64,000 nucleotides of DNA from an uncultured Chloroflexia bacterium (GTDB lineage: Bacteria > Chloroflexota > Limnocylindria > Limnocylindrales > CSP1-4): assembly GCA_963766735.1 (NCBI GenBank), contig CAVYBU010000006.1, positions 32,001-96,000 on the forward strand. The letters run 5' to 3'. Every line of letters starts with the position of its first letter. The stretch's first letter is position 1. The notes beneath the pieces were generated by a model, which did no database searches, was not told where the DNA came from, and worked only from the letters and a program-made list of their open reading frames with translations. Positions 1 through 64,000 of the stretch are shown in pieces. Made by a program: the position numbers and the translations under genes.

Positions 1-85
1 TCACCGGCCCACTGACAATCGGCCCACCCGCCAACAATCCGTACATGATCCAAGCGCAAACGCTTGTGGGCGGGACCTACGCTTC

Positions 86-520
86 GTGCGGATCTTCGAT
101 CACGGTGTCCAAGAAGTGAGCCGCCGAGTGCGGCGGCAGCAGGGTCAAGGGCTCGCCGAGTTTGCCCTTGTCCTCCCGGTTCTCATCCTCCTCTTGATGG
201 GGGTCTTCGATTTCGGCCGGGCGATCATGGCATACAACACTGTCGCCAACGGCGCACGTGGGGCGATGCGAGCCGCGATCGTCGACCAGAACACGACCGT
301 GATCCGCGACGCGGCCCTTGTGCAGATGACGTCTCTAGATGGCGACGGCATCACCGTGAGCTACACGCCCTGCGCGACGCCCAAGATTGGCTGTGCGGCA
401 TCGATCGCCGTGTCGTATGTCTGGAGTCCGATCACACCTGTGATCGGCACGATTGTCGGACCAATCACGCTCTCGTCGACTACTTCGATGCCGACGGAAC
501 GCGTCTACACGAGTCCTTGA
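86..520 (+). CDS. TadE-like minor pilin (Flp/Tad pilus)
   Basis: GQGLAEFALVLP prepilin motif followed by a TM helix and FDFGR...ANGARGAMR, typical of TadE. Confidence 0.9.
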   Translation: MRIFDHGVQEVSRRVRRQQGQGLAEFALVLPVLILLLMGVFDFGRAIMAYNTVANGARGAMRAAIVDQNTTVIRDAALVQMTSLDGDGITVSYTPCATPKIGCAASIAVSYVWSPITPVIGTIVGPITLSSTTSMPTERVYTSP

Positions 521-530
521 GGGAACCATC

Positions 531-1676
531 ATGAAGACTGGACAGAGCTTCAGACGCCAAGGCGGACAAGTGCTCGTCCTGTTTGCGCTCGCTCTGGTCG
601 CGATCATTGCTGCGGTCGGGCTGGTTGTCGACGTCGGGTATGCGTGGTCAGAGCAGCGACACGATCAGAATGCGTCGGATGCGGCGGCTCGCGCCGGGGC
701 GACCGTTCTGGCGCGCAAGGCGGCGGAGGGCTCGGACACGACCCTCACGTCCGCACAATGGGACGAGGCGGTGCGCAACGCCGTCAGCGTCTCAGCAACC
801 ACGAACGGCACCGCGGTCCTAGCCGCAACGTACACGGACTACCTGGGCAATGCCCTTGCGGGCTCACCCACCGTGGGCGGAGGGAGTGTTCCAGCCGGGG
901 CCGCCGGCGTGTACGCCACGACGGGCCGAACGGCTGGCACATACTTCGTGCGGGTTGTTGGCATCAACCAGTGGAACATTGCGACGCAGGCGACTGCCGT
1001 CTCCGGGCCGTCGACGGGATGTCTCGAGACGGTCGACAGATGCGTGTTCCTGCCGGTGACGTTCCCTGTCACCGTCTACGGCTGCGACAGCACCGGGAAG
1101 ACGCAACTTGGCACGCTGCCTTGGGAGTCCGGGGTCGAGCTCACGCTTCCGCTCTGTGGAGGAAACCCGGGGAGCGTCGGATGGATCGACTGGAACCCGC
1201 CGGACGGTGGGGTCCCCGAAATCATCGCCTCCATCGAGAACCCCCCCGACATCGACATCCCGCTGCCATCGTGGAAGTACATCACCGAGACTGGCGGCAT
1301 CTCGGCGATCACGCTCGAGGATGCGATCAACGTGTACGCCGGTCAGGTCGTCTGGATCCCGATGTTCGACTCGACCTGCAACATCACGCCAACGCCAACC
1401 GATCCGGAGGTCAGTGGATGTCCGCCTGAGAATGTGGGGGGCAGTGGCGTAAATCAGTGGTACCACATCCCAAGATTCCTGGCGTTCAGGCTCTCCGATC
1501 CGCAGGGCGCCTTCATTAACGGGAACAACTCCGTTGCGTGCGAGGCTGCCCCGAACGCGACACAGTGCCTGAAGGGGACCTGGGTGCAGTTCGTCGACAA
1601 GGGGTCCGTTGGACCGCCCTGTACGGGTGGGGACTGCCCGAAGGGGACGGCCTTCGCAGTCCAGCTGGTTCGCTAG
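531..1676 (+). CDS. TadG-like Flp pilus assembly protein
   Basis: GQVLVLFAL...LVVDVG...QNASDAAARAGA Tad N-terminal motif and a Cys-rich C-terminal domain. ATG at 531 follows a GAGGGA RBS. Confidence 0.88.
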   Translation: MKTGQSFRRQGGQVLVLFALALVAIIAAVGLVVDVGYAWSEQRHDQNASDAAARAGATVLARKAAEGSDTTLTSAQWDEAVRNAVSVSATTNGTAVLAATYTDYLGNALAGSPTVGGGSVPAGAAGVYATTGRTAGTYFVRVVGINQWNIATQATAVSGPSTGCLETVDRCVFLPVTFPVTVYGCDSTGKTQLGTLPWESGVELTLPLCGGNPGSVGWIDWNPPDGGVPEIIASIENPPDIDIPLPSWKYITETGGISAITLEDAINVYAGQVVWIPMFDSTCNITPTPTDPEVSGCPPENVGGSGVNQWYHIPRFLAFRLSDPQGAFINGNNSVACEAAPNATQCLKGTWVQFVDKGSVGPPCTGGDCPKGTAFAVQLVR

Positions 1677-1734
1677 GCGATCCCTCGCTTTGGCGGCAAC
1701 GTGCGAGCCGCCAACCTTGCCTGGTGGATAAACT

Positions 1735-1763
1735 GAGCGGAGGGCACCAGCCCTCCGCTCTTT
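1735..1763 (+). terminator. Intrinsic terminator-like hairpin
   Basis: GAGCGGAGGGC-ACCA-GCCCTCCGCTC followed by TTT, downstream of the first tadG. Confidence 0.7.
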
Positions 1764-1892
1764 CGATTCCCGGGGTACTTCTTCGGGCGCTGAAGCGGAC
1801 CGATGGGCTATGCACCCGCGCACCGTTTCAAGCCACGCTGCAAGCCGTGACACCGAGCATCCTGCTCAGTCACCTCCGCAGCGTGTGGTTCG

Positions 1893-2753
1893 ATGCTCAC
1901 TTCCGTCCTCAGGCGAATCCGAAGGCACCGCGCGACCCGGTCCCGCGGCCAGAGCCTGGTGGAGTTCGCGCTGATCCTGCCCCTGCTCATGGTGTTGTTC
2001 GCGACCACCCTGGACCTGGGCCGGCTCGCCCTGTCCCAGCTCTCCATCACGAACGCCGCCCGGGAGGGTGCGTTCCAGGCCTCGACGACGCCGGCCAGCT
2101 TCGATAACACGCAGGGCTGCCCGGCCGACGGCAAGACCAACCTGGTCGTGTGCCGCGTGCTGCTCGAGGCGAAGGCGTCCGGCATCACGATCGCGCCAGC
2201 CGATATCACCCGGACGTGCTCCCCGTCGGGCTGCGCGACCGGGCTGGGCAACCGGGTCACGGTGTCCGTCGTGGGCCACTTCCAGCTGCTGACCCCGCTC
2301 CTCGCCGGCTTCTTCGGCGGATCGCAGGCCATCACGTTCACGCGGTCGTCGACGAGCCAGATCGAGACGCTCCCCGACCCGCCCGTGGTCTACCCGAATC
2401 CGACCCCGACGCCGAGCCCGACACCGACGCCGGATCCGTCCGCCTCGCCTTCGGCCGAGCCGACGCCGACCGCGATGCCGGCCTGCACGATCCCGAGCGC
2501 CGGGTTCACGTTCACGGTCTCGCCCGTGAGCCACCAGCCGCCGGTGACGATCTCGGTCGTCGACACCACCACCTCGCCCAACTGCGCGATCACCTCCTGG
2601 TTCTGGAACTGGGATGACGGATCGACCTCCCTGCTCCAGAACCCCGGGAGCCACACGTACGGGGTCGAGGGAACGTACGAGGTCACGCTCAGGGTGACCA
2701 ATGCGGCCGGCTCCAACACCACCGGTTCCGTCCAGGTGAAGGTGAAGAAGTGA
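1893..2753 (+). CDS. TadE-like pilin with PT-rich linker and C-terminal PKD domain
   Basis: GQSLVEFALILP, NAAREGA, a PTPTPSPT linker and the PKD signature W-WNWDDG...SHTY..GTYEVTLRVTN. Confidence 0.88.
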   Translation: MLTSVLRRIRRHRATRSRGQSLVEFALILPLLMVLFATTLDLGRLALSQLSITNAAREGAFQASTTPASFDNTQGCPADGKTNLVVCRVLLEAKASGITIAPADITRTCSPSGCATGLGNRVTVSVVGHFQLLTPLLAGFFGGSQAITFTRSSTSQIETLPDPPVVYPNPTPTPSPTPTPDPSASPSAEPTPTAMPACTIPSAGFTFTVSPVSHQPPVTISVVDTTTSPNCAITSWFWNWDDGSTSLLQNPGSHTYGVEGTYEVTLRVTNAAGSNTTGSVQVKVKK

Positions 2754-3217
2754 GCGCACCGCGAAGCAACCGCAGGCGCCAGAAGAGCCTCGGGCAGGGG
2801 CTGGTGGAGTTCTCGCTGGTCCTGATCCCGTTCCTGTGGATCCTGATGGGCATCCTTGACCTTGGCCGCGGGATCTACACCGCCAACGGCGTGGGACAGG
2901 CGGCCCGCGAGCTCGCACGAGCCACCAGCGTCCACACCTGCAATACCAGCGTTTCCCCGTGCACCCTGGGCACGTCCCCCGAGACGGCCGCAGTGCTGGG
3001 CACCCAGCAGAACCTGGTCCCGGGCCTCGGCGGCCCCGGATCGACCGTCACGTACACCTGCACCACGATCACGGATGCCGTGCTGCCGAGCACCTCGTGC
3101 ACGTCGGGCTCCTTCGTCCGGGTGACGGTCTCCGTGCCGTTCTCGGTGATCACGCCGCTGCTCAGCATGGTCGCCCCGGCGACCCTCTCCTCCACCACGC
3201 ACATCCAGATCCCGTGA
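2750..3217 (+). CDS. TadE-like minor pilin
   Basis: GQGLVEFSLVL...LDLGR...QAARELAR; GTGA overlap with the upstream gene. Confidence 0.88.
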   Translation: MSAPRSNRRRQKSLGQGLVEFSLVLIPFLWILMGILDLGRGIYTANGVGQAARELARATSVHTCNTSVSPCTLGTSPETAAVLGTQQNLVPGLGGPGSTVTYTCTTITDAVLPSTSCTSGSFVRVTVSVPFSVITPLLSMVAPATLSSTTHIQIP

Positions 3218-3225
3218 AGGAGCAC

Positions 3226-4164
3226 ATGACCATGAGTGCCGCCATCGACGGCGAGCGCCAGCGGGGCCAGATGCTGGCACTCTTCGCCATCTGCCTGGTC
3301 GCGATCATCGCGATGACCGGCCTGGTCATCGACGGCGGCATGACCTTCACCCAGCGCCGGGACCAGCAGAACGTCGCCGATGCTGCGGCGATGGCGGGCG
3401 CATACGCCTACGCCATGACCAGCGACGCGGCTACCGCGGTCACCCAGGCGCAGAACACCGCGACGGCGAACGGCTACACGCACGGCCAGGACGGCGCGAT
3501 CGTGAACGTCACGGTGTCGACCGCGACCGGCGTTGCCACCGTCATCGCGAGCGTGACCAAGCCGCACCGCAACTACTTCTCCGGGATCGTCGGGTTCGGG
3601 TCCTGGGACGTGTCCGTGACCGCCAGCGCGATCGCCGGCCTGCCGAATGCCGCCATGGGGGCGATGCCGCTCCTGTTCAACAAGAAGGCGTTCCCGGGCG
3701 GCCACGGACCGGCCAACGAGGTTGCGTTCGATGAGCCGGGCGTAGGCAACGAGGATGTCCCGCAGACCGCCGACCAGTTCAACTGGACGGTGTACTGCAC
3801 CGCGAGTGGCAACCCGTGCAACGCCGATTCGAGCACGGTCCGCGGCCTCATCAACGGCGACGGCAAGTCCACGGTGGTCAAGCTCTCGGACGAGATCGGG
3901 CCGCTCAATGCCGGCGCCCACACGACGCTGTTCAGCGACCTCGCCGCCTACGTGGGGCAGGAGTTCCCAATCGCGATCGTGAACGACGACGGCGAGATGC
4001 AAGGCTGGGCGATGTTCCATCTCACCGGGTCCGTCGGCGGCAGCACCAAGCAGATCCGCGGGTACTTCGTGTCGCCGGTGAATGCCACCTCCCTGTCGAT
4101 CGTCGGGGGCGGCGGCAACGCCAGCGGCAACTTCGGCGACACGGTGGTGAAGCTGACGAACTGA
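3226..4164 (+). CDS. TadG-like Flp pilus assembly protein
   Basis: GQMLALFAI...LVIDGG...QNVADAAAMAGA; AAGGAG RBS before ATG 3226. Confidence 0.88.
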   Translation: MTMSAAIDGERQRGQMLALFAICLVAIIAMTGLVIDGGMTFTQRRDQQNVADAAAMAGAYAYAMTSDAATAVTQAQNTATANGYTHGQDGAIVNVTVSTATGVATVIASVTKPHRNYFSGIVGFGSWDVSVTASAIAGLPNAAMGAMPLLFNKKAFPGGHGPANEVAFDEPGVGNEDVPQTADQFNWTVYCTASGNPCNADSSTVRGLINGDGKSTVVKLSDEIGPLNAGAHTTLFSDLAAYVGQEFPIAIVNDDGEMQGWAMFHLTGSVGGSTKQIRGYFVSPVNATSLSIVGGGGNASGNFGDTVVKLTN

Positions 4165-4204
4165 GTCGGGCGGGCGCCGACCCTTCGACGGGACGGCGCC
4201 CAGC

Positions 4205-4975
4205 TCAGCGGATGCCGGTGTCGTAGGCCACGTCGAGCCAGGCCACGTCGCCGTCGGTGACGATGAACGTGACGGGGGACGCCGTCCCCATGAGCCCTTC
4301 GACGGGCTGCGGCTCGAGCATGTACTCGCCGGGCTCGAGCGCGAACCGGAAGAGGCCGCTCCCGTCGGTCGTGTAGCTGGCGACCTCCCCGCCGGCGCCG
4401 TCGCGGACGAGCAGCACGGCTCCCGCCACCATCCGCGGTGCGCAGGCCGGGTCGTTCGGACGCTCCACCGGGCAGGTGGGACCGGCCGTCACCCGCCCGC
4501 CCGCTCCCGGGCCCTTCGCATCGCGGCGGAGGCCGGCGAGGAGCTGGTCGTTGAGCGGGGAGCCCTCCTCCGAAACGAACGTGACGGTGCCGTCGGTGGT
4601 GACGTCCCAGGTCCAGGTATGGCGGTCGATGCAGCCGGCCTGGCAGTCGCCCCAGCCCGCGGTGAACCTGACCGTCCAGCCGGTCGGGGGATCCGTCCCG
4701 TCCAGCGGCTGGGTCTCCCACCAGCGGTCCTGGCCGATCATGTCCGGGTTCACCGGGCCGAAGGTGTCGAACAGCGGGGTCCGCGCCTGCACGGCTTGCA
4801 CGGCGGCCTCCGGGGAGTCGACCGGCGCGGGCGTCGGGGTTGGGGCGGACGCGCTGCACGCGGCGAGGACGGCGGCGACGAGCGCAAGGACCGCGAGGGG
4901 CAGGAGCACGACGGCGGAGGCGCGGGCGGGAGATCGCATGGCCCGCTGACGGGCGACGGGCGCGGCAGGTTCCAT
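4205..4975 (-). CDS. Putative lipoprotein with C-terminal carboxypeptidase-regulatory-like beta-sandwich
   Basis: Hydrophobic stretch ending in LAAC lipobox; GWGDCQAGCI and AGPTCPVE motifs; TTDGSG.F...L.PGEY. Start is 4975 or 4939. Confidence 0.7.
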   Translation of the reverse strand: MEPAAPVARQRAMRSPARASAVVLLPLAVLALVAAVLAACSASAPTPTPAPVDSPEAAVQAVQARTPLFDTFGPVNPDMIGQDRWWETQPLDGTDPPTGWTVRFTAGWGDCQAGCIDRHTWTWDVTTDGTVTFVSEEGSPLNDQLLAGLRRDAKGPGAGGRVTAGPTCPVERPNDPACAPRMVAGAVLLVRDGAGGEVASYTTDGSGLFRFALEPGEYMLEPQPVEGLMGTASPVTFIVTDGDVAWLDVAYDTGIR

Positions 4976-5004
4976 CAGCGGACAGCGTAGCCGACGCCGG
5001 AGCG

Positions 5005-5335
5005 TCAGGCCAAGAGCCTGAGGGCTGCGGCCTTCATGCCCGGCAGATCGTCCCGAACAGTCGCCGCCACGACGTCCACGTCGAGATCCTCGTACTCGTG
5101 GGCGATGATCGTCCGCATGCCCTTGGCGGCAACCCAGTCGACATCGGGGGCTGCGGCCAGCGTGTCCGCACCGATGGACTTGACCTTCTCGCCGATGTCC
5201 TCGAGACGCTTGGCAATCGCGTCGACTGCCATGTCGTCCTCCGGCCAGCCAGACCCAACTTGCTCCAGGTAGCTCTCGATCTTCTCGATGTGCTCGACGA
5301 TCCGGTCGCAGGGCCTCCCTATCTCGCGGCGTCAT
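5005..5335 (-). CDS. HepT-like (DUF86/HEPN) ribonuclease toxin, apparent +1 frameshift near 5310
   Basis: R-x4-H motif (MRTIIAHEY) and W...KGMR. The N-terminus MTPRDREAL joins DRIVEHIEKIESY if one base is removed. Overlaps the MNT stop. Confidence 0.8.
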
Positions 5336-6197
5336 AGAGAACCACCCCATCCCGCTTGATGCGCTCCGCGAGCGAGCGTCGCCTCACCGGCGCGGTGACG
5401 ATGTCGACGTCTCGGCCGAAGAGGCTCTCCACCTCGGCCCAGAGCCGGACTCGATCACCGACGCTCGTCAGATACCCCGGCCTGGGCTCGACAAGCAGGT
5501 CGACATCGGAGTCCTCGCGGAAGTCGGCGCGTGTCGCCGACCCGAAGGCAAGGATGCGCCGGAGGCCATGGGTCTTCGCGAGGCGATCAAGTCGGCGGCG
5601 GCTGGGGCCATGAACCATCGGGTTCAGTCGTCCGAGGGGTGCCGCGTCGAAGTCTCCGCGGCGTGTCCGATCGGGGAACGTCCTCTCGATCGATCCCGCC
5701 AGGATGCGGAGGCCCTCTGCTCGCGTGCGCGCGGACGCGTCGTACGGAAAGCTGCTCGAGGAGATCCTCCTTGCGAACGAACTCCACCTTCAGGTCGGTG
5801 GCGAGCGCCTGCAGCCTCGCAACGACCCGCTCCACCCGCGCCTCGTCCTCCGGTCGAGTGAAGCGTCGAAAGACGATGAGTGCGTTGCCGGCGTCGATCC
5901 CGGCAAACTCCACGGCGGGGTTGCCGACCGCGATCGCCCCAAGCGCCGCGCTCGCAGGAAGGATGGCAAGGGCGAATTCGCGCACCGCCTCCGTGCGGGC
6001 CGAGGCGACGATCGAGTAGCGATGGTCATCGCAGGCTGCCAGCCCCTCCGCTCGCAGCGTCTCGAGAGCCTTCTCGGCTCCCGTGTACGACGATACGGAG
6101 CAGCCGTGACCATCTCGGCCGTGCGAAGACCGGCCTCGTCCTGGTCGAGTACCAGCAGGGCTCGAAGTGCGTGCTCGGAGGCCACCAGTCGGGTCAT
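5319..6197 (-). CDS. Minimal nucleotidyltransferase antitoxin with N-terminal winged-HTH extension (frameshifts near 6095 and 5740)
   Basis: C-terminal FGSATRADFREDSDVDLLVE MNT motif. Upstream frames join into a HTH-like segment (LRALLVL...LRTAEMV...SYTGAEKALETLRAEGL). A promoter abuts ATG 6197. Confidence 0.72.
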
Positions 6198-6232
6198 GGA
6201 CAGATAATCACTCCAGCAGAGTGACAAGTCAA
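6198..6232 (-). promoter_or_regulatory. Sigma70-like leaderless promoter with operator inverted repeat
   Basis: On the minus strand: TTGACT-17 bp-GATTAT-6 nt-ATG. Inverted repeat TCACTC-N5-GAGTGA (6208-6224) covers the spacer. Confidence 0.6.
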
Positions 6233-6488
6233 CACGCCCATCGTGGTTGGACGAGGTGTCGGACATGAAACAGCGGGCTCGCGGTCCGGCCATTGCTCCG
6301 GTCGGCCGGGGGTTCCTGCGTCCGGTGCCTCGAAGGTCTTCCGGATCGGTGGTCGGCCAGTTTGGAGCCGGCGTTCGGTTTGCTCGTACCAGCGGGCCGC
6401 GAGCCTCGCGTGCCCCAACCATCGCACCGTGGGCGCACCAAACGGAGGGCCGAACGTCCCGAGTTTCAGGCTGGGTCCGGGAGCGGCC

Positions 6489-8119
6489 CTACTCGGGGCC
6501 CAGGTCGTAGCCCATCACGCGGGGGACACGGACCAGCCAGCGGAGCGGCGGCGGGACGTAGACGCCGGTGTCGTCGCGCTGCTCCGCCTCCACGATGGCC
6601 TCGCGGATCACGCGCGCGCCCAGGTACCGGAACGGCTCCGGCGGGAAGCGCCGCGCGCGGTGACCCACCAGCGGCAGCCGCGTCACCGGGTCGTCAAGCC
6701 GGTCCAGGGCCAGCGCGGCGAGGATCCGCCCGCCCAGCCAGCACGGCCCCACGCCGTTCCCTGAGAAGCCGTGGCCCCAGTGGATCCGGCCGCGATCCCG
6801 GGCGCCGGCTCGCTCGCCGTCGCGGCCCGCCACCCCGGCCACCGTTTCGGCCTCCGTCCAGCCCGCCGTCCAGGGTCCCGAACGCCGGCAGGTGGTCCGG
6901 GGAGATGTCGATGGGGCCGCCCCAGGCGTCCTCCAGCGCGACGTCGTCCAGCATCGGGAACCAGCGCCGGAACCCGCGGGCGGCCAGCGCGGTGGAGCCG
7001 CGGTCCCGCGTCACCCAGTCGCCGGTGCGCCCGCCGTAGCCCGCCCGGCCGCCGCCGCCGCCGAACGCGATGCGCCCATCGGCGGTGGTCCGGACGTAGT
7101 GGTTGGTGAACCGGCAGTCGGAGATCCCCTCCCCGCCCGTCCAGCCGATCTCCCGCAGGCGGTCCGGGATCGGCTCGGTCAGGACCATGTAGCTGGACCA
7201 CGTGATGAGCCGGCTGCCGAAGCCGCCGCCGGGCCAGCCCGCCGCCCAGGCATTCAGCCCGAGCACGACGTGGGACGCGGTGATGGTGGCCCCGGCGTCC
7301 GTGACGATGCGCACGACGTCCCCCTCGCGGCGCGCGGCGGTGGCGCGGGTGCCTTCGTGGATGGTCACGCCACGCTCCAGCAGGACACGCCGGAGCCCGC
7401 GCGCCAGGCGGGCGGGGTGGACCGTGGCGTCCGACGGGCTCAACAGCCCGCCCCGGAGCACGGGAGAGGCACAGCGGGCCTGGACCTCCGCCGCGGACAG
7501 CTCCCGGGCGCTGTCCTCCACGCCCAGGCGTCGCGTCAGCCCGAGGAGGTCGTCCCACGCCCCATCCTGCGCGGGTGACGAGGCGGCCAGGATGGACCCC
7601 GCGGGCGTGAACCAGGCATCGACTCCGTGGCGCACCGTCCACTCCCCGATCGCCGCCGGCGCCTCCTCGAGGGCCTCGGCCGTCGCCAGGCCTTGCTCGT
7701 CTCCGAAGTGAGCGACGAGCGACGGCAGGTGGTCCCAGCCGCCGGTCACGAACCCGCCGTTGCGGCCCGACGCACCGCCACCCACGATGTCCGCCTCGAG
7801 CAGGACGATCCTGGTTTCGGGCGCCTGCTCGGTCAGCCACCACGCGGTCCAGAGACCGGTGAAGCCACCGCCGATGATCGCCACGTCCGCCGTCCCGTCG
7901 CCCGGACGGCGGCGGACAGGGCGCGCCCGGGTCCGCATCGAGCGCCTCCCGCAGCCACCAGGCACGCCGGTTGCCGGGCCGGAGGGTTACGAGGTCACGG
8001 GCAACCAGTCGCCGCAGGCGAGCGCGATCCTCACGGCCACGGGTGCTCGGGTGGGCGGCGGGCGGGGCGTCTGCGGTGGGTTGAGCGTCAGCGACAGGTG
8101 GATCGACGGGCGGGGTCAT
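6489..8119 (-). CDS. FAD-dependent oxidoreductase (DAO/PuuB-like), split by frameshifts
   Basis: DVAIIGGGFTGL, GASGRNGG, WGGPID and GFSGNGVG motifs spread over three frames (breaks near 7900 and 6800). Confidence 0.8.
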
Positions 8120-8136
8120 CGGCGTGGTCGGCCGCG

Positions 8137-8988
8137 TCAGCCGGCCGGTCGGTCCGGCGCAGAGAGCGCGGCGTGGGCGGCGGGGGCTGCGAGGCAGCTG
8201 GGGCGGCGATGACAGCCCGCTCGATGTCGTCCAGCTTCGCGCGGATCGCCGCGGATCGGTCCTCCTGCTCGGCCAGCAGCAGGCGCAGCTCGTCCAGCTC
8301 CGCCCCGATCGATCCCGTCGGCTGGGGATCGCGTTGGGCCAGCCTTCCGGGGCGCCAGGAAAGCGTTGGCGATGAAGCCGGTCAGCACCGAGAACAGGGC
8401 AATCCCCGCGAACAGCAGGAAGACGCCGACCACCCGGCCCTCTTGGTGACGGGGTAGAGATCCCCGTAGCCGACCGTGGTGATGGTCACCAGGCCCCACC
8501 AGATGGCGTCCCCGGCGCTGGTGATGTTGGCCCCGGGCGCACCCTCCTCGGCGTGGAAGACACCGATCGCCGGCGAACTCCACGACCAGGATCACGAGGA
8601 ACATCGTCAGGAAGAAGGTGGCGCTCGCCCTGCCGACGACGAGGTCCCGGACGATGCGCTTGGTGCCGGACTCGCGGGCGACGCGGATGACGCGGATGAC
8701 GCGGAAGACGCGGAAGACGCGGAGCAGGGGAATGACGGCGACCAGGTCCGCCCAGCCATAGTCCCGGATCAGATAGCCGGGCCGCGACGGCGCCGTCCTC
8801 AGACGGTAGAGGAAGTCGAACAGGAAGATCGGGATCGTGATGAACTCGATCGCCACCGCCACCTGCTGGGAAACGGACCCAGGCAACAGGAGGACGATGA
8901 CGAGGTTGGCCATGGACAGGATGCTGAGCAGGAAGATGAACAGCTCGTACCCGGAGCCCTTGAGTCCCTGCCGCCATTGCTCAGCCAT
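8137..8988 (-). CDS. Voltage-gated-type potassium channel (6TM), frameshifted
   Basis: S4-like LRVFRVFRVIRVIR. The pore WWGLVTITTVGYGDLYP lies in a shifted frame (~8445-8570). The 3' end is uncertain. Confidence 0.8.
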   Translation of the reverse strand: MAEQWRQGLKGSGYELFIFLLSILSMANLVIVLLLPGSVSQQVAVAIEFITIPIFLFDFLYRLRTAPSRPGYLIRDYGWADLVAVIPLLRVFRVFRVIRVIRVARESGTKRIVRDLVVGRASATFFLTMFLVILVVEFAGDRCLPRRGGCARGQHHQRRGRHLVGPGDHHHGRLRGSLPRHQEGRVVGVFLLFAGIALFSVLTGFIANAFLAPRKAGPTRSPADGIDRGGAGRAAPAAGRAGGPIRGDPREAGRHRAGCHRRPSCLAAPAAHAALSAPDRPAG

Positions 8989-9083
8989 GCGCCCTCACCT
9001 CGTCCCGCTCGTCGAGCATTGTGCCGGGTCCGGAACGGGTTCGGGGGGCGGTTTCCAGTTCGGCGGTGAGGTCCGCGCGACGA

Positions 9084-9935
9084 TCAGTCCGGTGACGGGC
9101 CGCGCGCGGCGGCCAGCTCCTGGCGCAGGGCAGCGATCTCGGCCCTGATGTCCGCCAGCTCGCTGACCGGAACCGTCACGGTTGCCGGGCCGTCGCCGAG
9201 GGCCGCCGCATCGCCCGTTGGCGACGCCGCCTCGGCCTTCGCTGCCTCCGGTTCCTCCGGTGTCGCGGGCGCGACCAGCATGGAGGCGAGGATGCTGGCC
9301 AGGGCACCGATGATGCCGATGCCGGCAACCATGACGAAGACGGCGGTCAATTGTCCCAGGAACGTCACGGGGTAGTGGTCGCCGTAGCCCACGGTGGTGA
9401 TGGTCACGATGCCCCACCAGATGGCATCGCCACCGTTCAGGATGTTGGCGTTGGGGTCCTTGCTCTCGAACTGCAGCACCAGCACGCTCGCCACGGAGAG
9501 CACGATCCCCGCCAGCAGGATCGTGATGAAGGTGGCGTACTCGCCGCGGTTCTTGAGCACGTCCACCACGAGGTCCTTGCCGGCCTGGCCCCGCAGCAGC
9601 TTGGTGATCCGCGCGAGGCGGCTGAGCCGGGCGAGGCGGAGGAGAGCGCCCAGCTGGAAGATCCCGATGCTCGGGACCGAGCCGAGCAGGTCCAGCCAGC
9701 CCCGCTCGCCGATGAAGTACCCCCGCTTCGGCTTCGACCCGGCGAGGTTCATGGCGAAGTCGATCAGGAAGATCACGCAGATGACGTTGTCGTAGAGGTT
9801 GACCAGCTGGCGCGTGTCGCCGTCCAGGGGCAGGAGCAGCACCACCATGAGGACCAGCGAGAAGATCGTCAGGACCAGGATGAAGATGTTGTACGAGTTG
9901 CCGTGCGTGCGCATCACCGGTGCTGCGGCGGTCAT
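9084..9935 (-). CDS. Voltage-gated-type potassium channel (6TM)
   Basis: S4 LLRLARLSRLARI, selectivity filter TTVGYGD and a C-terminal coiled coil. Confidence 0.92.
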   Translation of the reverse strand: MTAAAPVMRTHGNSYNIFILVLTIFSLVLMVVLLLPLDGDTRQLVNLYDNVICVIFLIDFAMNLAGSKPKRGYFIGERGWLDLLGSVPSIGIFQLGALLRLARLSRLARITKLLRGQAGKDLVVDVLKNRGEYATFITILLAGIVLSVASVLVLQFESKDPNANILNGGDAIWWGIVTITTVGYGDHYPVTFLGQLTAVFVMVAGIGIIGALASILASMLVAPATPEEPEAAKAEAASPTGDAAALGDGPATVTVPVSELADIRAEIAALRQELAAARGPSPD

Positions 9936-10105
9936 GCCTGCGGATCCTCCTCGTGGTGGGCCCTGTCGGGGCTGGCGCCATCCTACCTATTCGGACGAGG
10001 CTTCCGGGCACCGCGGGCGGTGGTATTGACGAGAGGGCCGGACTGTCACCGCTCTGTCACGCCCCCGCTGCACCATCCGCCGCGGGGAAGACGCCGGCCC
10101 TTGCC

Positions 10106-13100
10106 CTACGGCGTGAAGTAGCCGGTGACGTCGAACACGACGTGGGCCGTCCTGCCGCTGGTCCGCGCGACATAGGTGATCGAGAGCGTGCCCCCCGAGC
10201 CGAGGGCGACGGTGACCCCGTTGGCCCGGGTGTCCCCTGTCGGGAAGTTGAGGGTCGAGCTGGTGGGGGCGCTGGTGGCGACCGGACCCAGGTACAGGTA
10301 GCCCGCACCGGTCTGCCCGGTCACGGTGAGGGTGCCGGTCACGGCTGTGGCGTTGGCGGGGACCCCGCCCCTGTTGGTCACCTGGACAGTCCGGGCCACC
10401 TTGGTCTTGAACGCGCCGGCGAGGCCGTTGCCGCTCCGGCTGTCGAGCAGCCGGACCGGGGTGAGGGCGTGGTACGTGGCTCCGGTGGCATCGGGCGTGA
10501 AGTAGCCGGTGACGTCGAACACGACGTGGGCCGTCCTGCCGCTGGTCCGCGCGACATAGGTGATCGAGAGTGTGCCCCCCGAGCCGAGGGCGACGGTGAC
10601 CCCGTTGGCCCGGGTGTCCCCTGTCGGGAAGTTGAGGGTCGAGCTGGTGGGGGCGCTGGTGGCGACCGGGCCCAGGTACAGGTAGCCCGCACCGGTCTGC
10701 CCGGTCACGGTGAGGGTGCCGGTCACGGCTGTGGCGTTGGCGGGGACCCCGCCCCTGTTGGTCACCTGGACAGTCCGGGCCACCTTGGTCTTGAACGCGC
10801 CCGGTGAGGCCGTTGCCGCTCCGGCTGTCGAGCAGCCGGACCGGGGTGAGGGCGTGGTAGGTGGCTCCGGTGGCATCGGGCGTGAAGTAGCCGGTGACGT
10901 CGAACACGACGTGGGCCGTCCTGCCGCTGGTCCGCGCGACATAGGTGATCGAGAGCGTGCCCCCCGACCCGAGGGCGACGGTGACCCCGTTGGCCCGGGT
11001 GTCCCCTGTCGGGAAGTTGAGGGTCGAGCTGGTGGGGGCGCTGGTGGCGACCGGGCCCAGGTACAGGTAGCCCGCACCGGTCTGCCCGGTCACGGTGAGG
11101 GTGCCGGTCACGGCTGTGGCGTTGGCGGGGACCCCGCCCCTGTTGGTCACCTGGACAGTCCGGGCCACCTTGGTCTTGAACGCGCCCGGTGAGGCCGTTG
11201 CCGCTCCGGCTGTCGAGCAGCCGGACCGGGGTGAGGGCGTGGTAGGTGGCCCATGCCGTCCGGTCGATCGTGACCGTGCCGGCGGCGACCGCGGCGGCGG
11301 GACCCGGGTTGCCCGCGGCATCGGTGACGCTGGCTGCCTTGAGGGCCAGGATGACCGTGCCCGCGGAGCATGCGGTGACCGGGACGGCGTAGCTGGCGCC
11401 CGCACCTGTCGGCGTGCCGACGACGCAGCCCGTGGCGGTGCCGGTCCGGGTGAAGTCGGCGGCGGCGAGCCCGGTCACGCTCTCGCTGAACGCGAGGGTG
11501 TAGGAGAGGGTTGTCGCCTTGGTCGGGGATGCCGGGGCGGTGAGGGTGGCGGAGGGCGGCGTCCGCTCGATCGTGACCGTGCCGGCGGTGACCGCGGCGG
11601 CGGGACCCGCGTTGCCCGCGGTATCGGTGACGCTGGCTGCCTTGAGGGCCAGGATGACCGTGCCCGCGGAGCATGCGGTGACCGGGACGGCGTAGCTGGC
11701 GCCCACACCTGTCGGCGTGCCGACGACGCAGCCCGTGGCGGTGCCGGTCCGGGTGAAGTCGGCGGCGGCGAGACCGGTCACGCTCTCGCTGAACGCGAGG
11801 GCGTAGGAGAGGGTTGTCGCCTTGGTCGGGGATGCCGGGGCGGTGAGGGTGGCAGTCAGTCCAGCGCCGTTGACCGAGTGGGCCAGGAGGTTCGGGCTTC
11901 CCGTGCCGATCCCGGTCAACACGCCCGGCGTGGCGTCGGCAAGGACGGCCGCGCCGACGGTCGCGGCGCTCCCCGAGGGGTTCAGTCCATACACGACGGC
12001 CGCGATACCTGCCACGTGGGGTGCAGCCATGGACGTGCCGCTCCAGGTCGCGCTGGCGGTGTCTGATGTGATGCCTGCGGAAAGAACACCCACACCGGGC
12101 GCAAACAGGTCCAGACACGACCCGAAGTTGCTGAACCCGGCCCGGCTGTCCGTCTTGTCCGTTGCCCCAACCGTCAATGCCTGGGGAGCGCTCGCGGGCG
12201 AGGTCAAGCACGCGTCCTCGGTGGAGTTCCCAGCCGCCACGACCACAACAACGCCATCGGCAACCGCGTTGGCGATCGCCGCGTTCAGAGCAGAGCTGAA
12301 AGCCCCTCCGATGCTGAGGTTGGCAACTGCCGGTTCGCCGGAAGCGTGGTCTTCGATCATCCAGTTCAGGGCGGCGATCGTCCAGGAGCTCCAGCCCGAA
12401 CCCGCGCAGTCAATCGCTCGGATGGGGACAAGCGTCACCGCCTTGGCGACTCCATAGGTCGCTCCACCGATCGTGCCGGCGACGTGGGTTCCGTGCCCAT
12501 GGCAGTCGTCCGTGTCGGTGGCGTCGATCCGGTCAGGCACGAGGTTCGCCCCGGATCGGACGCGCCCGCGGAACTCGTCATGGGTGGCGCGGATGCCAGA
12601 ATCGATCACGTAGGCGGTGACACCGGCGCCGCCGTTGGGCACGTATTCGTACGTCCCGGAGAGCGGGAGGGTCCGGCTGTCGATCCTGTCGAGCCCCCAC
12701 GGGGGCCCGACCTGACTGTCCGTGGTCGTGAGGATCACGTCGGGCACCACCGACTTGACGTTGGGGTTGTGGAGTAGCGCCGACAGCTGCCCGGCATTCA
12801 GCCAGGCGGCGAACCCGTGCATCGCTGCCCCGTACCTGTGCGTGACCGCCCCAGCCGGAAGGTCGCGTGTCACATCACGAACGTTCGTCCGTGGAGCGAC
12901 TTCAACCAGGTAGGGACAGGCTCCGGCGTCGCCGGCGCCGGACCACGGCGCGGCCGACGGGTCGCACGGCTCGGATGGGGCGGCGGACGGCGAGATGGCA
13001 GCGGGGAGGCCAGGGGCCGCCGGCCACGGGTCCGTGGTGCCGTGGGCACCGGTGGCAACCCGGGCCGAGGTCGCGAATGCCGTCCCGGCGAGACCGCCCG

Positions 13101-13155
13101 AAGCCAGCGCCACGGCAACAGCCAGCGCCGCGATTCGCGGCCGAAGGTGCTTCAT
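10106..13155 (-). CDS. Secreted S8 subtilisin-like protease with I9 prodomain, 2 Ig-like and 3 'PVRLLDSR' surface repeats (two frameshifts)
   Basis: Signal peptide [18 protein letters not shown]; catalytic triad motifs VIDSG, HGHGTH and GTSMA; repeats visible in the DNA. Confidence 0.88.
10110..11250. repeat. Three near-identical tandem ~384-bp coding repeats
   Basis: GCGTGAAGTAGCCGG recurs at 10111, 10495 and 10880 (periods 384 and 385). Confidence 0.95.
11264..11853. repeat. Two near-identical 303-bp coding repeats (Ig-like)
   Basis: TCGATCGTGACCGTGCC at 11264 and 11567; encodes [17 protein letters not shown]...AGTVTI twice. Confidence 0.93.
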
Positions 13156-13546
13156 CGAGCGGCCCACGCCTGTCCACGAGGGCACGGCTTCCCAACTGCG
13201 CTATAGAACGCAAGGGGCGGCGGCAGCCTCCCGTTCGGCAACGGTGAACCTCGTCTTGGCCTGTTGGCGGCGGCCACGAGCCCGTCTGAGCTCGTTCGTG
13301 GCCACCTGCTCATAACACGATAGGGGCTGTGATTGCGATAGCCGTACTTGTGGAAACCCATAAGGCCCATGCGGCCAGTAGCACGGTACAACCGACCCAA
13401 TGATCTACGCATGGCAAGCGTGGTCGATCCACCCCACTTCATGCCCGCGGGGAGGGAGCAGCCGCGGGTGAACGTGGAGCGGATGCACCGCCCAATAGAT
13501 GCTGCCCGCAAGCGCAGGTCACCGGGTGCGCTAGGATACTGACCAC

Positions 13547-13621
13547 GCCGACATAGCTCAGCGGTAGAGCAGCTGTTTCGTAAACAGCAGGTCCTCGGTT
13601 CAAATCCGAGTGTCGGCTCCA
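13547..13621 (+). tRNA. tRNA-Thr(CGT)
   Basis: Cloverleaf with GCCGACA/TGTCGGC acceptor stem, anticodon loop TTCGTAA, GGTTCAAATCC T-arm and encoded CCA. TAGGAT -10 box at 13532. Confidence 0.97.
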
Positions 13622-13634
13622 GCGATCTGAACGT

Positions 13635-13662
13635 GAAACCCGGTCGAGAGACCGGGTTTCTT
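13635..13662 (+). terminator. Terminator hairpin after the tRNA
   Basis: GAAACCCGGTC-GAGA-GACCGGGTTTC followed by TT. Confidence 0.75.
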
Positions 13663-13908
13663 GCTGCCACCCACGCCGCTGCGGCCCCAGAGCTGCGACT
13701 CAAGGCGGCCGGCATCGCGAACTTGCGCCGTCAGCCGATCACGGCGGCGGCTCACCGCTCGATGTCGGCTCCCAGGCAGCTGTTCCCCCTTCACGCGACG
13801 ACGACAACAGCTGCACGACCACACGATCGTGGTTCTTGCCGGCGATGGTCGGAGTGATCGCGCCCCGGGTCCCACCCACCATGACCGACGGGTCAATCCG
13901 GGAGGTCG

Positions 13909-14367
13909 ATGCGGCACTCCCGGCGGTCACGTCCTCGGCTGACAATTCGGCTCGTGTCCGCACTCGCCACCACCCTGGTCGCGCTGTTCATGATCGTCAT
14001 GGGCCTTGGGATGGCCGGGATCTGGACCGTCGACATCGTGCGCAGCCCCGAGGTGGACCGCTCGCGAGGCCTGGTGAAGGCTCGTGACCGCTCCACGCGA
14101 TCACTCCTCGTCCCGCACTGGCTTGCGGAATACAGCACGGCGACACTGCTGCTCATCGGCGGTCTCGGACTCCTGGTGGGGTTCGACGCCGCGTCCTGGG
14201 CCTGGCTCATCGGGGCGGGCCTCGGTGCCCTCGCCTACTCGGCGCTCAACAGCCTCGGCTGGGTTCTGGCAGATCGCGCGCGGTTCGTCTACGCGCTGCC
14301 GATGACCGTCGGCCTCATCGGAGCGATCGTCTCGCTCGGTCTCCTTGCAGGTGGGGCGCTGCCTTGA
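13909..14367 (+). CDS. Hypothetical 4-TM membrane protein
   Basis: Four hydrophobic segments and GC3-rich codons; start uncertain. Confidence 0.65.
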   Translation: MRHSRRSRPRLTIRLVSALATTLVALFMIVMGLGMAGIWTVDIVRSPEVDRSRGLVKARDRSTRSLLVPHWLAEYSTATLLLIGGLGLLVGFDAASWAWLIGAGLGALAYSALNSLGWVLADRARFVYALPMTVGLIGAIVSLGLLAGGALP

Positions 14368-14371
14368 TCGC

Positions 14372-15610
14372 CTACCTGCGGCCCAGCCCGGTCTCGGGCG
14401 CTCCGACGAGGATGACGCGGTTGCCGAATGTGTCCTTGCCGGACTCCATGTCGGCGTGAGCCTGGCCAACCTGGTCGAACGGGTAGACCCGTCCCAGGCA
14501 GGGATCGAGCTTGCCCGCGCGCATCAGGTCGTTGAAGGCAGTCCCCTGGACGTCGTTGCAGCCGTGCGATCCCTGCAGGCGCTTCTGGCGTACCCAGTGA
14601 TAGCGCAGGTCCACCGACGCCGAGTACCCGGACGTCCCCGCGCAGATCACCACCATCCCGCCCGCCTCGCAGACGAAGATGCTGGTGGGAACGGTGGCCT
14701 CGCCCGGATGCTCGAACACGATGTCCGGACTGCGCTTCTCGCCCAGCACGTCCCAGATTGCCTTGCCGAAGGCGCGGCACCCGGCCGTCCACTCCTTCTG
14801 GCCCGCATCGTCGGTCCAGTGCGGCGGGATGCCCCAATGGCTGAAGTTGTTGCGGTTGATGTAGCCGACCGCGCCGAGCTTCTTGCAGTACTCACCGCGC
14901 TCGTCATCGGAGACCACCGCGACCGCCCTGGCGCCGTGCACGGTCGCCAGCTGGATCGCCTGGGAGCCAAGCCCGCCGGAGCCGCCCCACACCAGCACGA
15001 CATCCCCGGCCTTGAGCTCGTTGCCCTTCCACCCGAACAGGCTGCGATAGGCGGTCGTCCCGACCAGGGTGGGGGCGGCGGCCTCTTCCCAGGTCAGGTG
15101 CGTCGCCTTGGGCAGGACCGCGTGGTCCTGCGCAACGCAGAACTGGGCGAACGAGCCGAAGTTGGTGTTGTAGCCCCAGATCGCCGCGGACGGGGCGATC
15201 ATCGGATCCTTGCCGGCCTTGATCCAGGGATCATCCGGGTTCCAGTAGCCGTGGTGGACGATGACCTCGTCGCCGACCGTGACGTTGGCCACCTCGGCGC
15301 CGACCTTGTAGACGATGCCCGACACGTCGCTGCCGCCGATGTGGAAATCGTATGGCTCGCCCATCTTCTGGCGGATGGCGATCACGTCGATCGGGAGGCC
15401 GCGGGCCGCCCACACGTTGTTGAAGTTGACGCCCGCCGCCATCGTGCCGATCAGGACCTCGTGCGGCTTGAGCGGCGGCACGTCGACCTCTTCGACCTGG
15501 AACGCGGTGCGTGGGTCGCCATAGCGGCTCTGCCGGACGACCTGGGCCAGCATCCGCTGCGGGACGTCGCCAACGGGCGGAAGCGATCCAATCGGATAGG
15601 ACTCAGCCAT
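14372..15610 (-). CDS. ccr: Crotonyl-CoA carboxylase/reductase
   Basis: [48 protein letters not shown] and RQKRLQGSH motifs characteristic of Ccr. Confidence 0.92.
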
Positions 15611-15754
15611 TACGCACGCACCTCCTGCCGGGGGTTCAACAACGGCGACGGACGACTCGGACGGCTCCCGCGCGCCGCTCGGACACTCTGCGGCGAGCGC
15701 TCCCAGTCTACTTTGACGCCGGATCGCGGTCACAGGTGCGCCTGCTCCGGGGTC

Positions 15755-16150
15755 TCAGCGTCCCTCCGGCTCCACCGGCAACCCGGCCTCCGACCACGCC
15801 GTGAACCCGCCGACCACGTCAGCGACGCTCGCAAACCCGAGGTCGCGCAGAGTCGCCGCGGCGATGCTTGACGAGTAGCCGTCGGCGCAGATGAGGATCA
15901 CCGGACGCTCGAGATCCGAGAGGGCCGGATCGTCGTAGCCGGAGCTCGGGTCGAGCCGCCAGAACAGGACCGACAGCGGCACATGGGCCGAGCCCGGGAT
16001 CACCCCGGCCTCACGACGGCCCTCCCCACAGCGCGTATCCACGAGGAGCGCGCCGTCCTGCAGGGCGCGGTAGGCGTCCTCCGGCGCGAGGCGCTCGATC
16101 CGCTCCCGCGCGGCCGCGAGCAGGTCGTCGATCGTCCGTCGTGCGCTCAT
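15755..16150 (-). CDS. Single-domain rhodanese-like protein
   Basis: LVDTR, G.IPGS, ICADGYSS active-site loop and GGFTAW...GLP. Confidence 0.87.
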   Translation of the reverse strand: MSARRTIDDLLAAARERIERLAPEDAYRALQDGALLVDTRCGEGRREAGVIPGSAHVPLSVLFWRLDPSSGYDDPALSDLERPVILICADGYSSSIAAATLRDLGFASVADVVGGFTAWSEAGLPVEPEGR

Positions 16151-16356
16151 CGCCGTTCCCCGGGCCGCATCACCATCGCCGCATCCTGACGGCACGAGAC
16201 CACGGTGGCAACTCCCCCTGCGTCTGGGGTGTCAGCCAGCGCGCAATAAGACGGTCGCGGACGCCGTTTCCCGGACGCACCGCCCGGGGACGTACCCGGG
16301 TGACACGCGCTGCCGGCGCCCCTAGGATGGACGCTTCGCACATGGAGGGCGACGCG

Positions 16357-16599
16357 ATGGCCGACACGATCTGGACATGGGCCACACTCGATAGCCACGG
16401 TATCGATGTTGTCGAGGAGGCGGAGCGGACGCTCGGTGCCGACTTCGTCCTGGCGTACACGGCCGGCGAGCCGCGGACGGACCTGCCGGCGCTCCTGCCG
16501 ATGGTTGCGGCAAACCTGGACGAGAGTCAGCTCGAGTGCCTGCGCGGGCTCGAGGCGCAGCTCGGCGTCGTGGCGGTCGCCTACCGGCTGTCCGCCTGA
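16357..16599 (+). CDS. Small hypothetical protein with internal duplication
   Basis: GGAGGG RBS; two similar halves (ATLD...EAERTLG...LAY and ANLD...GLEAQLG..VAY). Confidence 0.7.
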   Translation: MADTIWTWATLDSHGIDVVEEAERTLGADFVLAYTAGEPRTDLPALLPMVAANLDESQLECLRGLEAQLGVVAVAYRLSA

Positions 16600-16646
16600 C
16601 CCGCCCCGACCCCGGGGCCCGTGGGATCGAGAGTCTGGAGGGCGAG

Positions 16647-17790
16647 ATGTTTGGGACATTGAAGCGGCCAACGGCCGTCCTGCTGACGGCAGGTCTGGCG
16701 TTGTCCCTGGGGGGCGGCGCCACGAGGGCCCAGGCCGCCAACCCTTCGCTGGCCTCGGCCTCGTTCACCCCCTACTTCGGGGACCTGCACGCCCACACCG
16801 GCTACTCCGACGGCAAGCGGGGCACGACGCCCGACGACGCCTTCTCGTTCGCGGCGGCGGCCGAGGCGGACTTCATGGCGACGACCGATCACCAGGGCTC
16901 GCTGACGTCCGCGGAGTGGGCGGACACCCTGGCGGCGGCCGAGCGCAACACGACGGACTCGTTCGTCGCGATGGCCGCCTACGAGGCCTGGGTCGTCGGC
17001 GTCGGCGAGATCAACATGTTCAACACTCCGAACTGGCCGAAGGAACCGACCGGGAAGGGGGCCGACAAGGCGAACTCCGGCCACCACGGCAACCGCTGGC
17101 TGAGCCTGCCGATCACCTACGACTGGCTCGCGAACGAGTCGGGCGCGGTCGGCCAGTGGAACCACCCGACGGCCTACGCCGGCGCATCGAGCGAGAACTT
17201 CGTCGCCTTCGGGGATCGGAACGATGACCGCGACCAGGGTATGGGCCTGATCGAGGTCTTCAACGACGTCGTCTACGAATTCGAGCTACGTCCTGGCCCT
17301 CGATGCGGGCTGGCACGTGATGCCGTCGGCGAACTCCGACACCCACGGCGCCGACTGGATCTCCGGTTCCGACGTGCGGACGGTGCTGCTCGCCGACACC
17401 CTGGCGCCTGACGCTCTCTACGCAGCCATGAGCGCCGGCCGGGGCTACGCGACGATCGACAAGAACCTGCGCGTGCGGTTCGACGTCAACGGCGCGGTGA
17501 TGGGGTCCGTCCTGGGCGGCCTGCCCTCGACATTCGAGATCCAGGTCCAGGTGGAGGACCCGGACGCCGTCGATGGGGACCAGGGGGACCTCGTCACGAA
17601 GGTGGAGATCGTCTCCGACGGGGGTGTCGTGGTGGCGACCCATGACGTCTCCGACTCCACGGTGGAGTGGACCACTACCCTCACCTCTGCGACGGCGCAC
17701 TACTTCTACGCGCGCATCTCGACCGCCTCGGGGCCCGACGGAGTGCCGGGACCGACGGCCTGGACCGCACCGGTCTGGACCGGCCGCTGA
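16647..17790 (+). CDS. Secreted PHP-domain (CehA/McbA-like) metallohydrolase, frameshift near 17280
   Basis: Signal peptide; GDLHAHTGYSDG, TTDH, QWNHP and ANSDTH metal motifs; C-terminal AWTAPVW. Confidence 0.82.
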
Positions 17791-17929
17791 TAGATCGGCT
17801 GGGCGCCGCGCCCTCGCCCTGATCGACGAGGCCGCCCGCTCGATTGGTCTCGCCGAGTGGCCGGACCCCCGTCGGATGCTCGCCGGCTGATCGTCCGTCG
17901 GATCCGTGACGGCAGGATAGAGTTCGTCC

Positions 17930-18733
17930 GTGCTACGTGAGGTCGCCGAATACCCGAACTCCTTCGGCCCGCTCGGGCCGCGGGACGAGCGGATCGATAC
18001 AGGCCGCTACACGCTGTGCCTGGGCATGGGCAAGACGTGGAACACGGTCCAGCGGCAGCGGTTTCCGCTCGAGGAGCTGGACCAGGTGCTGACCGAGGTG
18101 CGAGCGGCGCTCCGGGAGCGTGGGCGCACCCGGACGCAGTGGGAGGTCGGCAGCTCGGCGCCCTCAGGACTCGTCGACGCCCTGCTGGAGCGCGGCCTGG
18201 TGCGTGACAAGGACCCCTACGCGGTCGCGCTGGTTCTGACGCGGGAGCCGCCGGCTGCGGGACCGGATCTCGTGGCCCGCCGGGTCGAGACCTTCGACGA
18301 CTACCAGCGCGCGAATGCCGTCCAGTGGGAGGCGTTCGGCATGACGGAGGACGAGATCGCGGAGGCCCGCGAGCTGCTCCCCGAGCGCTTCCGCGAGAGG
18401 GTGAACCTCATGCACGCGGTGTGGCTCGACGGGGAGCTCGTCTGCGCCGGAACCTCGGCCCCGACCGGGCACGGGCTCCTGCTGTACGGTGGCGCCACCA
18501 GCCCCCGTGCCCGCGGCCGGGGCGCCTACCGCGCGCTCGTGCGTGCCCGCTGGGACGAGGCCGTGGCGCGCGGCACGCCGGCCCTGCTCACCCAGGGAGG
18601 CGCGATGTCGCGCCCGATCCTGGAGCGCCTGGGCTTCGAGCCCGTCGGGGAGGTTCACATGCTCGTTGACGACCTCGAGCCCCACGTTCAGGACGGCCCG
18701 CTCACCCACCACATCGAGGAGCCGATGCCATGA
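17930..18733 (+). CDS. GNAT-family N-acetyltransferase
   Basis: GGATSPRARGRGAYRAL and SRPILERLGF acetyl-CoA-binding motifs. Confidence 0.82.
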   Translation: MLREVAEYPNSFGPLGPRDERIDTGRYTLCLGMGKTWNTVQRQRFPLEELDQVLTEVRAALRERGRTRTQWEVGSSAPSGLVDALLERGLVRDKDPYAVALVLTREPPAAGPDLVARRVETFDDYQRANAVQWEAFGMTEDEIAEARELLPERFRERVNLMHAVWLDGELVCAGTSAPTGHGLLLYGGATSPRARGRGAYRALVRARWDEAVARGTPALLTQGGAMSRPILERLGFEPVGEVHMLVDDLEPHVQDGPLTHHIEEPMP

Positions 18734-19968
18734 AGGTCCTCGTCGCCGACCAGTTCGAGCAATCGGGCCTCGCCGGCCTGGCGGACGCCGGGTGCGAGGT
18801 CGTCTTCGATCCGGCCCTCCAGGGCGGGGTGCTCGCAGCGGCGCTCCACGAGACCCGAGCCGAGGTCCTCATCGTCCGATCGACGAAGGTGACCGCGGAC
18901 ATGATGTATGGCGGCGACCTGGCCCTCATCGTCCGGGCGGGAGCGGGCTACAACACGATCGACGTCGCCGCCGCGTCCGCCGCCGGGATCTACGTCTCGA
19001 ACTGCCCGGGCAGGAACTCGGTCGCCGTCGCCGAGCTCGCCTTCGGCCTGATCCTGGCCCTCGACCGCCGCATCCCCGACAACGTTGCCTCGCTCCGCGC
19101 CGGGCGGTGGGACAAGAAGGAGTTCTCGAAGGCGGCCGGCCTCAAGGGCAGGACGCTCGGGCTCCTTGGCTTCGGGGCGATCGCCCAGGAGGTCGCCCGC
19201 CGCGCGCAGGCGTTCGGGATGGACATCGTCGCCTGGAGCCGCCGGTTCGAGGACGGCGCTCCCGTGGACTTTGCTGCCTATGGCCTCGACCCGGCTGCGC
19301 GCGATTCGCGGGTCACCGCCGTCACCTCGCCGGCCGCGGTCGCCGAGGCGGCCGACATCCTGAGCGTCCACCTCGGCCTCGGACCCGCGACCCGCGGCCT
19401 CGTGGGCGCCGACCTCCTCGGCCGGCTCCGCCCCGGTGCCTTCCTCGTCAACACGTCGCGCGCGGAGGTCATCGACCACGAGGCGCTCGCCGTAGCCGTC
19501 CGGGAGCGCGGGATCCGCGTCGGTCTCGATGTCTACCCCGACGAGCCCACGACCGGGACCGCCGCGTACCACCTCGCCCTGCTCGACGAGCCCGGCGTCT
19601 ACGGGACCCACCACATCGGCGCCTCGACCGATCAGGCGCAGGAAGCGATCGCCTCCGAGACCGTCCGGATCGTGCGCGCGTTCGCCGAGACCGGCCGGGT
19701 CCCGAACGTCGTGAACCTGTCCCGGCAGTCGCCCGCGACACACATGCTGGTCGTCCGCCACCGCGACCGCCCGGGCGTCCTCGCGCACATCTTCGAGCAG
19801 CTCCACGACGCCGGCATCAACGTCCAGGAGACGGAGAACGTCGTGTTCGAGGGAGCCGAGGCCGCCGTCGCGCGGATCAACCTCGACCACGCCCCGACGG
19901 CCGACCTCCTCGCTGCGATCTCGGCCGGCAATGAGAACATCCTGAGCGCGCAGCTCGTCGCCCTTTGA
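18730..19968 (+). CDS. serA: D-3-phosphoglycerate dehydrogenase with C-terminal ACT domain
   Basis: RAGAGYNTID, GLLGFGAIA, NTSR, HIGAST and ACT HRDRPGVL; adjacent to serC. Confidence 0.85.
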   Translation: MKVLVADQFEQSGLAGLADAGCEVVFDPALQGGVLAAALHETRAEVLIVRSTKVTADMMYGGDLALIVRAGAGYNTIDVAAASAAGIYVSNCPGRNSVAVAELAFGLILALDRRIPDNVASLRAGRWDKKEFSKAAGLKGRTLGLLGFGAIAQEVARRAQAFGMDIVAWSRRFEDGAPVDFAAYGLDPAARDSRVTAVTSPAAVAEAADILSVHLGLGPATRGLVGADLLGRLRPGAFLVNTSRAEVIDHEALAVAVRERGIRVGLDVYPDEPTTGTAAYHLALLDEPGVYGTHHIGASTDQAQEAIASETVRIVRAFAETGRVPNVVNLSRQSPATHMLVVRHRDRPGVLAHIFEQLHDAGINVQETENVVFEGAEAAVARINLDHAPTADLLAAISAGNENILSAQLVAL

Positions 19969-19990
19969 GCGGCCAAGGAGGCCCCACACC

Positions 19991-21076
19991 GTGACCGAAC
20001 GCATCTACAACTTCTCGTCGGGGCCGGCCGTCCTCCCGCTGCCCGTCCTCGAGCAGGCGCAGCGTGACCTCGTCGCCCTCCCTGGCGTCGGCATGTCCGT
20101 CATGGAGATCAGCCACCGCTCAAAGACGTTCGAGGGGATCCTCGTCAAGGCCGAGGCGGACATGCGCCGGCTGGCCGGGATCCCGGAGGACTACCGGATC
20201 CTGTTCCTCCAGGGTGGTGCAACTCTCCAGTTCTCGATGGTCCCACTCAACCTGCTGACCGAGGGCCGGACCGCCGACTACGTCATGACCGGCACCTGGG
20301 CCGCCAAGGCCGCCAAGGAGGCGCAGCGCGTCGGGAGCGTCCACGAGACCGGGTCGACCGCCTCCACCGGCTTCAACCGGATCCCGACCGATGCGGAGCT
20401 CGAGTTCACGCCCGGCGCGGCGTACGTCCACGTGACCTCGAACAACACGATCGAGGGCACCCAGTGGCACCGGCTGCCGCCGGTCGGCGATGTCCCGCTG
20501 GTCAGCGACGCCTCGTCGGACATCTTCAGCCGCCCGATCGACGTGTCGCGGTATGGCGTGGTCTACGCGGGCGCGCAGAAGAACCTCGGCCCGTCGGGGC
20601 TCACGGTGGTGGTCATCCGGGAGGACCTGCTGGAGCGCTCGACCAAGGCGCTCCACACGATGCTCAACTACGCGGTCCACGCCGAGAACGGCTCCCTCTA
20701 CAACACCCCGCCGGCCTTCGGGATCTACGTCCTCGGCCTGGTCCTCGAGTGGATCCTCGGGCAGGGCGGCCTGCCCGCGATCGCCGCCGTCAACGAGCGG
20801 AAGGCCGGCAAGCTCTACGCCGAGCTCGATCGGACGGGCTTCTGGCGCCCGACGGCGGAGACGGCGAGCCGGAGCCTGATGAACGTGACCTTCCGCCTCG
20901 CGACCGAGGACCTCGAGAAGGCGTTCGTCAAGGAGTCGACGGCGGCGGGCTTCGACGGCCTCAAGGGCCATCGCTCCGTCGGCGGGATGCGGGCATCGAT
21001 CTACAACGCGTTCCCCGAGCAGGGCGTCGACGACCTCGTCGCGTTCATGCGCGAGTTCGAGCGACGAAACGGCTAG
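19991..21076 (+). CDS. serC: Phosphoserine aminotransferase
   Basis: YNFSSGPA, MEISHRS, LQGGA, AGAQKNLGP, YNTPP and GHRSVGGMRASIYNA. Confidence 0.96.
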   Translation: MTERIYNFSSGPAVLPLPVLEQAQRDLVALPGVGMSVMEISHRSKTFEGILVKAEADMRRLAGIPEDYRILFLQGGATLQFSMVPLNLLTEGRTADYVMTGTWAAKAAKEAQRVGSVHETGSTASTGFNRIPTDAELEFTPGAAYVHVTSNNTIEGTQWHRLPPVGDVPLVSDASSDIFSRPIDVSRYGVVYAGAQKNLGPSGLTVVVIREDLLERSTKALHTMLNYAVHAENGSLYNTPPAFGIYVLGLVLEWILGQGGLPAIAAVNERKAGKLYAELDRTGFWRPTAETASRSLMNVTFRLATEDLEKAFVKESTAAGFDGLKGHRSVGGMRASIYNAFPEQGVDDLVAFMREFERRNG

Positions 21077-21253
21077 CGCCCCGGTTCGGCGGGATGCGGT
21101 GAGGCCCGCGAGGGCGAGGGAACAGCCGGTGGCGGCTGCTTCGATGCAGACCCGGTCCGGGCTGCTCCATCGCACGGGTATGATCGCGTCGCGACCGCGC
21201 ACCTCGGTCGCGTCTCGCGGCCCGGCAGTCGCGGCCCGGCACAGGAGCAACGC

Positions 21254-22888
21254 ATGAGCGCCGACGCAGCCACCGCCTCCCGATCGGCCGCGCCGGACCC
21301 CGCCGCGGCCCCCGTCGTCATCATCGGGGCCGGCCTTGCCGGCGTGACGGTCGCCCTGCGCCTTGCGGATCGATACCCGGTCGTCCTGCTTGCCAAGCGC
21401 AGCTTCGAGGAGGCCGGCACGGCCTGGGCCCAGGGCGGCATCGTGGGCGTCCTGGGCGACGATGACAGCGTCGCGCTGCACGTGCAGGACACGCAGGCGG
21501 CCGGCGCCGGCCTCGTCGACGAGCATGCCGCGGAGTTCATCGCCGAGCACAGCCGCGAGGCCATCCAGTGGCTCGTCGACCAGGGCGTGCCGTTCACGAA
21601 GGACCCGGCGGGCCCCCTGGGACTCCACCTGACGCGCGAGGGCGGCCATGCCGTCCGGCGCATCGCCCACGCCGCCGACGCGACGGGCCGCGCGATCCTC
21701 GACGTGCTCGTTGCCCGCGCCCGGCTCCACCCGAACATCACGATGCGGGAGCGCTGGATGGCGGTGGATCTCGTGACATCCCGGCACGTCGGGCGCGACG
21801 AGTCCCCGCGGTGCTACGGCGTCTACGTGCTGGACATGGATACCGGGCGGGTGGAGACGCTGCCGGCCGCGGCCGTCGTGCTCGCCACCGGCGGCGTCGG
21901 CAAGGTGTACCGCTACACGACGAACCCGGAGACCTCCACCGGTGACGGGATCGCGATGGCGTGGCGGGCCGGCTGCCGGGTGGGGAACATGGAGTTCATC
22001 CAGTTCCATCCGACCTGTCTCTACCACCCCGAGGAGCGCAGCTTCCTGATCAGCGAGGCGCTCCGCGGCGAGGGCGCCCACCTGACGCTGCCCGACGGCA
22101 CGCGGTTCATGGCGGCCCACGACCCGCGCCTCGAGCTGGCGCCGCGCGACATCGTCGCCCGGGCGATCGACTTCGAGATGAAGAAGCACGGCCTGGACCA
22201 CGTCTGGCTGGACGCGACGCACCTGGGCGAGGCCTTCCTGGTCGAGCACTTCCCCACGATCCATGCGCGGTGTCTCGAGCTCGGCATCGACATCGCACGG
22301 CAGCCGATCCCCGTTGTGCCCGCCGCGCACTACACCTGCGGCGGCGTGGTCACCGACCTCGACGGACGCACGGACCTGCCGGGGCTTTACGCCGTCGGCG
22401 AGACCGCCCACACGGGGCTGCACGGCGCCAACCGGCTAGCCAGCAACTCGCTGCTCGAGTGCGTCGTCATCGGCCAGTCCTGTGCCGCCCGTATCGAGAG
22501 CGAGCCGCCGGGCGACGCGGCGGTGCTCCCCCACTGGGACGAGAGCCGCGTGGAGAACGCCGACGAGCAGGTCGTCATCTCGCACAACTGGGACGAGCTG
22601 CGGCTGGTGATGTGGAACTACGTCGGCATCGTGCGGACCACCAAGCGGCTCGACAGGGCGCTTCGCAGGATCCACCTCCTGAGCGCGGAGATCGACGAGT
22701 ACTACGCCTCCTTCCGCGTCACCCGTGACCTGCTGGAGCTGCGCAACCTCGTGGTCTGCGCGGAGCTCGTCGTCCGGTCCGCGCTGGAGCGCCACGAGAG
22801 CCGCGGCCTGCACTACAGCCGCGACTACCCGTACACGCTCCCGGCCAGCTTCCCGACGATCCTGATCAAGGGACCGCGCGAGGCCTGA
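21254..22888 (+). CDS. nadB: L-aspartate oxidase
   Basis: [42 protein letters not shown] and ESRGLHY. Confidence 0.96.
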
Positions 22889-22912
22889 GGCGAGGACCGC
22901 GCGACGTCTGGG

Positions 22913-22948
22913 GCCGGGCCCCGGCGAGGTTTGATCCTGGGGCCCGGC
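22913..22948. terminator. GC-rich hairpin between convergent nadB and nadC
   Basis: GCCGGGCCCC...GGGGCCCGGC inverted repeat. Confidence 0.5.
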
Positions 22949-22979
22949 GACGGCCGGGCGACGTCTGAGGCGGAGGCCG

Positions 22980-23849
22980 CTACACGCGGCGCATCGAGTA
23001 GTCGATCGCCCGCACGTCCTTGGTCAGGGCGCCAACCGAGATGCGGTCGACGCCCGTCGCCGCGATCTCGCGGAGCCGGTCCAGGGTCACGCCGCCCGAG
23101 ACCTCCAGGAGCGCCCGTCCAGCGGTCAGGACCACTGCCTCGCGCACGCGATCGAGCGGGAAGTTGTCCAGCAGGATGCTGGTGGCGCCCGCCTCAAGCG
23201 CCTCGCTCAGCTGGTCCAGGCGCTCCACCTCGACCTGGATCTCAACCCCGGCCCGCAGCGCGAACGCCCGCTCCAAGGCCGCCGTGACGCCCCCCGCCGA
23301 TGCGATGTGGTTCTCCTTGATCAGGATCCCGTCCCACAGGGCGATGCGCTGGTTCGTCCCGCCGCCGGCTCGGACCGCGTACTTCTGGGCCAGGCGCAGG
23401 CCCGGCATCGTCTTGCGCGTGTCGAGGATCGCGCAGCCGCGCGGGTTGGGCGAGGCACCCTCTATCGCGCGCACGTGGCGTCGGGTAATGGTCGCCGTGC
23501 CCGACAACAGCTGCAGGAAGTTGAGCGCCGGGCGCTCGGCCGTGAGCAGCGCGCGGGCGTCAGCGTGCACCTCGCAGACCACCGTGTCGGCCGCCATGTC
23601 GTCGCCATCCGCGTAGCGCCAGTCGATCCGCGCGCCGGGGTCGATGGCCCCGAAACACTCCTCGAACCAGTCCCGCCCGCACAGGACGGCCTGCTCGCGG
23701 ACGCGGACCCTCGCCGTGGCCGGGCCCGGCGGGACCAGGCGCGCGGTCCAGTCGCCGGTCCCGACGTCCTCGCGCAGCGCGTCGCGCACGTTGCGAGCCC
23801 GCGCCTCCTCGAGCGTCTCGTTCTCGAGCTCCGGGATGAACGCCTCCAT
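22980..23849 (-). CDS. nadC: Quinolinate phosphoribosyltransferase
   Basis: ERPALNFLQLLSG, DTRKTMPGLR, LIKENH, LLDN and EVSGG. Confidence 0.96.
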   Translation of the reverse strand: MEAFIPELENETLEEARARNVRDALREDVGTGDWTARLVPPGPATARVRVREQAVLCGRDWFEECFGAIDPGARIDWRYADGDDMAADTVVCEVHADARALLTAERPALNFLQLLSGTATITRRHVRAIEGASPNPRGCAILDTRKTMPGLRLAQKYAVRAGGGTNQRIALWDGILIKENHIASAGGVTAALERAFALRAGVEIQVEVERLDQLSEALEAGATSILLDNFPLDRVREAVVLTAGRALLEVSGGVTLDRLREIAATGVDRISVGALTKDVRAIDYSMRRV

Positions 23850-23859
23850 GCCGGCGGGC

Positions 23860-24972
23860 TCAGGCCGAGCCGATGTGGGGCACGAACCCGTGCCGGGGCG
23901 CGATCAGGCTGTCCGGGTTGGCCGCGACGAATGCCAGCATCCGCTCGATGCATCCCTGGGCGAGGGCGCGGGTCGGCTCGGGGACGAGGATCTCGCCCGT
24001 CCCGCGCTCGAGGCAGTTGATGACGCCCTCCACGGCGTTCATGGCCATCCACGGACAGTGCGCGCAGCTCTTGCAGGTGGCGCTGGTGCCCGCAGTGGGG
24101 GCCTCGATCAGCGTCTTGTCGGGCGCCAGCTGGCCCATCCGGTGGAAGATCCCGTTGTCGGTCGCGACGATGTACTCGCGGGCATCTCCTTCGACCACCG
24201 CCTTCAGCAGCTGGGTCGTCGAGCCGACGACGTCTGCCTGGGCCACGACGTCCTCGGGCGATTCGGGGTGGACCAGGACCTGAGCGTCGGGGTGCTCCTC
24301 GCGCAGGAGGGACAGCTCGATGCCCTTGAACTCGTCGTGCACGATGCAGCTGCCGTTCCAGCTCAGCATGTCCGCGCCGGTCTCGCGCGCGATGTAGGCG
24401 CCGAGGTGTCGATCGGGCGCCCACAGGATCTTCTGGCCCGCTTCCGCCAGGTGACGCACGACCGCCAGCGCGCAGGAGCTGGTCACCATCCAGTCGGCGC
24501 GCGCCTTCACGGCCGCGCTCGTGTTCGCGTAGACCACGACGGTCCGGTCCGGGTTCGCGTCACAGAACGCCGCGAATTCCTCCGGCGGACAGCCGAGATC
24601 CAGGGAGCAGGTCGCGTCGATGTCGGGCACGAGAACGCGCTTCTCGGGGCTCAGGATCTTGGCGGTCTCGCCCATGAAGCGGACGCCCGCGACGACCAGC
24701 GTGCTGGCCGGATGATCGCGCCCGAAACGGGCCATCTCGAGCGAATCCGAGACGCAGCCGCCGGTCTCGAGGGCGAGGTCCTGGACGTCGCCGTCGACGT
24801 AGACGTGGGCCACCAGGACGGCATCGTGGGCCTTGATCAGGGCGGCGGCCCGCTCCTTCAGCTCCGCACGCTGGGCGGGCGTCGGCACGACGGGGACCTT
24901 CGCCCACGCGAGGTCGATCCGATCCGAGCCGTCGGGGTTGGGCCGCAGGTACTCGATCTGCTTTGTCTGCAT
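23860..24972 (-). CDS. nadA: Quinolinate synthase
   Basis: [39 protein letters not shown] and [10 protein letters not shown]. Confidence 0.96.
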
Positions 24973-25069
24973 GGTTCCGGTTCGCTCGGTGCGGGATGGG
25001 CGGCGCCTGCGCGCGGCGGGACGATCGTACCCCGCGACTGCCCGGGTGTCCGCCGGCCGTCCTGGCCGC

Positions 25070-25867
25070 TCAGTCTCCCAGGAGGAGCGTGTCCAGACCC
25101 CGAACGAGACCCACGACATCAGGCACTGCCCGAACGGCGAGCAGCGTGCCGGAGACGTAGGGGGTTGCGCTGCTCCCCGCGTCGTGGCGAATGGAGAGGC
25201 GCTCGTCGAACTGAGCGAAGATGACCTCGGTGGACAGCACGAAGCCTGGCAGCCGCAGCGAGTGGACCTGCGTGCCACCGATGCCGGCGCCACGCGCCTC
25301 GGGGTAGCCCAGGGTCTCGGCGACCGGAACCGCCAGGGGGTGCATGGACACCTGCCCGAGGCGTTCGGCCAGCTCGCGCGCGGTGCCACTCGGGGAGTCC
25401 GGCTTGCCCGCAGAGGCGTAGTCGATGATCTCGCGCTGCGGCAGGAACCGGGCCGCCAGGAGCGCCGCTGCCTGGGCCATCGCGGCCGTCAGGGAGAAGT
25501 TCCCCGCGGCCACCACGCCAACGCCCGCGGCCCGGGCGGCTGCGTCGATGTCAGCGAAGTCCGACGCCGACAGGCCGCTCGTGCCGATGACGACGTGGAC
25601 TCCCGCCCCGATGGCCGCCATCGCATGGTCCTTGGTCGCCCCCGGGGCGGTGTAGTCGACGAGCACGTCGATGCCGGCCAGCGCCTGGGTGACGTCGCCA
25701 ACTACCGTCACTCCGACCGGCGCCTGGCCCCACGCCTCGCCCAGGTCGCGACCCGCCGCGGATCGGGAGACCGCGCCCCGCAGGACAAGGTCCTCGGAGG
25801 TCAGGACGGCCTCGGCGACGGCCCGGCCGGCCCACCCCGTGGCTCCGGCAACACAGACGGTGGTCAT
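25070..25867 (-). CDS. dapB: 4-hydroxy-tetrahydrodipicolinate reductase
   Basis: [33 protein letters not shown] and HSLRLPG. Confidence 0.87.
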
Positions 25868-25998
25868 GAACGTTCCTCCGGGACGGGCGCCTTGATCGAC
25901 GGCGAGTGGAGGCTAGCACTCCGTCAGGCGGCGGAGTCGCTGGGGGACAGGGCGAACTGCCGCACCCCAGGCATCGGCTCGGGTCGCGTGCGTGACGA

Positions 25999-26403
25999 TC
26001 AGGGCTCCCAGATGGTCAGTCCCACATGCGGCGCCATGAGCGCGAAGTCACGGTCGGTCGAGAGCATGACGAGGTCGTGGCGAACGCACAGCTGAGCAAG
26101 CAGCGCGTCGATCGTGCCGACCTGGATCCCACTCCGGCGGCAGGCGTTCCTTGACTCGGCTGCCTCGACGTGGTCGGTCCTGTCGGGGATGAGCAGCGGC
26201 AGCGACGAGAAGCGATCGACGATAGCGTCGCGGGCCGTGGGCCCTCGAAAGCCCTGGAGCAGCTCCTGGAGCACGAGCCCGGTCGTGAAGACGCCCTCAC
26301 CACCATCGAGAGCATCACGCAGGCGCCGGACGCTCGGCTCGCCACCGGTCTCGTTACGTCGCAGCGCCAGCGACCAGACGCTCGTGTCAACGAAGAGATT
26401 CAC
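25999..26403 (-). CDS. vapC: PIN-domain VapC toxin
   Basis: VDTSVW, QELLQG, DALLA and TDRDF acidic PIN residues; GTGA overlap with the antitoxin. Confidence 0.9.
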   Translation of the reverse strand: MNLFVDTSVWSLALRRNETGGEPSVRRLRDALDGGEGVFTTGLVLQELLQGFRGPTARDAIVDRFSSLPLLIPDRTDHVEAAESRNACRRSGIQVGTIDALLAQLCVRHDLVMLSTDRDFALMAPHVGLTIWEP

Positions 26404-26600
26404 GAACGCGAGCGCTCTTCCTTGTAGTCGTATTCCGGATCCCAATCCAGGGCACCGAAGAGCTCAACAAGCCGCTTCTGCTCATGGCGAGCGACGAACT
26501 CGCGCAAGGCTCGCGTGACCGCGGCTGTCTTGGTGCGCTCACCACTCACCTTGACGGCCCGATCCAGAAGGCGTGGGTCGATATCGAGGTTGGTCGGCAT
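26400..26600 (-). CDS. vapB: VapB antitoxin
   Basis: MPTNLDIDPRLL...TKTAAVTRALREFV RHH-type VapB directly upstream of the PIN gene. Confidence 0.88.
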   Translation of the reverse strand: MPTNLDIDPRLLDRAVKVSGERTKTAAVTRALREFVARHEQKRLVELFGALDWDPEYDYKEERSRS

Positions 26601-26703
26601 GTGCGGATCGTCGCACATACGTCCGCACAAGGTCAACCGGTTCGAGAGCCGCGCAGCTCTTCGCGGGGCTCGCCGGCATTGGGTCGGTCCCGGCGCGCCG
26701 TCG

Positions 26704-27090
26704 TCAGACGCGGATCACCCGGAGCCCCGGGACGTCGACGTGGTCGTCGTCCTGCGTCACGAGCGGGATGTCGAGCGCGATCGCCGTCGCCGCGATCCAG
26801 GAGTCGTTGACCGCCATCCTCCGGCCACTGTCACGAAGCGCGACCCGAAGACGGGCCCAGGCTGCCGCGACATCGTCATCCACGGGCACCGGGCTCAGAG
26901 CGAGGACCGCGGTGAGGGTGGCGAGGCGACGGTCGCGCGTCTCGAGGTCCTGGGCCGCGAGGACCCCGGCCCGGAGCTCGCCCAACGTGATGACCGAGAC
27001 GGCGAGCCGGTCCGGCAGCATGTCGGTCCGCACCGGCCGACCGCTCTCATGGGCGATGAAGATGCTCGTGTCGGCGAGCCCGTCGCTCAC
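26704..27090 (-). CDS. vapC: PIN-domain VapC toxin (VapC5-like)
   Basis: DTSIFIAHESGR, ITLGEL, NDSWIAATA and TQDDD. Confidence 0.9.
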   Translation of the reverse strand: MSDGLADTSIFIAHESGRPVRTDMLPDRLAVSVITLGELRAGVLAAQDLETRDRRLATLTAVLALSPVPVDDDVAAAWARLRVALRDSGRRMAVNDSWIAATAIALDIPLVTQDDDHVDVPGLRVIRV

Positions 27091-27410
27091 GGGACCGGCT
27101 CGTCGTCGGTGGTGCCCGGCGCAAGGTCGCGAAGCTCGAGGCGAAGCCCCGCGTCCGCCTGGCGGCGGAGGATGGACCCGATGAACGCATCACGATCGAT
27201 CCATCTCGGCCGTTCCAGGGATGGTCCCTGCGGCTGGTGCCCGGGCAGGTCGGGGGCGAGAGCCTGGGGCGCCTCGGCCACCTGGTGGCGGGCGATCACC
27301 GCGTCGATCCCAGCTCTGACCAGGTGGGCCCCACTGCGACCTTCTGCCGCCGCGGTGCGCTCCAGAGCGGCCTTCTGCTCGGTGGTGAGGTAGACGGTCG
27401 TCTTCTCCAT
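27087..27410 (-). CDS. RHH/CopG-type antitoxin
   Basis: MEKTTVYLT...L...A..EGRS.A.LVR; GTGA overlap with vapC. Confidence 0.8.
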   Translation of the reverse strand: MEKTTVYLTTEQKAALERTAAAEGRSGAHLVRAGIDAVIARHQVAEAPQALAPDLPGHQPQGPSLERPRWIDRDAFIGSILRRQADAGLRLELRDLAPGTTDDEPVP

Positions 27411-27605
27411 GCCACCCATTCTGCCATATGTAGCTGGCAACCTGCGGGCGGGTGCGCCCCGCGGCCGGCCGGCCTGCCACGGACCGTGGTCGACGCCGTG
27501 CCCGCCCACTCGACCAACGCTGGCAGGGGATCCGGCCCGCGAGGAAGATCCTCCGCCGTGCGACGATTGGGCGTGTCCACCGATCGCCCGTCAGCGCGAC
27601 GCCGG

Positions 27606-28919
27606 ATGTCGCCGCTCGCGTCACTGCGCGCCTTGCCCAGCGAGTTTCCGCGCGTCGTGCTGGTCCTGGCCGCCGGCGATCTCGTCGCGAGCTTCGGCTT
27701 CAGCCTGTTCTTCCCGTTTCTGACGATCTACCTCGTCCAGACACTCGGCGCGTCGGCCGCCCAGGCCGGCCTGGTCGTCGCCGCGTACTCGATCTTCTCG
27801 GTCGTCTCGGGGATCGCGGGAGGCTGGCTGGCGGATCGGATCGGCCGCCGCCCGGTGCTCATCGGCTCGATCTCGTGTACGGCAATCCTCGTGCTCTCCA
27901 TGGCCATGGTGTCCGAGGTGTGGCACGTCGCGCTGGTCATGCTCCTCCTCGGCCTCATCGACCCCGCGTTCGTCCCGGCCGCCCGGGCAGCGGTCGCCGA
28001 CACGGTCGAGGAGCCACGGCGGCCCAGGGCATTCGGCCTGCTCAGCGTTGCCAACGCGATCGGCTGGATCGCCGGACCGATCATCGGCGCCGGCCTGTCC
28101 TCGTTCGGCTACCCCCTGCTGTTCGGCATCAGCGGCGTCCTGGTCGGGACCTACTCCGTCATCGCGTACCGATGGCTCCCCGAGACCCGCCCGGCGCGGG
28201 CTGCCCCGCCCGTGCACGAGGATGCGGATGGGTCTCTGGCTCCGGACGTGCGCACCATGCCCGGCCCGCCCGACCCGAACAGGGGGCTCCGACTCAGGAT
28301 CTTCGTGGCGCTGCTCCCGCTGCTCGCGATCACGCACGGGCTCACGTTCCTGTGGGTGACCACGCTGCCGATCTACGCTGCCGTCAGCCTGGGGCTCCCC
28401 ACTCCGGTCTGGGGGCTCCTGTTCGGGCTCAACGGGCTCCTCATCGTCCTGTTCCAGCTCCGGATCGCGACCGCGACCGAGCGGCGATCGAAGCCCCGGG
28501 TCATGGCCGTTGCGGTCTGCCTCTACGCCGGCGGGCTGGCGCCCGTCGCGCTGCTGTCGCCCTCAACCGCGGTCGTCGGCCTCGCGGTCGCGATCGCCCT
28601 CGTCACCCTGGGCGAGATGCTGCTCATGCCCGTCGTGGCCGCCTTCGTGTCCGACCTCTCGCCCGTGAGCCGGCGCGGAACGTACCAGGGGGTCGCCCTC
28701 GCGGCCGGCAGCATCGGGTCCGGGATCGGGCCGCCGGTCGCCGGGTTCGCCCTGGACGCGTCCCATGGTCAGGGGCTGTGGCTGGTCGCGGCCGCCATCC
28801 TCGCGGTTGTCGGCCTGGGCTTCCTCGTGCTCGCGAGGTGGACGGACAGGCTGCCCGCGGCGGACGCCTCGACGACCAGAACGGCTGCTCCCGGCATCGG
28901 CCCGTTGCCCGCGGGGTGA
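27606..28919 (+). CDS. MFS transporter (12 TM)
   Basis: Motif A GWLADRIGRR and 12 hydrophobic segments. Confidence 0.9.
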   Translation: MSPLASLRALPSEFPRVVLVLAAGDLVASFGFSLFFPFLTIYLVQTLGASAAQAGLVVAAYSIFSVVSGIAGGWLADRIGRRPVLIGSISCTAILVLSMAMVSEVWHVALVMLLLGLIDPAFVPAARAAVADTVEEPRRPRAFGLLSVANAIGWIAGPIIGAGLSSFGYPLLFGISGVLVGTYSVIAYRWLPETRPARAAPPVHEDADGSLAPDVRTMPGPPDPNRGLRLRIFVALLPLLAITHGLTFLWVTTLPIYAAVSLGLPTPVWGLLFGLNGLLIVLFQLRIATATERRSKPRVMAVAVCLYAGGLAPVALLSPSTAVVGLAVAIALVTLGEMLLMPVVAAFVSDLSPVSRRGTYQGVALAAGSIGSGIGPPVAGFALDASHGQGLWLVAAAILAVVGLGFLVLARWTDRLPAADASTTRTAAPGIGPLPAG

Positions 28920-29069
28920 TGCGTCCCAGATCCAGTCGCCTCCTCGCTGAATGTCCTGCACGACATGATCACGCCGGATCGCGATAGCCAGCAGGTGGAC
29001 CTGGTCTACCCGGTTCTCATCGACCTGATGTCCCGGCCCTGACGGGCCAGCATGTTGCTGACTCTCGCA

Positions 29070-29099
29070 TAGACACGCATCTGCAGATACGTCTAGAAT
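29070..29099 (+). promoter_or_regulatory. Promoter with palindromic operator (likely MarR site)
   Basis: TAGACA-18 bp-TAGAAT. Near-perfect palindrome ACGCATCTGCAGATACGT (29075-29092) lies in the spacer, with marR downstream. Confidence 0.6.
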
Positions 29100-29137
29100 G
29101 CGGGACCTGCCCCACCCAAAGCATTGGAGTTGACATC

Positions 29138-29530
29138 ATGAGCGGACGACCCCTGGGAATCACCATCATCGCCATCATCCTGGCCGTCAGCGGCGTGTTC
29201 CAGGTCCTGGTCGGGACCGAGGCCCTCGGCGTCACCGGCTTCCTCGGCCTCGGCGCGGCGGCGGACTCCGCCGGCGTGAGCGGGTGGGCGTCGGTGATCG
29301 GCGGCGTGCTCTCGATCATCGTCGCGGGCGGCATGTTCACCCTCGCGGGCTGGGCCTGGATGCTTGCCGTCGTCGTCCTGGCCATTCGGATCGCCGTCGA
29401 CGTGTTCGCTGTGGTGACCCACGGAGCCGGTTCGACGCTCGGGATCAGCGCGGTCACGAACGTCGTCATCTCCGCCGTCATCCTGTGGTACTTCACGCGC
29501 CCGGGCGTCAAGGCGGCCTTCGGCCGCTGA
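29138..29530 (+). CDS. Small 4-TM membrane protein (RPxGIT family)
   Basis: GGAG RBS; RPLGITIIA...WAWMLAV...Y....VKAAF. Confidence 0.8.
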   Translation: MSGRPLGITIIAIILAVSGVFQVLVGTEALGVTGFLGLGAAADSAGVSGWASVIGGVLSIIVAGGMFTLAGWAWMLAVVVLAIRIAVDVFAVVTHGAGSTLGISAVTNVVISAVILWYFTRPGVKAAFGR

Positions 29531-29583
29531 CCACGTCGGGACAACCGGGAGGTCACTCTCGGTGGTCCGGTACCCTCACCGGG

Positions 29584-30045
29584 ATGGGAAGCTCGATCAC
29601 ACCTGACTCCTCCGCGAGGCGCGCCGTAGGTGCTCCTCGCGATGTCCGGGCGGTACGCGGCCTGCGGGTCCTCGTGCTCCTGGGCGCCTTCGGGCACCAG
29701 GCGCACGAGGCGCTGGTCGAGCAGTCCCGAAACCCTGACCTCGTGACCAACGCCCAGGTGGTGGCTGTCTGCGAGCTCGCGCTGCGCGGTCCCCTCCGGC
29801 CCATGGACCTGCAGGCTGCAGCGGCCCTCACCAGCGGCGGTACCACCAAGCTGCTCGACCGTCTCGAGGAGCTGGGTCTGGTCGAGCGTGCCTACGGCCA
29901 GATCGAGGGCGACCGTCGCGGCATCGTCGTCTCGCTCACGCCCGAGGGACACGAGGCCGCGGCGAACATGTCGGCTGCGCTCGAGGCGCGGATCGACACC
30001 GTCTCAGCGCTCAGCAACCAGCTCGCCGAGCTGCTCGGGGAGTAG
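29584..30045 (+). CDS. MarR-family transcriptional regulator
   Basis: LTSGGTTKLLDRLEELGLVER...DRRGIVVSLTPEG. Confidence 0.88.
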   Translation: MGSSITPDSSARRAVGAPRDVRAVRGLRVLVLLGAFGHQAHEALVEQSRNPDLVTNAQVVAVCELALRGPLRPMDLQAAAALTSGGTTKLLDRLEELGLVERAYGQIEGDRRGIVVSLTPEGHEAAANMSAALEARIDTVSALSNQLAELLGE

Positions 30046-30170
30046 CCAGGACAGCCGGCAGGGGCACCCGCGCCCGGGTACTCGAGGCGGCGATCCCGGT
30101 GAGCTCGCGGTCAGACTGACGGCCACCGCATGGCGATTGGCGCTATACAGAGGAGACCCGGGGTGACCAG

Positions 30171-31280
30171 GTGAAGCGATCCCTGCTCGGTGCGCGACGC
30201 GACCACGCCGAGCGCTACCTGTTCCTGACAATCGCGGCGTTCGCGATCACCGTTGCCCTGACCCGCTGGTATCTCGATCTCACGGGCTACCCCAAGATCG
30301 GCGGAGGAGGGCTGCACGTCGCCCACATGCTGTGGGGCGGCTTGCTCCTGATCGTGGCGGCGCTCCTGCCCCTGTTGTTCGTCGGCCGGCGCATGCTCAT
30401 CGTGTCATCGGTAGCCGCCGGCATCGGCGTGGGCCTGTTCATCGACGAGGTGGGCAAGTTCATCACCGAGACGAATGACTACTTCTTCGCGCCGGCAGCG
30501 CCGCTGATCTACGGCGCCCTGCTGCTGCTGGTTGCGCTGCTGCTCGTCGTCCGGCGCAGCTCGGCCGACTCGGCGCACGACGCGATGCAGGCCTCAGTCG
30601 ATGCCACACGTGATGGTCTGGACGGCCGTCTCAACGCACTTGATCGCGATCGCGTGGTGCGTGGGCTGGCTGGCGCCCTCACATCCGACGATCGATCCGT
30701 CGCCTCCCTCGCAGAGCGGCAGGTGGCACTGCTGACGTCGCCCGAGATGGAGGCGCTCCTGGTCGCGCCGGGCTGGCTAGCCCGGGGCGACGGCCGCGCC
30801 CTGCTCGAACGGGTCCTGCCGCTCAGGCTCGAGCGGGCCCTGGTGCTCATCGGGCTGCTCTGGATGGCCGTCGTCGCCGCGTTCTCCTCGCTGCTGCTCC
30901 TCGCCCTCGCGTGGGTCAACGGACCGCTCGAGATCCCCGTGCCCAAAGGTCCGGTCGAATTCCCGACCGAACCGATGTGGGTCGTGCTGCTGCTGATCAT
31001 CGGGGTGATCGTCGGCATCCTGTGCGGGATTGCCGCGGTGCAGATCCTGCGCCACCGCGAGCGGGCCGGCCTCCGAACGGCGACCGTCGCTGTCCTCGTC
31101 AACCTGGTCGCCGGTGGCCTGCTCACGTTCTACGTCCAGCAGTTCGGCGCCGTGGCGTCCACCATCGAGCAGTTGCTGCTGCTTGGGCTGCTGCTCGATT
31201 ACAGCCGACGGCTGGGTTCTGCCCAGGTGGGCACCGGAACGCCGGGCGACACGCCGAAGCCGAACGACACGCCGACGTGA
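30171..31280 (+). CDS. Hypothetical polytopic membrane protein
   Basis: GLHVAHMLWGG and GLFIDEVGKFIT..NDYFF motifs; about 8 TM segments; AGGAG RBS. Confidence 0.78.
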   Translation: MKRSLLGARRDHAERYLFLTIAAFAITVALTRWYLDLTGYPKIGGGGLHVAHMLWGGLLLIVAALLPLLFVGRRMLIVSSVAAGIGVGLFIDEVGKFITETNDYFFAPAAPLIYGALLLLVALLLVVRRSSADSAHDAMQASVDATRDGLDGRLNALDRDRVVRGLAGALTSDDRSVASLAERQVALLTSPEMEALLVAPGWLARGDGRALLERVLPLRLERALVLIGLLWMAVVAAFSSLLLLALAWVNGPLEIPVPKGPVEFPTEPMWVVLLLIIGVIVGILCGIAAVQILRHRERAGLRTATVAVLVNLVAGGLLTFYVQQFGAVASTIEQLLLLGLLLDYSRRLGSAQVGTGTPGDTPKPNDTPT

Positions 31281-31324
31281 GACGCCTGGCCGCGTCACCC
31301 CTAGGTTGATCAAACGCATCGGGG

Positions 31325-31993
31325 ATGCCTGACGAGATGGACCAGACGATGGGGGACCTGCTCCTCCTGAGCTCCCTGATCGCGGTCGGATTCCTGTTCG
31401 CCGTCGCCTTCTACGAGTCACTGTCGACGCGCGACGTGCTCATCCGTCACACGATGCGCGCGGCCCGCCGGATCTCCTCGCGTCGCTGGTTTGTCGGTGC
31501 CATGTACGTCGCCACCGTGGGCATCGGGATCCCGTTTCTCGTGCTGGTCTGGACCGTGATCCTGGAGCTGGCACTCGTCTTCGTGGGCTCCGTGGACCGC
31601 ATCGGGAATGTCGCCGTCATCGCGGTGGCGATCGTGGCGGCGGCGCGGATCCTCGCCTACGTCCGGGAGAAGACCTCCCACGAGCTTGCCAAGGCCATCC
31701 CGCTCGCCCTGGCCTTCGCGCTGCTCACCGGCGGCACCTTGAGGTTCGAGGAGAACCTCACGCGCATGATCGAGCGGCCGGAGGGTCAGGCCCTGACCGA
31801 GGAGATGATCGTCTTCCTCGTGACCCTCGAGGTCGGCCTCCGGCTGCTGACGGACACGTCGAACGCGGCGCTCGGTGCGATCAGGGAGCGCCGTGGGATC
31901 GACAGCGACCTCGGGGTCTGGCGAACGCTGTTGTCGGCGATCAAGCGTCCCGTCGCACCGCCGGTGCCGGCCGAGGATTCATTTGGCTCATGA
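31325..31993 (+). CDS. Hypothetical membrane protein
   Basis: Several TM segments; RILAY.E..SHELAKAIP motif. Confidence 0.7.
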   Translation: MPDEMDQTMGDLLLLSSLIAVGFLFAVAFYESLSTRDVLIRHTMRAARRISSRRWFVGAMYVATVGIGIPFLVLVWTVILELALVFVGSVDRIGNVAVIAVAIVAAARILAYVREKTSHELAKAIPLALAFALLTGGTLRFEENLTRMIERPEGQALTEEMIVFLVTLEVGLRLLTDTSNAALGAIRERRGIDSDLGVWRTLLSAIKRPVAPPVPAEDSFGS

Positions 31994-32134
31994 GCCTCCT
32001 CCGCCCGGTCCGCGAGACGGTCACGACGTCGGCCAGCCTGGCCGCCAGCCAGGTTCGAAAGACACGGCACCACCTGCTGCTCGCCTGGCTCCTGCAGGCG
32101 GCCATCATCCTCGTCGGCTGGTCCGGGCCGCGGG

Positions 32135-33958
32135 TCAGGCCCGACGCGCGGACGAGCGCAGCTCGCGCACGTTGTCCCGCAGGATCAGGATGCCGATCGC
32201 GAGGAGAAGGATCGCGATCCCCTCGAGCAGGTAGGTCTCGATCAGGATGAGGGCGGCGATGACCGCCAGCAGCACCGTCACGTCCAGCAACAGGATCAGG
32301 AAGCGACGTCTGACCAGTGCCTCGATCGCCACGTAGCCGGCGAGGATCACCGGGAGCGCGACCCACCACCACTCCACGCCGGCGATGAGCAGTGCTCCCA
32401 GCAGGACGATGGCTGTCGCGATGCCGACGGCGGACCAGATGTCGAGGACGCGGCTCCTCTGGCTGAGGCTGGGATCCTGCGGATGGGCGACGAAGCGGAG
32501 ATGGGCGCGAGGATCGCCGGGCTCCCCGCGTTCTACCCGTTGCAGCTCCGCGTCGATGTCCGCGGTGATGACCCGCAGATCCTCCGCTCGTCGGCGGAGC
32601 CCGGAGAGCTCCTCCACGGTCGTCGCGAGCTCCGCCTGCGCTCCCTCCACGACCGGCTCGGACCGACCGGCGCGCCGGGACGCCTCGACGCGGATGCCAA
32701 GCCGCTGGGCGCGCGCCTCGGTCTCCGAGATCCGCCCGACAACATCGACAAGCTCTGACCGCAGCACCGCTGCCTGGTCCGCAAGGACGTCGGCTTCCCT
32801 GCTGGGCGGCGGGACCGACTGCAGGCCGGCGAATCCGACCGGATCGATCCAGGACTGGCGCGGCCGCCCGTCCCTGTTGAACTTCGGTCCGGCCGGCGCC
32901 CTCTCTCCGGCAAACCGGTCCTTGGTGTCGAGGCCGAACAGCCCGTCGAACCCGCTGACCCAGGGGGTCGCGTCGTCGATGAGGACAGGCGTCCACAGAG
33001 CCTCCTGGCCGGGCCCGATGGCCGGACCGTCGCCCCGCGCATAGTCCACGAACGGAACGGCGGCGAAGTCCTCCTCCGCGCCCGCGCGAGTGCGCGCACC
33101 CTGGCGAAGCGTGCCGCTCCAGAACTCGCGTGCCCATCGAGCGAGAGAGCGCATCACCCCCGGAAGACGCAGTGGGACTGACTGCAGGTACTCGCCGGGC
33201 TCGATGTACGCCGCATGGGACCCCGCCCCGGCGAAGATGACCGCATGGTCGCCCTCGCGCTGCAGCAGGGGATCGTCCCATCGACGGCGCAGGTCGGCCC
33301 CGACCTCGTCGTGCGCGGCGCGGGCGAACCAGACCGGGGTGGCGACGTCATCGTCCGGCGTGTCCAGGAAGACGAAGCACTGCTCCCAATCGGCTTCGTG
33401 GTCGTTGGCCCCGGCAAATGAGGATCGCCAGTCGTTCATGGCGTAGAAGAAGAGGTAGTGGCAGACCGTCCAGCCCGCCTGGCGGATGACCCGCCCGTAG
33501 TAGCAGAACGAGGGATCGTCCGCCCTCATGCGCGCGTACTTCCCCTCCGCCGCCGCAACCGTTCCCCCTGGAACGGTGCCTCGGACCAGCAGCGAGAGGT
33601 CGAAGCCGGCGTCGATCAGCCGGGCCAGGATGCCGACACGGGCAAGCCGGCTGGGTGCAGAGAACCGCTCCCGACGGGCACGATCGCCCCGCGTGAGGTC
33701 GATGCCGGAGAGCGGCTCCTGGACGAACCGCAGGAAGAGCGCCTCGTCCGGGACCCTCGCCTGCCACAGCGGCAGGGTCTCGACCCGGAGCTCTCCGCGG
33801 GGCACGAGCATCCTGCGCTCGCCGTTCGGGGACCCTGCCCACAGGTCGCACTCCGCGATGTACGGGTCGACCTCCATGGGGAAGAAGTACTCGCCCTTCG
33901 TGTAGCGAACGATCGGCTCGAAGCGCCGCAGCAGGTCGAGATCGCTGGGACCCGTCAC
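32135..33958 (-). CDS. Hypothetical protein: Vps62/NPP1-like domain, coiled coil and C-terminal 4 TM
   Basis: LLRRFEPI, E.FFP, YLFFYAMND...NDHEADWE and AGSHAAY motifs; heptad-rich segment; hydrophobic C-terminus. Confidence 0.75.
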   Translation of the reverse strand: MTGPSDLDLLRRFEPIVRYTKGEYFFPMEVDPYIAECDLWAGSPNGERRMLVPRGELRVETLPLWQARVPDEALFLRFVQEPLSGIDLTRGDRARRERFSAPSRLARVGILARLIDAGFDLSLLVRGTVPGGTVAAAEGKYARMRADDPSFCYYGRVIRQAGWTVCHYLFFYAMNDWRSSFAGANDHEADWEQCFVFLDTPDDDVATPVWFARAAHDEVGADLRRRWDDPLLQREGDHAVIFAGAGSHAAYIEPGEYLQSVPLRLPGVMRSLARWAREFWSGTLRQGARTRAGAEEDFAAVPFVDYARGDGPAIGPGQEALWTPVLIDDATPWVSGFDGLFGLDTKDRFAGERAPAGPKFNRDGRPRQSWIDPVGFAGLQSVPPPSREADVLADQAAVLRSELVDVVGRISETEARAQRLGIRVEASRRAGRSEPVVEGAQAELATTVEELSGLRRRAEDLRVITADIDAELQRVERGEPGDPRAHLRFVAHPQDPSLSQRSRVLDIWSAVGIATAIVLLGALLIAGVEWWWVALPVILAGYVAIEALVRRRFLILLLDVTVLLAVIAALILIETYLLEGIAILLLAIGILILRDNVRELRSSARRA

Positions 33959-34455
33959 CCTCGCTCATCCTCCAGATCGGTGACGCGGCCGCCTGCGAGG
34001 CCGAACGCCTCCCGAACCTGCCCCTGGTTCAGGTAGAGCACGGTGACCACGCTCAGCAGCATCGAGATGGCGAGGACCTCGCCACTCGTCCACCAGGTGA
34101 CGATCTGGGAGGCGAGGGAGAAGCCGGCCATCAGCATCGCGAGGGTCCATCCAAGCTGGCGAAGCTGGAGGAGCGCAATCCCGGCAAGGAGCTGCACTCC
34201 GGCAAGGACACCGAACAGCAGGGCGGCGCCGGCCGCGACCGCGGCGGCACCGGGGCCCCCGCTCGCGGCCGCCAGATCGCTGACCGAGGGAAGTGCCGCC
34301 TCCGGGTCGAGCAGAGCCACGGCACCGAGGGCTCCGAAGAGGATCGCGAGGAAGATCTGGATCGCCGCCAGGATCGTCACCGGCATCGGGCGGTGCCGGT
34401 GCGGAGGCGCCGCGGGAGCAGCGTCACGCGGGATCTGATCCGGGGAGGCGACCAT
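33955..34455 (-). CDS. Small 4-TM membrane protein (RPxGIT-like family)
   Basis: RPMPVTILA...GWTLAM...YLN...VREAF; GTGA-coupled to the downstream gene. Confidence 0.75.
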   Translation of the reverse strand: MVASPDQIPRDAAPAAPPHRHRPMPVTILAAIQIFLAILFGALGAVALLDPEAALPSVSDLAAASGGPGAAAVAAGAALLFGVLAGVQLLAGIALLQLRQLGWTLAMLMAGFSLASQIVTWWTSGEVLAISMLLSVVTVLYLNQGQVREAFGLAGGRVTDLEDERG

Positions 34456-34533
34456 GGACTACATTCTGTCAGGCCGTCGTGATCCTTGAAGACGCTCGTC
34501 GCCTCGGCACGAGCGAACCTCGTCCGGGGCCGC

Positions 34534-34578
34534 TTGACGGAGCGTGACCTGGAGCGCTAGTGTGAGTGAGCGCTCACT
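34534..34578 (+). promoter_or_regulatory. Promoter and TetR-type operator
   Basis: TTGACG-18 bp-TAGTGT, followed by the perfect palindrome AGTGAGCGCTCACT (34565-34578). The operon ends in tetR. Confidence 0.7.
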
Positions 34579-34602
34579 TTCTACAGGACACAGAGGAACC
34601 GC

Positions 34603-35549
<947 letters not shown>

Positions 35550-35550
<1 letters not shown>

Positions 35551-36347
35551 TGATTGCCGCGGTCCGAAGCGAGCTGACCCGACTGGGCCAGCCCAGGCTC
35601 CTGATCACCTGGTTCGGCCTCATGGCCCTGTTCGCCGCGATGGTCAACACGATCATGGTCACGTTCGTGTCCGGCGGCGGCAGCCTGCCGCCCGGGGCCC
35701 CCGGCGTGGCGTTCCCTTCCCTGGCCGAGATGGAGAGCCCGTCCGGCCTCATGGCAGGCCTGGCCGCTGCATCGAACATGTTCGGGATCGTCACGCTGTC
35801 CTTCTGGGCCGTGGCCACCGCGGCCGATTACAGCAGCGGCCTGGTCCGCCTCCTCGTCGCGGCCGAGCCACGGCGCTGGCGCCTGCTGGCGGGGAAGGTG
35901 GGCGCGCTGCTCATCGTGACCGCGGCCGCCACGACCGTCGCAGCCATCGTCAATGTCTTCGTCGTCATGCCGATGGCCGTCCCGGCGGGCATCTCCACGG
36001 CCGCCTGGGGAACGGACCTGGTCGAGGTCATCGCCGGCGCCTGGCTGAACCTCTATCTCAGCCTCTGCGTCTGGGGCGTCCTCGGGCTCGTCATCGCGGT
36101 CCTCGCCCGCTCTGCGGCCGTGGCGATCTCGATCGGCGTCGGGTACGTGCTCGTCGTCGAGTCGCTGATCAAGATGGTGGGCGATGCTCCATCCGACTGG
36201 CTGCTGGGCACCACCCTGGGCGCCGTCGCCAGCGGCGGCACGGACGCCGTCACGTACGGGACGGCACTCGGCCTCGCGTTCGCCTATGTCGCGCTCGGTC
36301 TGATCGTGGCGGGCGTCGTGTTCGTCCGCCGGGACGTCACGGACTGA
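35550..36347 (+). CDS. ABC-2 type permease
   Basis: 6 TM, R..LLAGK and C-terminal FVRRDV; TGATG overlap. Confidence 0.88.
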
Positions 36348-36357
36348 GGGGGCTGGG

Positions 36358-36957
36358 ATGACCGATCGAGGCCGGGCGACCCGGGCGCGGCTGATCGAGG
36401 CCACGCTGAATGTCGTCCGGGACGTGGGCTATCCCCACGCCTCGACGCGGGCGATCGCGCAGGCGGCCGGCGTGGCCGAGGGGACGATCTACCGCCACTT
36501 CCCGGACAAGACGGCGCTGTTCTTCGCGGCCGTCATGGAGTCGAACGCTCCGATCATCGAAGCGTTGGAGGCACTGCCGGAGCGGGCGGGGCAGGCCACG
36601 GTCGAGGGCAACCTCATCGATGTCGCGGTCCAGCTGGCCGGCCTCCAGGACCAGATCATGCCTCTCGAGCTGGCGATCGCGGTGGACCCGGAGCTGGCGA
36701 TGCAGCGCCGGCGGGCCCTCGCCGCAGCCGGAGGCCCGTTGCCGGCTGGGCCGCCCCAGGCGATTGCGATCTACCTCGCCGCGGAGCAGCTGCTGGGACG
36801 CGTGAGCACGGAGGTGGACGCTCGCGAGGCCGCCGTCATCATCCTCGCGGCGCTGTTCGGGCTCGCGGCGGGCAGGGCTGCCGCGGGCGCGACCCTCGAG
36901 GACGCAGAGGTCACGTCCGCCGTTCGTCTCCTCGTCCGCGGGATCCAGCCGCGCTGA
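36358..36957 (+). CDS. TetR/AcrR-family regulator
   Basis: STRAIAQAAGVAEGTIYRHFPDK. Confidence 0.93.
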   Translation: MTDRGRATRARLIEATLNVVRDVGYPHASTRAIAQAAGVAEGTIYRHFPDKTALFFAAVMESNAPIIEALEALPERAGQATVEGNLIDVAVQLAGLQDQIMPLELAIAVDPELAMQRRRALAAAGGPLPAGPPQAIAIYLAAEQLLGRVSTEVDAREAAVIILAALFGLAAGRAAAGATLEDAEVTSAVRLLVRGIQPR

Positions 36958-36987
36958 GCGGACGATGAAGCGGCCTGAGCGGCAGGA

Positions 36988-37854
36988 TCAGTCGTCGGCC
37001 TGGCTGATCTCGTAGGACGCCAGCCGGCGGATGGCGATCACCACGGCCACGGCCACGGCCACGGCCGAGAGTGCGAGGGCGACCCGCGCATCCAGGAGGC
37101 TCGGGTCGACCGCCCCGGGATCGGCGATCGCCGCCGAGATCGCGAGCGTGTACTGGCGGATGCTGAGGGCCTGGATCCCCTCGAGAAGGCCGGCCAGGAT
37201 CCCCTCCCAGACGAGGACGTAGATCAGGCCGATCGCGAGCGCCCGGCCGGTGACGAGGCTGAGCGCGAAGAAGACGGTCGCGTAGACGGTCGCGCCGATG
37301 GCAGTCCCGACGGCGGCCCCCACCGCCCCGGCCAGCCCGGTATCGCCCGGCTGGAGGATTGCGGCCGCCACGAACGACGCCGGCGCGACGAGGGCGATCG
37401 ACAGCCCGACGGCCACGATCAGCTTGGCGACGACGATCCGCCAGCGGTCGATGGGCTTGACCAGGAGGAAGACCGCGGTCCCGTCCTCCAGCTCCGCGCC
37501 GAGGGCCGCGGTGCCGAAGACGAGCCCCACGATCGGCAGCAACGTGGTGACGATCAGCCGGTCCATGATCGCGGTCGCCACCTCCTCCTCGGACCCGGCC
37601 CGCCCCGACAGCCGGACGAGGATCGCGATGACCACCGGCAGGAGGGCCAGCAATGCCAGGAGCAGGCTGCGCCGCCGGCCCAGGAGGCTTCGCGCGGTCA
37701 GCGCGGCGATCGTGACGATGACGGAGCCGTGACCCGCGGCCGCGGTCGGGCCGGGGGCGGTGGGACCGGGCGCGGTGCTCGGACCGGGCGCGGTAGCCGG
37801 GGCCGGGGGCGGGGCGCCGGTGGGGCCGGCCGCGCTGCCGGTGGGGCCGCTCAC
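36988..37854 (-). CDS. ABC transporter permease
   Basis: ELEDGT...L.KP..RW.IV.AK and 6 TM. Confidence 0.88.
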   Translation of the reverse strand: MSGPTGSAAGPTGAPPPAPATAPGPSTAPGPTAPGPTAAAGHGSVIVTIAALTARSLLGRRRSLLLALLALLPVVIAILVRLSGRAGSEEEVATAIMDRLIVTTLLPIVGLVFGTAALGAELEDGTAVFLLVKPIDRWRIVVAKLIVAVGLSIALVAPASFVAAAILQPGDTGLAGAVGAAVGTAIGATVYATVFFALSLVTGRALAIGLIYVLVWEGILAGLLEGIQALSIRQYTLAISAAIADPGAVDPSLLDARVALALSAVAVAVAVVIAIRRLASYEISQADD

Positions 37855-38849
37855 CGCTGCACCAGGTAGCCGAAGACGCTCTCGAGGTCCTCGTCGGTCG
37901 GCCGCAGCTCGAGGATCGAGATGCCGGAGGCCCGGGCGAGCGCCGGGAGGGCCCGGGCGAGCCCCACGTAGTCCGAGGTCCGCACGGAGAGCCGGCCGGT
38001 ATCGAGCTGGACACCGAACACGGATGGGTGTCCCACCAGGGCCGCCGCCAGTCGCCGGTCGTCCGACGAGCGCATCGTGAAGGTGTGCGGCCGATCGGTC
38101 ATGAGCCGCCGGATCTCGCGGAAGTCGCCCGATGCCGCCAGCCGGCCGCTGACGATCACCAGCACGTTCTGGGCGAGCCGCTCAACCTCCTCGAGGATGT
38201 GCGAGCTGAACAGGATGACCCGGCCCTCGGCGGCCATCCGCCCGAGCAGCTCCATCATCTGGAGCCGCTGGCGCGGATCCATCCCGTTGAACGGCTCGTC
38301 GAGGAGCAGGATCGAGGGGTCGTGGACGAGGGCCCCGGCGATCTTGGCCCGCTGGCGCATCCCCTTGGAGTAGGTTCCGACCGGCCGGTCGGCGGCGTCC
38401 GTCAGACCGACCGTCTCGATCGCCCGACGGGCGGCCGCATCGGGATCGGCAAGGCGCTGGAGGCGTGCGTTGAGCTGGGCGAACTGGAACCCGGTCAGGA
38501 ACGAGTGGACGGACTCGCGCTCCGGGACCAGGCCGATGTCGCGATAGACGGCCGGGCTCCGCCAGCTGGAGGTGCCCCGGATCGCCACGACGCCGTCGGA
38601 GGGCCGGAGCAGCCCGGCGACCATGTGCAGGATCGTGGACTTGCCCGCCCCGTTCGGCCCGAGCAGCCCGGTCACGCCGGATCCCAGCACGAACGAGATG
38701 TCGTTGACGGCCACCACGTTGCCGTACCAGCGCGAGACGCCGAGGAGCTCCACGGCCGCGCCCGGGGTGAGCTCGCGCGGTCCGGGCCCGCGGCCGGCGG
38801 CGGCGTCGGCGACCGGACCCCAGAGCGGGGCGTCCTGGCGCGGGCTCAT
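37851..38849 (-). CDS. ABC transporter ATP-binding protein
   Basis: GPNGAGKST, YSKGMRQR and LDEPFNG. Confidence 0.92.
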   Translation of the reverse strand: MSPRQDAPLWGPVADAAAGRGPGPRELTPGAAVELLGVSRWYGNVVAVNDISFVLGSGVTGLLGPNGAGKSTILHMVAGLLRPSDGVVAIRGTSSWRSPAVYRDIGLVPERESVHSFLTGFQFAQLNARLQRLADPDAAARRAIETVGLTDAADRPVGTYSKGMRQRAKIAGALVHDPSILLLDEPFNGMDPRQRLQMMELLGRMAAEGRVILFSSHILEEVERLAQNVLVIVSGRLAASGDFREIRRLMTDRPHTFTMRSSDDRRLAAALVGHPSVFGVQLDTGRLSVRTSDYVGLARALPALARASGISILELRPTDEDLESVFGYLVQR

Positions 38850-39769
38850 GCGGCGATCGTCCGGTAGCGCTGGACGAGGATCACGCTCGACCCGAGCGCG
38901 ATGACGAGCGCGGCGACCAGGCCCAGCCAGAGGGGCAGGTCCGTGAGTGGCCAGGCTCCGGACGCCGGCTGGATGCCGAAGAACCAGGCGTTCGCGGCCT
39001 CGAGCACCGTCCCGATGTCGAACAGGACGATGTACTGGGAGGCCGATCCAAGTTCGAGCGCGAGGATCACCGCGACGATGATCGCCGGCACGAGGAAGAC
39101 GCCGAAGATCGTCACCGTCGCGTATGCCCGGCGGGCGATGAAGGCCGAGATCACGAGCGCCACGCCGGCCGTCGCCACGGCCATCACGACCGTGGAACCG
39201 AGGATCGCCGGCCACCATCCGGCCTCGCGGCCGAGCGCGCCGAGCACGTCGGACGTGAGCAGCACCGCCCCGATCGTGAGGATGACGTGGGGCACGAGCA
39301 GGATGATCAGGACCGCCGCCGTCAGGGCCGCCAGCTTGGCCAGCGCGTAGTCGGCCCGGAGGAGGGCTCTCGAGAAGTAGAGGCTGAGGACGCGGTAGCG
39401 GACGTCGCGTCCGAGCAGCTCCGGCGCCTGGACCGCGACGAGAAGCGTTGCGAACGCGCCCACCGCACTGGCCATGTCGGGATGGTCCGGGATCACGCCG
39501 AGGTCGCTGACGCCGAAGCGCGTGGCGAAGGCGTTCATCGCCACGATGATCACGGCGATGAGGGCCGGGAACGCGAGGCAGAACGCCGGCAGGATCTTCG
39601 CCCGGCCGGACCGGCCGAGCCCGAACGTGGCTCGAAGGCCCCCGACGAAGAGCGTGGCGAACGCATGGCGACGGCCCAGCCTCGGTCCGTCATAGCCCCG
39701 GTAGCCGATGTCGTAGATGCTGCCGCTGGGCCCGGGACCGACGGTCACCCGGTCGCCGCCCGCCGTCAC
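38846..39769 (-). CDS. ABC transporter permease
   Basis: IYDIGYRGYDGPRLGR and LYFSR...DYALAK; multiple TM segments. Confidence 0.88.
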   Translation of the reverse strand: MTAGGDRVTVGPGPSGSIYDIGYRGYDGPRLGRRHAFATLFVGGLRATFGLGRSGRAKILPAFCLAFPALIAVIIVAMNAFATRFGVSDLGVIPDHPDMASAVGAFATLLVAVQAPELLGRDVRYRVLSLYFSRALLRADYALAKLAALTAAVLIILLVPHVILTIGAVLLTSDVLGALGREAGWWPAILGSTVVMAVATAGVALVISAFIARRAYATVTIFGVFLVPAIIVAVILALELGSASQYIVLFDIGTVLEAANAWFFGIQPASGAWPLTDLPLWLGLVAALVIALGSSVILVQRYRTIAA

Positions 39770-40776
39770 GACGGATCCCCGGTTGGCGGGCCTGCGATGG
39801 TCGCGCTGGCGCCTTCGATGGCCGAGGTCGGCGCCGCGGCCACCTCGTCGCGGAAGAGATCCTCCAGGGAGTGTCTGCCCCGTTCCAGCCGGACGAGCGG
39901 CAGGCCCAGGTCGGCAACCGTGTCGCGCACGACGTCAAACGGCGCTCCGCCATCGAGCGCGATCCGGACGGTCCGGTCCACCCCGCCGGATCCGGGGAGG
40001 ATCCGCAGGCCGCGGCCGGCGAGGCCCGCCGCGAGCGCGTCGCGACCCTCCTCCACCTCCACGGTCAGGATCCCGGTCTCCGCCGTGAATTCGGCCATCG
40101 GCGCCGACCGGAGGAGCCGCCCGCCGTCGATCGCAACGAGGTGATCGCAGACCGCCTCGATCTCGCCCAGGAGGTGGCTGGCCAGCACGATCGCGATCCC
40201 GAATTCGGTCCCCGTCCGCCGGATGAGGCCGAGCATCTCGTCGCGGCCGGCCGGATCCAGCCCGTTGGTCGGCTCGTCGAGGAGGAGGAGGCGGGGGTCG
40301 TGGACGATGGCCTGGGCCAGCTGGACCCGCTGGCGCATCCCGGTGGAGTAGCCGCCGATCGGCCGGTAGCGCTCCTCGGCCAGCCCGACGTGCCGGAGGA
40401 CGTCCGCGGTCCTCTCCCGGGCGGCCTTCGCCGGCAGGCCCGACAGCTGGCCGGCCTGGGCCACGAACTCGGTGGCGCTGATGTCCGGCGGCAGGGCGGG
40501 GTGCTCGGGCATGTAGCCGACGTACCGCCGGAGCTGGGTGCCCTGCCTCCAGGGAACGTAGCCCATGACCTCCGCCTGCCCGCTCGTCGGGGCGAGCAGG
40601 CCCAGCAGGATCTTGAGGAGCGTGCTCTTGCCGGCCCCGTTGGCCCCGACCAGGCCCACGATCCCGGGCGCGACGTCGAGGGTGAGCGCGTCGAGGGCGA
40701 CGACCGCGTCGAACCGCTTGGTCAGCGCATCGACGCGGATCAGCGGCGCCGCAGTCTGGGCAATGGGCTCCTGCAT
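39766..40776 (-). CDS. ABC transporter ATP-binding protein
   Basis: GANGAGKST, YSTGMRQR and LDEPTNGLDP. Confidence 0.92.
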   Translation of the reverse strand: MQEPIAQTAAPLIRVDALTKRFDAVVALDALTLDVAPGIVGLVGANGAGKSTLLKILLGLLAPTSGQAEVMGYVPWRQGTQLRRYVGYMPEHPALPPDISATEFVAQAGQLSGLPAKAARERTADVLRHVGLAEERYRPIGGYSTGMRQRVQLAQAIVHDPRLLLLDEPTNGLDPAGRDEMLGLIRRTGTEFGIAIVLASHLLGEIEAVCDHLVAIDGGRLLRSAPMAEFTAETGILTVEVEEGRDALAAGLAGRGLRILPGSGGVDRTVRIALDGGAPFDVVRDTVADLGLPLVRLERGRHSLEDLFRDEVAAAPTSAIEGASATIAGPPTGDPS

Positions 40777-40946
40777 CGACCCGAACGATAGCCGGGCACG
40801 CCAGCCAGGGTGAGGGCCATTGGGACCACGCTCCCCATCCGCGACGCCACCGCCCGGTGGATCCGGATGTCTGGTGCGGGATGCTCGCGCCCACCGGCGC
40901 CGTCGATCTTGCTTACATCATCTGCGCCCGGTGATATCATCGCGTC

Positions 40947-41198
40947 ATGGAGCGGACACAGATCTCGCTGGAGTCGGAGCAGGCGGACCGCCTGCGGCGC
41001 CTGGCGCAGGACCGGGGCGTGTCGATGGCGCACCTGGTACGCGAGGCGGTGGACCAGGCCTACGCGACCGTGCTCGCCCCCCCGTCGCGGGCGGACCTCT
41101 GGGACCGGGCGCTGGAGGTGGTGGGGTCCGGGCGCGGCGACGGTGCGAACGTGTCGGAAGACCATGACCGGTACCTGGACGAGACGTACGGCTCGTGA
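40947..41198 (+). CDS. RHH/CopG antitoxin (VapB-like)
   Basis: MERTQISL...LRRLA...GVSMA.LVREAV and C-terminal SEDHDRYL; GTGA overlap with the PIN gene. Confidence 0.85.
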   Translation: MERTQISLESEQADRLRRLAQDRGVSMAHLVREAVDQAYATVLAPPSRADLWDRALEVVGSGRGDGANVSEDHDRYLDETYGS

Positions 41199-41596
41199 TC
41201 TTCATCGACACCGCCGCCCTCTACGCGCTCATGGACGCCCAGGACCCGAACCACGGGGCGGCGCGGCTGGCGATGGAACGCCTGCGGGTGGCCGAGGCCA
41301 GCCTGCTGACGCACGAGTACGTCCTGGTCGAGACGACCGCGCTGATCCAGCGTCGCCTGGGGATCGACGCGGTGCGCCGGTTCATCGACGGCCTGCTCCC
41401 GCTCGTCGAGGTCGCGTGGGTGGATAGGCACCTTCATGCCGAGGCGCGTGAAGCGCTACTGGCTGCCGGACGCCGGGGCGTTTCGCTCGTGGACTGGACG
41501 AGCTTCCTCGTGATGCGGCGGCATGGCGTCCACCAGGCATTCACCTTCGATGCCGACTTTGCCGCCCAGGGCTTCGATCTGCTGCCGGCGCCCTGA
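41195..41596 (+). CDS. vapC: PIN-domain VapC toxin
   Basis: IFIDT, VLVET, SLVDWTSF and FTFDADF. Confidence 0.9.
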   Translation: MIFIDTAALYALMDAQDPNHGAARLAMERLRVAEASLLTHEYVLVETTALIQRRLGIDAVRRFIDGLLPLVEVAWVDRHLHAEAREALLAAGRRGVSLVDWTSFLVMRRHGVHQAFTFDADFAAQGFDLLPAP

Positions 41597-41617
41597 CCGC
41601 AACGCAGCCGCCGCCGT

Positions 41618-43225
41618 TCAGGCAGCCGCCGCCTCGTCCGGCTCCTCCTGTTCGACCGGTCTGCCACTGGGCAGGTCCCTGGTGAATGCCAGGGAGGCGA
41701 GCGCGATGAGCGCCGCGGCCAGCAGGCCGACCTTGAGCGACCGGATCTGGGCCTGCTCGTAGTCGTCCACGATCGCCTGGGTCGTCGCCTCGTCGAGCCC
41801 GGCCCCCTGCAGGGCGGCCTCGACATCCGCGGAGGCGACGAAGTCGATCCCGGAGGCCGTCGCCTTCTCGATCTGCACGACGACCTCGGCCGGGATGCGG
41901 TCGTCCTGCTGGACGTTGGTCACGAACGCCCCGGTCAGGCCGACCAGCACCAGCGCCCCGATGAGGGCGACGCCGAGCGAGGACCCCAGCTGCTGGCCGG
42001 TGTACTGGAGACCTCCCGCCTCGCCCCGGCCGGACGAATCGACCGAGGACTGGACCACCAGGCCGAGCTGCGACGCGATGAGCCCCATCCCCACGCCGAG
42101 GATGCCCATCGCGGTGGCGAACGCGAGATCCGCCAGGTCCGGCTTGATTGTGGCCAGGAGGGCGAAGCAGGCGAGCGCAACCGTGGCCAGGCCGACCCTC
42201 GTGATCGTGCGGACGGGGTATCGGCCTGCCAGGCGCGAACCGGCTGCTGCCGCGAGGAACATGGCGACCGACGTCGGCAGCATCTTCACGCCCGTCTGGA
42301 AGGCATCGAGGCCGAGCACCAGCTGGAGATAGAGCGGGATGGTGAAGAAGATGCCCATCAGGATCAGGTTCTGCGAGAACAGCCCGATGAGCCCGGAGCG
42401 CAAGGGCGGGATCTTCACGAGGTCGAGGTGCACGAGCGGATCGGTGCCGGCCGCTTCCCGGTGCCGCTGCCACCACACGAACGTCCACAGGAGCACGGCC
42501 CCGCCGGCGATCACGAAGGGAGTCAGCGCGATGCCGAATGGCTCGACCGGCGAGTCCTTGGGCACGATCCAGCCCCACGTGCTCGACTGCAGGACTCCCA
42601 GGACGACGGCGCCCAGGCCGGCGGCGGACAGGAGCGTGCCGACGATGTCCAGCCGCGGCTTCGAACCCGTGCGCACGGCGTCTGCGACGAACTTCGTCAC
42701 GGCGAGGATGCCGATCACGATGACGACCTCTCCGACAAACACGATGCGCCAGGTCAGCTCGGTCGTGGCCCAGCCACCAAGGATGGGGCCGATCGCGATG
42801 CCGGCGCCCGCCACGCCGCCGATGATCGCGTAGGCGGCCTTGCGCTCCGTCCCCTCGAAGTTGCCGGCGATCAGCGCCGCCATCGCCGGCAGCACCAGGG
42901 CCGCGCCGATGCCCTCCAGGATCGACCAGCCCAGGGTGAGCTGGAGGACCGTCTGGGAGACCGCCGTCAGGCCCGACCCGCAGGCGTAGATGACGAGCCC
43001 GATCACGAATGCCCGGCGGCGCCCGATGATGTCGCCGATCTTGCCGCCGGTGAGCATGAACATCGCCATGACCAGGCAGTACAGCGTGATGACCGCCTGG
43101 ATCGTCGTGACCGTGGTATCGAACTCGGCGACCAGCGCGCTGATCGAGACGTTCATGACCGACTGATCGAGGACCATGATGAATTGCGCGCCGGCCAGCG
43201 CCAGCAGGGGCAATCGCCGGTTCAC
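41618..43225 (-). CDS. MFS transporter, DHA2 (14 TM) type
   Basis: AQFIMVLDQSVMNVSI, GKIGDIIGRRR and EGIGAALVLPA. Confidence 0.9.
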   Translation of the reverse strand: MNRRLPLLALAGAQFIMVLDQSVMNVSISALVAEFDTTVTTIQAVITLYCLVMAMFMLTGGKIGDIIGRRRAFVIGLVIYACGSGLTAVSQTVLQLTLGWSILEGIGAALVLPAMAALIAGNFEGTERKAAYAIIGGVAGAGIAIGPILGGWATTELTWRIVFVGEVVIVIGILAVTKFVADAVRTGSKPRLDIVGTLLSAAGLGAVVLGVLQSSTWGWIVPKDSPVEPFGIALTPFVIAGGAVLLWTFVWWQRHREAAGTDPLVHLDLVKIPPLRSGLIGLFSQNLILMGIFFTIPLYLQLVLGLDAFQTGVKMLPTSVAMFLAAAAGSRLAGRYPVRTITRVGLATVALACFALLATIKPDLADLAFATAMGILGVGMGLIASQLGLVVQSSVDSSGRGEAGGLQYTGQQLGSSLGVALIGALVLVGLTGAFVTNVQQDDRIPAEVVVQIEKATASGIDFVASADVEAALQGAGLDEATTQAIVDDYEQAQIRSLKVGLLAAALIALASLAFTRDLPSGRPVEQEEPDEAAAA

Positions 43226-43324
43226 CAGGTCAATCCTCCAGCCATCGCATCCGTCGTTTCGCAACACGGATCTTCGCACGCGGCGAGAGTCGAGAGTGGC
43301 GCGACCAGCACGACCAGAACACGG

Positions 43325-43357
43325 TCGAGCCCGGGCGGACGATCCACCCGGGCTCGA
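43325..43357 (-). repeat. 33-nt hairpin, copy 1 (copy 2 at 59694-59726)
   Basis: TCGAGCCCGGGCGGACGATCCACCCGGGCTCGA; 31/33 identical to copy 2. Confidence 0.85.
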
Positions 43358-43404
43358 GGTTCGTGATCGTGTGGGGCCTCCGGATCAGCCGGAGGCCGAG
43401 GGAG

Positions 43405-43587
43405 CTAGAACCGTCCGCGGCGGCCCGGCGTGACGGCCGCGCCGACAACCGCGGCCTTGGCGACGGGCGACGGCCCGGGCTTGACGGCGGCGCCGACGAC
43501 GGCGGCCTTCGCGACGGGCGACGGCCCAGGCTTGACGGCGGCGGTCACGACCGCGGCCTTGGCGATCCGGGAGGGTCTCATCGGCAT
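43405..43587 (-). CDS. 60-aa microprotein with 17-aa repeats
   Basis: AAGGAG RBS inside the upstream gene end; 51-bp periodicity with synonymous third-position changes; MPMRPSRIAKAAVVTAAV-(KPGPSPVAKAAVVGAAV)2-TPGRRGRF. Confidence 0.75.
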   Translation of the reverse strand: MPMRPSRIAKAAVVTAAVKPGPSPVAKAAVVGAAVKPGPSPVAKAAVVGAAVTPGRRGRF

Positions 43588-43588
43588 G

Positions 43589-44047
43589 TCAGGCTCCTTC
43601 TGCCCCGAGGGCCTCGTCGGCCTCGATGGCGGCGATGATCGCCTGGACGGGGATCCGTCCGTTGGCAACCAGTTGACCACCCGCGTGGCGCACGGCCGCT
43701 CCGAACGGCGCCGCCCACAGGTTCTCGAAGACGAGGATCCCGGCCGTGCTGCCGGGGCTCATCGCGTAGGCGAGGTTGTAGATGTCCTCCTCGGCCAGCG
43801 TCTCGGCAAGCTGGGCCTCGATCCCGGCCAGCTCCCCGAGGTCACCGAGGTCGGTGAGCTCCTGGACCGCGACCGAGCCGTCGTTGGCCTTGCCGACGAT
43901 GAGCAGGTCCATGACCCGGATCGTTCCGGAATCGTGGAGCCTGACGAGCTCCGCGAGCGCCTCGCCCGTGAAGTTCGCCTGCCCCGCCGGGAACTCGACG
44001 ACCAGGTAGTCGACGGGCCCCAGCTCGTCGATCGATCTCTCTGTCAT
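43589..44047 (-). CDS. DUF6325-family protein
   Basis: LGPVDYLVVEFP, GTIRVMDL, PGSTAGILVFENLWAAPF and GGQLVANGRIP; GGAGG RBS. Confidence 0.85.
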   Translation of the reverse strand: MTERSIDELGPVDYLVVEFPAGQANFTGEALAELVRLHDSGTIRVMDLLIVGKANDGSVAVQELTDLGDLGELAGIEAQLAETLAEEDIYNLAYAMSPGSTAGILVFENLWAAPFGAAVRHAGGQLVANGRIPVQAIIAAIEADEALGAEGA

Positions 44048-44191
44048 GACTCCTCCATCTTTCCGGCGTACTCGCGCCATCGTGGCTACGCTGCGCTCAT
44101 CCGGGCGCCACCGCATCCCACGCTGCGGGTGAAAACCGAGTGTGCCGAGCCCACGGCTCTGCATCGGCCACGGTGTCGTGGTGGCTCTGGA

Positions 44192-46558
44192 TCATTGTCC
44201 CACGTCCATCCGCGGCCGAGGGGGCAAGCCGGGGAACGGTTCGAGCAGGCCGAGATCGATCGCCTGCTGGACGGCCTCGCTGCGGCTCGACGCCCCGAGC
44301 TTGCCGTAGATCGAGATGGCCTGCGTCTTGACCGTGTGCGGGGACAGGAACATGCGCTCGCCGATCTCCTTGAACGTGAGCGGCGTCGACAGGATCGGGA
44401 GCAGCCGTAGCTCAGCGGGGGACAGCGCAGACGACCCGGCGAGGGCGGTGGACGCATCCTTGAGGCGTGTGCGCATCTCGGCGATGCCCGCCGTGAGGGT
44501 TCCGAGAGCGGGGCGCCTGCGGGCGATCGCTTCGGCTTGGGAGACCACGTTTCGCGCGCCCGCCGGATCGGCGATCGCCAGGTAGGCCCGGGCCAGCTCC
44601 AGGAGGGCACCGACTGCGGACCAGGGCCCGGCGTAGGTGGCGAGCGGGCAGACCAGCTGGGCGCGGACGAGCTCGTCGCGCGCGCGCGCCAGGCCACCAC
44701 GATGGATCGCCACGCGCGCCGCCACGGCGTGGGTCATCAGCGACACGGCGAAGTGGCCGAGTCGAGCGCTCGCGAGCACCCCATGGCTCTCGCGGGCAAA
44801 CTCCTCTGCCGCGCCCCAATCGCCCCGTGCGATCGCGAGGCTTGCCCGGTTCGCCCAGGAGACCATGGCACCCGCCATCCCTCCCGCCGACACGGCATCC
44901 GCGAACGCCGCATCGGCGGTCCCGTCGTCACCAAGGAGCAGATGTGCCGAGCCGAGCAGCGTGAGGGCGTTCGTCCGCCAAGGACTGCCCGGCGCCTCCG
45001 CGGCCACGGCAAACGACGCATTGGCGAGCATGTCCTCCGGTCCGTTCCGGGCCATGGCCGCACGCAGCAGCGCCCTCGATGACTCGAAGGACGCGGAGCC
45101 GTCGCCCGGATCGCCGCTATACGTCGAGTGCTCGGCGATGTCCGCCAGGTGCTCGCTGGCCTCCGGCCGTCCGTTGAGGAGGTGGATCCAGGAACCCGCG
45201 ACCGCCAGCGGAGGCCGCCGCGCAAGGGCGGCGTCGTCAAAGCTCCGCAGCCACCGGTCCAGCTTGTCGCCGTGACCGCCGTAAAGGGTGGGCAGGAACG
45301 TGGACACGACGAGCGCGGCGGCGGCGTCCATGTCGTCGCCTCGCAACGCGTGCTCAACGGCGAGCTCGATGCGGTCACCCGTCGCATACCAGGCCGCCGC
45401 TCGGCGATGCAGCTGCGGCACAAGGTCCGGCTCCCGTCGGGCGAGCTCCGCCTGCAGGAACTCGCGCAGGAGGTTGTGGTAGCGGTAGCTGCCCCCGGGT
45501 CCGCCGACCTCGCCGATGAGCTGGTTGGCCTCCGCGAGCGACTCCAGCCGTGCGGCCGCTCCGGGCAGACCGGTGACGGCCGTCGCGACTTGCGGCTCGA
45601 CGACCTCGAGGATCGAGCTCCTGGTGAGGAGCGCGGTGTCGTCGCCGGTCAGACCCGACAGGAACTCGGACCGCAGGTAGTCGGCTATGTAGTCACCCCG
45701 GTCCCGCGAGCCTTCGAGAAGGCTCGCGGACCGACCCGACCGCTTGCCGGCGAGGGTGACGAGGTAGATGCCCGCAGCCCACCCCTCGGTCCGTTCCGCC
45801 AGCGCCCGGACCTCGTCGGGTATCAGGGGGTGGTCGGCGGCAGTGGTCAAGGCCTCCGTCTCGGCGAGGTCCAGGGCAAGCTCGTCCCGCCCGAGCTCGA
45901 GGAGGTCGCGCCCTGCCCGGAACCTCCCGAAGGGGAGGGCCGGTGTGGTCCGTCCCGCCACCGCCACCTGGAACCCGGCGGGGAGGTGGTCGATGAGCGT
46001 CGCCAGGGCGTCGAGACACGTTCGGTCCACGAGACGGTGAATGTCGTCCAGGACGAGCACCGCCGGCCGGCCGATGCGGTGCATCTCGAACGCGAGACGG
46101 GGCACAGCCAGAGCGACGATCCGCGACTCGGGCGCCGCAATGCCCGATCGGATGGATCCATCGACGGGTTGGAGGCGGTCGATGGCGGCGGCGAGGTAGG
46201 CGAGGAAGACGCTCGGGACGTTGTCGAAGTCGTCGAGCGTCAGCCACCCGACGGGGCGATCCTCGCGCGCCGCCCACTCTGCCAGGAGCAGAGTCTTGCC
46301 GTACCCGGGCGGGGCGCTGACCGAGACGACCGAGGCTCGAGGCTCGGCCATCAGAAGGCCGATGAGCCGGTCGCGCGGGATCGTCCCGGGGCGGGGCGCA
46401 GGCGGGAGAAGCTTCGATTCGACCAGGGGGAAGGAGGGTTGGGAGCGCGGATGCGGCTCGGCGTCCGACGGCAGGCCCGACGCCGGGCGCGGCTCGTAGG
46501 CGTTGGCGACGGTCCGGATCCTCGCTGCGGGCGCGGCTGGCTGATGGACGAGACGCAC
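44192..46558 (-). CDS. MalT-like LuxR-family ATP-dependent transcriptional regulator
   Basis: ESKLLPP, Walker A APPGYGKT, VLDDIH, TEGWAAG, YRYHNL and C-terminal HTH LS.HTVKTQAISIYGKLG; start uncertain. Confidence 0.9.
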   Translation of the reverse strand: MRLVHQPAAPAARIRTVANAYEPRPASGLPSDAEPHPRSQPSFPLVESKLLPPAPRPGTIPRDRLIGLLMAEPRASVVSVSAPPGYGKTLLLAEWAAREDRPVGWLTLDDFDNVPSVFLAYLAAAIDRLQPVDGSIRSGIAAPESRIVALAVPRLAFEMHRIGRPAVLVLDDIHRLVDRTCLDALATLIDHLPAGFQVAVAGRTTPALPFGRFRAGRDLLELGRDELALDLAETEALTTAADHPLIPDEVRALAERTEGWAAGIYLVTLAGKRSGRSASLLEGSRDRGDYIADYLRSEFLSGLTGDDTALLTRSSILEVVEPQVATAVTGLPGAAARLESLAEANQLIGEVGGPGGSYRYHNLLREFLQAELARREPDLVPQLHRRAAAWYATGDRIELAVEHALRGDDMDAAAALVVSTFLPTLYGGHGDKLDRWLRSFDDAALARRPPLAVAGSWIHLLNGRPEASEHLADIAEHSTYSGDPGDGSASFESSRALLRAAMARNGPEDMLANASFAVAAEAPGSPWRTNALTLLGSAHLLLGDDGTADAAFADAVSAGGMAGAMVSWANRASLAIARGDWGAAEEFARESHGVLASARLGHFAVSLMTHAVAARVAIHRGGLARARDELVRAQLVCPLATYAGPWSAVGALLELARAYLAIADPAGARNVVSQAEAIARRRPALGTLTAGIAEMRTRLKDASTALAGSSALSPAELRLLPILSTPLTFKEIGERMFLSPHTVKTQAISIYGKLGASSRSEAVQQAIDLGLLEPFPGLPPRPRMDVGQ

Positions 46559-46610
46559 GATACACGTGTCGAGCTCGGCCCGGCGAAGTGCCAGATGGAC
46601 CGCCGCCGCC

Positions 46611-46997
46611 TCAGGAACGCGCTGGCGGGTCCGTCCGGCCGTGATTGGACGGATCGTTCTCTTCGAGGGCAGCCTCCACGTCGTAGCCTGCGGCCAGCGC
46701 GATCCTTGGGGCCGCCGAGATGACGCGCGCCGACCCCACGGCACCGGCAACTGCCACGACGACGCCGAGGACGTCCTCGAGCGCTGCTCCGGCCCGCTGC
46801 GCCGCAGCGACGGCAACAAGGTACGACGACTGCGGGGCATCCAGCGCCACGAGGGCCCCGATCCGGAGGAGCGCCTCGGTGCGCTCGTCCAGCCGGTGGA
46901 GGCCCGGGTCCTGTTGGCCGGGGTTCGCCATCGCCCCGATCAAACCGGGATCCCCGATCGTCAGCCGGCGGAACGCCTCTTCGGTGGACGGCATCAC
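46611..46997 (-). CDS. Carboxymuconolactone decarboxylase/AhpD-like protein (no CxxC)
   Basis: LDERTEALLRIGALVALDAP..SY...A.RAGA..EDV; GAGGAGG RBS. Confidence 0.78.
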   Translation of the reverse strand: MMPSTEEAFRRLTIGDPGLIGAMANPGQQDPGLHRLDERTEALLRIGALVALDAPQSSYLVAVAAAQRAGAALEDVLGVVVAVAGAVGSARVISAAPRIALAAGYDVEAALEENDPSNHGRTDPPARS

Positions 46998-47213
46998 GTG
47001 ACCCCTCCTCGGGGGTTCTGGCGGCCGAAGGGCGTCATAGCATCGCGTCGGTGGTGACCCACATGAGGTCTGGGTGGAAGTCGTACCCCCAGGGAAGCCC
47101 TGCGTTCTTCCGCCCGAGACGTGTGTCCCTCGTGCGTCGTCATGATCCCGTCTCCAATTCTCGCCCCGGCTGGACGACCCGCCGGGCGGCGCTGATCCCG
47201 GCGCTGCAGACGC

Positions 47214-47768
47214 TCAGTCGTGCTCGTTCCCGGCCACGAACGTCCGGCTCTGGCGTGCCGGCAGCTTCATCCGGTCGGGATCGATGTCATAGCTCCAGGG
47301 CAGGCCGGAGTTCTTCCAGCCGTTCTTCATCCGCATGCCGTCGAAGACGCTCTCGGCGTCCTTGACCTGGCTCCCCTCCATACCGTCGAGGATGTTCCAG
47401 GCATTCGTGAACCCGGCCGCCGCCAACATGTTGATCGCGATCGCGCTGCGGCCACCGGACCGGCACGTGACGAGGATCTTGTCGCCTGTCGCCGCCCAGC
47501 CCTGTACCGCCGCGACGAAATCGGGGTTGAGCTCCCAGCGCAGTGCCTTCTTCTCGGGGTCCCACTCGTACGTCTGGAGCGCGAACGGGATGTTCGTGGC
47601 CATCGGCGCGTGGCCGACGAAGACGAACTCCTCCGGCGTGCGGACGTCGAGGATCTTCAGGCCGGGGTCGGCCTGCCACAGGTCGTAGGCCTCCTTCGCC
47701 GTGACATACAGCCCGAGGCCGGTCTGGCGCGCCGCGGCGATCGTCTCTTGCGGGTGGTTCGCGATCAT
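47214..47768 (-). CDS. Rhodanese-like sulfurtransferase
   Basis: LDVRTPEEF..VGH, CRSGGRS active-site loop and GWKNSGLPW. Confidence 0.88.
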   Translation of the reverse strand: MIANHPQETIAAARQTGLGLYVTAKEAYDLWQADPGLKILDVRTPEEFVFVGHAPMATNIPFALQTYEWDPEKKALRWELNPDFVAAVQGWAATGDKILVTCRSGGRSAIAINMLAAAGFTNAWNILDGMEGSQVKDAESVFDGMRMKNGWKNSGLPWSYDIDPDRMKLPARQSRTFVAGNEHD

Positions 47769-47828
47769 GGATAGACCCCTTTCTGAAACGGCATGGCGCC
47801 CCTCGGCGCGTGACGAGTCGGTCGTTGC

Positions 47829-49556
47829 TCAACCTGCGGCAAGGCGGGCCTCGATGTGGTGGACGGCGGCATCGACGGTCGGGAACAGGTGGTCTTCACC
47901 GATCTGGTCCAGCAATCCGGTCTTGGCGGCGAACTCCAGGACCGGCTGGTGGACCTCGGCGAAGTCCGTATCGATGCCGCGTTTTCGCAGCCGTCCCACG
48001 AGGCCCTTCAGCATGTCGGAGCTGGTGATGTCCAGGCTGTCCTGCCCGGCGGCGTCGATGAGCACGGCGCGCACCGGCCCATCAGAGTCCTCGAGCAGGC
48101 GCATGATCTGGTCCCGCACCGTCAGGGCATTCGCGTAGTAGAGCTGCGCATCCAGCCGCAGGATCAGGATGCCGGGCACGGGCGCTGCCGCAGGATGCCG
48201 CGTCACGTCGCCGAACGCTCCGGCCTGGTCTGGCATCCTCCCCAGGCGTGAGAGGTGTGGGCGGCTCGATCGGTAGATGATGATGAGCAGTGCGCTCACG
48301 AGGCCGATGAGCATCCCCGGCAGGACGTCGATGAGGATCACGCCCGCGAAGGTCAGCACGCCGAGCGTGAACTCCGTTCGCGACACCAGCCTCGCGGTGT
48401 GCAACTTGCGCGACGCGACGATGTGCCACAGCGCGTGCAGGATCAGCGCTGCGAGGATTGTCTCCGGCAGGTTCGTGAACAGCGGCGTGAGGAACAGGAG
48501 CGTCAGCACGACGGCGGCCCAGGCCACGAGCCCGGAGACCTGTGACCTCCCCCCGGCCCCGTCGTTTACAGCCGACGGCGCCATGCTGCCGCCGGCAACC
48601 TGCCCGCCGAACAGGCCGGTGGCGAAGTTGACGGCGGCATAGGCCCCCAGCTCCGTGTTCGAGTCGATCTCGTAGTCGTGCTTGTCGGCGTACTCGTGGG
48701 CAACGCCAAGAGACTGGCTGAACGTGACGAGCAGCATGGCGATCGCCGGCAGGACCATGATCGGCAGGACGGACAGCGGGACCGCCGGCACGGCGGGGAT
48801 CGGCAGGCCCTGGGGCAGCACGCCGACCACCTCCACGCCATGGGTGGCGCTGAGGTCGAGGACGGAGCTGACGACGATCGACCCGAACAGAACGATCAGC
48901 CCGGCGGGGATCTTCCGGTTCCAGCGCGGCAGGAGAACGAGCAGGGCGAGCGCGGCAATGCCCAGGACAAAGGTGAACCAGTTGGCGTCCGGCAGCTCAC
49001 GCACGATGCCGATCAGCTTCTCGACCGTGTTGCCGGCCGGTTTCTCCACGCCCAGGAGCTTGTTGAGCTGCCCGACCATGACGTATACGGCCAGGCCGGT
49101 GATGAAGCCGTCCAGCACCGGCTTCGAGAGGAACTGGGTGACGAAGCCGAGGCGCGCCAGCCGGGCGACCAGGAACACCGCGCCGACGACGAGGACGAAG
49201 GCGCCCACGTACTGCTGGTAGAGCGCAGGGTCGATGGGCGACCCGCTGGCAACCACGCCGGCCGCGACCATGACGGCCGTCACGGAGGACGCGATCAGGG
49301 CCGCCGACGCCGAGGTCGGCTGGACGAAGACGTGCCGCGAGCTGCCCAGCACCGCATAGACGAGCAGCGAGCACACCAGGGTGTACAGGCCGAACTGGGG
49401 CGGAAGCCCGGCAACACCGGCATAGGCCATCGATTCGGGAACGATGAGTCCCCAGACCGTCAGCCCGGCGATCGCGTCAGCGGTCAGCCAGCTCCGATCG
49501 TAGGCCGGCAGCCACGCGAGGATCGGGATGCTCCGTTTGAGTGTCGGGGTCGTCAC
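47829..49556 (-). CDS. SulP/SLC26 anion transporter with STAS domain
   Basis: DAIAGLTV...VPESMAYA..AGLPP.FGLY, FLSKPVL.GF and STAS LYYANA. Confidence 0.93.
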   Translation of the reverse strand: MTTPTLKRSIPILAWLPAYDRSWLTADAIAGLTVWGLIVPESMAYAGVAGLPPQFGLYTLVCSLLVYAVLGSSRHVFVQPTSASAALIASSVTAVMVAAGVVASGSPIDPALYQQYVGAFVLVVGAVFLVARLARLGFVTQFLSKPVLDGFITGLAVYVMVGQLNKLLGVEKPAGNTVEKLIGIVRELPDANWFTFVLGIAALALLVLLPRWNRKIPAGLIVLFGSIVVSSVLDLSATHGVEVVGVLPQGLPIPAVPAVPLSVLPIMVLPAIAMLLVTFSQSLGVAHEYADKHDYEIDSNTELGAYAAVNFATGLFGGQVAGGSMAPSAVNDGAGGRSQVSGLVAWAAVVLTLLFLTPLFTNLPETILAALILHALWHIVASRKLHTARLVSRTEFTLGVLTFAGVILIDVLPGMLIGLVSALLIIIYRSSRPHLSRLGRMPDQAGAFGDVTRHPAAAPVPGILILRLDAQLYYANALTVRDQIMRLLEDSDGPVRAVLIDAAGQDSLDITSSDMLKGLVGRLRKRGIDTDFAEVHQPVLEFAAKTGLLDQIGEDHLFPTVDAAVHHIEARLAAG

Positions 49557-49677
49557 TCAGGCGTCCTTGGGAAACAGATCGTGCGCGTGCCGCCGGGACG
49601 CGCATATGGGATCGTGCGGAGGCTCAATCGTGCGGGCGGCCCACTTGTTCCGCCCGCACGAACGCGTGCGGTCCCAG

Positions 49678-50844
49678 CTACCCGAGGCGGATGCCTTCTA
49701 CCTCGAGCCCGCCGCCGTGCGGCAGCTTGCTCCAGCTCCGGCGCGCCCACTCCTCCTTGAGGACCTCCTCCGCCGCCTTCTCCAGGAACTCCGGCCGGGC
49801 CCATGCGTCCACGTCGAAGTCGTTCTTGATGTAGCCGTGCTTGAACATGAAGTCCTTGCCGATCTTGATGGTCTGCATGTTCATTGCGCTCAGGCTCGGC
49901 ACCATGTCGACGTGCTTGATGCCCTGGTACGTGTCCTCGGCATCCAGATAGAACGTCTGGCGGTTGAGGATCGCGCCGGCAGCGCGCTTGTGCTCATTGG
50001 CCCAGCGCCCGACCTTGACCATGGCCTTCATGTAGGCGATGACGAGCTCGGGATGCTCGTCGGCCATCTCCCTGGTGCATGTGATCACCGCGGGGGTGTT
50101 GGCGACCTGGATGGTCCAGTCGGGGTACCGGGACAGGTCCTCGATCATCTTGAGCTGGCCCGTGGCCTCCTGGAGATGCTGGAAGGGCTTGCTCTGGGTG
50201 TAGATGGCGTCGACGACACCGCCGAGCAGCGCCTTCTCGAGCGGGCGGAAGGCAAGGTCGTGCTTGTGGTCGCGGCGCATCCACAGCTCGGACGGGTTGT
50301 TCATCGGCGGGACGAGCATCTCCGGCTTGTCGTACCAGTCGTCCGGGTAGGGAAACTCGACGAGCTCGATGTCGTCCATCGTCATGTCGTGGAGCTTGAG
50401 CATGTTCAGGATGCCCATGTGCTCCTGGATCCGCCACCAGTCGTTCTTGATGGTGTTCAGGCTCTTGCTGATGCCGATCTTCTTGCCCTTGAGGTCCGAC
50501 ATCTTGAAGACGTCGTCACGGGCACGGACGACCATGCAGCCGCCTTCGTAGACCCAGGTCGCTCCCAGCAGCACGGTGCGCCGAAGGTCGGCGTTCACGT
50601 GGATCGGCGGGTAGAGGCCGCCGAAGCGGATCAGGTTGTCGAGGTTGTGGATGTAGTGCGGGTACCAGTTGTTCTCGGGAGCGTGGCGGAAGTAGGCGTA
50701 CTCGACGCCGATCTTCTTGAACTCCTCGCGGCACCAGCCCAGCTCCTGGTCCACGTTGTTGGCGGACACCATGGGGCAGTTGGTGAACCAGACCTCGTTC
50801 CAGTTCAGCGGGACGGTTGTGGAGACTCGGTGTACCTCTGCCAT
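49678..50844 (-). CDS. DszB-like desulfinase / SsuA-fold protein
   Basis: FTNCP, PHY and RFGGLYPP match the DszB Cys/His/Arg region; DLKGKKIG SsuA-fold motif; no signal peptide. Confidence 0.72.
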   Translation of the reverse strand: MAEVHRVSTTVPLNWNEVWFTNCPMVSANNVDQELGWCREEFKKIGVEYAYFRHAPENNWYPHYIHNLDNLIRFGGLYPPIHVNADLRRTVLLGATWVYEGGCMVVRARDDVFKMSDLKGKKIGISKSLNTIKNDWWRIQEHMGILNMLKLHDMTMDDIELVEFPYPDDWYDKPEMLVPPMNNPSELWMRRDHKHDLAFRPLEKALLGGVVDAIYTQSKPFQHLQEATGQLKMIEDLSRYPDWTIQVANTPAVITCTREMADEHPELVIAYMKAMVKVGRWANEHKRAAGAILNRQTFYLDAEDTYQGIKHVDMVPSLSAMNMQTIKIGKDFMFKHGYIKNDFDVDAWARPEFLEKAAEEVLKEEWARRSWSKLPHGGGLEVEGIRLG

Positions 50845-51019
50845 GTTCGGTGCTCCTCGTTCCTTCGTGCTGTTGGCCATCGCCAGTCCCGTCCTGCACG
50901 GCCCGCGCACTGGACCCGAGTCTCGCGTGACTTCCTGCCCCGACTCTGGTCCTCCAGCCGTCGGCCGGCATCGCGCGAATCGCGGCATTCCGTTCCCGCT
51001 CGGGGCGCTCCGCCCAGCC

Positions 51020-51460
51020 TCAGGCCCGGTCCGTCCTGGCCACGAGGTGCGGGAGGGCATCGGCTCGGTCGCCTCCTCCAGCTCGGGTGCGCCGGGCGGC
51101 AGGGAGAGGTCCCGGGTCCACGCCCGCCTCCTCCAGGCCCGACAGCGCGATGACCAGGAACACGATGGAGGCGAGGCCGCACGGGCCGAACCAGCCGATG
51201 AACGCGACCGTCAGCGGCTGGTAGCGCTCGCCAAGGAGCGCGATGGCGACCGGCACCATGCGGATCGCGGCGAGGCTCAGGACGGCGTAGGCGATTGCAG
51301 CCGGGTCCCACAGGCTGGTCAGGATCCTGCCGGCGACGGCGAGCCCGAAGTCGCACCACACCCCGATCGCCAGCAGGGAGCCTTGTGCCTCGGTGAAGTG
51401 GACGGCGTCCTCGTCGCGCTGTCGCGTTCCGGCCCCGAAGGCGAGGCCGCCGACGAAGGG
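51020..51460 (-). pseudogene. Internal fragment of a CPA1 (NhaP-like) cation:proton antiporter
   Basis: FVGGLAFG...AIAYAVLSL..IRMVPVAIAL...FIGWFGP(C)GLASIVF; lacks the N-terminal portion and has the conserved R of GPRG replaced by C. Confidence 0.7.
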
Positions 51461-51561
51461 GATGTCCTAGGCTGGATCTCGCTGGATCCGCGCGACGGGC
51501 AAGTTCAGACCCATGGCGACCATCCCCGTCAACCGCCCAACCGTTGTTCGCGGGAGCGAGC

Positions 51562-51840
51562 TCAGAAGGGGGTGTCCCGCCCCGGGTCCATGTTCGAGCG
51601 CTCACGCACCGCATCGACGACGTCGCCCGGGCGATGCTGGGCATCCACCGGGGCCGGAGCGCCCTTGCCGCGGGACTTCCGCTTCCGGTCGCTCGTCAGC
51701 GCGCGAAGGCGCTCCTCGCTCGTCAGCGGGGCCTCGCCGGTGGGCGTGGACGGCGCCTCGGCTGCGCTCGTGGACGGTGCCTCGGCTGCGCTCGTGGGCG
51801 GTGCCTCGCCGGCCGGGCTGTCGGTGTGCTCATCGGTCAT
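51562..51840 (-). CDS. Small disordered hypothetical protein with 8-aa repeats
   Basis: GGAGG RBS; 24-bp repeats encoding AEAPSTSA; C-terminal MDPGRDTPF. Confidence 0.6.
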   Translation of the reverse strand: MTDEHTDSPAGEAPPTSAAEAPSTSAAEAPSTPTGEAPLTSEERLRALTSDRKRKSRGKGAPAPVDAQHRPGDVVDAVRERSNMDPGRDTPF

Positions 51841-51907
51841 GGCCGCGTGCCTCCAGTTCGTGCATCGATATGGTCGCGGTCGCGATGCCGGGCTCAGGCC
51901 CGGCCGT

Positions 51908-52242
51908 CTGGCGCCGCGCCCGGTCACGATGCCGGGGCTCCGTACAGCGTGCCATACTCCGTCGATGGACCTCACATTCGTCGGCTGGATCGTCGTTGGC
52001 CTGATCGCAGGGTTGTTCTCCGGCGTCGTCGCCGGTGGCCGGACGCTCCAGGGCTGGATGCCGAGCCTCGCCATCGGCCTGGTGGCCGCGGTGATCGCGG
52101 GCTGGCTGCTGCTGAACGTCGTGGGGATGGACTCGATCACCAGCATCTGGGTTGCGGCGCTGTTCGCGACGGTCGTCGCGATCGTCCTCCGGCTGCTCAT
52201 CAAGACGGTCTCGTTCGGCGGCGACTGACGGCCGGCAGGCGG
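51908..52242 (+). repeat. ~335-bp direct repeat, copy 1 (promoter plus glsB-like gene)
   Basis: Near-identical to 61271-61606, including non-coding flanks. Confidence 0.93.
51965..52228 (+). CDS. GlsB/YeaQ/YmgE (transglycosylase-associated) family membrane protein
   Basis: WIVVGLIAG...IGLVAAVIAGWL; 3 TM, 87 aa. Confidence 0.8.
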   Translation: MDLTFVGWIVVGLIAGLFSGVVAGGRTLQGWMPSLAIGLVAAVIAGWLLLNVVGMDSITSIWVAALFATVVAIVLRLLIKTVSFGGD

Positions 52243-52323
52243 ACGCCCAGCGGTGAACGTGTCGACCCACGGCCCGTTTGAGATGAGCCGCCGACGCACC
52301 GCGGGCGTGGCTATGCTCTTGCG

Positions 52324-54027
52324 ATGACGATCCCGGGCGTGCAGGCTGTCCGAACCTACCAACGCGCATGGCTGTCGAAGGACATCGTCGCGGGGCTGGT
52401 GCTCGCGAGCCTGCTGGTCCCTCAGGGCATGGCCTACGCGGAGCTGGCCGGGCTGCCTGCGATCACGGGTCTCTACACGTCCGTCCTGTGCCTGGTCGGC
52501 TACGCGGTGTTCGGGCCGTCCCGGATCCTCGTCCTCGGCCCGGACTCGGCGCTGGGCGGGATGATCGCCGCCACGGTCCTGCCGCTCGCGGCCGCCAACG
52601 GTGACCCGTCCACCGCCGTCGCCTATGCGTCCGTGCTCGCGCTGATGGTGGGCGCGTTCATGCTGATCGGGGCCCGCGCCGGTCTTGGCTTCATCGCCGA
52701 CCTGCTCTCCAAGCCGACCCAGATCGGCTACATGAACGGGCTCGCTCTCACGATCTTCATCGGCCAGCTGCCGAAGCTGTTCGGCTTCTCGACCGACGCG
52801 AGTGGCCTGATCGAGGAGACGCAAACCTTCGTGCAGGGTCTGGCCGCAGGCGAGGCCGTGCCCGCCGCGGTCGGCATCGGGTTGCTCAGCGTCGCGCTGA
52901 TGGTGATCCTGGGCCGCTTCCTACCGAAGGTGCCGGCCGTGCTGGTGGCGGTGATCGTCGCGATGGCGCTGTCCGCGGGCCTGGATCTTGCCGCGAGCGG
53001 GGTCAGCGTGGTTGGCGTGCTACCCAGCGGACTGCCGCCGTTCACCATCCCCAGGATGGGACTGGAAGACCTGCCGCTGCTGCTCGCGGGTGCCCTGGGC
53101 ATCGCAGTGGTCTCGCTTGCCGACACGATCTCGGTCTCGTCGATCTTCGCCGGGCGAAGCGGGCAGGAGGTGCACGCCAACCAGGAGATGGTCGGGGTCG
53201 GCGCCGCCAACATCGCGGCCGGACTCTTCACCGGCTTCCCGATCAGCACGAGCTCATCGCGGACTGCGGTCGCGGAGCGGGCCGGGTCGAAGACCCAGCT
53301 GACGGGTCTCGTCGGTGCCGGGGTGATCCTCCTGATGCTGGTGTTCCTGCCCGGCCTGATGCAATGGCTCCCGCAGCCCACCCTCGCAGCCGTCGTGATC
53401 GTCGCGTCGATCTCGCTCGCCGACATCCCGGCGTGGCGCAGGCTGTGGCGACAGCGCAAGACCGAGTTCTGGCTGTCGTTGGCGGCGTTCCTGGGCGTGG
53501 CGCTCCTCGGCATCCTGCCGGGCATCGCCGTGGCGGTGACCCTGTCGATCCTGTGGGTGTTCCTGCAGGCGTGGAATCCGTACCGGACAACACTCGTCGA
53601 CGTCCCGGACGTCCCCGGCTACCACGACATCCGGATGTACCCGGAGGGTGAGCAGCTGCCGGGTCTCGTCATCTATCGCTTCGACGGCCCGCTCATCTTC
53701 GCCAACGCCAATACCTTCAGGAACGAGGTCCGGCATCTGCAGCACGCGGATCCGTCGCCCAGGTGGATCATCGTCGCTGCCGAGCCCATCACCTCGCTGG
53801 ACACGACCGCGGCGGAGATGCTTGAGGAGCTCGACAGAGAGCTCGACGCGAAGGGCATCAACCTCGTATTCGCCGAGATGAAGGACGCGGTACGCCAGGA
53901 GATCCGCCATTACGGCATGGACTGGCTGGCCAACCGCGACGCGTTCTACCCGACGATCGGCGCGGCGGTGAAGGCCTACCGCCAGTTCGCGGGGATCCCG
54001 AAGCCCGGCCGCCACTCCGGACCGTAG
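52324..54027 (+). CDS. SulP/SLC26 anion transporter with STAS domain
   Basis: DIVAGL...VPQGMAYAELAGLP..GLY, LSKP and STAS YRFDGPLIFANA. Confidence 0.93.
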   Translation: MTIPGVQAVRTYQRAWLSKDIVAGLVLASLLVPQGMAYAELAGLPAITGLYTSVLCLVGYAVFGPSRILVLGPDSALGGMIAATVLPLAAANGDPSTAVAYASVLALMVGAFMLIGARAGLGFIADLLSKPTQIGYMNGLALTIFIGQLPKLFGFSTDASGLIEETQTFVQGLAAGEAVPAAVGIGLLSVALMVILGRFLPKVPAVLVAVIVAMALSAGLDLAASGVSVVGVLPSGLPPFTIPRMGLEDLPLLLAGALGIAVVSLADTISVSSIFAGRSGQEVHANQEMVGVGAANIAAGLFTGFPISTSSSRTAVAERAGSKTQLTGLVGAGVILLMLVFLPGLMQWLPQPTLAAVVIVASISLADIPAWRRLWRQRKTEFWLSLAAFLGVALLGILPGIAVAVTLSILWVFLQAWNPYRTTLVDVPDVPGYHDIRMYPEGEQLPGLVIYRFDGPLIFANANTFRNEVRHLQHADPSPRWIIVAAEPITSLDTTAAEMLEELDRELDAKGINLVFAEMKDAVRQEIRHYGMDWLANRDAFYPTIGAAVKAYRQFAGIPKPGRHSGP

Positions 54028-54196
54028 CCGGTGCGCGGCCCGGAGCCGGGCCGCCACCTCGGCCTGGAGCAGGCCCGCGGGGTGGAGTGGCACGGTCCGC
54101 GGGACCGGCGCCGGACATCCGAGGGACTTGCGCCGGGCAGGTGACACAGAAACGCCCGGCCGCACGCATGTGCGACCGGGCGTCGGATTGCCGGGG

Positions 54197-54601
54197 TCAG
54201 GCGGCCGGCGGCTCGGCCAGGTCGAACTGGGCCTTGATGTCGCTGCTGTTGAGGTACCAGATGATGAGCAGGGGCATGAGCGACATCCCGAGCCCGATGC
54301 CGGTGCCGGGGTACTGAAGCATGTAGAGGATCGCCGAGAACAAGGCCAGGCCGGCCACGACCATGGCCAGCATCCAGGCCCAAGGGCGCATCGACCACAG
54401 GCCGACCGCGGCCGCCAGCCAGAGGACGCCGCCGAGGACCGAGAGCCAGCCCCAGAGCGCGGCCGTCTCGAACGCCGGCAGGTCGCCCAGGGCACCGAAC
54501 CAGTCGAAGCCGATGAGCCGGAGCCCGAAGAACAGCCAGGCGAAGCCGGCGAGTGCGGCAAAGAAGCCGATGACCGAGATGAGAATGGGCGGGTTCTTCA
54601 T
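54197..54601 (-). CDS. Small 4-TM membrane protein
   Basis: GGGAG RBS; PP.LISVIG...GLWSMRPWAWML...YLN...IKAQF. Confidence 0.8.
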   Translation of the reverse strand: MKNPPILISVIGFFAALAGFAWLFFGLRLIGFDWFGALGDLPAFETAALWGWLSVLGGVLWLAAAVGLWSMRPWAWMLAMVVAGLALFSAILYMLQYPGTGIGLGMSLMPLLIIWYLNSSDIKAQFDLAEPPAA

Positions 54602-54746
54602 GCGAGTTTCTCCCTCACGAGTCGTGGTTGCGAGTGCATTGGGCTGATGTCGTGGGCTTCGGGGTCCGAGCGGGCGATATTCCCTCCGCTTCTGGGATGT
54701 CGTTCACTTGCCTTCACATCATTGCGCGCAATGCGTGCGAATACAA

Positions 54747-57654
54747 CTATCCACCGGCACCCGCGCCGATGCCCGCCTGCTGGGTGGCCTGGTGCACCGC
54801 CTGCTCGTCGGCCTGGCTCATCGGCTTGAGGTCGAAGACGACGTTCCGCAGGGTGCCGGTGAAGGCGTACGGCGCCTTGTCCTCGTAGGCGTCGTCCACG
54901 ACGCCGCCGTTGTCGCGACCCATGTCCATGCCGGCGTAGGTCGTGAACAGCATGGAGCAGGTGCGGTCGAGGCGACCCTCGCCGATCTGCTTCCCGTTCG
55001 CCCAGAGGGTGACGCCGCCGCCGGAGCCCGGCTTCGGCTCGTCGGCCTCGAACAGCATCTTCACCAAGACGTCGCCGGTCGGGATCGGCTCGGCCGAGAC
55101 CTGCTTGTACGTCTCGATGCCCAGGAACTGGTACGTGTGGTTGAGGTGGCCCTTCTCATCCACCCAGAGCGAGAAGCCACCGATGAAGTCGGCGAAGGCG
55201 CACAGGACGCCCTCGGCGCCGGCCTCGGGCACGTGGATGTCGGCCTCGATGGAGTACGACCGCCCGTAGATCCGTGGGATCACCGTGGTCGAGACGTTCT
55301 GGACATCGCCCGCGAAGGTATGGCGCGTGGCCGTGGGCATCGGGGGCAGGATGCCGAAGAACACGGCCATGCCGCCGAGCAGCGGCAGCGCGCGGTTGCG
55401 CTCGGCTTCCTTCCAGAACAGCTCCCGCATCTCGGCGAGCTTCTCGGGCTGCTCGGCCGCCAGGTCGTGGGCCTGGCTGAAATCGTCGGGCAGGTAGTAC
55501 AGCTCCCAGGAGTCCTGGTCGGGGTCGTACCCGCTGCCCGGCCTGAACCTGGCGAGCGTCGCCGGCGAGAAGTCCCACGGCAGCTTGTCCAGCCGGGCGC
55601 ATGCCCACCAGCCGTCCTTGTAGATGGCGCGGCTGCCGTACATCTCGAAGTACTGGACCGTGTGCCGCTCCGCGGCGCCCGGGTCTTCCAGCGTGTACGA
55701 GAAGGGCGTGCCGTCCATCGGCTCCTGCTCGATCCCGTCCACCACGGTGGGCTCCGGGATGCCGACCAGGTCGAGGACCGTCGGCGCGATGTCGATGCAG
55801 TGGGTGAACTGCGTCCGCAGATCGCCCCCGCTCTTGATGTGCCCCGGCCACGCGATGACCATCGGGTCGCGGTCGCCGCCGAGGTGGCTCGCCATCTGCT
55901 TGCCCCACTGGAACGGCGTGTTCTGGGCGTGCGCCCAGGCCGCCGCGAAGTGAGGGGCGCTGTGGAAGCCACCCAGGCCCTCCAGGCCGCCGAACTTCTC
56001 GATCAGCTCCAGCTGCTGCTCGGCGTCGAGCACGACGCCGTTGAAGAACGTCGTCTCGTTGAAGGACCCGGTGATCGTCCCCTCCATCGAGGCGCCGTTG
56101 TCGCCCCAGATGTAGATGACCAGCGTGTTGTCGAGCTCGCCCATCTCCTCGACCGCGTCGACGAGGCGGCCGACGTTCCAGTCGGTGTTCTCGGAGAAGC
56201 CGGCGAACACCTCCATCTGGCGGGCATACAGCTTCTTCTCGGCGTCGCCCAGGGTGTCCCACGCGGGGTACGCCTCGGGGCGCGGGGCCAGGTCGGTCTC
56301 CGGCGGAACGATCCCGAGCTTCTTCTGGCGCTCGAGGGTGCGGTCGCGGTAGGCGTCCCAACCGTCGTCGAACTGGCCCTTGTACTTGTCCGCCCACTCC
56401 CTGGCGACGTGGTGGGGGGCGTGCGTCGCACCGGTCGAGTAGTACAGGAACCAGGGCTTCTGGCGGGTCATGGGCCCGCACGGCGTGCAGCCACTCGACG
56501 GACTTGTCCGTGATGTCGTCGGGGAAGTAGTAGAGCTTCCCATCCTTGCCCTCGGGCACGCCGACGACCGAGTTGTCCTGGGTGATGATCGGGTCGTACT
56601 GGCCGGCCGCCCCGGTCAGGAACCCCCACCAGTGGTCGAAGCCCCAGGCCTGCGGCCAGTGCTCGAACGGCCCCGCGGGGCCCATCTCGCGCCCCGGCGT
56701 CATATGCCACTTGCCGAAGCCGCCCGTGATGTAGCCGTTCTCCTTGAGGATCCTGGGCAGGGCCGTGCAGCTTCGCGGCCGCGTCCCCGTGTAGCCCGGG
56801 AACGGACCGGGGAACTCCGCGATCCCGCCCATGCCCACGCGGTGGTGGTTGCGTCCGGTGAGAAGCGCCGCGCGGGTCGGCGAGCAGACGGCGGTCACGT
56901 GGAAGCGGTTGTAGGTCAGACCCATCTGCTGGATGCGCGACAGGGTCGGCGTCCGCAGCTCGCCGCCGAACGTCTCGGGACCACCGAAGCCGGCGTCGTC
57001 CACGAGCACGATCAGGACGTTCGGGGCCCCATCCGGCGCCTTGGGCCCGGGGATCATCGACCAGTCGCCGACGGACGTGTCCATCGTCCGGCCGACCACG
57101 CCCCCGAAGTTCCGGTCAGGGATCGGCAGCACGGTCCGATCCTGGCTGAACTTGCCCATCGCCTCGGCGAGGGAATCCTTCAAGGCGGCCGTGCCCGACT
57201 TCTCCGTCTGGACAACGGAGCGCACGAGCGCCCCGGCCAGGATCTGCTGGACGGCGAGGGCCTGGTCCTCCTCGAACATCGCAAGGATGGCGGCGGTGCC
57301 GGGCTTGAGCGCCTCGCCGATCTTGTCGTGGAGGCCCGTCTCCATCTTGTGCTTCGCGAAGCGCCCGGCGATTCCGCCCGCCGCGGCCCCAACGACGGTG
57401 GCTGCGAGCAGCGGGGGAGCGGCAAGACCCACGAGGAAGCCGACCGAGCCGCCGTAGCCGAGCCCCTTGCGGCCGAGGTGGTCGCCGGTCTGCTGGACGA
57501 TGACGTTGTCGTCCTTGTCGTGGCTGACGAGGATCGCGCCCTCGATGCTGACCTTCTTCGCCTTCACCGCGGCGACGAGGTCGTCGAATTCCTTCGTGGC
57601 GGTGTCGACGCTCGGGTACCCCGCAACCAGGACGTCGGTCAACTCGTGAGCCAT
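54747..57654 (-). CDS. atsB: Arylsulfatase with N-terminal DUF1269 domain (mycobacterial AtsB-like), frameshift near 56465
   Basis: PNVLIVLVDD, CSPTRAALLTGR formylglycine motif, GKWH, HAPH and GDNGAS; N-terminal glycine-zipper domain. Confidence 0.87.
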
Positions 57655-57860
57655 GAGGTCGTCTCCCGTCAACGCTGTCCCGCCCAGCCCGCTGCCCAGG
57701 ACGGGAGCTGATCATCATCGACAAGCCGGGCAGGGCCCTCCTGCCAGGCGCCGCAACCAGTCCAGATTACATCCCTGATCCGGGGCATCGAACATCGAAC
57801 CCCGCGGATGATGCGGCGACCTGGGAGCGGGCCCCTGGCGCACCGGGACCGACTGATCGG

Positions 57861-58529
57861 CTACCGCCCCGGCCTGGATGCGCGGACCCGGTTCTGACCC
57901 AGGCGGATGAGCGGCAGCGCCAGCATCAGGGCGGTGGCCACCACGTAGAGGCCGACGGCGACGGGCGGAGCGACCAGGGCGCATGCGACCGCGATGATCC
58001 ATATCCCGATCGAGATCCTTCGTTGGCGGGCCATCGCCGCCAGCTCCTCATCGGCGACGTCGTCGATCAGCAGCGTCCGTTCACGAGCAAGGTGGGCCAT
58101 CAGGAAGGTCAGCAACAGCGATGCGACCAGCACGTTGATCCCGTAGATGAGCACCGCGACCTGGACATCGGGGCCGGCCAGGTGGCTCACCATCAGGCTG
58201 GTCGTGAACGGGAGCACGGCCACGAAGAGCAGGAACAGGAGGTTGAAGCTGAACGCGAGGGTGTCGCCGCGCTTCATGAGCCTCGTCATCCGGGTATGGG
58301 TGATCCAGTTGCCGCCGATGAAGGCGAAGCTGATGAGGTAGCCGAGGTACTCCGGCCACTGTTCGACCAGGGTCGGGAGCAATGGCTCGGGTCCGACCGG
58401 GACCGTCAGCTCCAGCACGAGCAGGGTGATCGCGATCGCGAACACGCCGTCAGAGAAGGCGTTGAAGCGGTCCAGAGGCAGTTCGTCGGCCGGGCGGGGC
58501 GCTCCGGCGCCGGAGTCTCGATCAGACAC
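57861..58529 (-). CDS. TMEM175 (DUF1211) family K+ channel
   Basis: RFNAFSDGVFAIAITLLVLEL signature; YLISF..IG..W..H and LPFTT. Confidence 0.9.
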   Translation of the reverse strand: MSDRDSGAGAPRPADELPLDRFNAFSDGVFAIAITLLVLELTVPVGPEPLLPTLVEQWPEYLGYLISFAFIGGNWITHTRMTRLMKRGDTLAFSFNLLFLLFVAVLPFTTSLMVSHLAGPDVQVAVLIYGINVLVASLLLTFLMAHLARERTLLIDDVADEELAAMARQRRISIGIWIIAVACALVAPPVAVGLYVVATALMLALPLIRLGQNRVRASRPGR

Positions 58530-58567
58530 TGTCGCTCCTCCATCTCGCCGGCCTTCCAGCAACGAGG

Positions 58568-58598
58568 CGAGAACCCGGGCTGGGCGCCCGGGTTCTCG
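58568..58598 (-). terminator. Perfect 13-bp-stem hairpin
   Basis: CGAGAACCCGGGC-TGGGC-GCCCGGGTTCTCG between the DUF6325 and TMEM175 genes. Confidence 0.55.
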
Positions 58599-58648
58599 AT
58601 CCTGTCAACCGGACCCGGGGGCCCAGCCGGCCAGTTGCTCCGTTGATC

Positions 58649-59620
58649 CTAGGCCTGGGCGTCCTCGGCTTCCTCGATCGCGACCTCCTCGGCGTCGCGC
58701 GACATGGAGACGACGTCCTCGGCCTCCTCGATCGCGACCTCTTCGACCTCGCGGGCGAGCGACACGACGTCCTCCGCCTCCTCGATCGCCGATTCCTCGA
58801 CGTCCGCGGACAGCGCCACGACTGCCTCCGCCTCCTCGACGGCGGCCTCCTCGACCTCGATGGCCAGCGCCACGACCTCCGCGGCCTCCTCCATGGCGGC
58901 CTCTTCGATCAGCTCGGCAGCGAACAGCGTGTCGATGACGTCCTCGGCGGCGGCGTCCTCGATCGCCAGCGCCATTGCGACGACGTCGGCGGCCTCGGCG
59001 ATGGCGGCCTCCTCGACGAGCTCCGCCATGACCAGGGTCCGGGCGATGTCCATCGCGGCCATCACCTTGATGGCCTCGGCCGCCTCGATGGCCTCCTCGG
59101 CCTCCATCCTGACCCGCAGCTCCTCGCCGACGAGGGCCAGGGCGTCGGGCGAGATCATCGCCTGCATGAGCGAACGCCCCCCGGCCTCGCCGATCGCGTC
59201 GCGCAGGCTTGCCGCCCAGTGGTGCTCGATCACGAGGATCGCGGCCGCCCCGCCGGCGGGAATGCTCTCGGCAAGCTCCTTCATGCGGTCCACGCCGAGG
59301 CCGGCGTCCCGCTCGGCCACGGCAAGCGCGCCCAGGATCTCGCCCTCGACCATGCCCTCGACGCCGCCCTCGTGCAGGCCGATGAGGCCGCCCGCGATCG
59401 CGCCCAGGCGCATCCGCTCGTTCTCGGACAGGTCGGTCATGTGCATCGAGTTCTCGATGCTGCCGTGCCTGTCCTTCTGGACGAACAGGATGTCCACGAT
59501 CCGGATCACGCCGCGCTTCCGTGCCCGGCGCAGCTCGGCCATGATCTTGCCGGTGGCCTCGAACTTGTCGAACCCGATCACGAACACCTGGATCGGGCCC
59601 GTCACGTGCTTCTCGCTCAT
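58649..59620 (-). CDS. DUF6325-like protein with Gly-rich insert and acidic 18-aa repeat tail
   Basis: GPIQVFVIGF, GVIRIVDIL and AAILVIEHHWA; tail AIEEAEDVVSLAREVEEV-like repeats; AGGAG RBS. Confidence 0.82.
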   Translation of the reverse strand: MSEKHVTGPIQVFVIGFDKFEATGKIMAELRRARKRGVIRIVDILFVQKDRHGSIENSMHMTDLSENERMRLGAIAGGLIGLHEGGVEGMVEGEILGALAVAERDAGLGVDRMKELAESIPAGGAAAILVIEHHWAASLRDAIGEAGGRSLMQAMISPDALALVGEELRVRMEAEEAIEAAEAIKVMAAMDIARTLVMAELVEEAAIAEAADVVAMALAIEDAAAEDVIDTLFAAELIEEAAMEEAAEVVALAIEVEEAAVEEAEAVVALSADVEESAIEEAEDVVSLAREVEEVAIEEAEDVVSMSRDAEEVAIEEAEDAQA

Positions 59621-59693
59621 GTTGCCTGCTCTCCTGTGCTGACGATCGCGGGTGGTTGCCCCTGCGCGCGGCTCTCTCGGGGTCCGGATGATA

Positions 59694-59726
59694 TCGAGCC
59701 CGGGCCGACGATCGACCCGGGCTCGA
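59694..59726 (-). repeat. 33-nt hairpin, copy 2
   Basis: TCGAGCCCGGGCCGACGATCGACCCGGGCTCGA. Confidence 0.85.
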
Positions 59727-59751
59727 TGATTCGCGTGTTGCGGTGCCCGGA

Positions 59752-60378
59752 TCAGCCGGCGGCGGGTGCCCCACCCTCAGCGGCATCAGCGGCGGCCGCG
59801 GCGGCCTTGATCGCGTCCGCGGCTTCCTCGTCAACCGGGACCGCCTTGACCTCCTCGGCGTCCGGCATCTTGAGCCTGACGTCCTCGACGGCCGTTGCCG
59901 ACACGAGGCACAGGATGCCCGACGTGCCGGGGGTGATGACGTCGGTCAGCTGCTTCTCGACCTCCACCCGGTGGTAGAGGTTGCGGGCCTTGCCCGCAGC
60001 CGCGCCGGCGAAGCCCAGCGCAACGGCACCGCCGACGATCGTCGCCGGCAGGAAGATCCCGGCGACCACGCCGCCCACGATGCCCCACTTGAGGCCCTTG
60101 CGGGTGCTGTGCTCGGTCATCTTCTGGATGTGGATCCGGCCGTCGGCGTCGGCCTTGGCGACGAGGACGCCGTCGATCTCGAGCGAGCCGTCGATCTCGG
60201 CCGACTGGAGGTCCCGGTAGACACCGACGGCGGCGTTGGCGTCCGCGAAGCGGGCCACGATGAGGGCATGGTTGCCCTCGGCGGCGATGGCGGCCTCGGC
60301 GATCACGCCCTTGTCATCGGCCACCTGGGCAGCGACGACGACGACGTCCTCGGCCTGGGGGGTGGTCTCTTCGGTCAC
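59752..60378 (-). CDS. DUF1269-domain protein
   Basis: GLKWGIVGGVVAGIFLP...GGAVALG..GAAAG glycine zipper and PGTSGI; AGGAGG RBS. Confidence 0.82.
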   Translation of the reverse strand: MTEETTPQAEDVVVVAAQVADDKGVIAEAAIAAEGNHALIVARFADANAAVGVYRDLQSAEIDGSLEIDGVLVAKADADGRIHIQKMTEHSTRKGLKWGIVGGVVAGIFLPATIVGGAVALGFAGAAAGKARNLYHRVEVEKQLTDVITPGTSGILCLVSATAVEDVRLKMPDAEEVKAVPVDEEAADAIKAAAAAADAAEGGAPAAG

Positions 60379-60572
60379 GTGGAACCTCCTGTGGGCTGGG
60401 CGCCGTCCCTGGGAGCCGCGGTGAGATGCGGCGCGATCGGGATGATGTCGGCGCGGTGGGTCCGTCCACGGTCGCGTGGCGGACGCGCGGTTGCTGCGCA
60501 GATCGATGGTACGCGGTTTCCGGAGAGAGGCGATTCCGTGGAGGGGAACCCGGGCCCGCTGCCACGCTCGGG

Positions 60573-61244
60573 TCAGGGTTCGGAGGCCGGCACCCCAGCG
60601 GCAGGTCCCGGCAGGTCTCGCTCCAGCGCCCGGGTGAGCCGGACGAGCGTGGCGGCAAGTGCCACGAACGCCACACCCGCCAGCCAGCCGGCGAGGACGT
60701 CAGTCGGCCAGTGGACCCCGAGCGCGATCCTCGAGAGCCCGATGAGCACGGGGAGGATCACCGCGAGGATGAGCACTGCCCGGCGGACCGCGAGCGAGAG
60801 CCGGCTTCGCCAGGCGACGAGCGCCAGGATCCCGTAGGTCACCGTGCTGTTGAGGGTATGGCCGGAGGGAAAGCTGTAGCCGGGCGCCGACACCAGGGGG
60901 TTCGCCGTCGGCCTGGGCCGGGCCACGAGCTCCTTCACGACCTCCGTGAACAGCGCCCCGGCGATGAGCACCAGAGCGACGATGATCGCAAGGTGGACAC
61001 GCCGCGAGACCGCGGCGGCCAGAAAGAGCGCGATCCCGATCAGGACGAGGATCTCCGCGCCGAGGAACGTGCACGCCTCCCAGAACCCGACCGGGACGGG
61101 GAGGGACTGCAGGGCGGTCGCAAGCGGCTCGTCGAACGCAAGGCCGCCGCGACGGACGACCAGCATGCCAAGGACGAGGAAGGCGATCGCGCACGCGAGG
61201 CCCACCCAGGGCCAGGTGTCGCGGCGGGTTGGGCGCGGCGTCAT
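60573..61244 (-). CDS. PAP2-family phosphatase
   Basis: K...ARPRP, SFPSGH and SRIALGVHWPTDV. Confidence 0.92.
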   Translation of the reverse strand: MTPRPTRRDTWPWVGLACAIAFLVLGMLVVRRGGLAFDEPLATALQSLPVPVGFWEACTFLGAEILVLIGIALFLAAAVSRRVHLAIIVALVLIAGALFTEVVKELVARPRPTANPLVSAPGYSFPSGHTLNSTVTYGILALVAWRSRLSLAVRRAVLILAVILPVLIGLSRIALGVHWPTDVLAGWLAGVAFVALAATLVRLTRALERDLPGPAAGVPASEP

Positions 61245-61270
61245 GGCGACGCAGCATAGGGGACACGGCG

Positions 61271-61606
61271 CTGGTGCCGCGCCCGGTCACGATGCCGGGG
61301 CTCCATACAGCGTGCCATACTCCGGCGTATGGACCTCACATTCGTCGGCTGGATCGTCGTTGGCCTGATCGCAGGGTTGTTCTCCGGCGTCGTCGCCGGT
61401 GGCCGGACGCTCCGGGGCTGGATGCCGAGCCTCGTCATCGGCCTGGTGGCCGCGGTCATCACCGGCTGGCTGCTGGTGTCATTCGCCGGGGTGGACTCGA
61501 TCACCAGCATCTGGGTCTCGGCGCTGTTCGCGTCGGTCGTCGCGGTCGTCCTCCGGCTGCTCATCAAGACGGTCTCGTTCAGCGGCGACTGACGGCCGGT
61601 AGGCGG
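61271..61606 (+). repeat. ~335-bp direct repeat, copy 2
   Basis: Matches 51908-52242. Confidence 0.93.
61329..61592 (+). CDS. GlsB/YeaQ/YmgE family membrane protein (paralog)
   Basis: 87 aa, near-identical to 51965-52228. Confidence 0.8.
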   Translation: MDLTFVGWIVVGLIAGLFSGVVAGGRTLRGWMPSLVIGLVAAVITGWLLVSFAGVDSITSIWVSALFASVVAVVLRLLIKTVSFSGD

Positions 61607-61722
61607 GCGCCAGGTCCCAGCGGGGGTCGGGCGTCGGGCAGGGAAGGAACAGACGCGCCGATGGCACGGTACGAACCACGCGCCCTGACAGGTCACCCCG
61701 CGCGAAGCGGAGGGACGCACCG

Positions 61723-63885
61723 GTGACGGCACCGGCGGTACGGACCCCCGCGGTCATCCCCGACTGGCTGGTCAACCTCGCGGCCCTCGGCTGGCGGATG
61801 ATCGTCATCGCGGCGCTCATCGTCGTGCTGTGGCAGCTCAGCGGGCTCCTGTGGACGGTCTCCGCCTCCATCGCGATCGCCATCGTCATCGCGGCCGCTT
61901 TCGCGCCGTTCGTCCTGCGGCTGCGCGCCCGCGGTCGATCGCAGGCTGCGGCGGCGGGGATCGTGTGGGTGGTCGCGATCGCCGTCCTCACCGGCGCTGC
62001 GTTGCTGCTCTCGTTCGCCTTGCTGCCGTCCATCGGCGAGCTGGTGACCAGGATCTCGGCCGCCATCGCGGAGGTCCAGGCACGGGTCGTCGAGAACGGC
62101 GTCCCACCGGACGTCGCGGCGTCTGCTCGAGCGGCCATCGATGCCGCCCGCGAGGCGATCGGCGCGGCCGTGGGCGACATCGTCGCGGCGGCCGGAGGCG
62201 TCATCACCGTCCTGGTCCTCGCCTCCTTCCTCGTGTTCTTCTTCCTGAAGGACGGCGACAGGGCCTGGATCTGGGTCTTCCAGGCCGTCAGCGACCAGAA
62301 GCGGGAGCGAATCACCGAGGCCGGTGAGGACGCGCTGGCACGCGTCGGCGGCTACCTCCGCGGAACGACGATCCTGTCCGCGATCATCGCGCTCACGGAC
62401 CTCGTGTTCATGTGGGTTCTGGGCGTGCCGCTCGCGGTGCCGCTGGCCGTCCTCGTCTTCTTCAGCGGCTACATCCCGTACTTCGGCGGCATCGTCACGA
62501 CGATGCTCATCCTGCTGGTCGCGTACGCGACCCTCGGCCTGGGACCGGTCGTGGTCTTCATCCTGCTGATCGCCATCCGCAACGCGATCCTCGGCTACGG
62601 CATCCGCCCGGCCGTGTATGGCCGAACCGTGAGCATCCATCCCGCACTCGTCCTCATGGCGCTGCCCGCGGGGTTCGCGCTGGCCGGGGTCGTGGGCCTG
62701 TTCGCGGCAGTGCCCGTGACGGCCGTCCTGCTCGCAGTGGCGGCGGCGACCGTGGCGATCGTTGACCCCGGTCCGCGCCCCGAGCTCCCTTCCCTGGTGC
62801 CGGCCTGGCTCGACCGGGTCGCACAGTGGAGCTGGCGCCTGCTGGTGGGCCTGGGCCTGATCACGCTGATCGTGCTGGTGATCGTTGCGGTGCCGATGGT
62901 CGTGGTCCCCATCGTCATGGCCACGATCCTCGCGGCCACGCTGCACCCCCTGGTTCGCGTCCTCGTCCGGCGCGGCCGGGGACGCGGGCAGGCCGCCGCG
63001 ATATCAGTGGGCGGGGGGATCCTCGCGGTCACCGCGGTCATGGGGATCGCCCTGATGTCGCTGGTGGGCCAGGCCGGGGCCATCGGGCGGGAGGCCTCTG
63101 GCGGCGCCGGGTCCGTGAGCGATGCGGCGGGCGGCACCCTCGAGATCCTCACAGCCGCGGTGGCCACCGGGGGGACCGACCTGGTGACGACCGCGGCCTC
63201 CATCGTGTCCGACGTGGGCGCGCTTGTCGTGGTCATCGTCCTGAGCGCCCTGCTGTCGTTCTACTTCCTCAAGGACGGCGGACACCTGTGGAGCCGGACC
63301 CTTGCGCGTGTCCGACCCGAGGCGGCAGGCGCGATCGACGAGGCCGGCAGCCGTGCGTTCGAGGTGCTGAGCGGGTACATGATCGGGACCGGCGCCATCT
63401 CGCTGGTGGGCGCGGCCAGCCAGCTGGTCATCATGCTGGTCCTGGGCATCCCGCTCGCGGTGCCGATCTTCGTCCTCTCGTTCTTCCTGTGCTTCATCCC
63501 CTACATCGGCGGCTTCATCTCGACCGGCATCGCGCTGCTGGTGACCATCGCCGTCGGCGTCCCATCGGACATCGTGATCATGGTCATCTGGACCCTCGTG
63601 TTCAACATCGTCACCGGCAACGTCGTCTCGCCGCTCGTCTACGGCAAGACGGTCCACCTGCACCCCGCGGTCGTGCTGGTCGCGATCCCGGCCGGAGGAG
63701 CCGTCGCCGGGATTGCCGGCATGTTCCTGGTCGTGCCCCTGATCGGCGTTGTCGCCGTGACCTGGCGCACAGTCCTCGCTGTCATCGGGATGCCGAGGAT
63801 CCCGCGCGGGGCGGCGGTGCCGGCGTACGCCGCGGCCGCCCCTGACCTCGTTGGTCCCGAGGCGGAGCCGGCCGAGGGCGGCTGA
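61723..63885 (+). CDS. Tandem (double-length) AI-2E family transporter
   Basis: Two halves, each with P.WL..A..WR, FFFLKDG/FYFLKDG, YIPYFGG/FIPYIGG and P.VYG(R/K)TV.(I/L)HPA. Confidence 0.88.
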   Translation: MTAPAVRTPAVIPDWLVNLAALGWRMIVIAALIVVLWQLSGLLWTVSASIAIAIVIAAAFAPFVLRLRARGRSQAAAAGIVWVVAIAVLTGAALLLSFALLPSIGELVTRISAAIAEVQARVVENGVPPDVAASARAAIDAAREAIGAAVGDIVAAAGGVITVLVLASFLVFFFLKDGDRAWIWVFQAVSDQKRERITEAGEDALARVGGYLRGTTILSAIIALTDLVFMWVLGVPLAVPLAVLVFFSGYIPYFGGIVTTMLILLVAYATLGLGPVVVFILLIAIRNAILGYGIRPAVYGRTVSIHPALVLMALPAGFALAGVVGLFAAVPVTAVLLAVAAATVAIVDPGPRPELPSLVPAWLDRVAQWSWRLLVGLGLITLIVLVIVAVPMVVVPIVMATILAATLHPLVRVLVRRGRGRGQAAAISVGGGILAVTAVMGIALMSLVGQAGAIGREASGGAGSVSDAAGGTLEILTAAVATGGTDLVTTAASIVSDVGALVVVIVLSALLSFYFLKDGGHLWSRTLARVRPEAAGAIDEAGSRAFEVLSGYMIGTGAISLVGAASQLVIMLVLGIPLAVPIFVLSFFLCFIPYIGGFISTGIALLVTIAVGVPSDIVIMVIWTLVFNIVTGNVVSPLVYGKTVHLHPAVVLVAIPAGGAVAGIAGMFLVVPLIGVVAVTWRTVLAVIGMPRIPRGAAVPAYAAAAPDLVGPEAEPAEGG

Positions 63886-64000
63886 GCAGAGACCGAACCC
63901 GGGACGGCGCCTGGCCGTGGACAGAGGAACATCCCTGTCTGCGCCCGGCGCTCAGCCCGCACGTCGGCCGGGATCACGCTCGCTCACATCGGCTGAGTTG

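Follow-up and report, generated by a model that had tools for sequence, protein, structure and literature searches.

The window analysed here is a 64-kb stretch of DNA. Between positions 41618 and 63885 it harbours a mosaic of genes for transporters and small membrane proteins, set around an arylsulfatase gene fused to a DUF1269 domain. Nearly all genes listed in an earlier sequence-only reading were present where it had placed them, according to Pfam, NCBIfam and homology, including a second DUF6325 gene that is supported by hhalign. The features are given below; numbers preceded by L designate comparison loci.

41618..43279 (-), DHA2-type MFS transporter, 553 aa from the first start codon (Pfam MFS_1, 1.6e-45)
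43325..43357 (no strand), palindromic hairpin copy 1, between microprotein stop and MFS start (fold -50.2 kcal/mol, z -7.5)
43405..43587 (-), repeat microprotein, 60 aa (TRF period 51, 2.9 copies)
43589..44047 (-), DUF6325 protein, 152 aa, soluble (PF19850, 34.3 bits, cut-off 23.4)
44192..46558 (-), MalT-like STAND ATPase with LuxR (GerE) HTH (Pfam AAA_16, GerE, weak TPR_MalT)
46611..46997 (-), CMD-fold ("AhpD-like") protein, 128 aa (L007 relative matches CMD at 1.2e-7)
47214..47768 (-), single-domain rhodanese with CRSGGRS loop (Pfam, 9e-12)
47829..49556 (-), SulP/STAS #1 (Pfam, NCBIfam)
49678..50880 (-), DszB-like protein, SsuA/NMT1-type fold (PDB 2DE2; SsuA_fam, 6.2e-15)
51020..51466 (-), C-terminal remnant (pseudogene) of an NhaP-type Na+(K+)/H+ exchanger (Na_H_Exchanger positions 236-342 of 375, E 0.0014)
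51562..51840 (-), possible 92-aa Ala/Pro-repeat ORF, putative coding (TRF period 24)
51908..52247 (+), duplicated unit copy 1 with GlsB/YeaQ-like CDS 51965-52228, upstream of SulP #2 (repeat search)
52324..54027 (+), SulP/STAS #2 (Pfam, 1.8e-83; TIGR00815, 410 bits, cut-off 380)
54197..54601 (-), 134-aa hydrophobic, probably membrane, protein (weakly DUF7144-like, Pfam E 2.6e-4, under cut-off)
54747..57654 (-), DUF1269-arylsulfatase fusion gene, frameshifted (Pfam and comparison with relatives)
57861..58562 (-), TMEM175-type K+ channel (Pfam, 8.2e-25)
58649..59620 (-), second DUF6325-type protein, 323 aa (hhalign to DUF6325 profile, 99.4%, E 1.8e-21)
59694..59726 (no strand), palindromic hairpin copy 2, 3' of the free DUF1269 gene (fold -37.7 kcal/mol, z -4.5)
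59752..60378 (-), free DUF1269 protein, 208 aa, with hydrophobic glycine-zipper hairpin (PF06897, 27.7 bits, cut-off 26.9)
60573..61244 (-), PAP2 phosphatase (Pfam, NCBIfam)
61271..61611 (+), duplicated unit copy 2 with GlsB/YeaQ-like CDS 61329-61592, upstream of AI-2E (repeat search)
61723..63885 (+), AI-2E tandem double-domain protein, 720 aa (Pfam, 1.7e-79, two stretches)

The fusion had been described as one ORF. In the window it is split over two ORFs because of one extra base at 56464, a +1 frameshift recognised by comparison with five relatives. Pfam places the DUF1269 domain, together with positions 1-164 of the sulfatase profile, in the ORF at 55156-57672(-), and profile positions 161-301 in the ORF at 54747-56543(-). 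Read through the frameshift, the fusion has 968 aa and comprises the DUF1269 domain (residues ~1-200), a PAS-type Cys sulfatase with the motif CSPTR (~210-750) and a C-terminal domain of ~220 aa. The sulfatase domain aligns to the P. aeruginosa arylsulfatase (PAS) with E ~1e-65, and the DD, C/SxPxR, GKWH and DNG motifs of both proteins are aligned. Among the fusion matches listed, all 120 share 74-95% identity with the fusion, and PF06897, PF00884 and PF16347 were found together in 118 of the 120. Across Chloroflexota and Actinomycetota, the 968-aa fusion family shows high conservation.

The window copy of the fusion gene looks damaged. The frameshift at 56464 may be an assembly error instead of true decay, because the genomes of the nearest relatives were assembled from metagenomes. 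Split matches in the fusion gene were also found in six other loci (L007, L013, L025, L031, L060 and L075). The NhaP gene is intact in L001, where it encodes 443 aa, and ~800 nt of it are gone from the window.

L001 is the closest relative of the window, with ~90-96% nucleotide identity, and differs from it in gene content. It lacks TMEM175 and SulP #1 and possesses an additional HTH gene and an enoyl-CoA hydratase gene, the latter at the position of SulP #1. The TMEM175 gene lies within an 838-nt segment (57784-58621) that is missing in L001, and the edges of this indel show only CCGG microhomology. SulP #1 and SulP #2 are 35% identical, and SulP #2 shares 95% identity with the L001 protein. 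The halves of the AI-2E double protein are 42% identical, and full-length homologues are present in L001, L009 and L010. The gene for the 134-aa hydrophobic protein adjoins the fusion in L001, L004 and L005. By tblastn over 80 loci, the Ala/Pro-repeat ORF has a homologue in L001 only, and rhodanese genes were found only in L001 and L025. PAP2 and the DHA2-type MFS (TIGR00711, E 1.6e-50, under its cut-off) are peripheral genes.

The best solved relative of the DszB-like protein is DszB (2DE2; E 9.3e-9, residues 32-369 against 24-360), with the NCP (including its cysteine) and RFGG stretches aligned; the start of the gene is uncertain, and the ORF extends to 51060. The MalT-like LuxR matches NCBIfam MalT (E 1.6e-71) with 241 bits, under the cut-off of 537, and has 788 aa if translation starts at GTG 46558 (start scan). 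Next to it, the "AhpD-like" protein of the window itself has no match in Pfam (the CMD match is that of the L007 relative) and contains zero cysteines, and so no CxxC. Homologues were found by tblastn in 11 of 80 loci; in the aligned C-terminal stretch, six of the seven relatives listed have no Cys and none has CxxC. The cysteine-less CMD-fold protein is a conserved LuxR companion.

In all, 430 genomic relatives of the fusion were confirmed, and the best 80 of the 430 were taken as loci (31 Chloroflexota, 44 Actinomycetota and 5 others). Neighbouring genes in flanks of up to 10 kb, complete in only 50 of the 80 loci, were grouped by de novo clustering and Pfam/NCBIfam; genes were called with a GC3 heuristic, which misses small genes. 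Recurrent near the fusion were SulP (30/80), DUF6325 (28/80), an anaerobic sulfatase maturase (anSME, 22/80), the MalT-like LuxR (20/80), AI-2E (19/80) and NhaP (17/80); their enrichment is judged from the decay with distance and from typical copy numbers. The partners are concentrated close to the fusion: within 1, 3, 5 and 10 kb of it, the loci number 15, 23, 24 and 27 for DUF6325, 8, 14, 16 and 22 for anSME, 8, 13, 16 and 20 for LuxR, and 8, 10, 14 and 15 for NhaP. The fusion is directly flanked by DUF6325 in 15 of the 80 loci. Of the Chloroflexota loci, 13 of 31 have DUF6325 near the fusion, as do 15 of 44 from Actinomycetota, and each of the four major clades of the fusion tree includes such loci. 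Tight same-strand arrays of core genes are present in some isolates; in Pedococcus cremeus (L072) the array comprises AI-2E, fusion, DUF6325, microprotein, NhaP, anSME and SulP, with a 4-nt overlap between NhaP and anSME.

The co-occurrence in unrelated genomes on which the sequence-only reading had made its proposal depend was thus found for a subset of its families, namely DUF6325, SulP, MalT-like LuxR and AI-2E; tblastn detected TMEM175, PAP2, rhodanese and DszB-like genes in 2/80 loci each, GlsB-like genes in 1/80 and MFS in 5/80. The 22 kb are not one conserved unit; they hold a real conserved core within a variable island. The suggested theme of anion/pH balancing is in agreement with the wider neighbours, which include NhaP, ClC (13/80), glutamate decarboxylase (12/80) and K+ channels. 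ClC and glutamate decarboxylase occur together in 6 of the 80 loci against 1.9 expected, anSME and NhaP in 11 against 4.7 expected, and the former two, which mark a second type of neighbourhood, are anticorrelated with the latter two. The fusion is therefore not bound to a single partner set. None of 18 recurrent families was found in 14/80 loci, and SulP, DUF6325, LuxR and AI-2E were all absent from 26/80; loci without partner families include those of Rhodococcus and Mycobacterium. The window itself has 8-11 kb between the fusion and both the LuxR and the DUF6325-microprotein pair.

The maturase is the most informative partner of the fusion. The anSME neighbours score 472 and 456 bits against TIGR03942, whose cut-off is 349. 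Neither a maturase nor an FGE gene was found within the 64-kb window, and the maturase of L001 lies at a position equivalent to ~300 nt past the window end. This partner, the NhaP remnant and the damage to the sulfatase and NhaP genes were absent from the sequence-only reading.

DUF6325 has at least 7999 relatives, and among 120 matches listed most have 152 aa; the 152-aa start of the protein at 43589-44047 was set from homologues. Aligned with the DUF1269 domain of the fusion (hhalign probability 80%, E 1.4e-5), it lacks the glycine zipper, which appears as an insertion; DUF6325 is a remote homologue of the DUF1269 domain minus the zipper. For the 323-aa protein, the only Pfam match is to DUF1269 and falls under the threshold; the protein carries a Gly-rich insert of ~26 aa and an acidic tail built from 18-aa repeats (TRF period 54, 4.6 copies), and its L001 orthologue has 287 aa.

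The microprotein starts 1 nt past the DUF6325 stop and consists of three units of 51 nt (unit PVAKAAVVGAAV-KPG), with no match in Pfam. Together with an AAGGAG Shine-Dalgarno site it is kept in L007, L009, L010 and L012, where changes fall mostly at third positions, and it belongs to a family downstream of DUF6325 that encodes an Ala/Val/Gly helix. Such an ORF was found 3' of 23 among 38 DUF6325 genes, compared with 6 among 1525 genes of other kinds (18/38 against 4/1525 under a stricter rule), and it follows 23 of 31 insert-less but 0 of 7 insert-bearing DUF6325 genes (Fisher p 5e-4). DUF6325 plus microprotein thus has the look of a DUF1269 in two pieces. An independent hint comes from 87 predicted proteins that contain DUF6325 and are longer: there were single cases with sulfatase, NhaP, MalT-TPR, DUF2252, DUF308 or DUF1269 domains, and two with an FGE domain. 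The two that were inspected look like read-through of adjoining genes.

Our best explanation, held tentatively and at a little below an even chance, is that the region is a partly decayed copy of a two-phylum cluster around a cytoplasmic, membrane-tethered PAS-type arylsulfatase; its substrate, topology, regulation and protein-protein contacts, and with them the mechanism, are what we infer. By sequence reading, the N-terminus of the fusion (MAHELTDVLVAGY...) does not resemble a signal peptide. A preprint describes DUF1269 as a ferredoxin fold in which a glycine-zipper hairpin is embedded (bioRxiv 10.1101/2024.07.07.602159). The fusion is a widely conserved, uncharacterised sulfatase with its own predicted membrane tether, although its two zipper helices, each ~14-16 residues by sequence reading, are short for complete membrane spans. 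The DUF proteins had been proposed to form a membrane-associated assembly that recruits the sulfatase, which needs no recruitment because it is itself fused to DUF1269.

In the proposed mechanism, the maturase would act in the cytoplasm and convert the cysteine of CSPTR to formylglycine, and the DUF1269 glycine-zipper hairpin would anchor the sulfatase to the inner membrane face. An anionic sulfate ester would be imported, possibly via SulP or AI-2E, or would already reside in the membrane, and its hydrolysis would yield an alcohol, sulfate and a proton. Transport of the sulfate and a new balance of cations and pH would then fall to SulP and NhaP, and the STAND/LuxR regulator would turn the genes on in response to a ligand. 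DUF6325 and the microprotein would form a two-piece version of the DUF1269 module and probably co-assemble with DUF1269 by small-residue helix packing. The DszB-like/rhodanese pair, TMEM175, PAP2, MFS and the GlsB-like genes would be lineage-specific passengers of the island.

The two GlsB/YeaQ-like genes belong to a 340-nt duplication with 93-95% identity that includes 57 nt upstream, and encode an 87-aa glycine-rich membrane protein. Both genes were present as described, but their label relies on NCBIfam PRK10457, the only match and far under cut-off (E 1.1e-4, 22.7 bits against 129), and no Transgly_assoc match was found in Pfam. A shared upstream motif had also been reported; over 13 intergenic regions, the top words occur in 4-5 regions against 3-7 in shuffled sequences, with no excess. 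The reported hairpin is borne out: the 64 kb contain the palindrome TCGAGCCCGGG-N11-CCCGGGCTCGA at exactly two sites (43325 and 59694) against 0.02 expected, and copy 2 is present at the equivalent place in L001.

The region between 41.6 and 63.9 kb harbours a genuine conserved core around a DUF1269-arylsulfatase fusion. For two large DUF families a new hypothesis on structure is put forward, the function of the core is assigned by inference, and the copy present in the window is damaged. The G+C content of the window is ~70%, and genes were therefore called by third-position G+C and cross-checked against Pfam and NCBIfam. Nearly all the genes listed in the sequence-only reading, which had proposed a 22-kb co-regulated organosulfur and anion module, were present in the region, mostly on one strand (Pfam, NCBIfam).

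Genes and features of the 41.6-63.9 kb region
43405-43587 (-), 60-aa repeat microprotein, 1 nt after the DUF6325 gene
43589-44047 (-), DUF6325 gene (ORF 43589-44164)
44192-46558 (-), MalT-like STAND/LuxR regulator
46611-46997 (-), CMD-fold ('AhpD-like') gene, preceding the regulator
49678-50880, DszB-like protein, relative of 2DE2
51020-51466 (-), C-terminal remnant of an NhaP-type exchanger
51908-52247 and 61271-61611, 340-nt duplication, each copy with a gene for an 87-aa glycine-rich membrane protein
54747-57654 (-), DUF1269-arylsulfatase fusion
57784-58621, 838-nt segment with TMEM175
58649-59620 (-), 323-aa DUF6325-type protein, matched by the DUF6325 profile
59752-60378, free DUF1269 protein
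also within 41.6-63.9 kb, DHA2-type MFS transporter, rhodanese, two SulP/STAS transporters, PAP2 and a tandem double AI-2E transporter

TMEM175, SulP, AI-2E, PAP2 and rhodanese scored above their Pfam gathering cut-offs, AI-2E with two matched stretches, and the rhodanese possesses the active-site cysteine loop. BicA and DauA models scored far below their cut-offs for SulP (NCBIfam). The regulator is a MalT/LAL-type STAND LuxR with a P-loop NTPase, a TPR-like region and a C-terminal GerE HTH; in Pfam its scores exceed the cut-offs of AAA_16 (33.2 against 32.6 bits) and GerE (31.8 against 23.5 bits), with TPR_MalT at just 23.3 bits against a cut-off of 45. Orthology to MalT was rejected, as PRK04841 gave 241.5 bits against a cut-off of 537 (NCBIfam), and the protein is MalT-like rather than MalT. 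As for the label 'AhpD-like', the relative of this protein in locus L007 matches Pfam CMD, but the window protein, for which no Pfam CMD match was obtained, has no cysteine and hence no CxxC, and thus cannot be an AhpD-type peroxidase. In the aligned C-terminal stretch, CxxC was also absent from seven out of seven listed relatives, six of which have no cysteine there. The GlsB/YeaQ label of the 87-aa proteins stems from one weak match (PRK10457 of NCBIfam, with 22.7 bits where the cut-off is 129, E 1.1e-4), and no Pfam Transgly_assoc match was found at E <= 0.05. Both copies of the duplication (93-95% identity) include 57 nt upstream of the gene, and each immediately precedes a transporter gene on the plus strand, SulP#2 in the first case and AI-2E in the second.

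The DszB-like label was confirmed, with 2DE2 (E 9.3e-9) as the sole solved relative of significance. The alignment spans the whole fold, from residues 32-369 of the window protein to chain residues 24-360, with FTNCP against YSNCP of DszB and RFGGLYPP against RFGGEIPP; the catalytic cysteine lies in the NCP motif. The window protein differs from DszB in its score of only 38 bits, in the lack of DszA/DszC genes, in its pairing with a rhodanese and in its presence in 2 out of 80 loci (see below). No dszA/dszC-type monooxygenase, ssu, tau or cys families were found among the Pfam and NCBIfam matches in the window.

Both parts of the fusion named in the sequence-only reading are present, but they do not form one ORF in the window. 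The sulfatase profile is split over two frames (profile positions 1-164 and 161-301, with DUF1269 in the frame of the first half) because of one extra base at 56464, where five relatives read GACCC-CCAGAAG or equivalent. Read across position 56464, the gene encodes 968 aa without a break and retains every catalytic motif, and the frameshift is therefore either a very recent lesion or an assembly error. The relative in locus L067, also of 968 aa, matches profile positions 1-301 in a single frame. The fusion gene was likewise split into overlapping tblastn segments in L007, L013, L025, L031, L060 and L075, mostly metagenome-assembled genomes; these segments suggest frameshifts or assembly indels, and the frameshift of the window may not be biological. 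The NhaP remnant lacks ~800 nt in comparison with the intact 443-aa gene of L001, the locus most closely related to the window. Since the sulfatase is frameshifted and NhaP truncated, the module is probably not fully functional in the window.

The fusion is among the most conserved proteins seen here and was found in two soil phyla, both of them abundant. The 120 listed relatives share 74-95% identity, with the same three-domain Pfam pattern in 118 of them, and conservation is highest in the sulfatase part (81% mean column identity). The C-x-P-x-R formylglycine motif, CSPTR, does not vary in an alignment of 12 sequences or in one of 30. DUF1269 (PF06897, gathering score 26.9) was matched with 38.5 bits by the N-terminus of the fusion, and with 27.7 bits by the free protein. 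Among solved structures, the one closest to the sulfatase domain is PAS/AtsA of Pseudomonas aeruginosa (PDB 1HDH, E ~1e-65); residues 216-755 of the fusion align to chain residues 4-519 with the catalytic motifs matched, including the DD, GKWH, HAPH and DNG stretches. Judged from this alignment, the domain belongs with the PAS-type arylsulfatases. PAS is a soluble protein of 536 aa located in the cytoplasm, to which the fusion adds a ~200-aa N-terminal DUF1269 glycine-zipper domain and a ~220-aa C-terminal domain. The N-terminus of the fusion does not look like a signal peptide, and both proteins apparently lack one. The ats genes of Pseudomonas belong to a sulfate-starvation set with an ABC sulfate-ester importer, whereas the neighbours of the fusion are ion transporters and an anaerobic sulfatase maturase (anSME).

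Long arylsulfatases of ~780 aa, annotated as arylsulfatase or AtsD and commonly encoded on plasmids and chromosomes, share the sulfatase and C-terminal domains of the fusion. The plasmid matches cover fusion residues ~103-205 to ~928-956 at 37-45% identity; the 25 plasmid matches listed start at residue 103 or later, and none of them covers DUF1269. The search of 72,556 plasmids revealed no DUF1269 fusion, all 89 records being below 60% identity. Sulfatase paralogues without DUF1269 adjoin the fusion in about nine loci. AtsB of Mycobacterium tuberculosis, presumably of ~970 aa, may be an orthologue of the fusion.

A genome scan confirmed 430 relatives of the fusion. The best 80 of the 430 loci were kept; by label, 31 of these 80 are Chloroflexota, 44 are Actinomycetota and 5 are neither, and 50 of the 80 have full 10-kb flanks. 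Neighbours were assessed in two ways, by tblastn with the window proteins and by an unbiased clustering that took in every called ORF and named the clusters from Pfam/NCBIfam.

Families found near the fusion, in loci out of 80
SulP: 31 by tblastn, 30 by ORF clustering
DUF6325: 31 by tblastn, 28 by ORF clustering
MalT-like LuxR: 23 by tblastn, 20 by ORF clustering
NhaP: 17 by tblastn, 17 by ORF clustering
AI-2E: 15 by tblastn, 19 by ORF clustering
By tblastn: CMD 11; MFS 5; free DUF1269 5; microprotein 4; 134-aa protein 3; TMEM175 2; rhodanese 2; DszB-like 2; PAP2 2; GlsB-like 1
By ORF clustering: anaerobic sulfatase maturase 22 (TIGR03942, above cut-off); ClC 13; DUF2252 13; DUF7144 12; glutamate decarboxylase 12 (TIGR01788, above cut-off, 654 bits); SHOCT-type small proteins 11; K+ channels 9 and 6; LOR 9; phosphodiesterase fused to a 4-TM domain 9; DUF308 5

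DUF6325 is the commonest immediate neighbour of the fusion (7/72 upstream, 8/71 downstream), and its distance decay, which served as an internal control, gave 15, 23, 24 and 27 loci within 1, 3, 5 and 10 kb. This association is present in both phyla and in all four major clades of the fusion tree. In Nocardioidaceae and Intrasporangiaceae, fusion, DUF6325, NhaP and anSME form tight same-strand arrays; NhaP and anSME overlap in L061 and L072, by 4 nt in the latter, and are 1 nt apart in L076. The array of L072 (Pedococcus cremeus) consists of AI-2E, fusion, DUF6325, microprotein, NhaP, maturase and SulP on the same strand. The STAND-LuxR/CMD pair often adjoins the fusion or is divergent from it. 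Maturase and NhaP co-occur in 11 loci (4.7 expected), ClC and glutamate decarboxylase in 6 (1.9 expected), and the two resulting neighbourhood flavours, maturase/NhaP and ClC/glutamate decarboxylase/K+ channels, avoid each other. At least one ion-transporter family was found in 49/80 loci. Fourteen of the 80 loci lack all 18 recurrent families, and 26 lack the four named in the sequence-only reading (SulP, DUF6325, LuxR and AI-2E); both figures count against a single fixed system. The 22-kb 'system' contains a genuine conserved core but was over-extended as first drawn, several of its genes occurring in 1-5 of the 80 loci.

The pairing of sulfatase and maturase genes is textbook knowledge, and the radical SAM/SPASM maturase of the TIGR03942 class near the fusion, often in the same array, is in agreement with it. 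The anSMEs beside the fusion differ from the usual pairs in a C-terminal SEC-C motif (three out of three checked) and in the interleaved NhaP, DUF6325 and SulP genes. This zinc-binding motif (PF02810) was seen at L072:14898-16283, L001:2822-4354 and L049:3524-4903. No maturase or FGE gene was found inside the 64-kb window (Pfam, NCBIfam). A deletion of the maturase from the window was considered and dropped; the L001 maturase lies beyond the AI-2E gene, and by synteny would fall ~300 nt past the end of the window.

Locus L001 belongs to a Chloroflexota-labelled MAG with about 88-97% nucleotide identity to the window, and shares the gene order from rhodanese to AI-2E. L001 lacks TMEM175 and SulP#1, and two of its genes, one for an HTH protein and one for an enoyl-CoA hydratase, are absent from the window. 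The 838-nt segment with TMEM175 is absent from L001; its edges show CCGG microhomology only, without inverted repeats or target duplication, and no sign of a mobile element was found at this indel. TMEM175, PAP2, MFS and GlsB-like genes look like lineage-specific passengers. The pair of DszB-like and rhodanese genes fits the organosulfur theme, yet it is rare (2/80 loci). One of these loci, L025, carries an Actinomycetota label and encodes DszB-like (85%), rhodanese (75%), SulP, DUF6325 and fusion within 10 kb. At L025:3-2846 the identity of the DszB-like and rhodanese genes to the window is far above that of the other shared genes; the similarity reflects either a transfer between phyla or a binning problem.

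The shared upstream motif of the sequence-only reading could not be reproduced, since no word was shared among 13 intergenic regions beyond what shuffled sequences gave. The hairpin was confirmed: the 64 kb contain exactly two copies of a 33-nt palindrome (0.02 expected), 3' of the microprotein gene and 3' of the free DUF1269 gene. Both copies fold very stably, and L001 has the palindrome at the equivalent place. Because a T-tract is absent, we tentatively read the palindrome as terminator-like, or as marking an mRNA end, and not as an operator. The scan detected no sigma-70 promoter-like sites, and six terminator-like sites against 4.7 in shuffles, the big hairpins without T-tracts not being among them. 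The Rfam search gave one tRNA alone, outside the region, and no sign of a riboswitch. PADLOC matches to defence systems were obtained for none of the 19 proteins.

The region encodes two DUF6325 proteins, as had been claimed. The first (ORF 43589-44164) matches PF19850 with 34.3 bits (gathering score 23.4). The second is the 323-aa protein, whose residues 6-162 match the DUF6325 profile with a probability of 99.4% (E 1.8e-21, hhalign); in Pfam it gave DUF1269 at 24.8 bits, below the cut-off of 26.9, and no DUF6325 match. A Gly-rich insert (~26 residues) breaks up its DUF6325 match, and behind the match lies an acidic tail made up of 18-residue repeats. The number of these 18-aa (54-nt) repeats varies, the protein having 323 aa in the window and 287 aa in L001 (58660-59037 in the window, L001:9008-9871). 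The DUF6325 profile also matches the N-terminal DUF1269 of the fusion (probability 80%, E 1.4e-5), with the glycine-zipper hairpin falling in a gap of DUF6325. DUF6325 is thereby a homologue of the domain that the fusion itself carries at its N-terminus. The free DUF1269 gave no significant match to the DUF6325 profile (E 0.07). According to AlphaFold models in a preprint, a glycine-zipper hairpin is embedded in the ferredoxin fold of DUF1269 (bioRxiv 10.1101/2024.07.07.602159). Against PDB sequences the DUF6325 profile gave nothing below E 0.4, hence no related solved structure, and an Atlas search with a 99%-identical homologue of the window's DUF6325 returned DUF6325 clusters only, and no structure.

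In the loci surveyed, DUF6325 genes are followed by a small ORF typically starting 1 nt past the stop. Its product begins with MP(L/M)RPxR, continues with an Ala/Val/Gly/Thr-rich helix (PVA-R/K-TAAVVGTAAVV) and ends in a tail of Arg/Asp repeats or in a longer one of the SHOCT type. By a fixed rule this ORF was found after 23 out of 38 DUF6325 genes and 6 out of 1525 other genes, and by a stricter rule after 18/38 and 4/1525; the union of both rules covers 26 DUF6325 genes, with two more visible by eye. The ORF follows none of the seven DUF6325 genes with their own Gly-rich insert, and 23 of the 31 insert-less ones (Fisher p 5e-4). The window microprotein is a member of this family with a triplicated helix unit. 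It is a real coding gene, with the AAGGAG site conserved and the substitutions in four relatives mostly at third positions. In Pfam the microproteins matched DUF3824 only (E 0.12-0.81). From these sequence patterns we propose that DUF6325 and the microprotein form a two-piece counterpart of DUF1269.

The analysis shows a conserved Cys-type sulfatase, its active site intact in relatives; a dedicated, cytoplasmic-type maturase that often accompanies it; a glycine-zipper domain as part of the enzyme; carriers of anions and of cation/H+ as repeated neighbours; and the STAND-LuxR/CMD pair. In the most likely mechanism, the fusion enzyme would be matured in the cytoplasm, kept at the inner membrane face, and hydrolyse a sulfate ester, imported or membrane-resident. 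SulP and NhaP (and AI-2E) would handle substrate, sulfate and the proton/cation balance, the regulator would respond to a ligand, and DUF6325 with the microprotein would associate with the DUF1269 domain. A more far-reaching reading is put forward tentatively, and is unlikely: one membrane-docking module not recognised before, made of a ferredoxin-fold domain and a small-residue zipper helix, fused in DUF1269 and split in DUF6325/microprotein, would bring sulfatase and transporters into one assembly in Actinomycetota and Chloroflexota of soil. A matured, inner-face Cys-sulfatase would work there with SulP, NhaP and AI-2E, coupling ester hydrolysis to sulfate and proton/cation handling, with the STAND-LuxR/CMD sensor pair in control. 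It is possible, though doubtful, that only an ordinary sulfatase-maturase pair is conserved, and that genes for general stress, ion transport and small membrane proteins accumulate in the same variable parts of Actinomycetota and Chloroflexota chromosomes from soil, without joint function with the sulfatase. The fast gene turnover in comparison with L001 (TMEM175 indel, SulP#1/enoyl-CoA hydratase, extra HTH, NhaP deletion), the duplicated GlsB-like unit, the two alternative flavours, the 14 loci without any recurrent family and a VapBC-like pair at the region border are consistent with such accumulation. However, DUF6325 directly flanks the fusion in 15 loci and lies within 1 kb in 15 of the 27 loci that have it within 10 kb, the arrays of Nocardioidaceae and Intrasporangiaceae are tight, with SulP next in L072, the same partner set occurs in both phyla, and DUF6325 is homologous to the N-terminal domain of the fusion.

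An ion/pH-stress island centred on DUF1269 and DUF6325/microprotein, with ferredoxin-fold sensors or glycine-zipper pore or regulator modules for neighbouring transporters and the sulfatase as one of several attached enzymes, is unlikely. The ion-handling neighbours (NhaP 17, ClC 13, glutamate decarboxylase 12, K+ channels 9 and 6, DUF308 5 and AI-2E 19 of 80), the ion-transporter families in 49 loci, and another alkaline-phosphatase-superfamily enzyme fused to a 4-TM 'holin' domain in nine loci argue for it, as does the DUF6325 family, with at least 7999 relatives and members listed without a sulfatase domain. In Microcystis, DUF1269 proteins are encoded within ten genes either side of ccyA, and a Ca2+/H+ exchanger gene lies directly downstream of ccyA (bioRxiv 10.1101/2024.07.07.602159). 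These proteins are of the same Pfam family as the DUF1269 of the fusion, but as described there they are free proteins in a cyanobacterial calcium/carbonate context, without sulfatase fusion, DUF6325 or microprotein (bioRxiv 10.1101/2024.07.07.602159). Against a merely attached enzyme, the sulfatase part is the most conserved, and the dedicated maturase as frequent partner argues that catalysis matters; evidence for ligand binding or a pore was not found, nor was a solved structure related to DUF6325. Quite improbable is the module as first drawn, in which the whole 22 kb (sulfatase, DszB-like desulfinase, rhodanese, both SulP, TMEM175, MFS, PAP2, GlsB and AI-2E) would serve co-regulated organosulfur desulfurisation and anion/pH balance under the LuxR, with the DUF proteins as a scaffold recruiting the sulfatase. 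All listed genes are present, most on one strand, with a real DszB likeness that extends to the aligned catalytic-cysteine motif, a rhodanese with its cysteine loop, five of the families together in L025 and the same hairpin at two places. Nonetheless, DszB-like, rhodanese, TMEM175 and PAP2 genes occur in 2/80 loci each, GlsB-like in 1 and MFS in 5, TMEM175 and SulP#1 are absent from L001, no shared promoter motif and no dszA/dszC-type, ssu, tau or cys families were found in the window (Pfam, NCBIfam), the sulfatase already has its own DUF1269 domain, and sulfatase and NhaP are damaged in the window.

Anion carriers combined with a cation/H+ antiporter or with proton-consuming enzymes are familiar from cyanobacterial SulP (BicA) with Na+/H+ antiporter and from the glutamate decarboxylase/ClC acid-resistance genes of E. 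coli, and both sets recur beside the fusion; we know of no sulfatase or DUF1269/DUF6325 proteins in these systems. The searchable literature gave no functional description of the fusion or of DUF6325, the latter name being unmentioned, and the accessible texts that mention DUF1269 give no function for it. For Rv3299c, AtsB, or sulfatase with SulP and maturase, the search listings describe no such cluster. The DUF1269 fusion, the DUF6325/microprotein partner, the interleaving of NhaP, SulP and AI-2E, and the LuxR/CMD pair are thus undescribed in the literature searched, as far as its accessible parts go. The core of fusion, DUF6325, microprotein, NhaP, anSME and SulP provides a testable handle on two large DUF families and on the link between cytoplasmic sulfate-ester hydrolysis and ion balance, and the split-versus-fused pattern is a concrete structural prediction. 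Cultured isolates with the tight array include Pedococcus cremeus CGMCC 1.6963 and Nocardioides sediminis KCTC 19271. The window itself is less exciting, because its copy is apparently defective in part and lineage-specific passengers account for much of the 22 kb.

Further genes were observed near the fusion and around the region. A 720-aa protein with a 4-TM 'phage holin 4_2' domain and a type I phosphodiesterase is encoded in nine loci (e.g. L007:3592-5754, L009:2392-4554), and represents a second alkaline-phosphatase-superfamily enzyme with a built-in membrane anchor. The VapBC-like pair at the left border consists of a ribbon-helix-helix gene overlapping a PIN-domain gene (40947-41596, +), and further PIN genes lie upstream of the region at 25999-26445 (-) and 26704-27090 (-). 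The backbone of the window includes genes for Tad/Flp pilus pseudopilin-like proteins (1-4164), nadB, nadC and nadA (21254-25389) and tRNA-Thr (CGT) (13547-13621), which indicate an ordinary chromosome, not a mobile element. Outside the region, the window also encodes a voltage-gated-type K+ channel (9084-9935, -), a rhodanese (15755-16195, -), and MFS, weak DUF7144-like and MarR genes (27237-30045, +), families which also recur near the fusion elsewhere.
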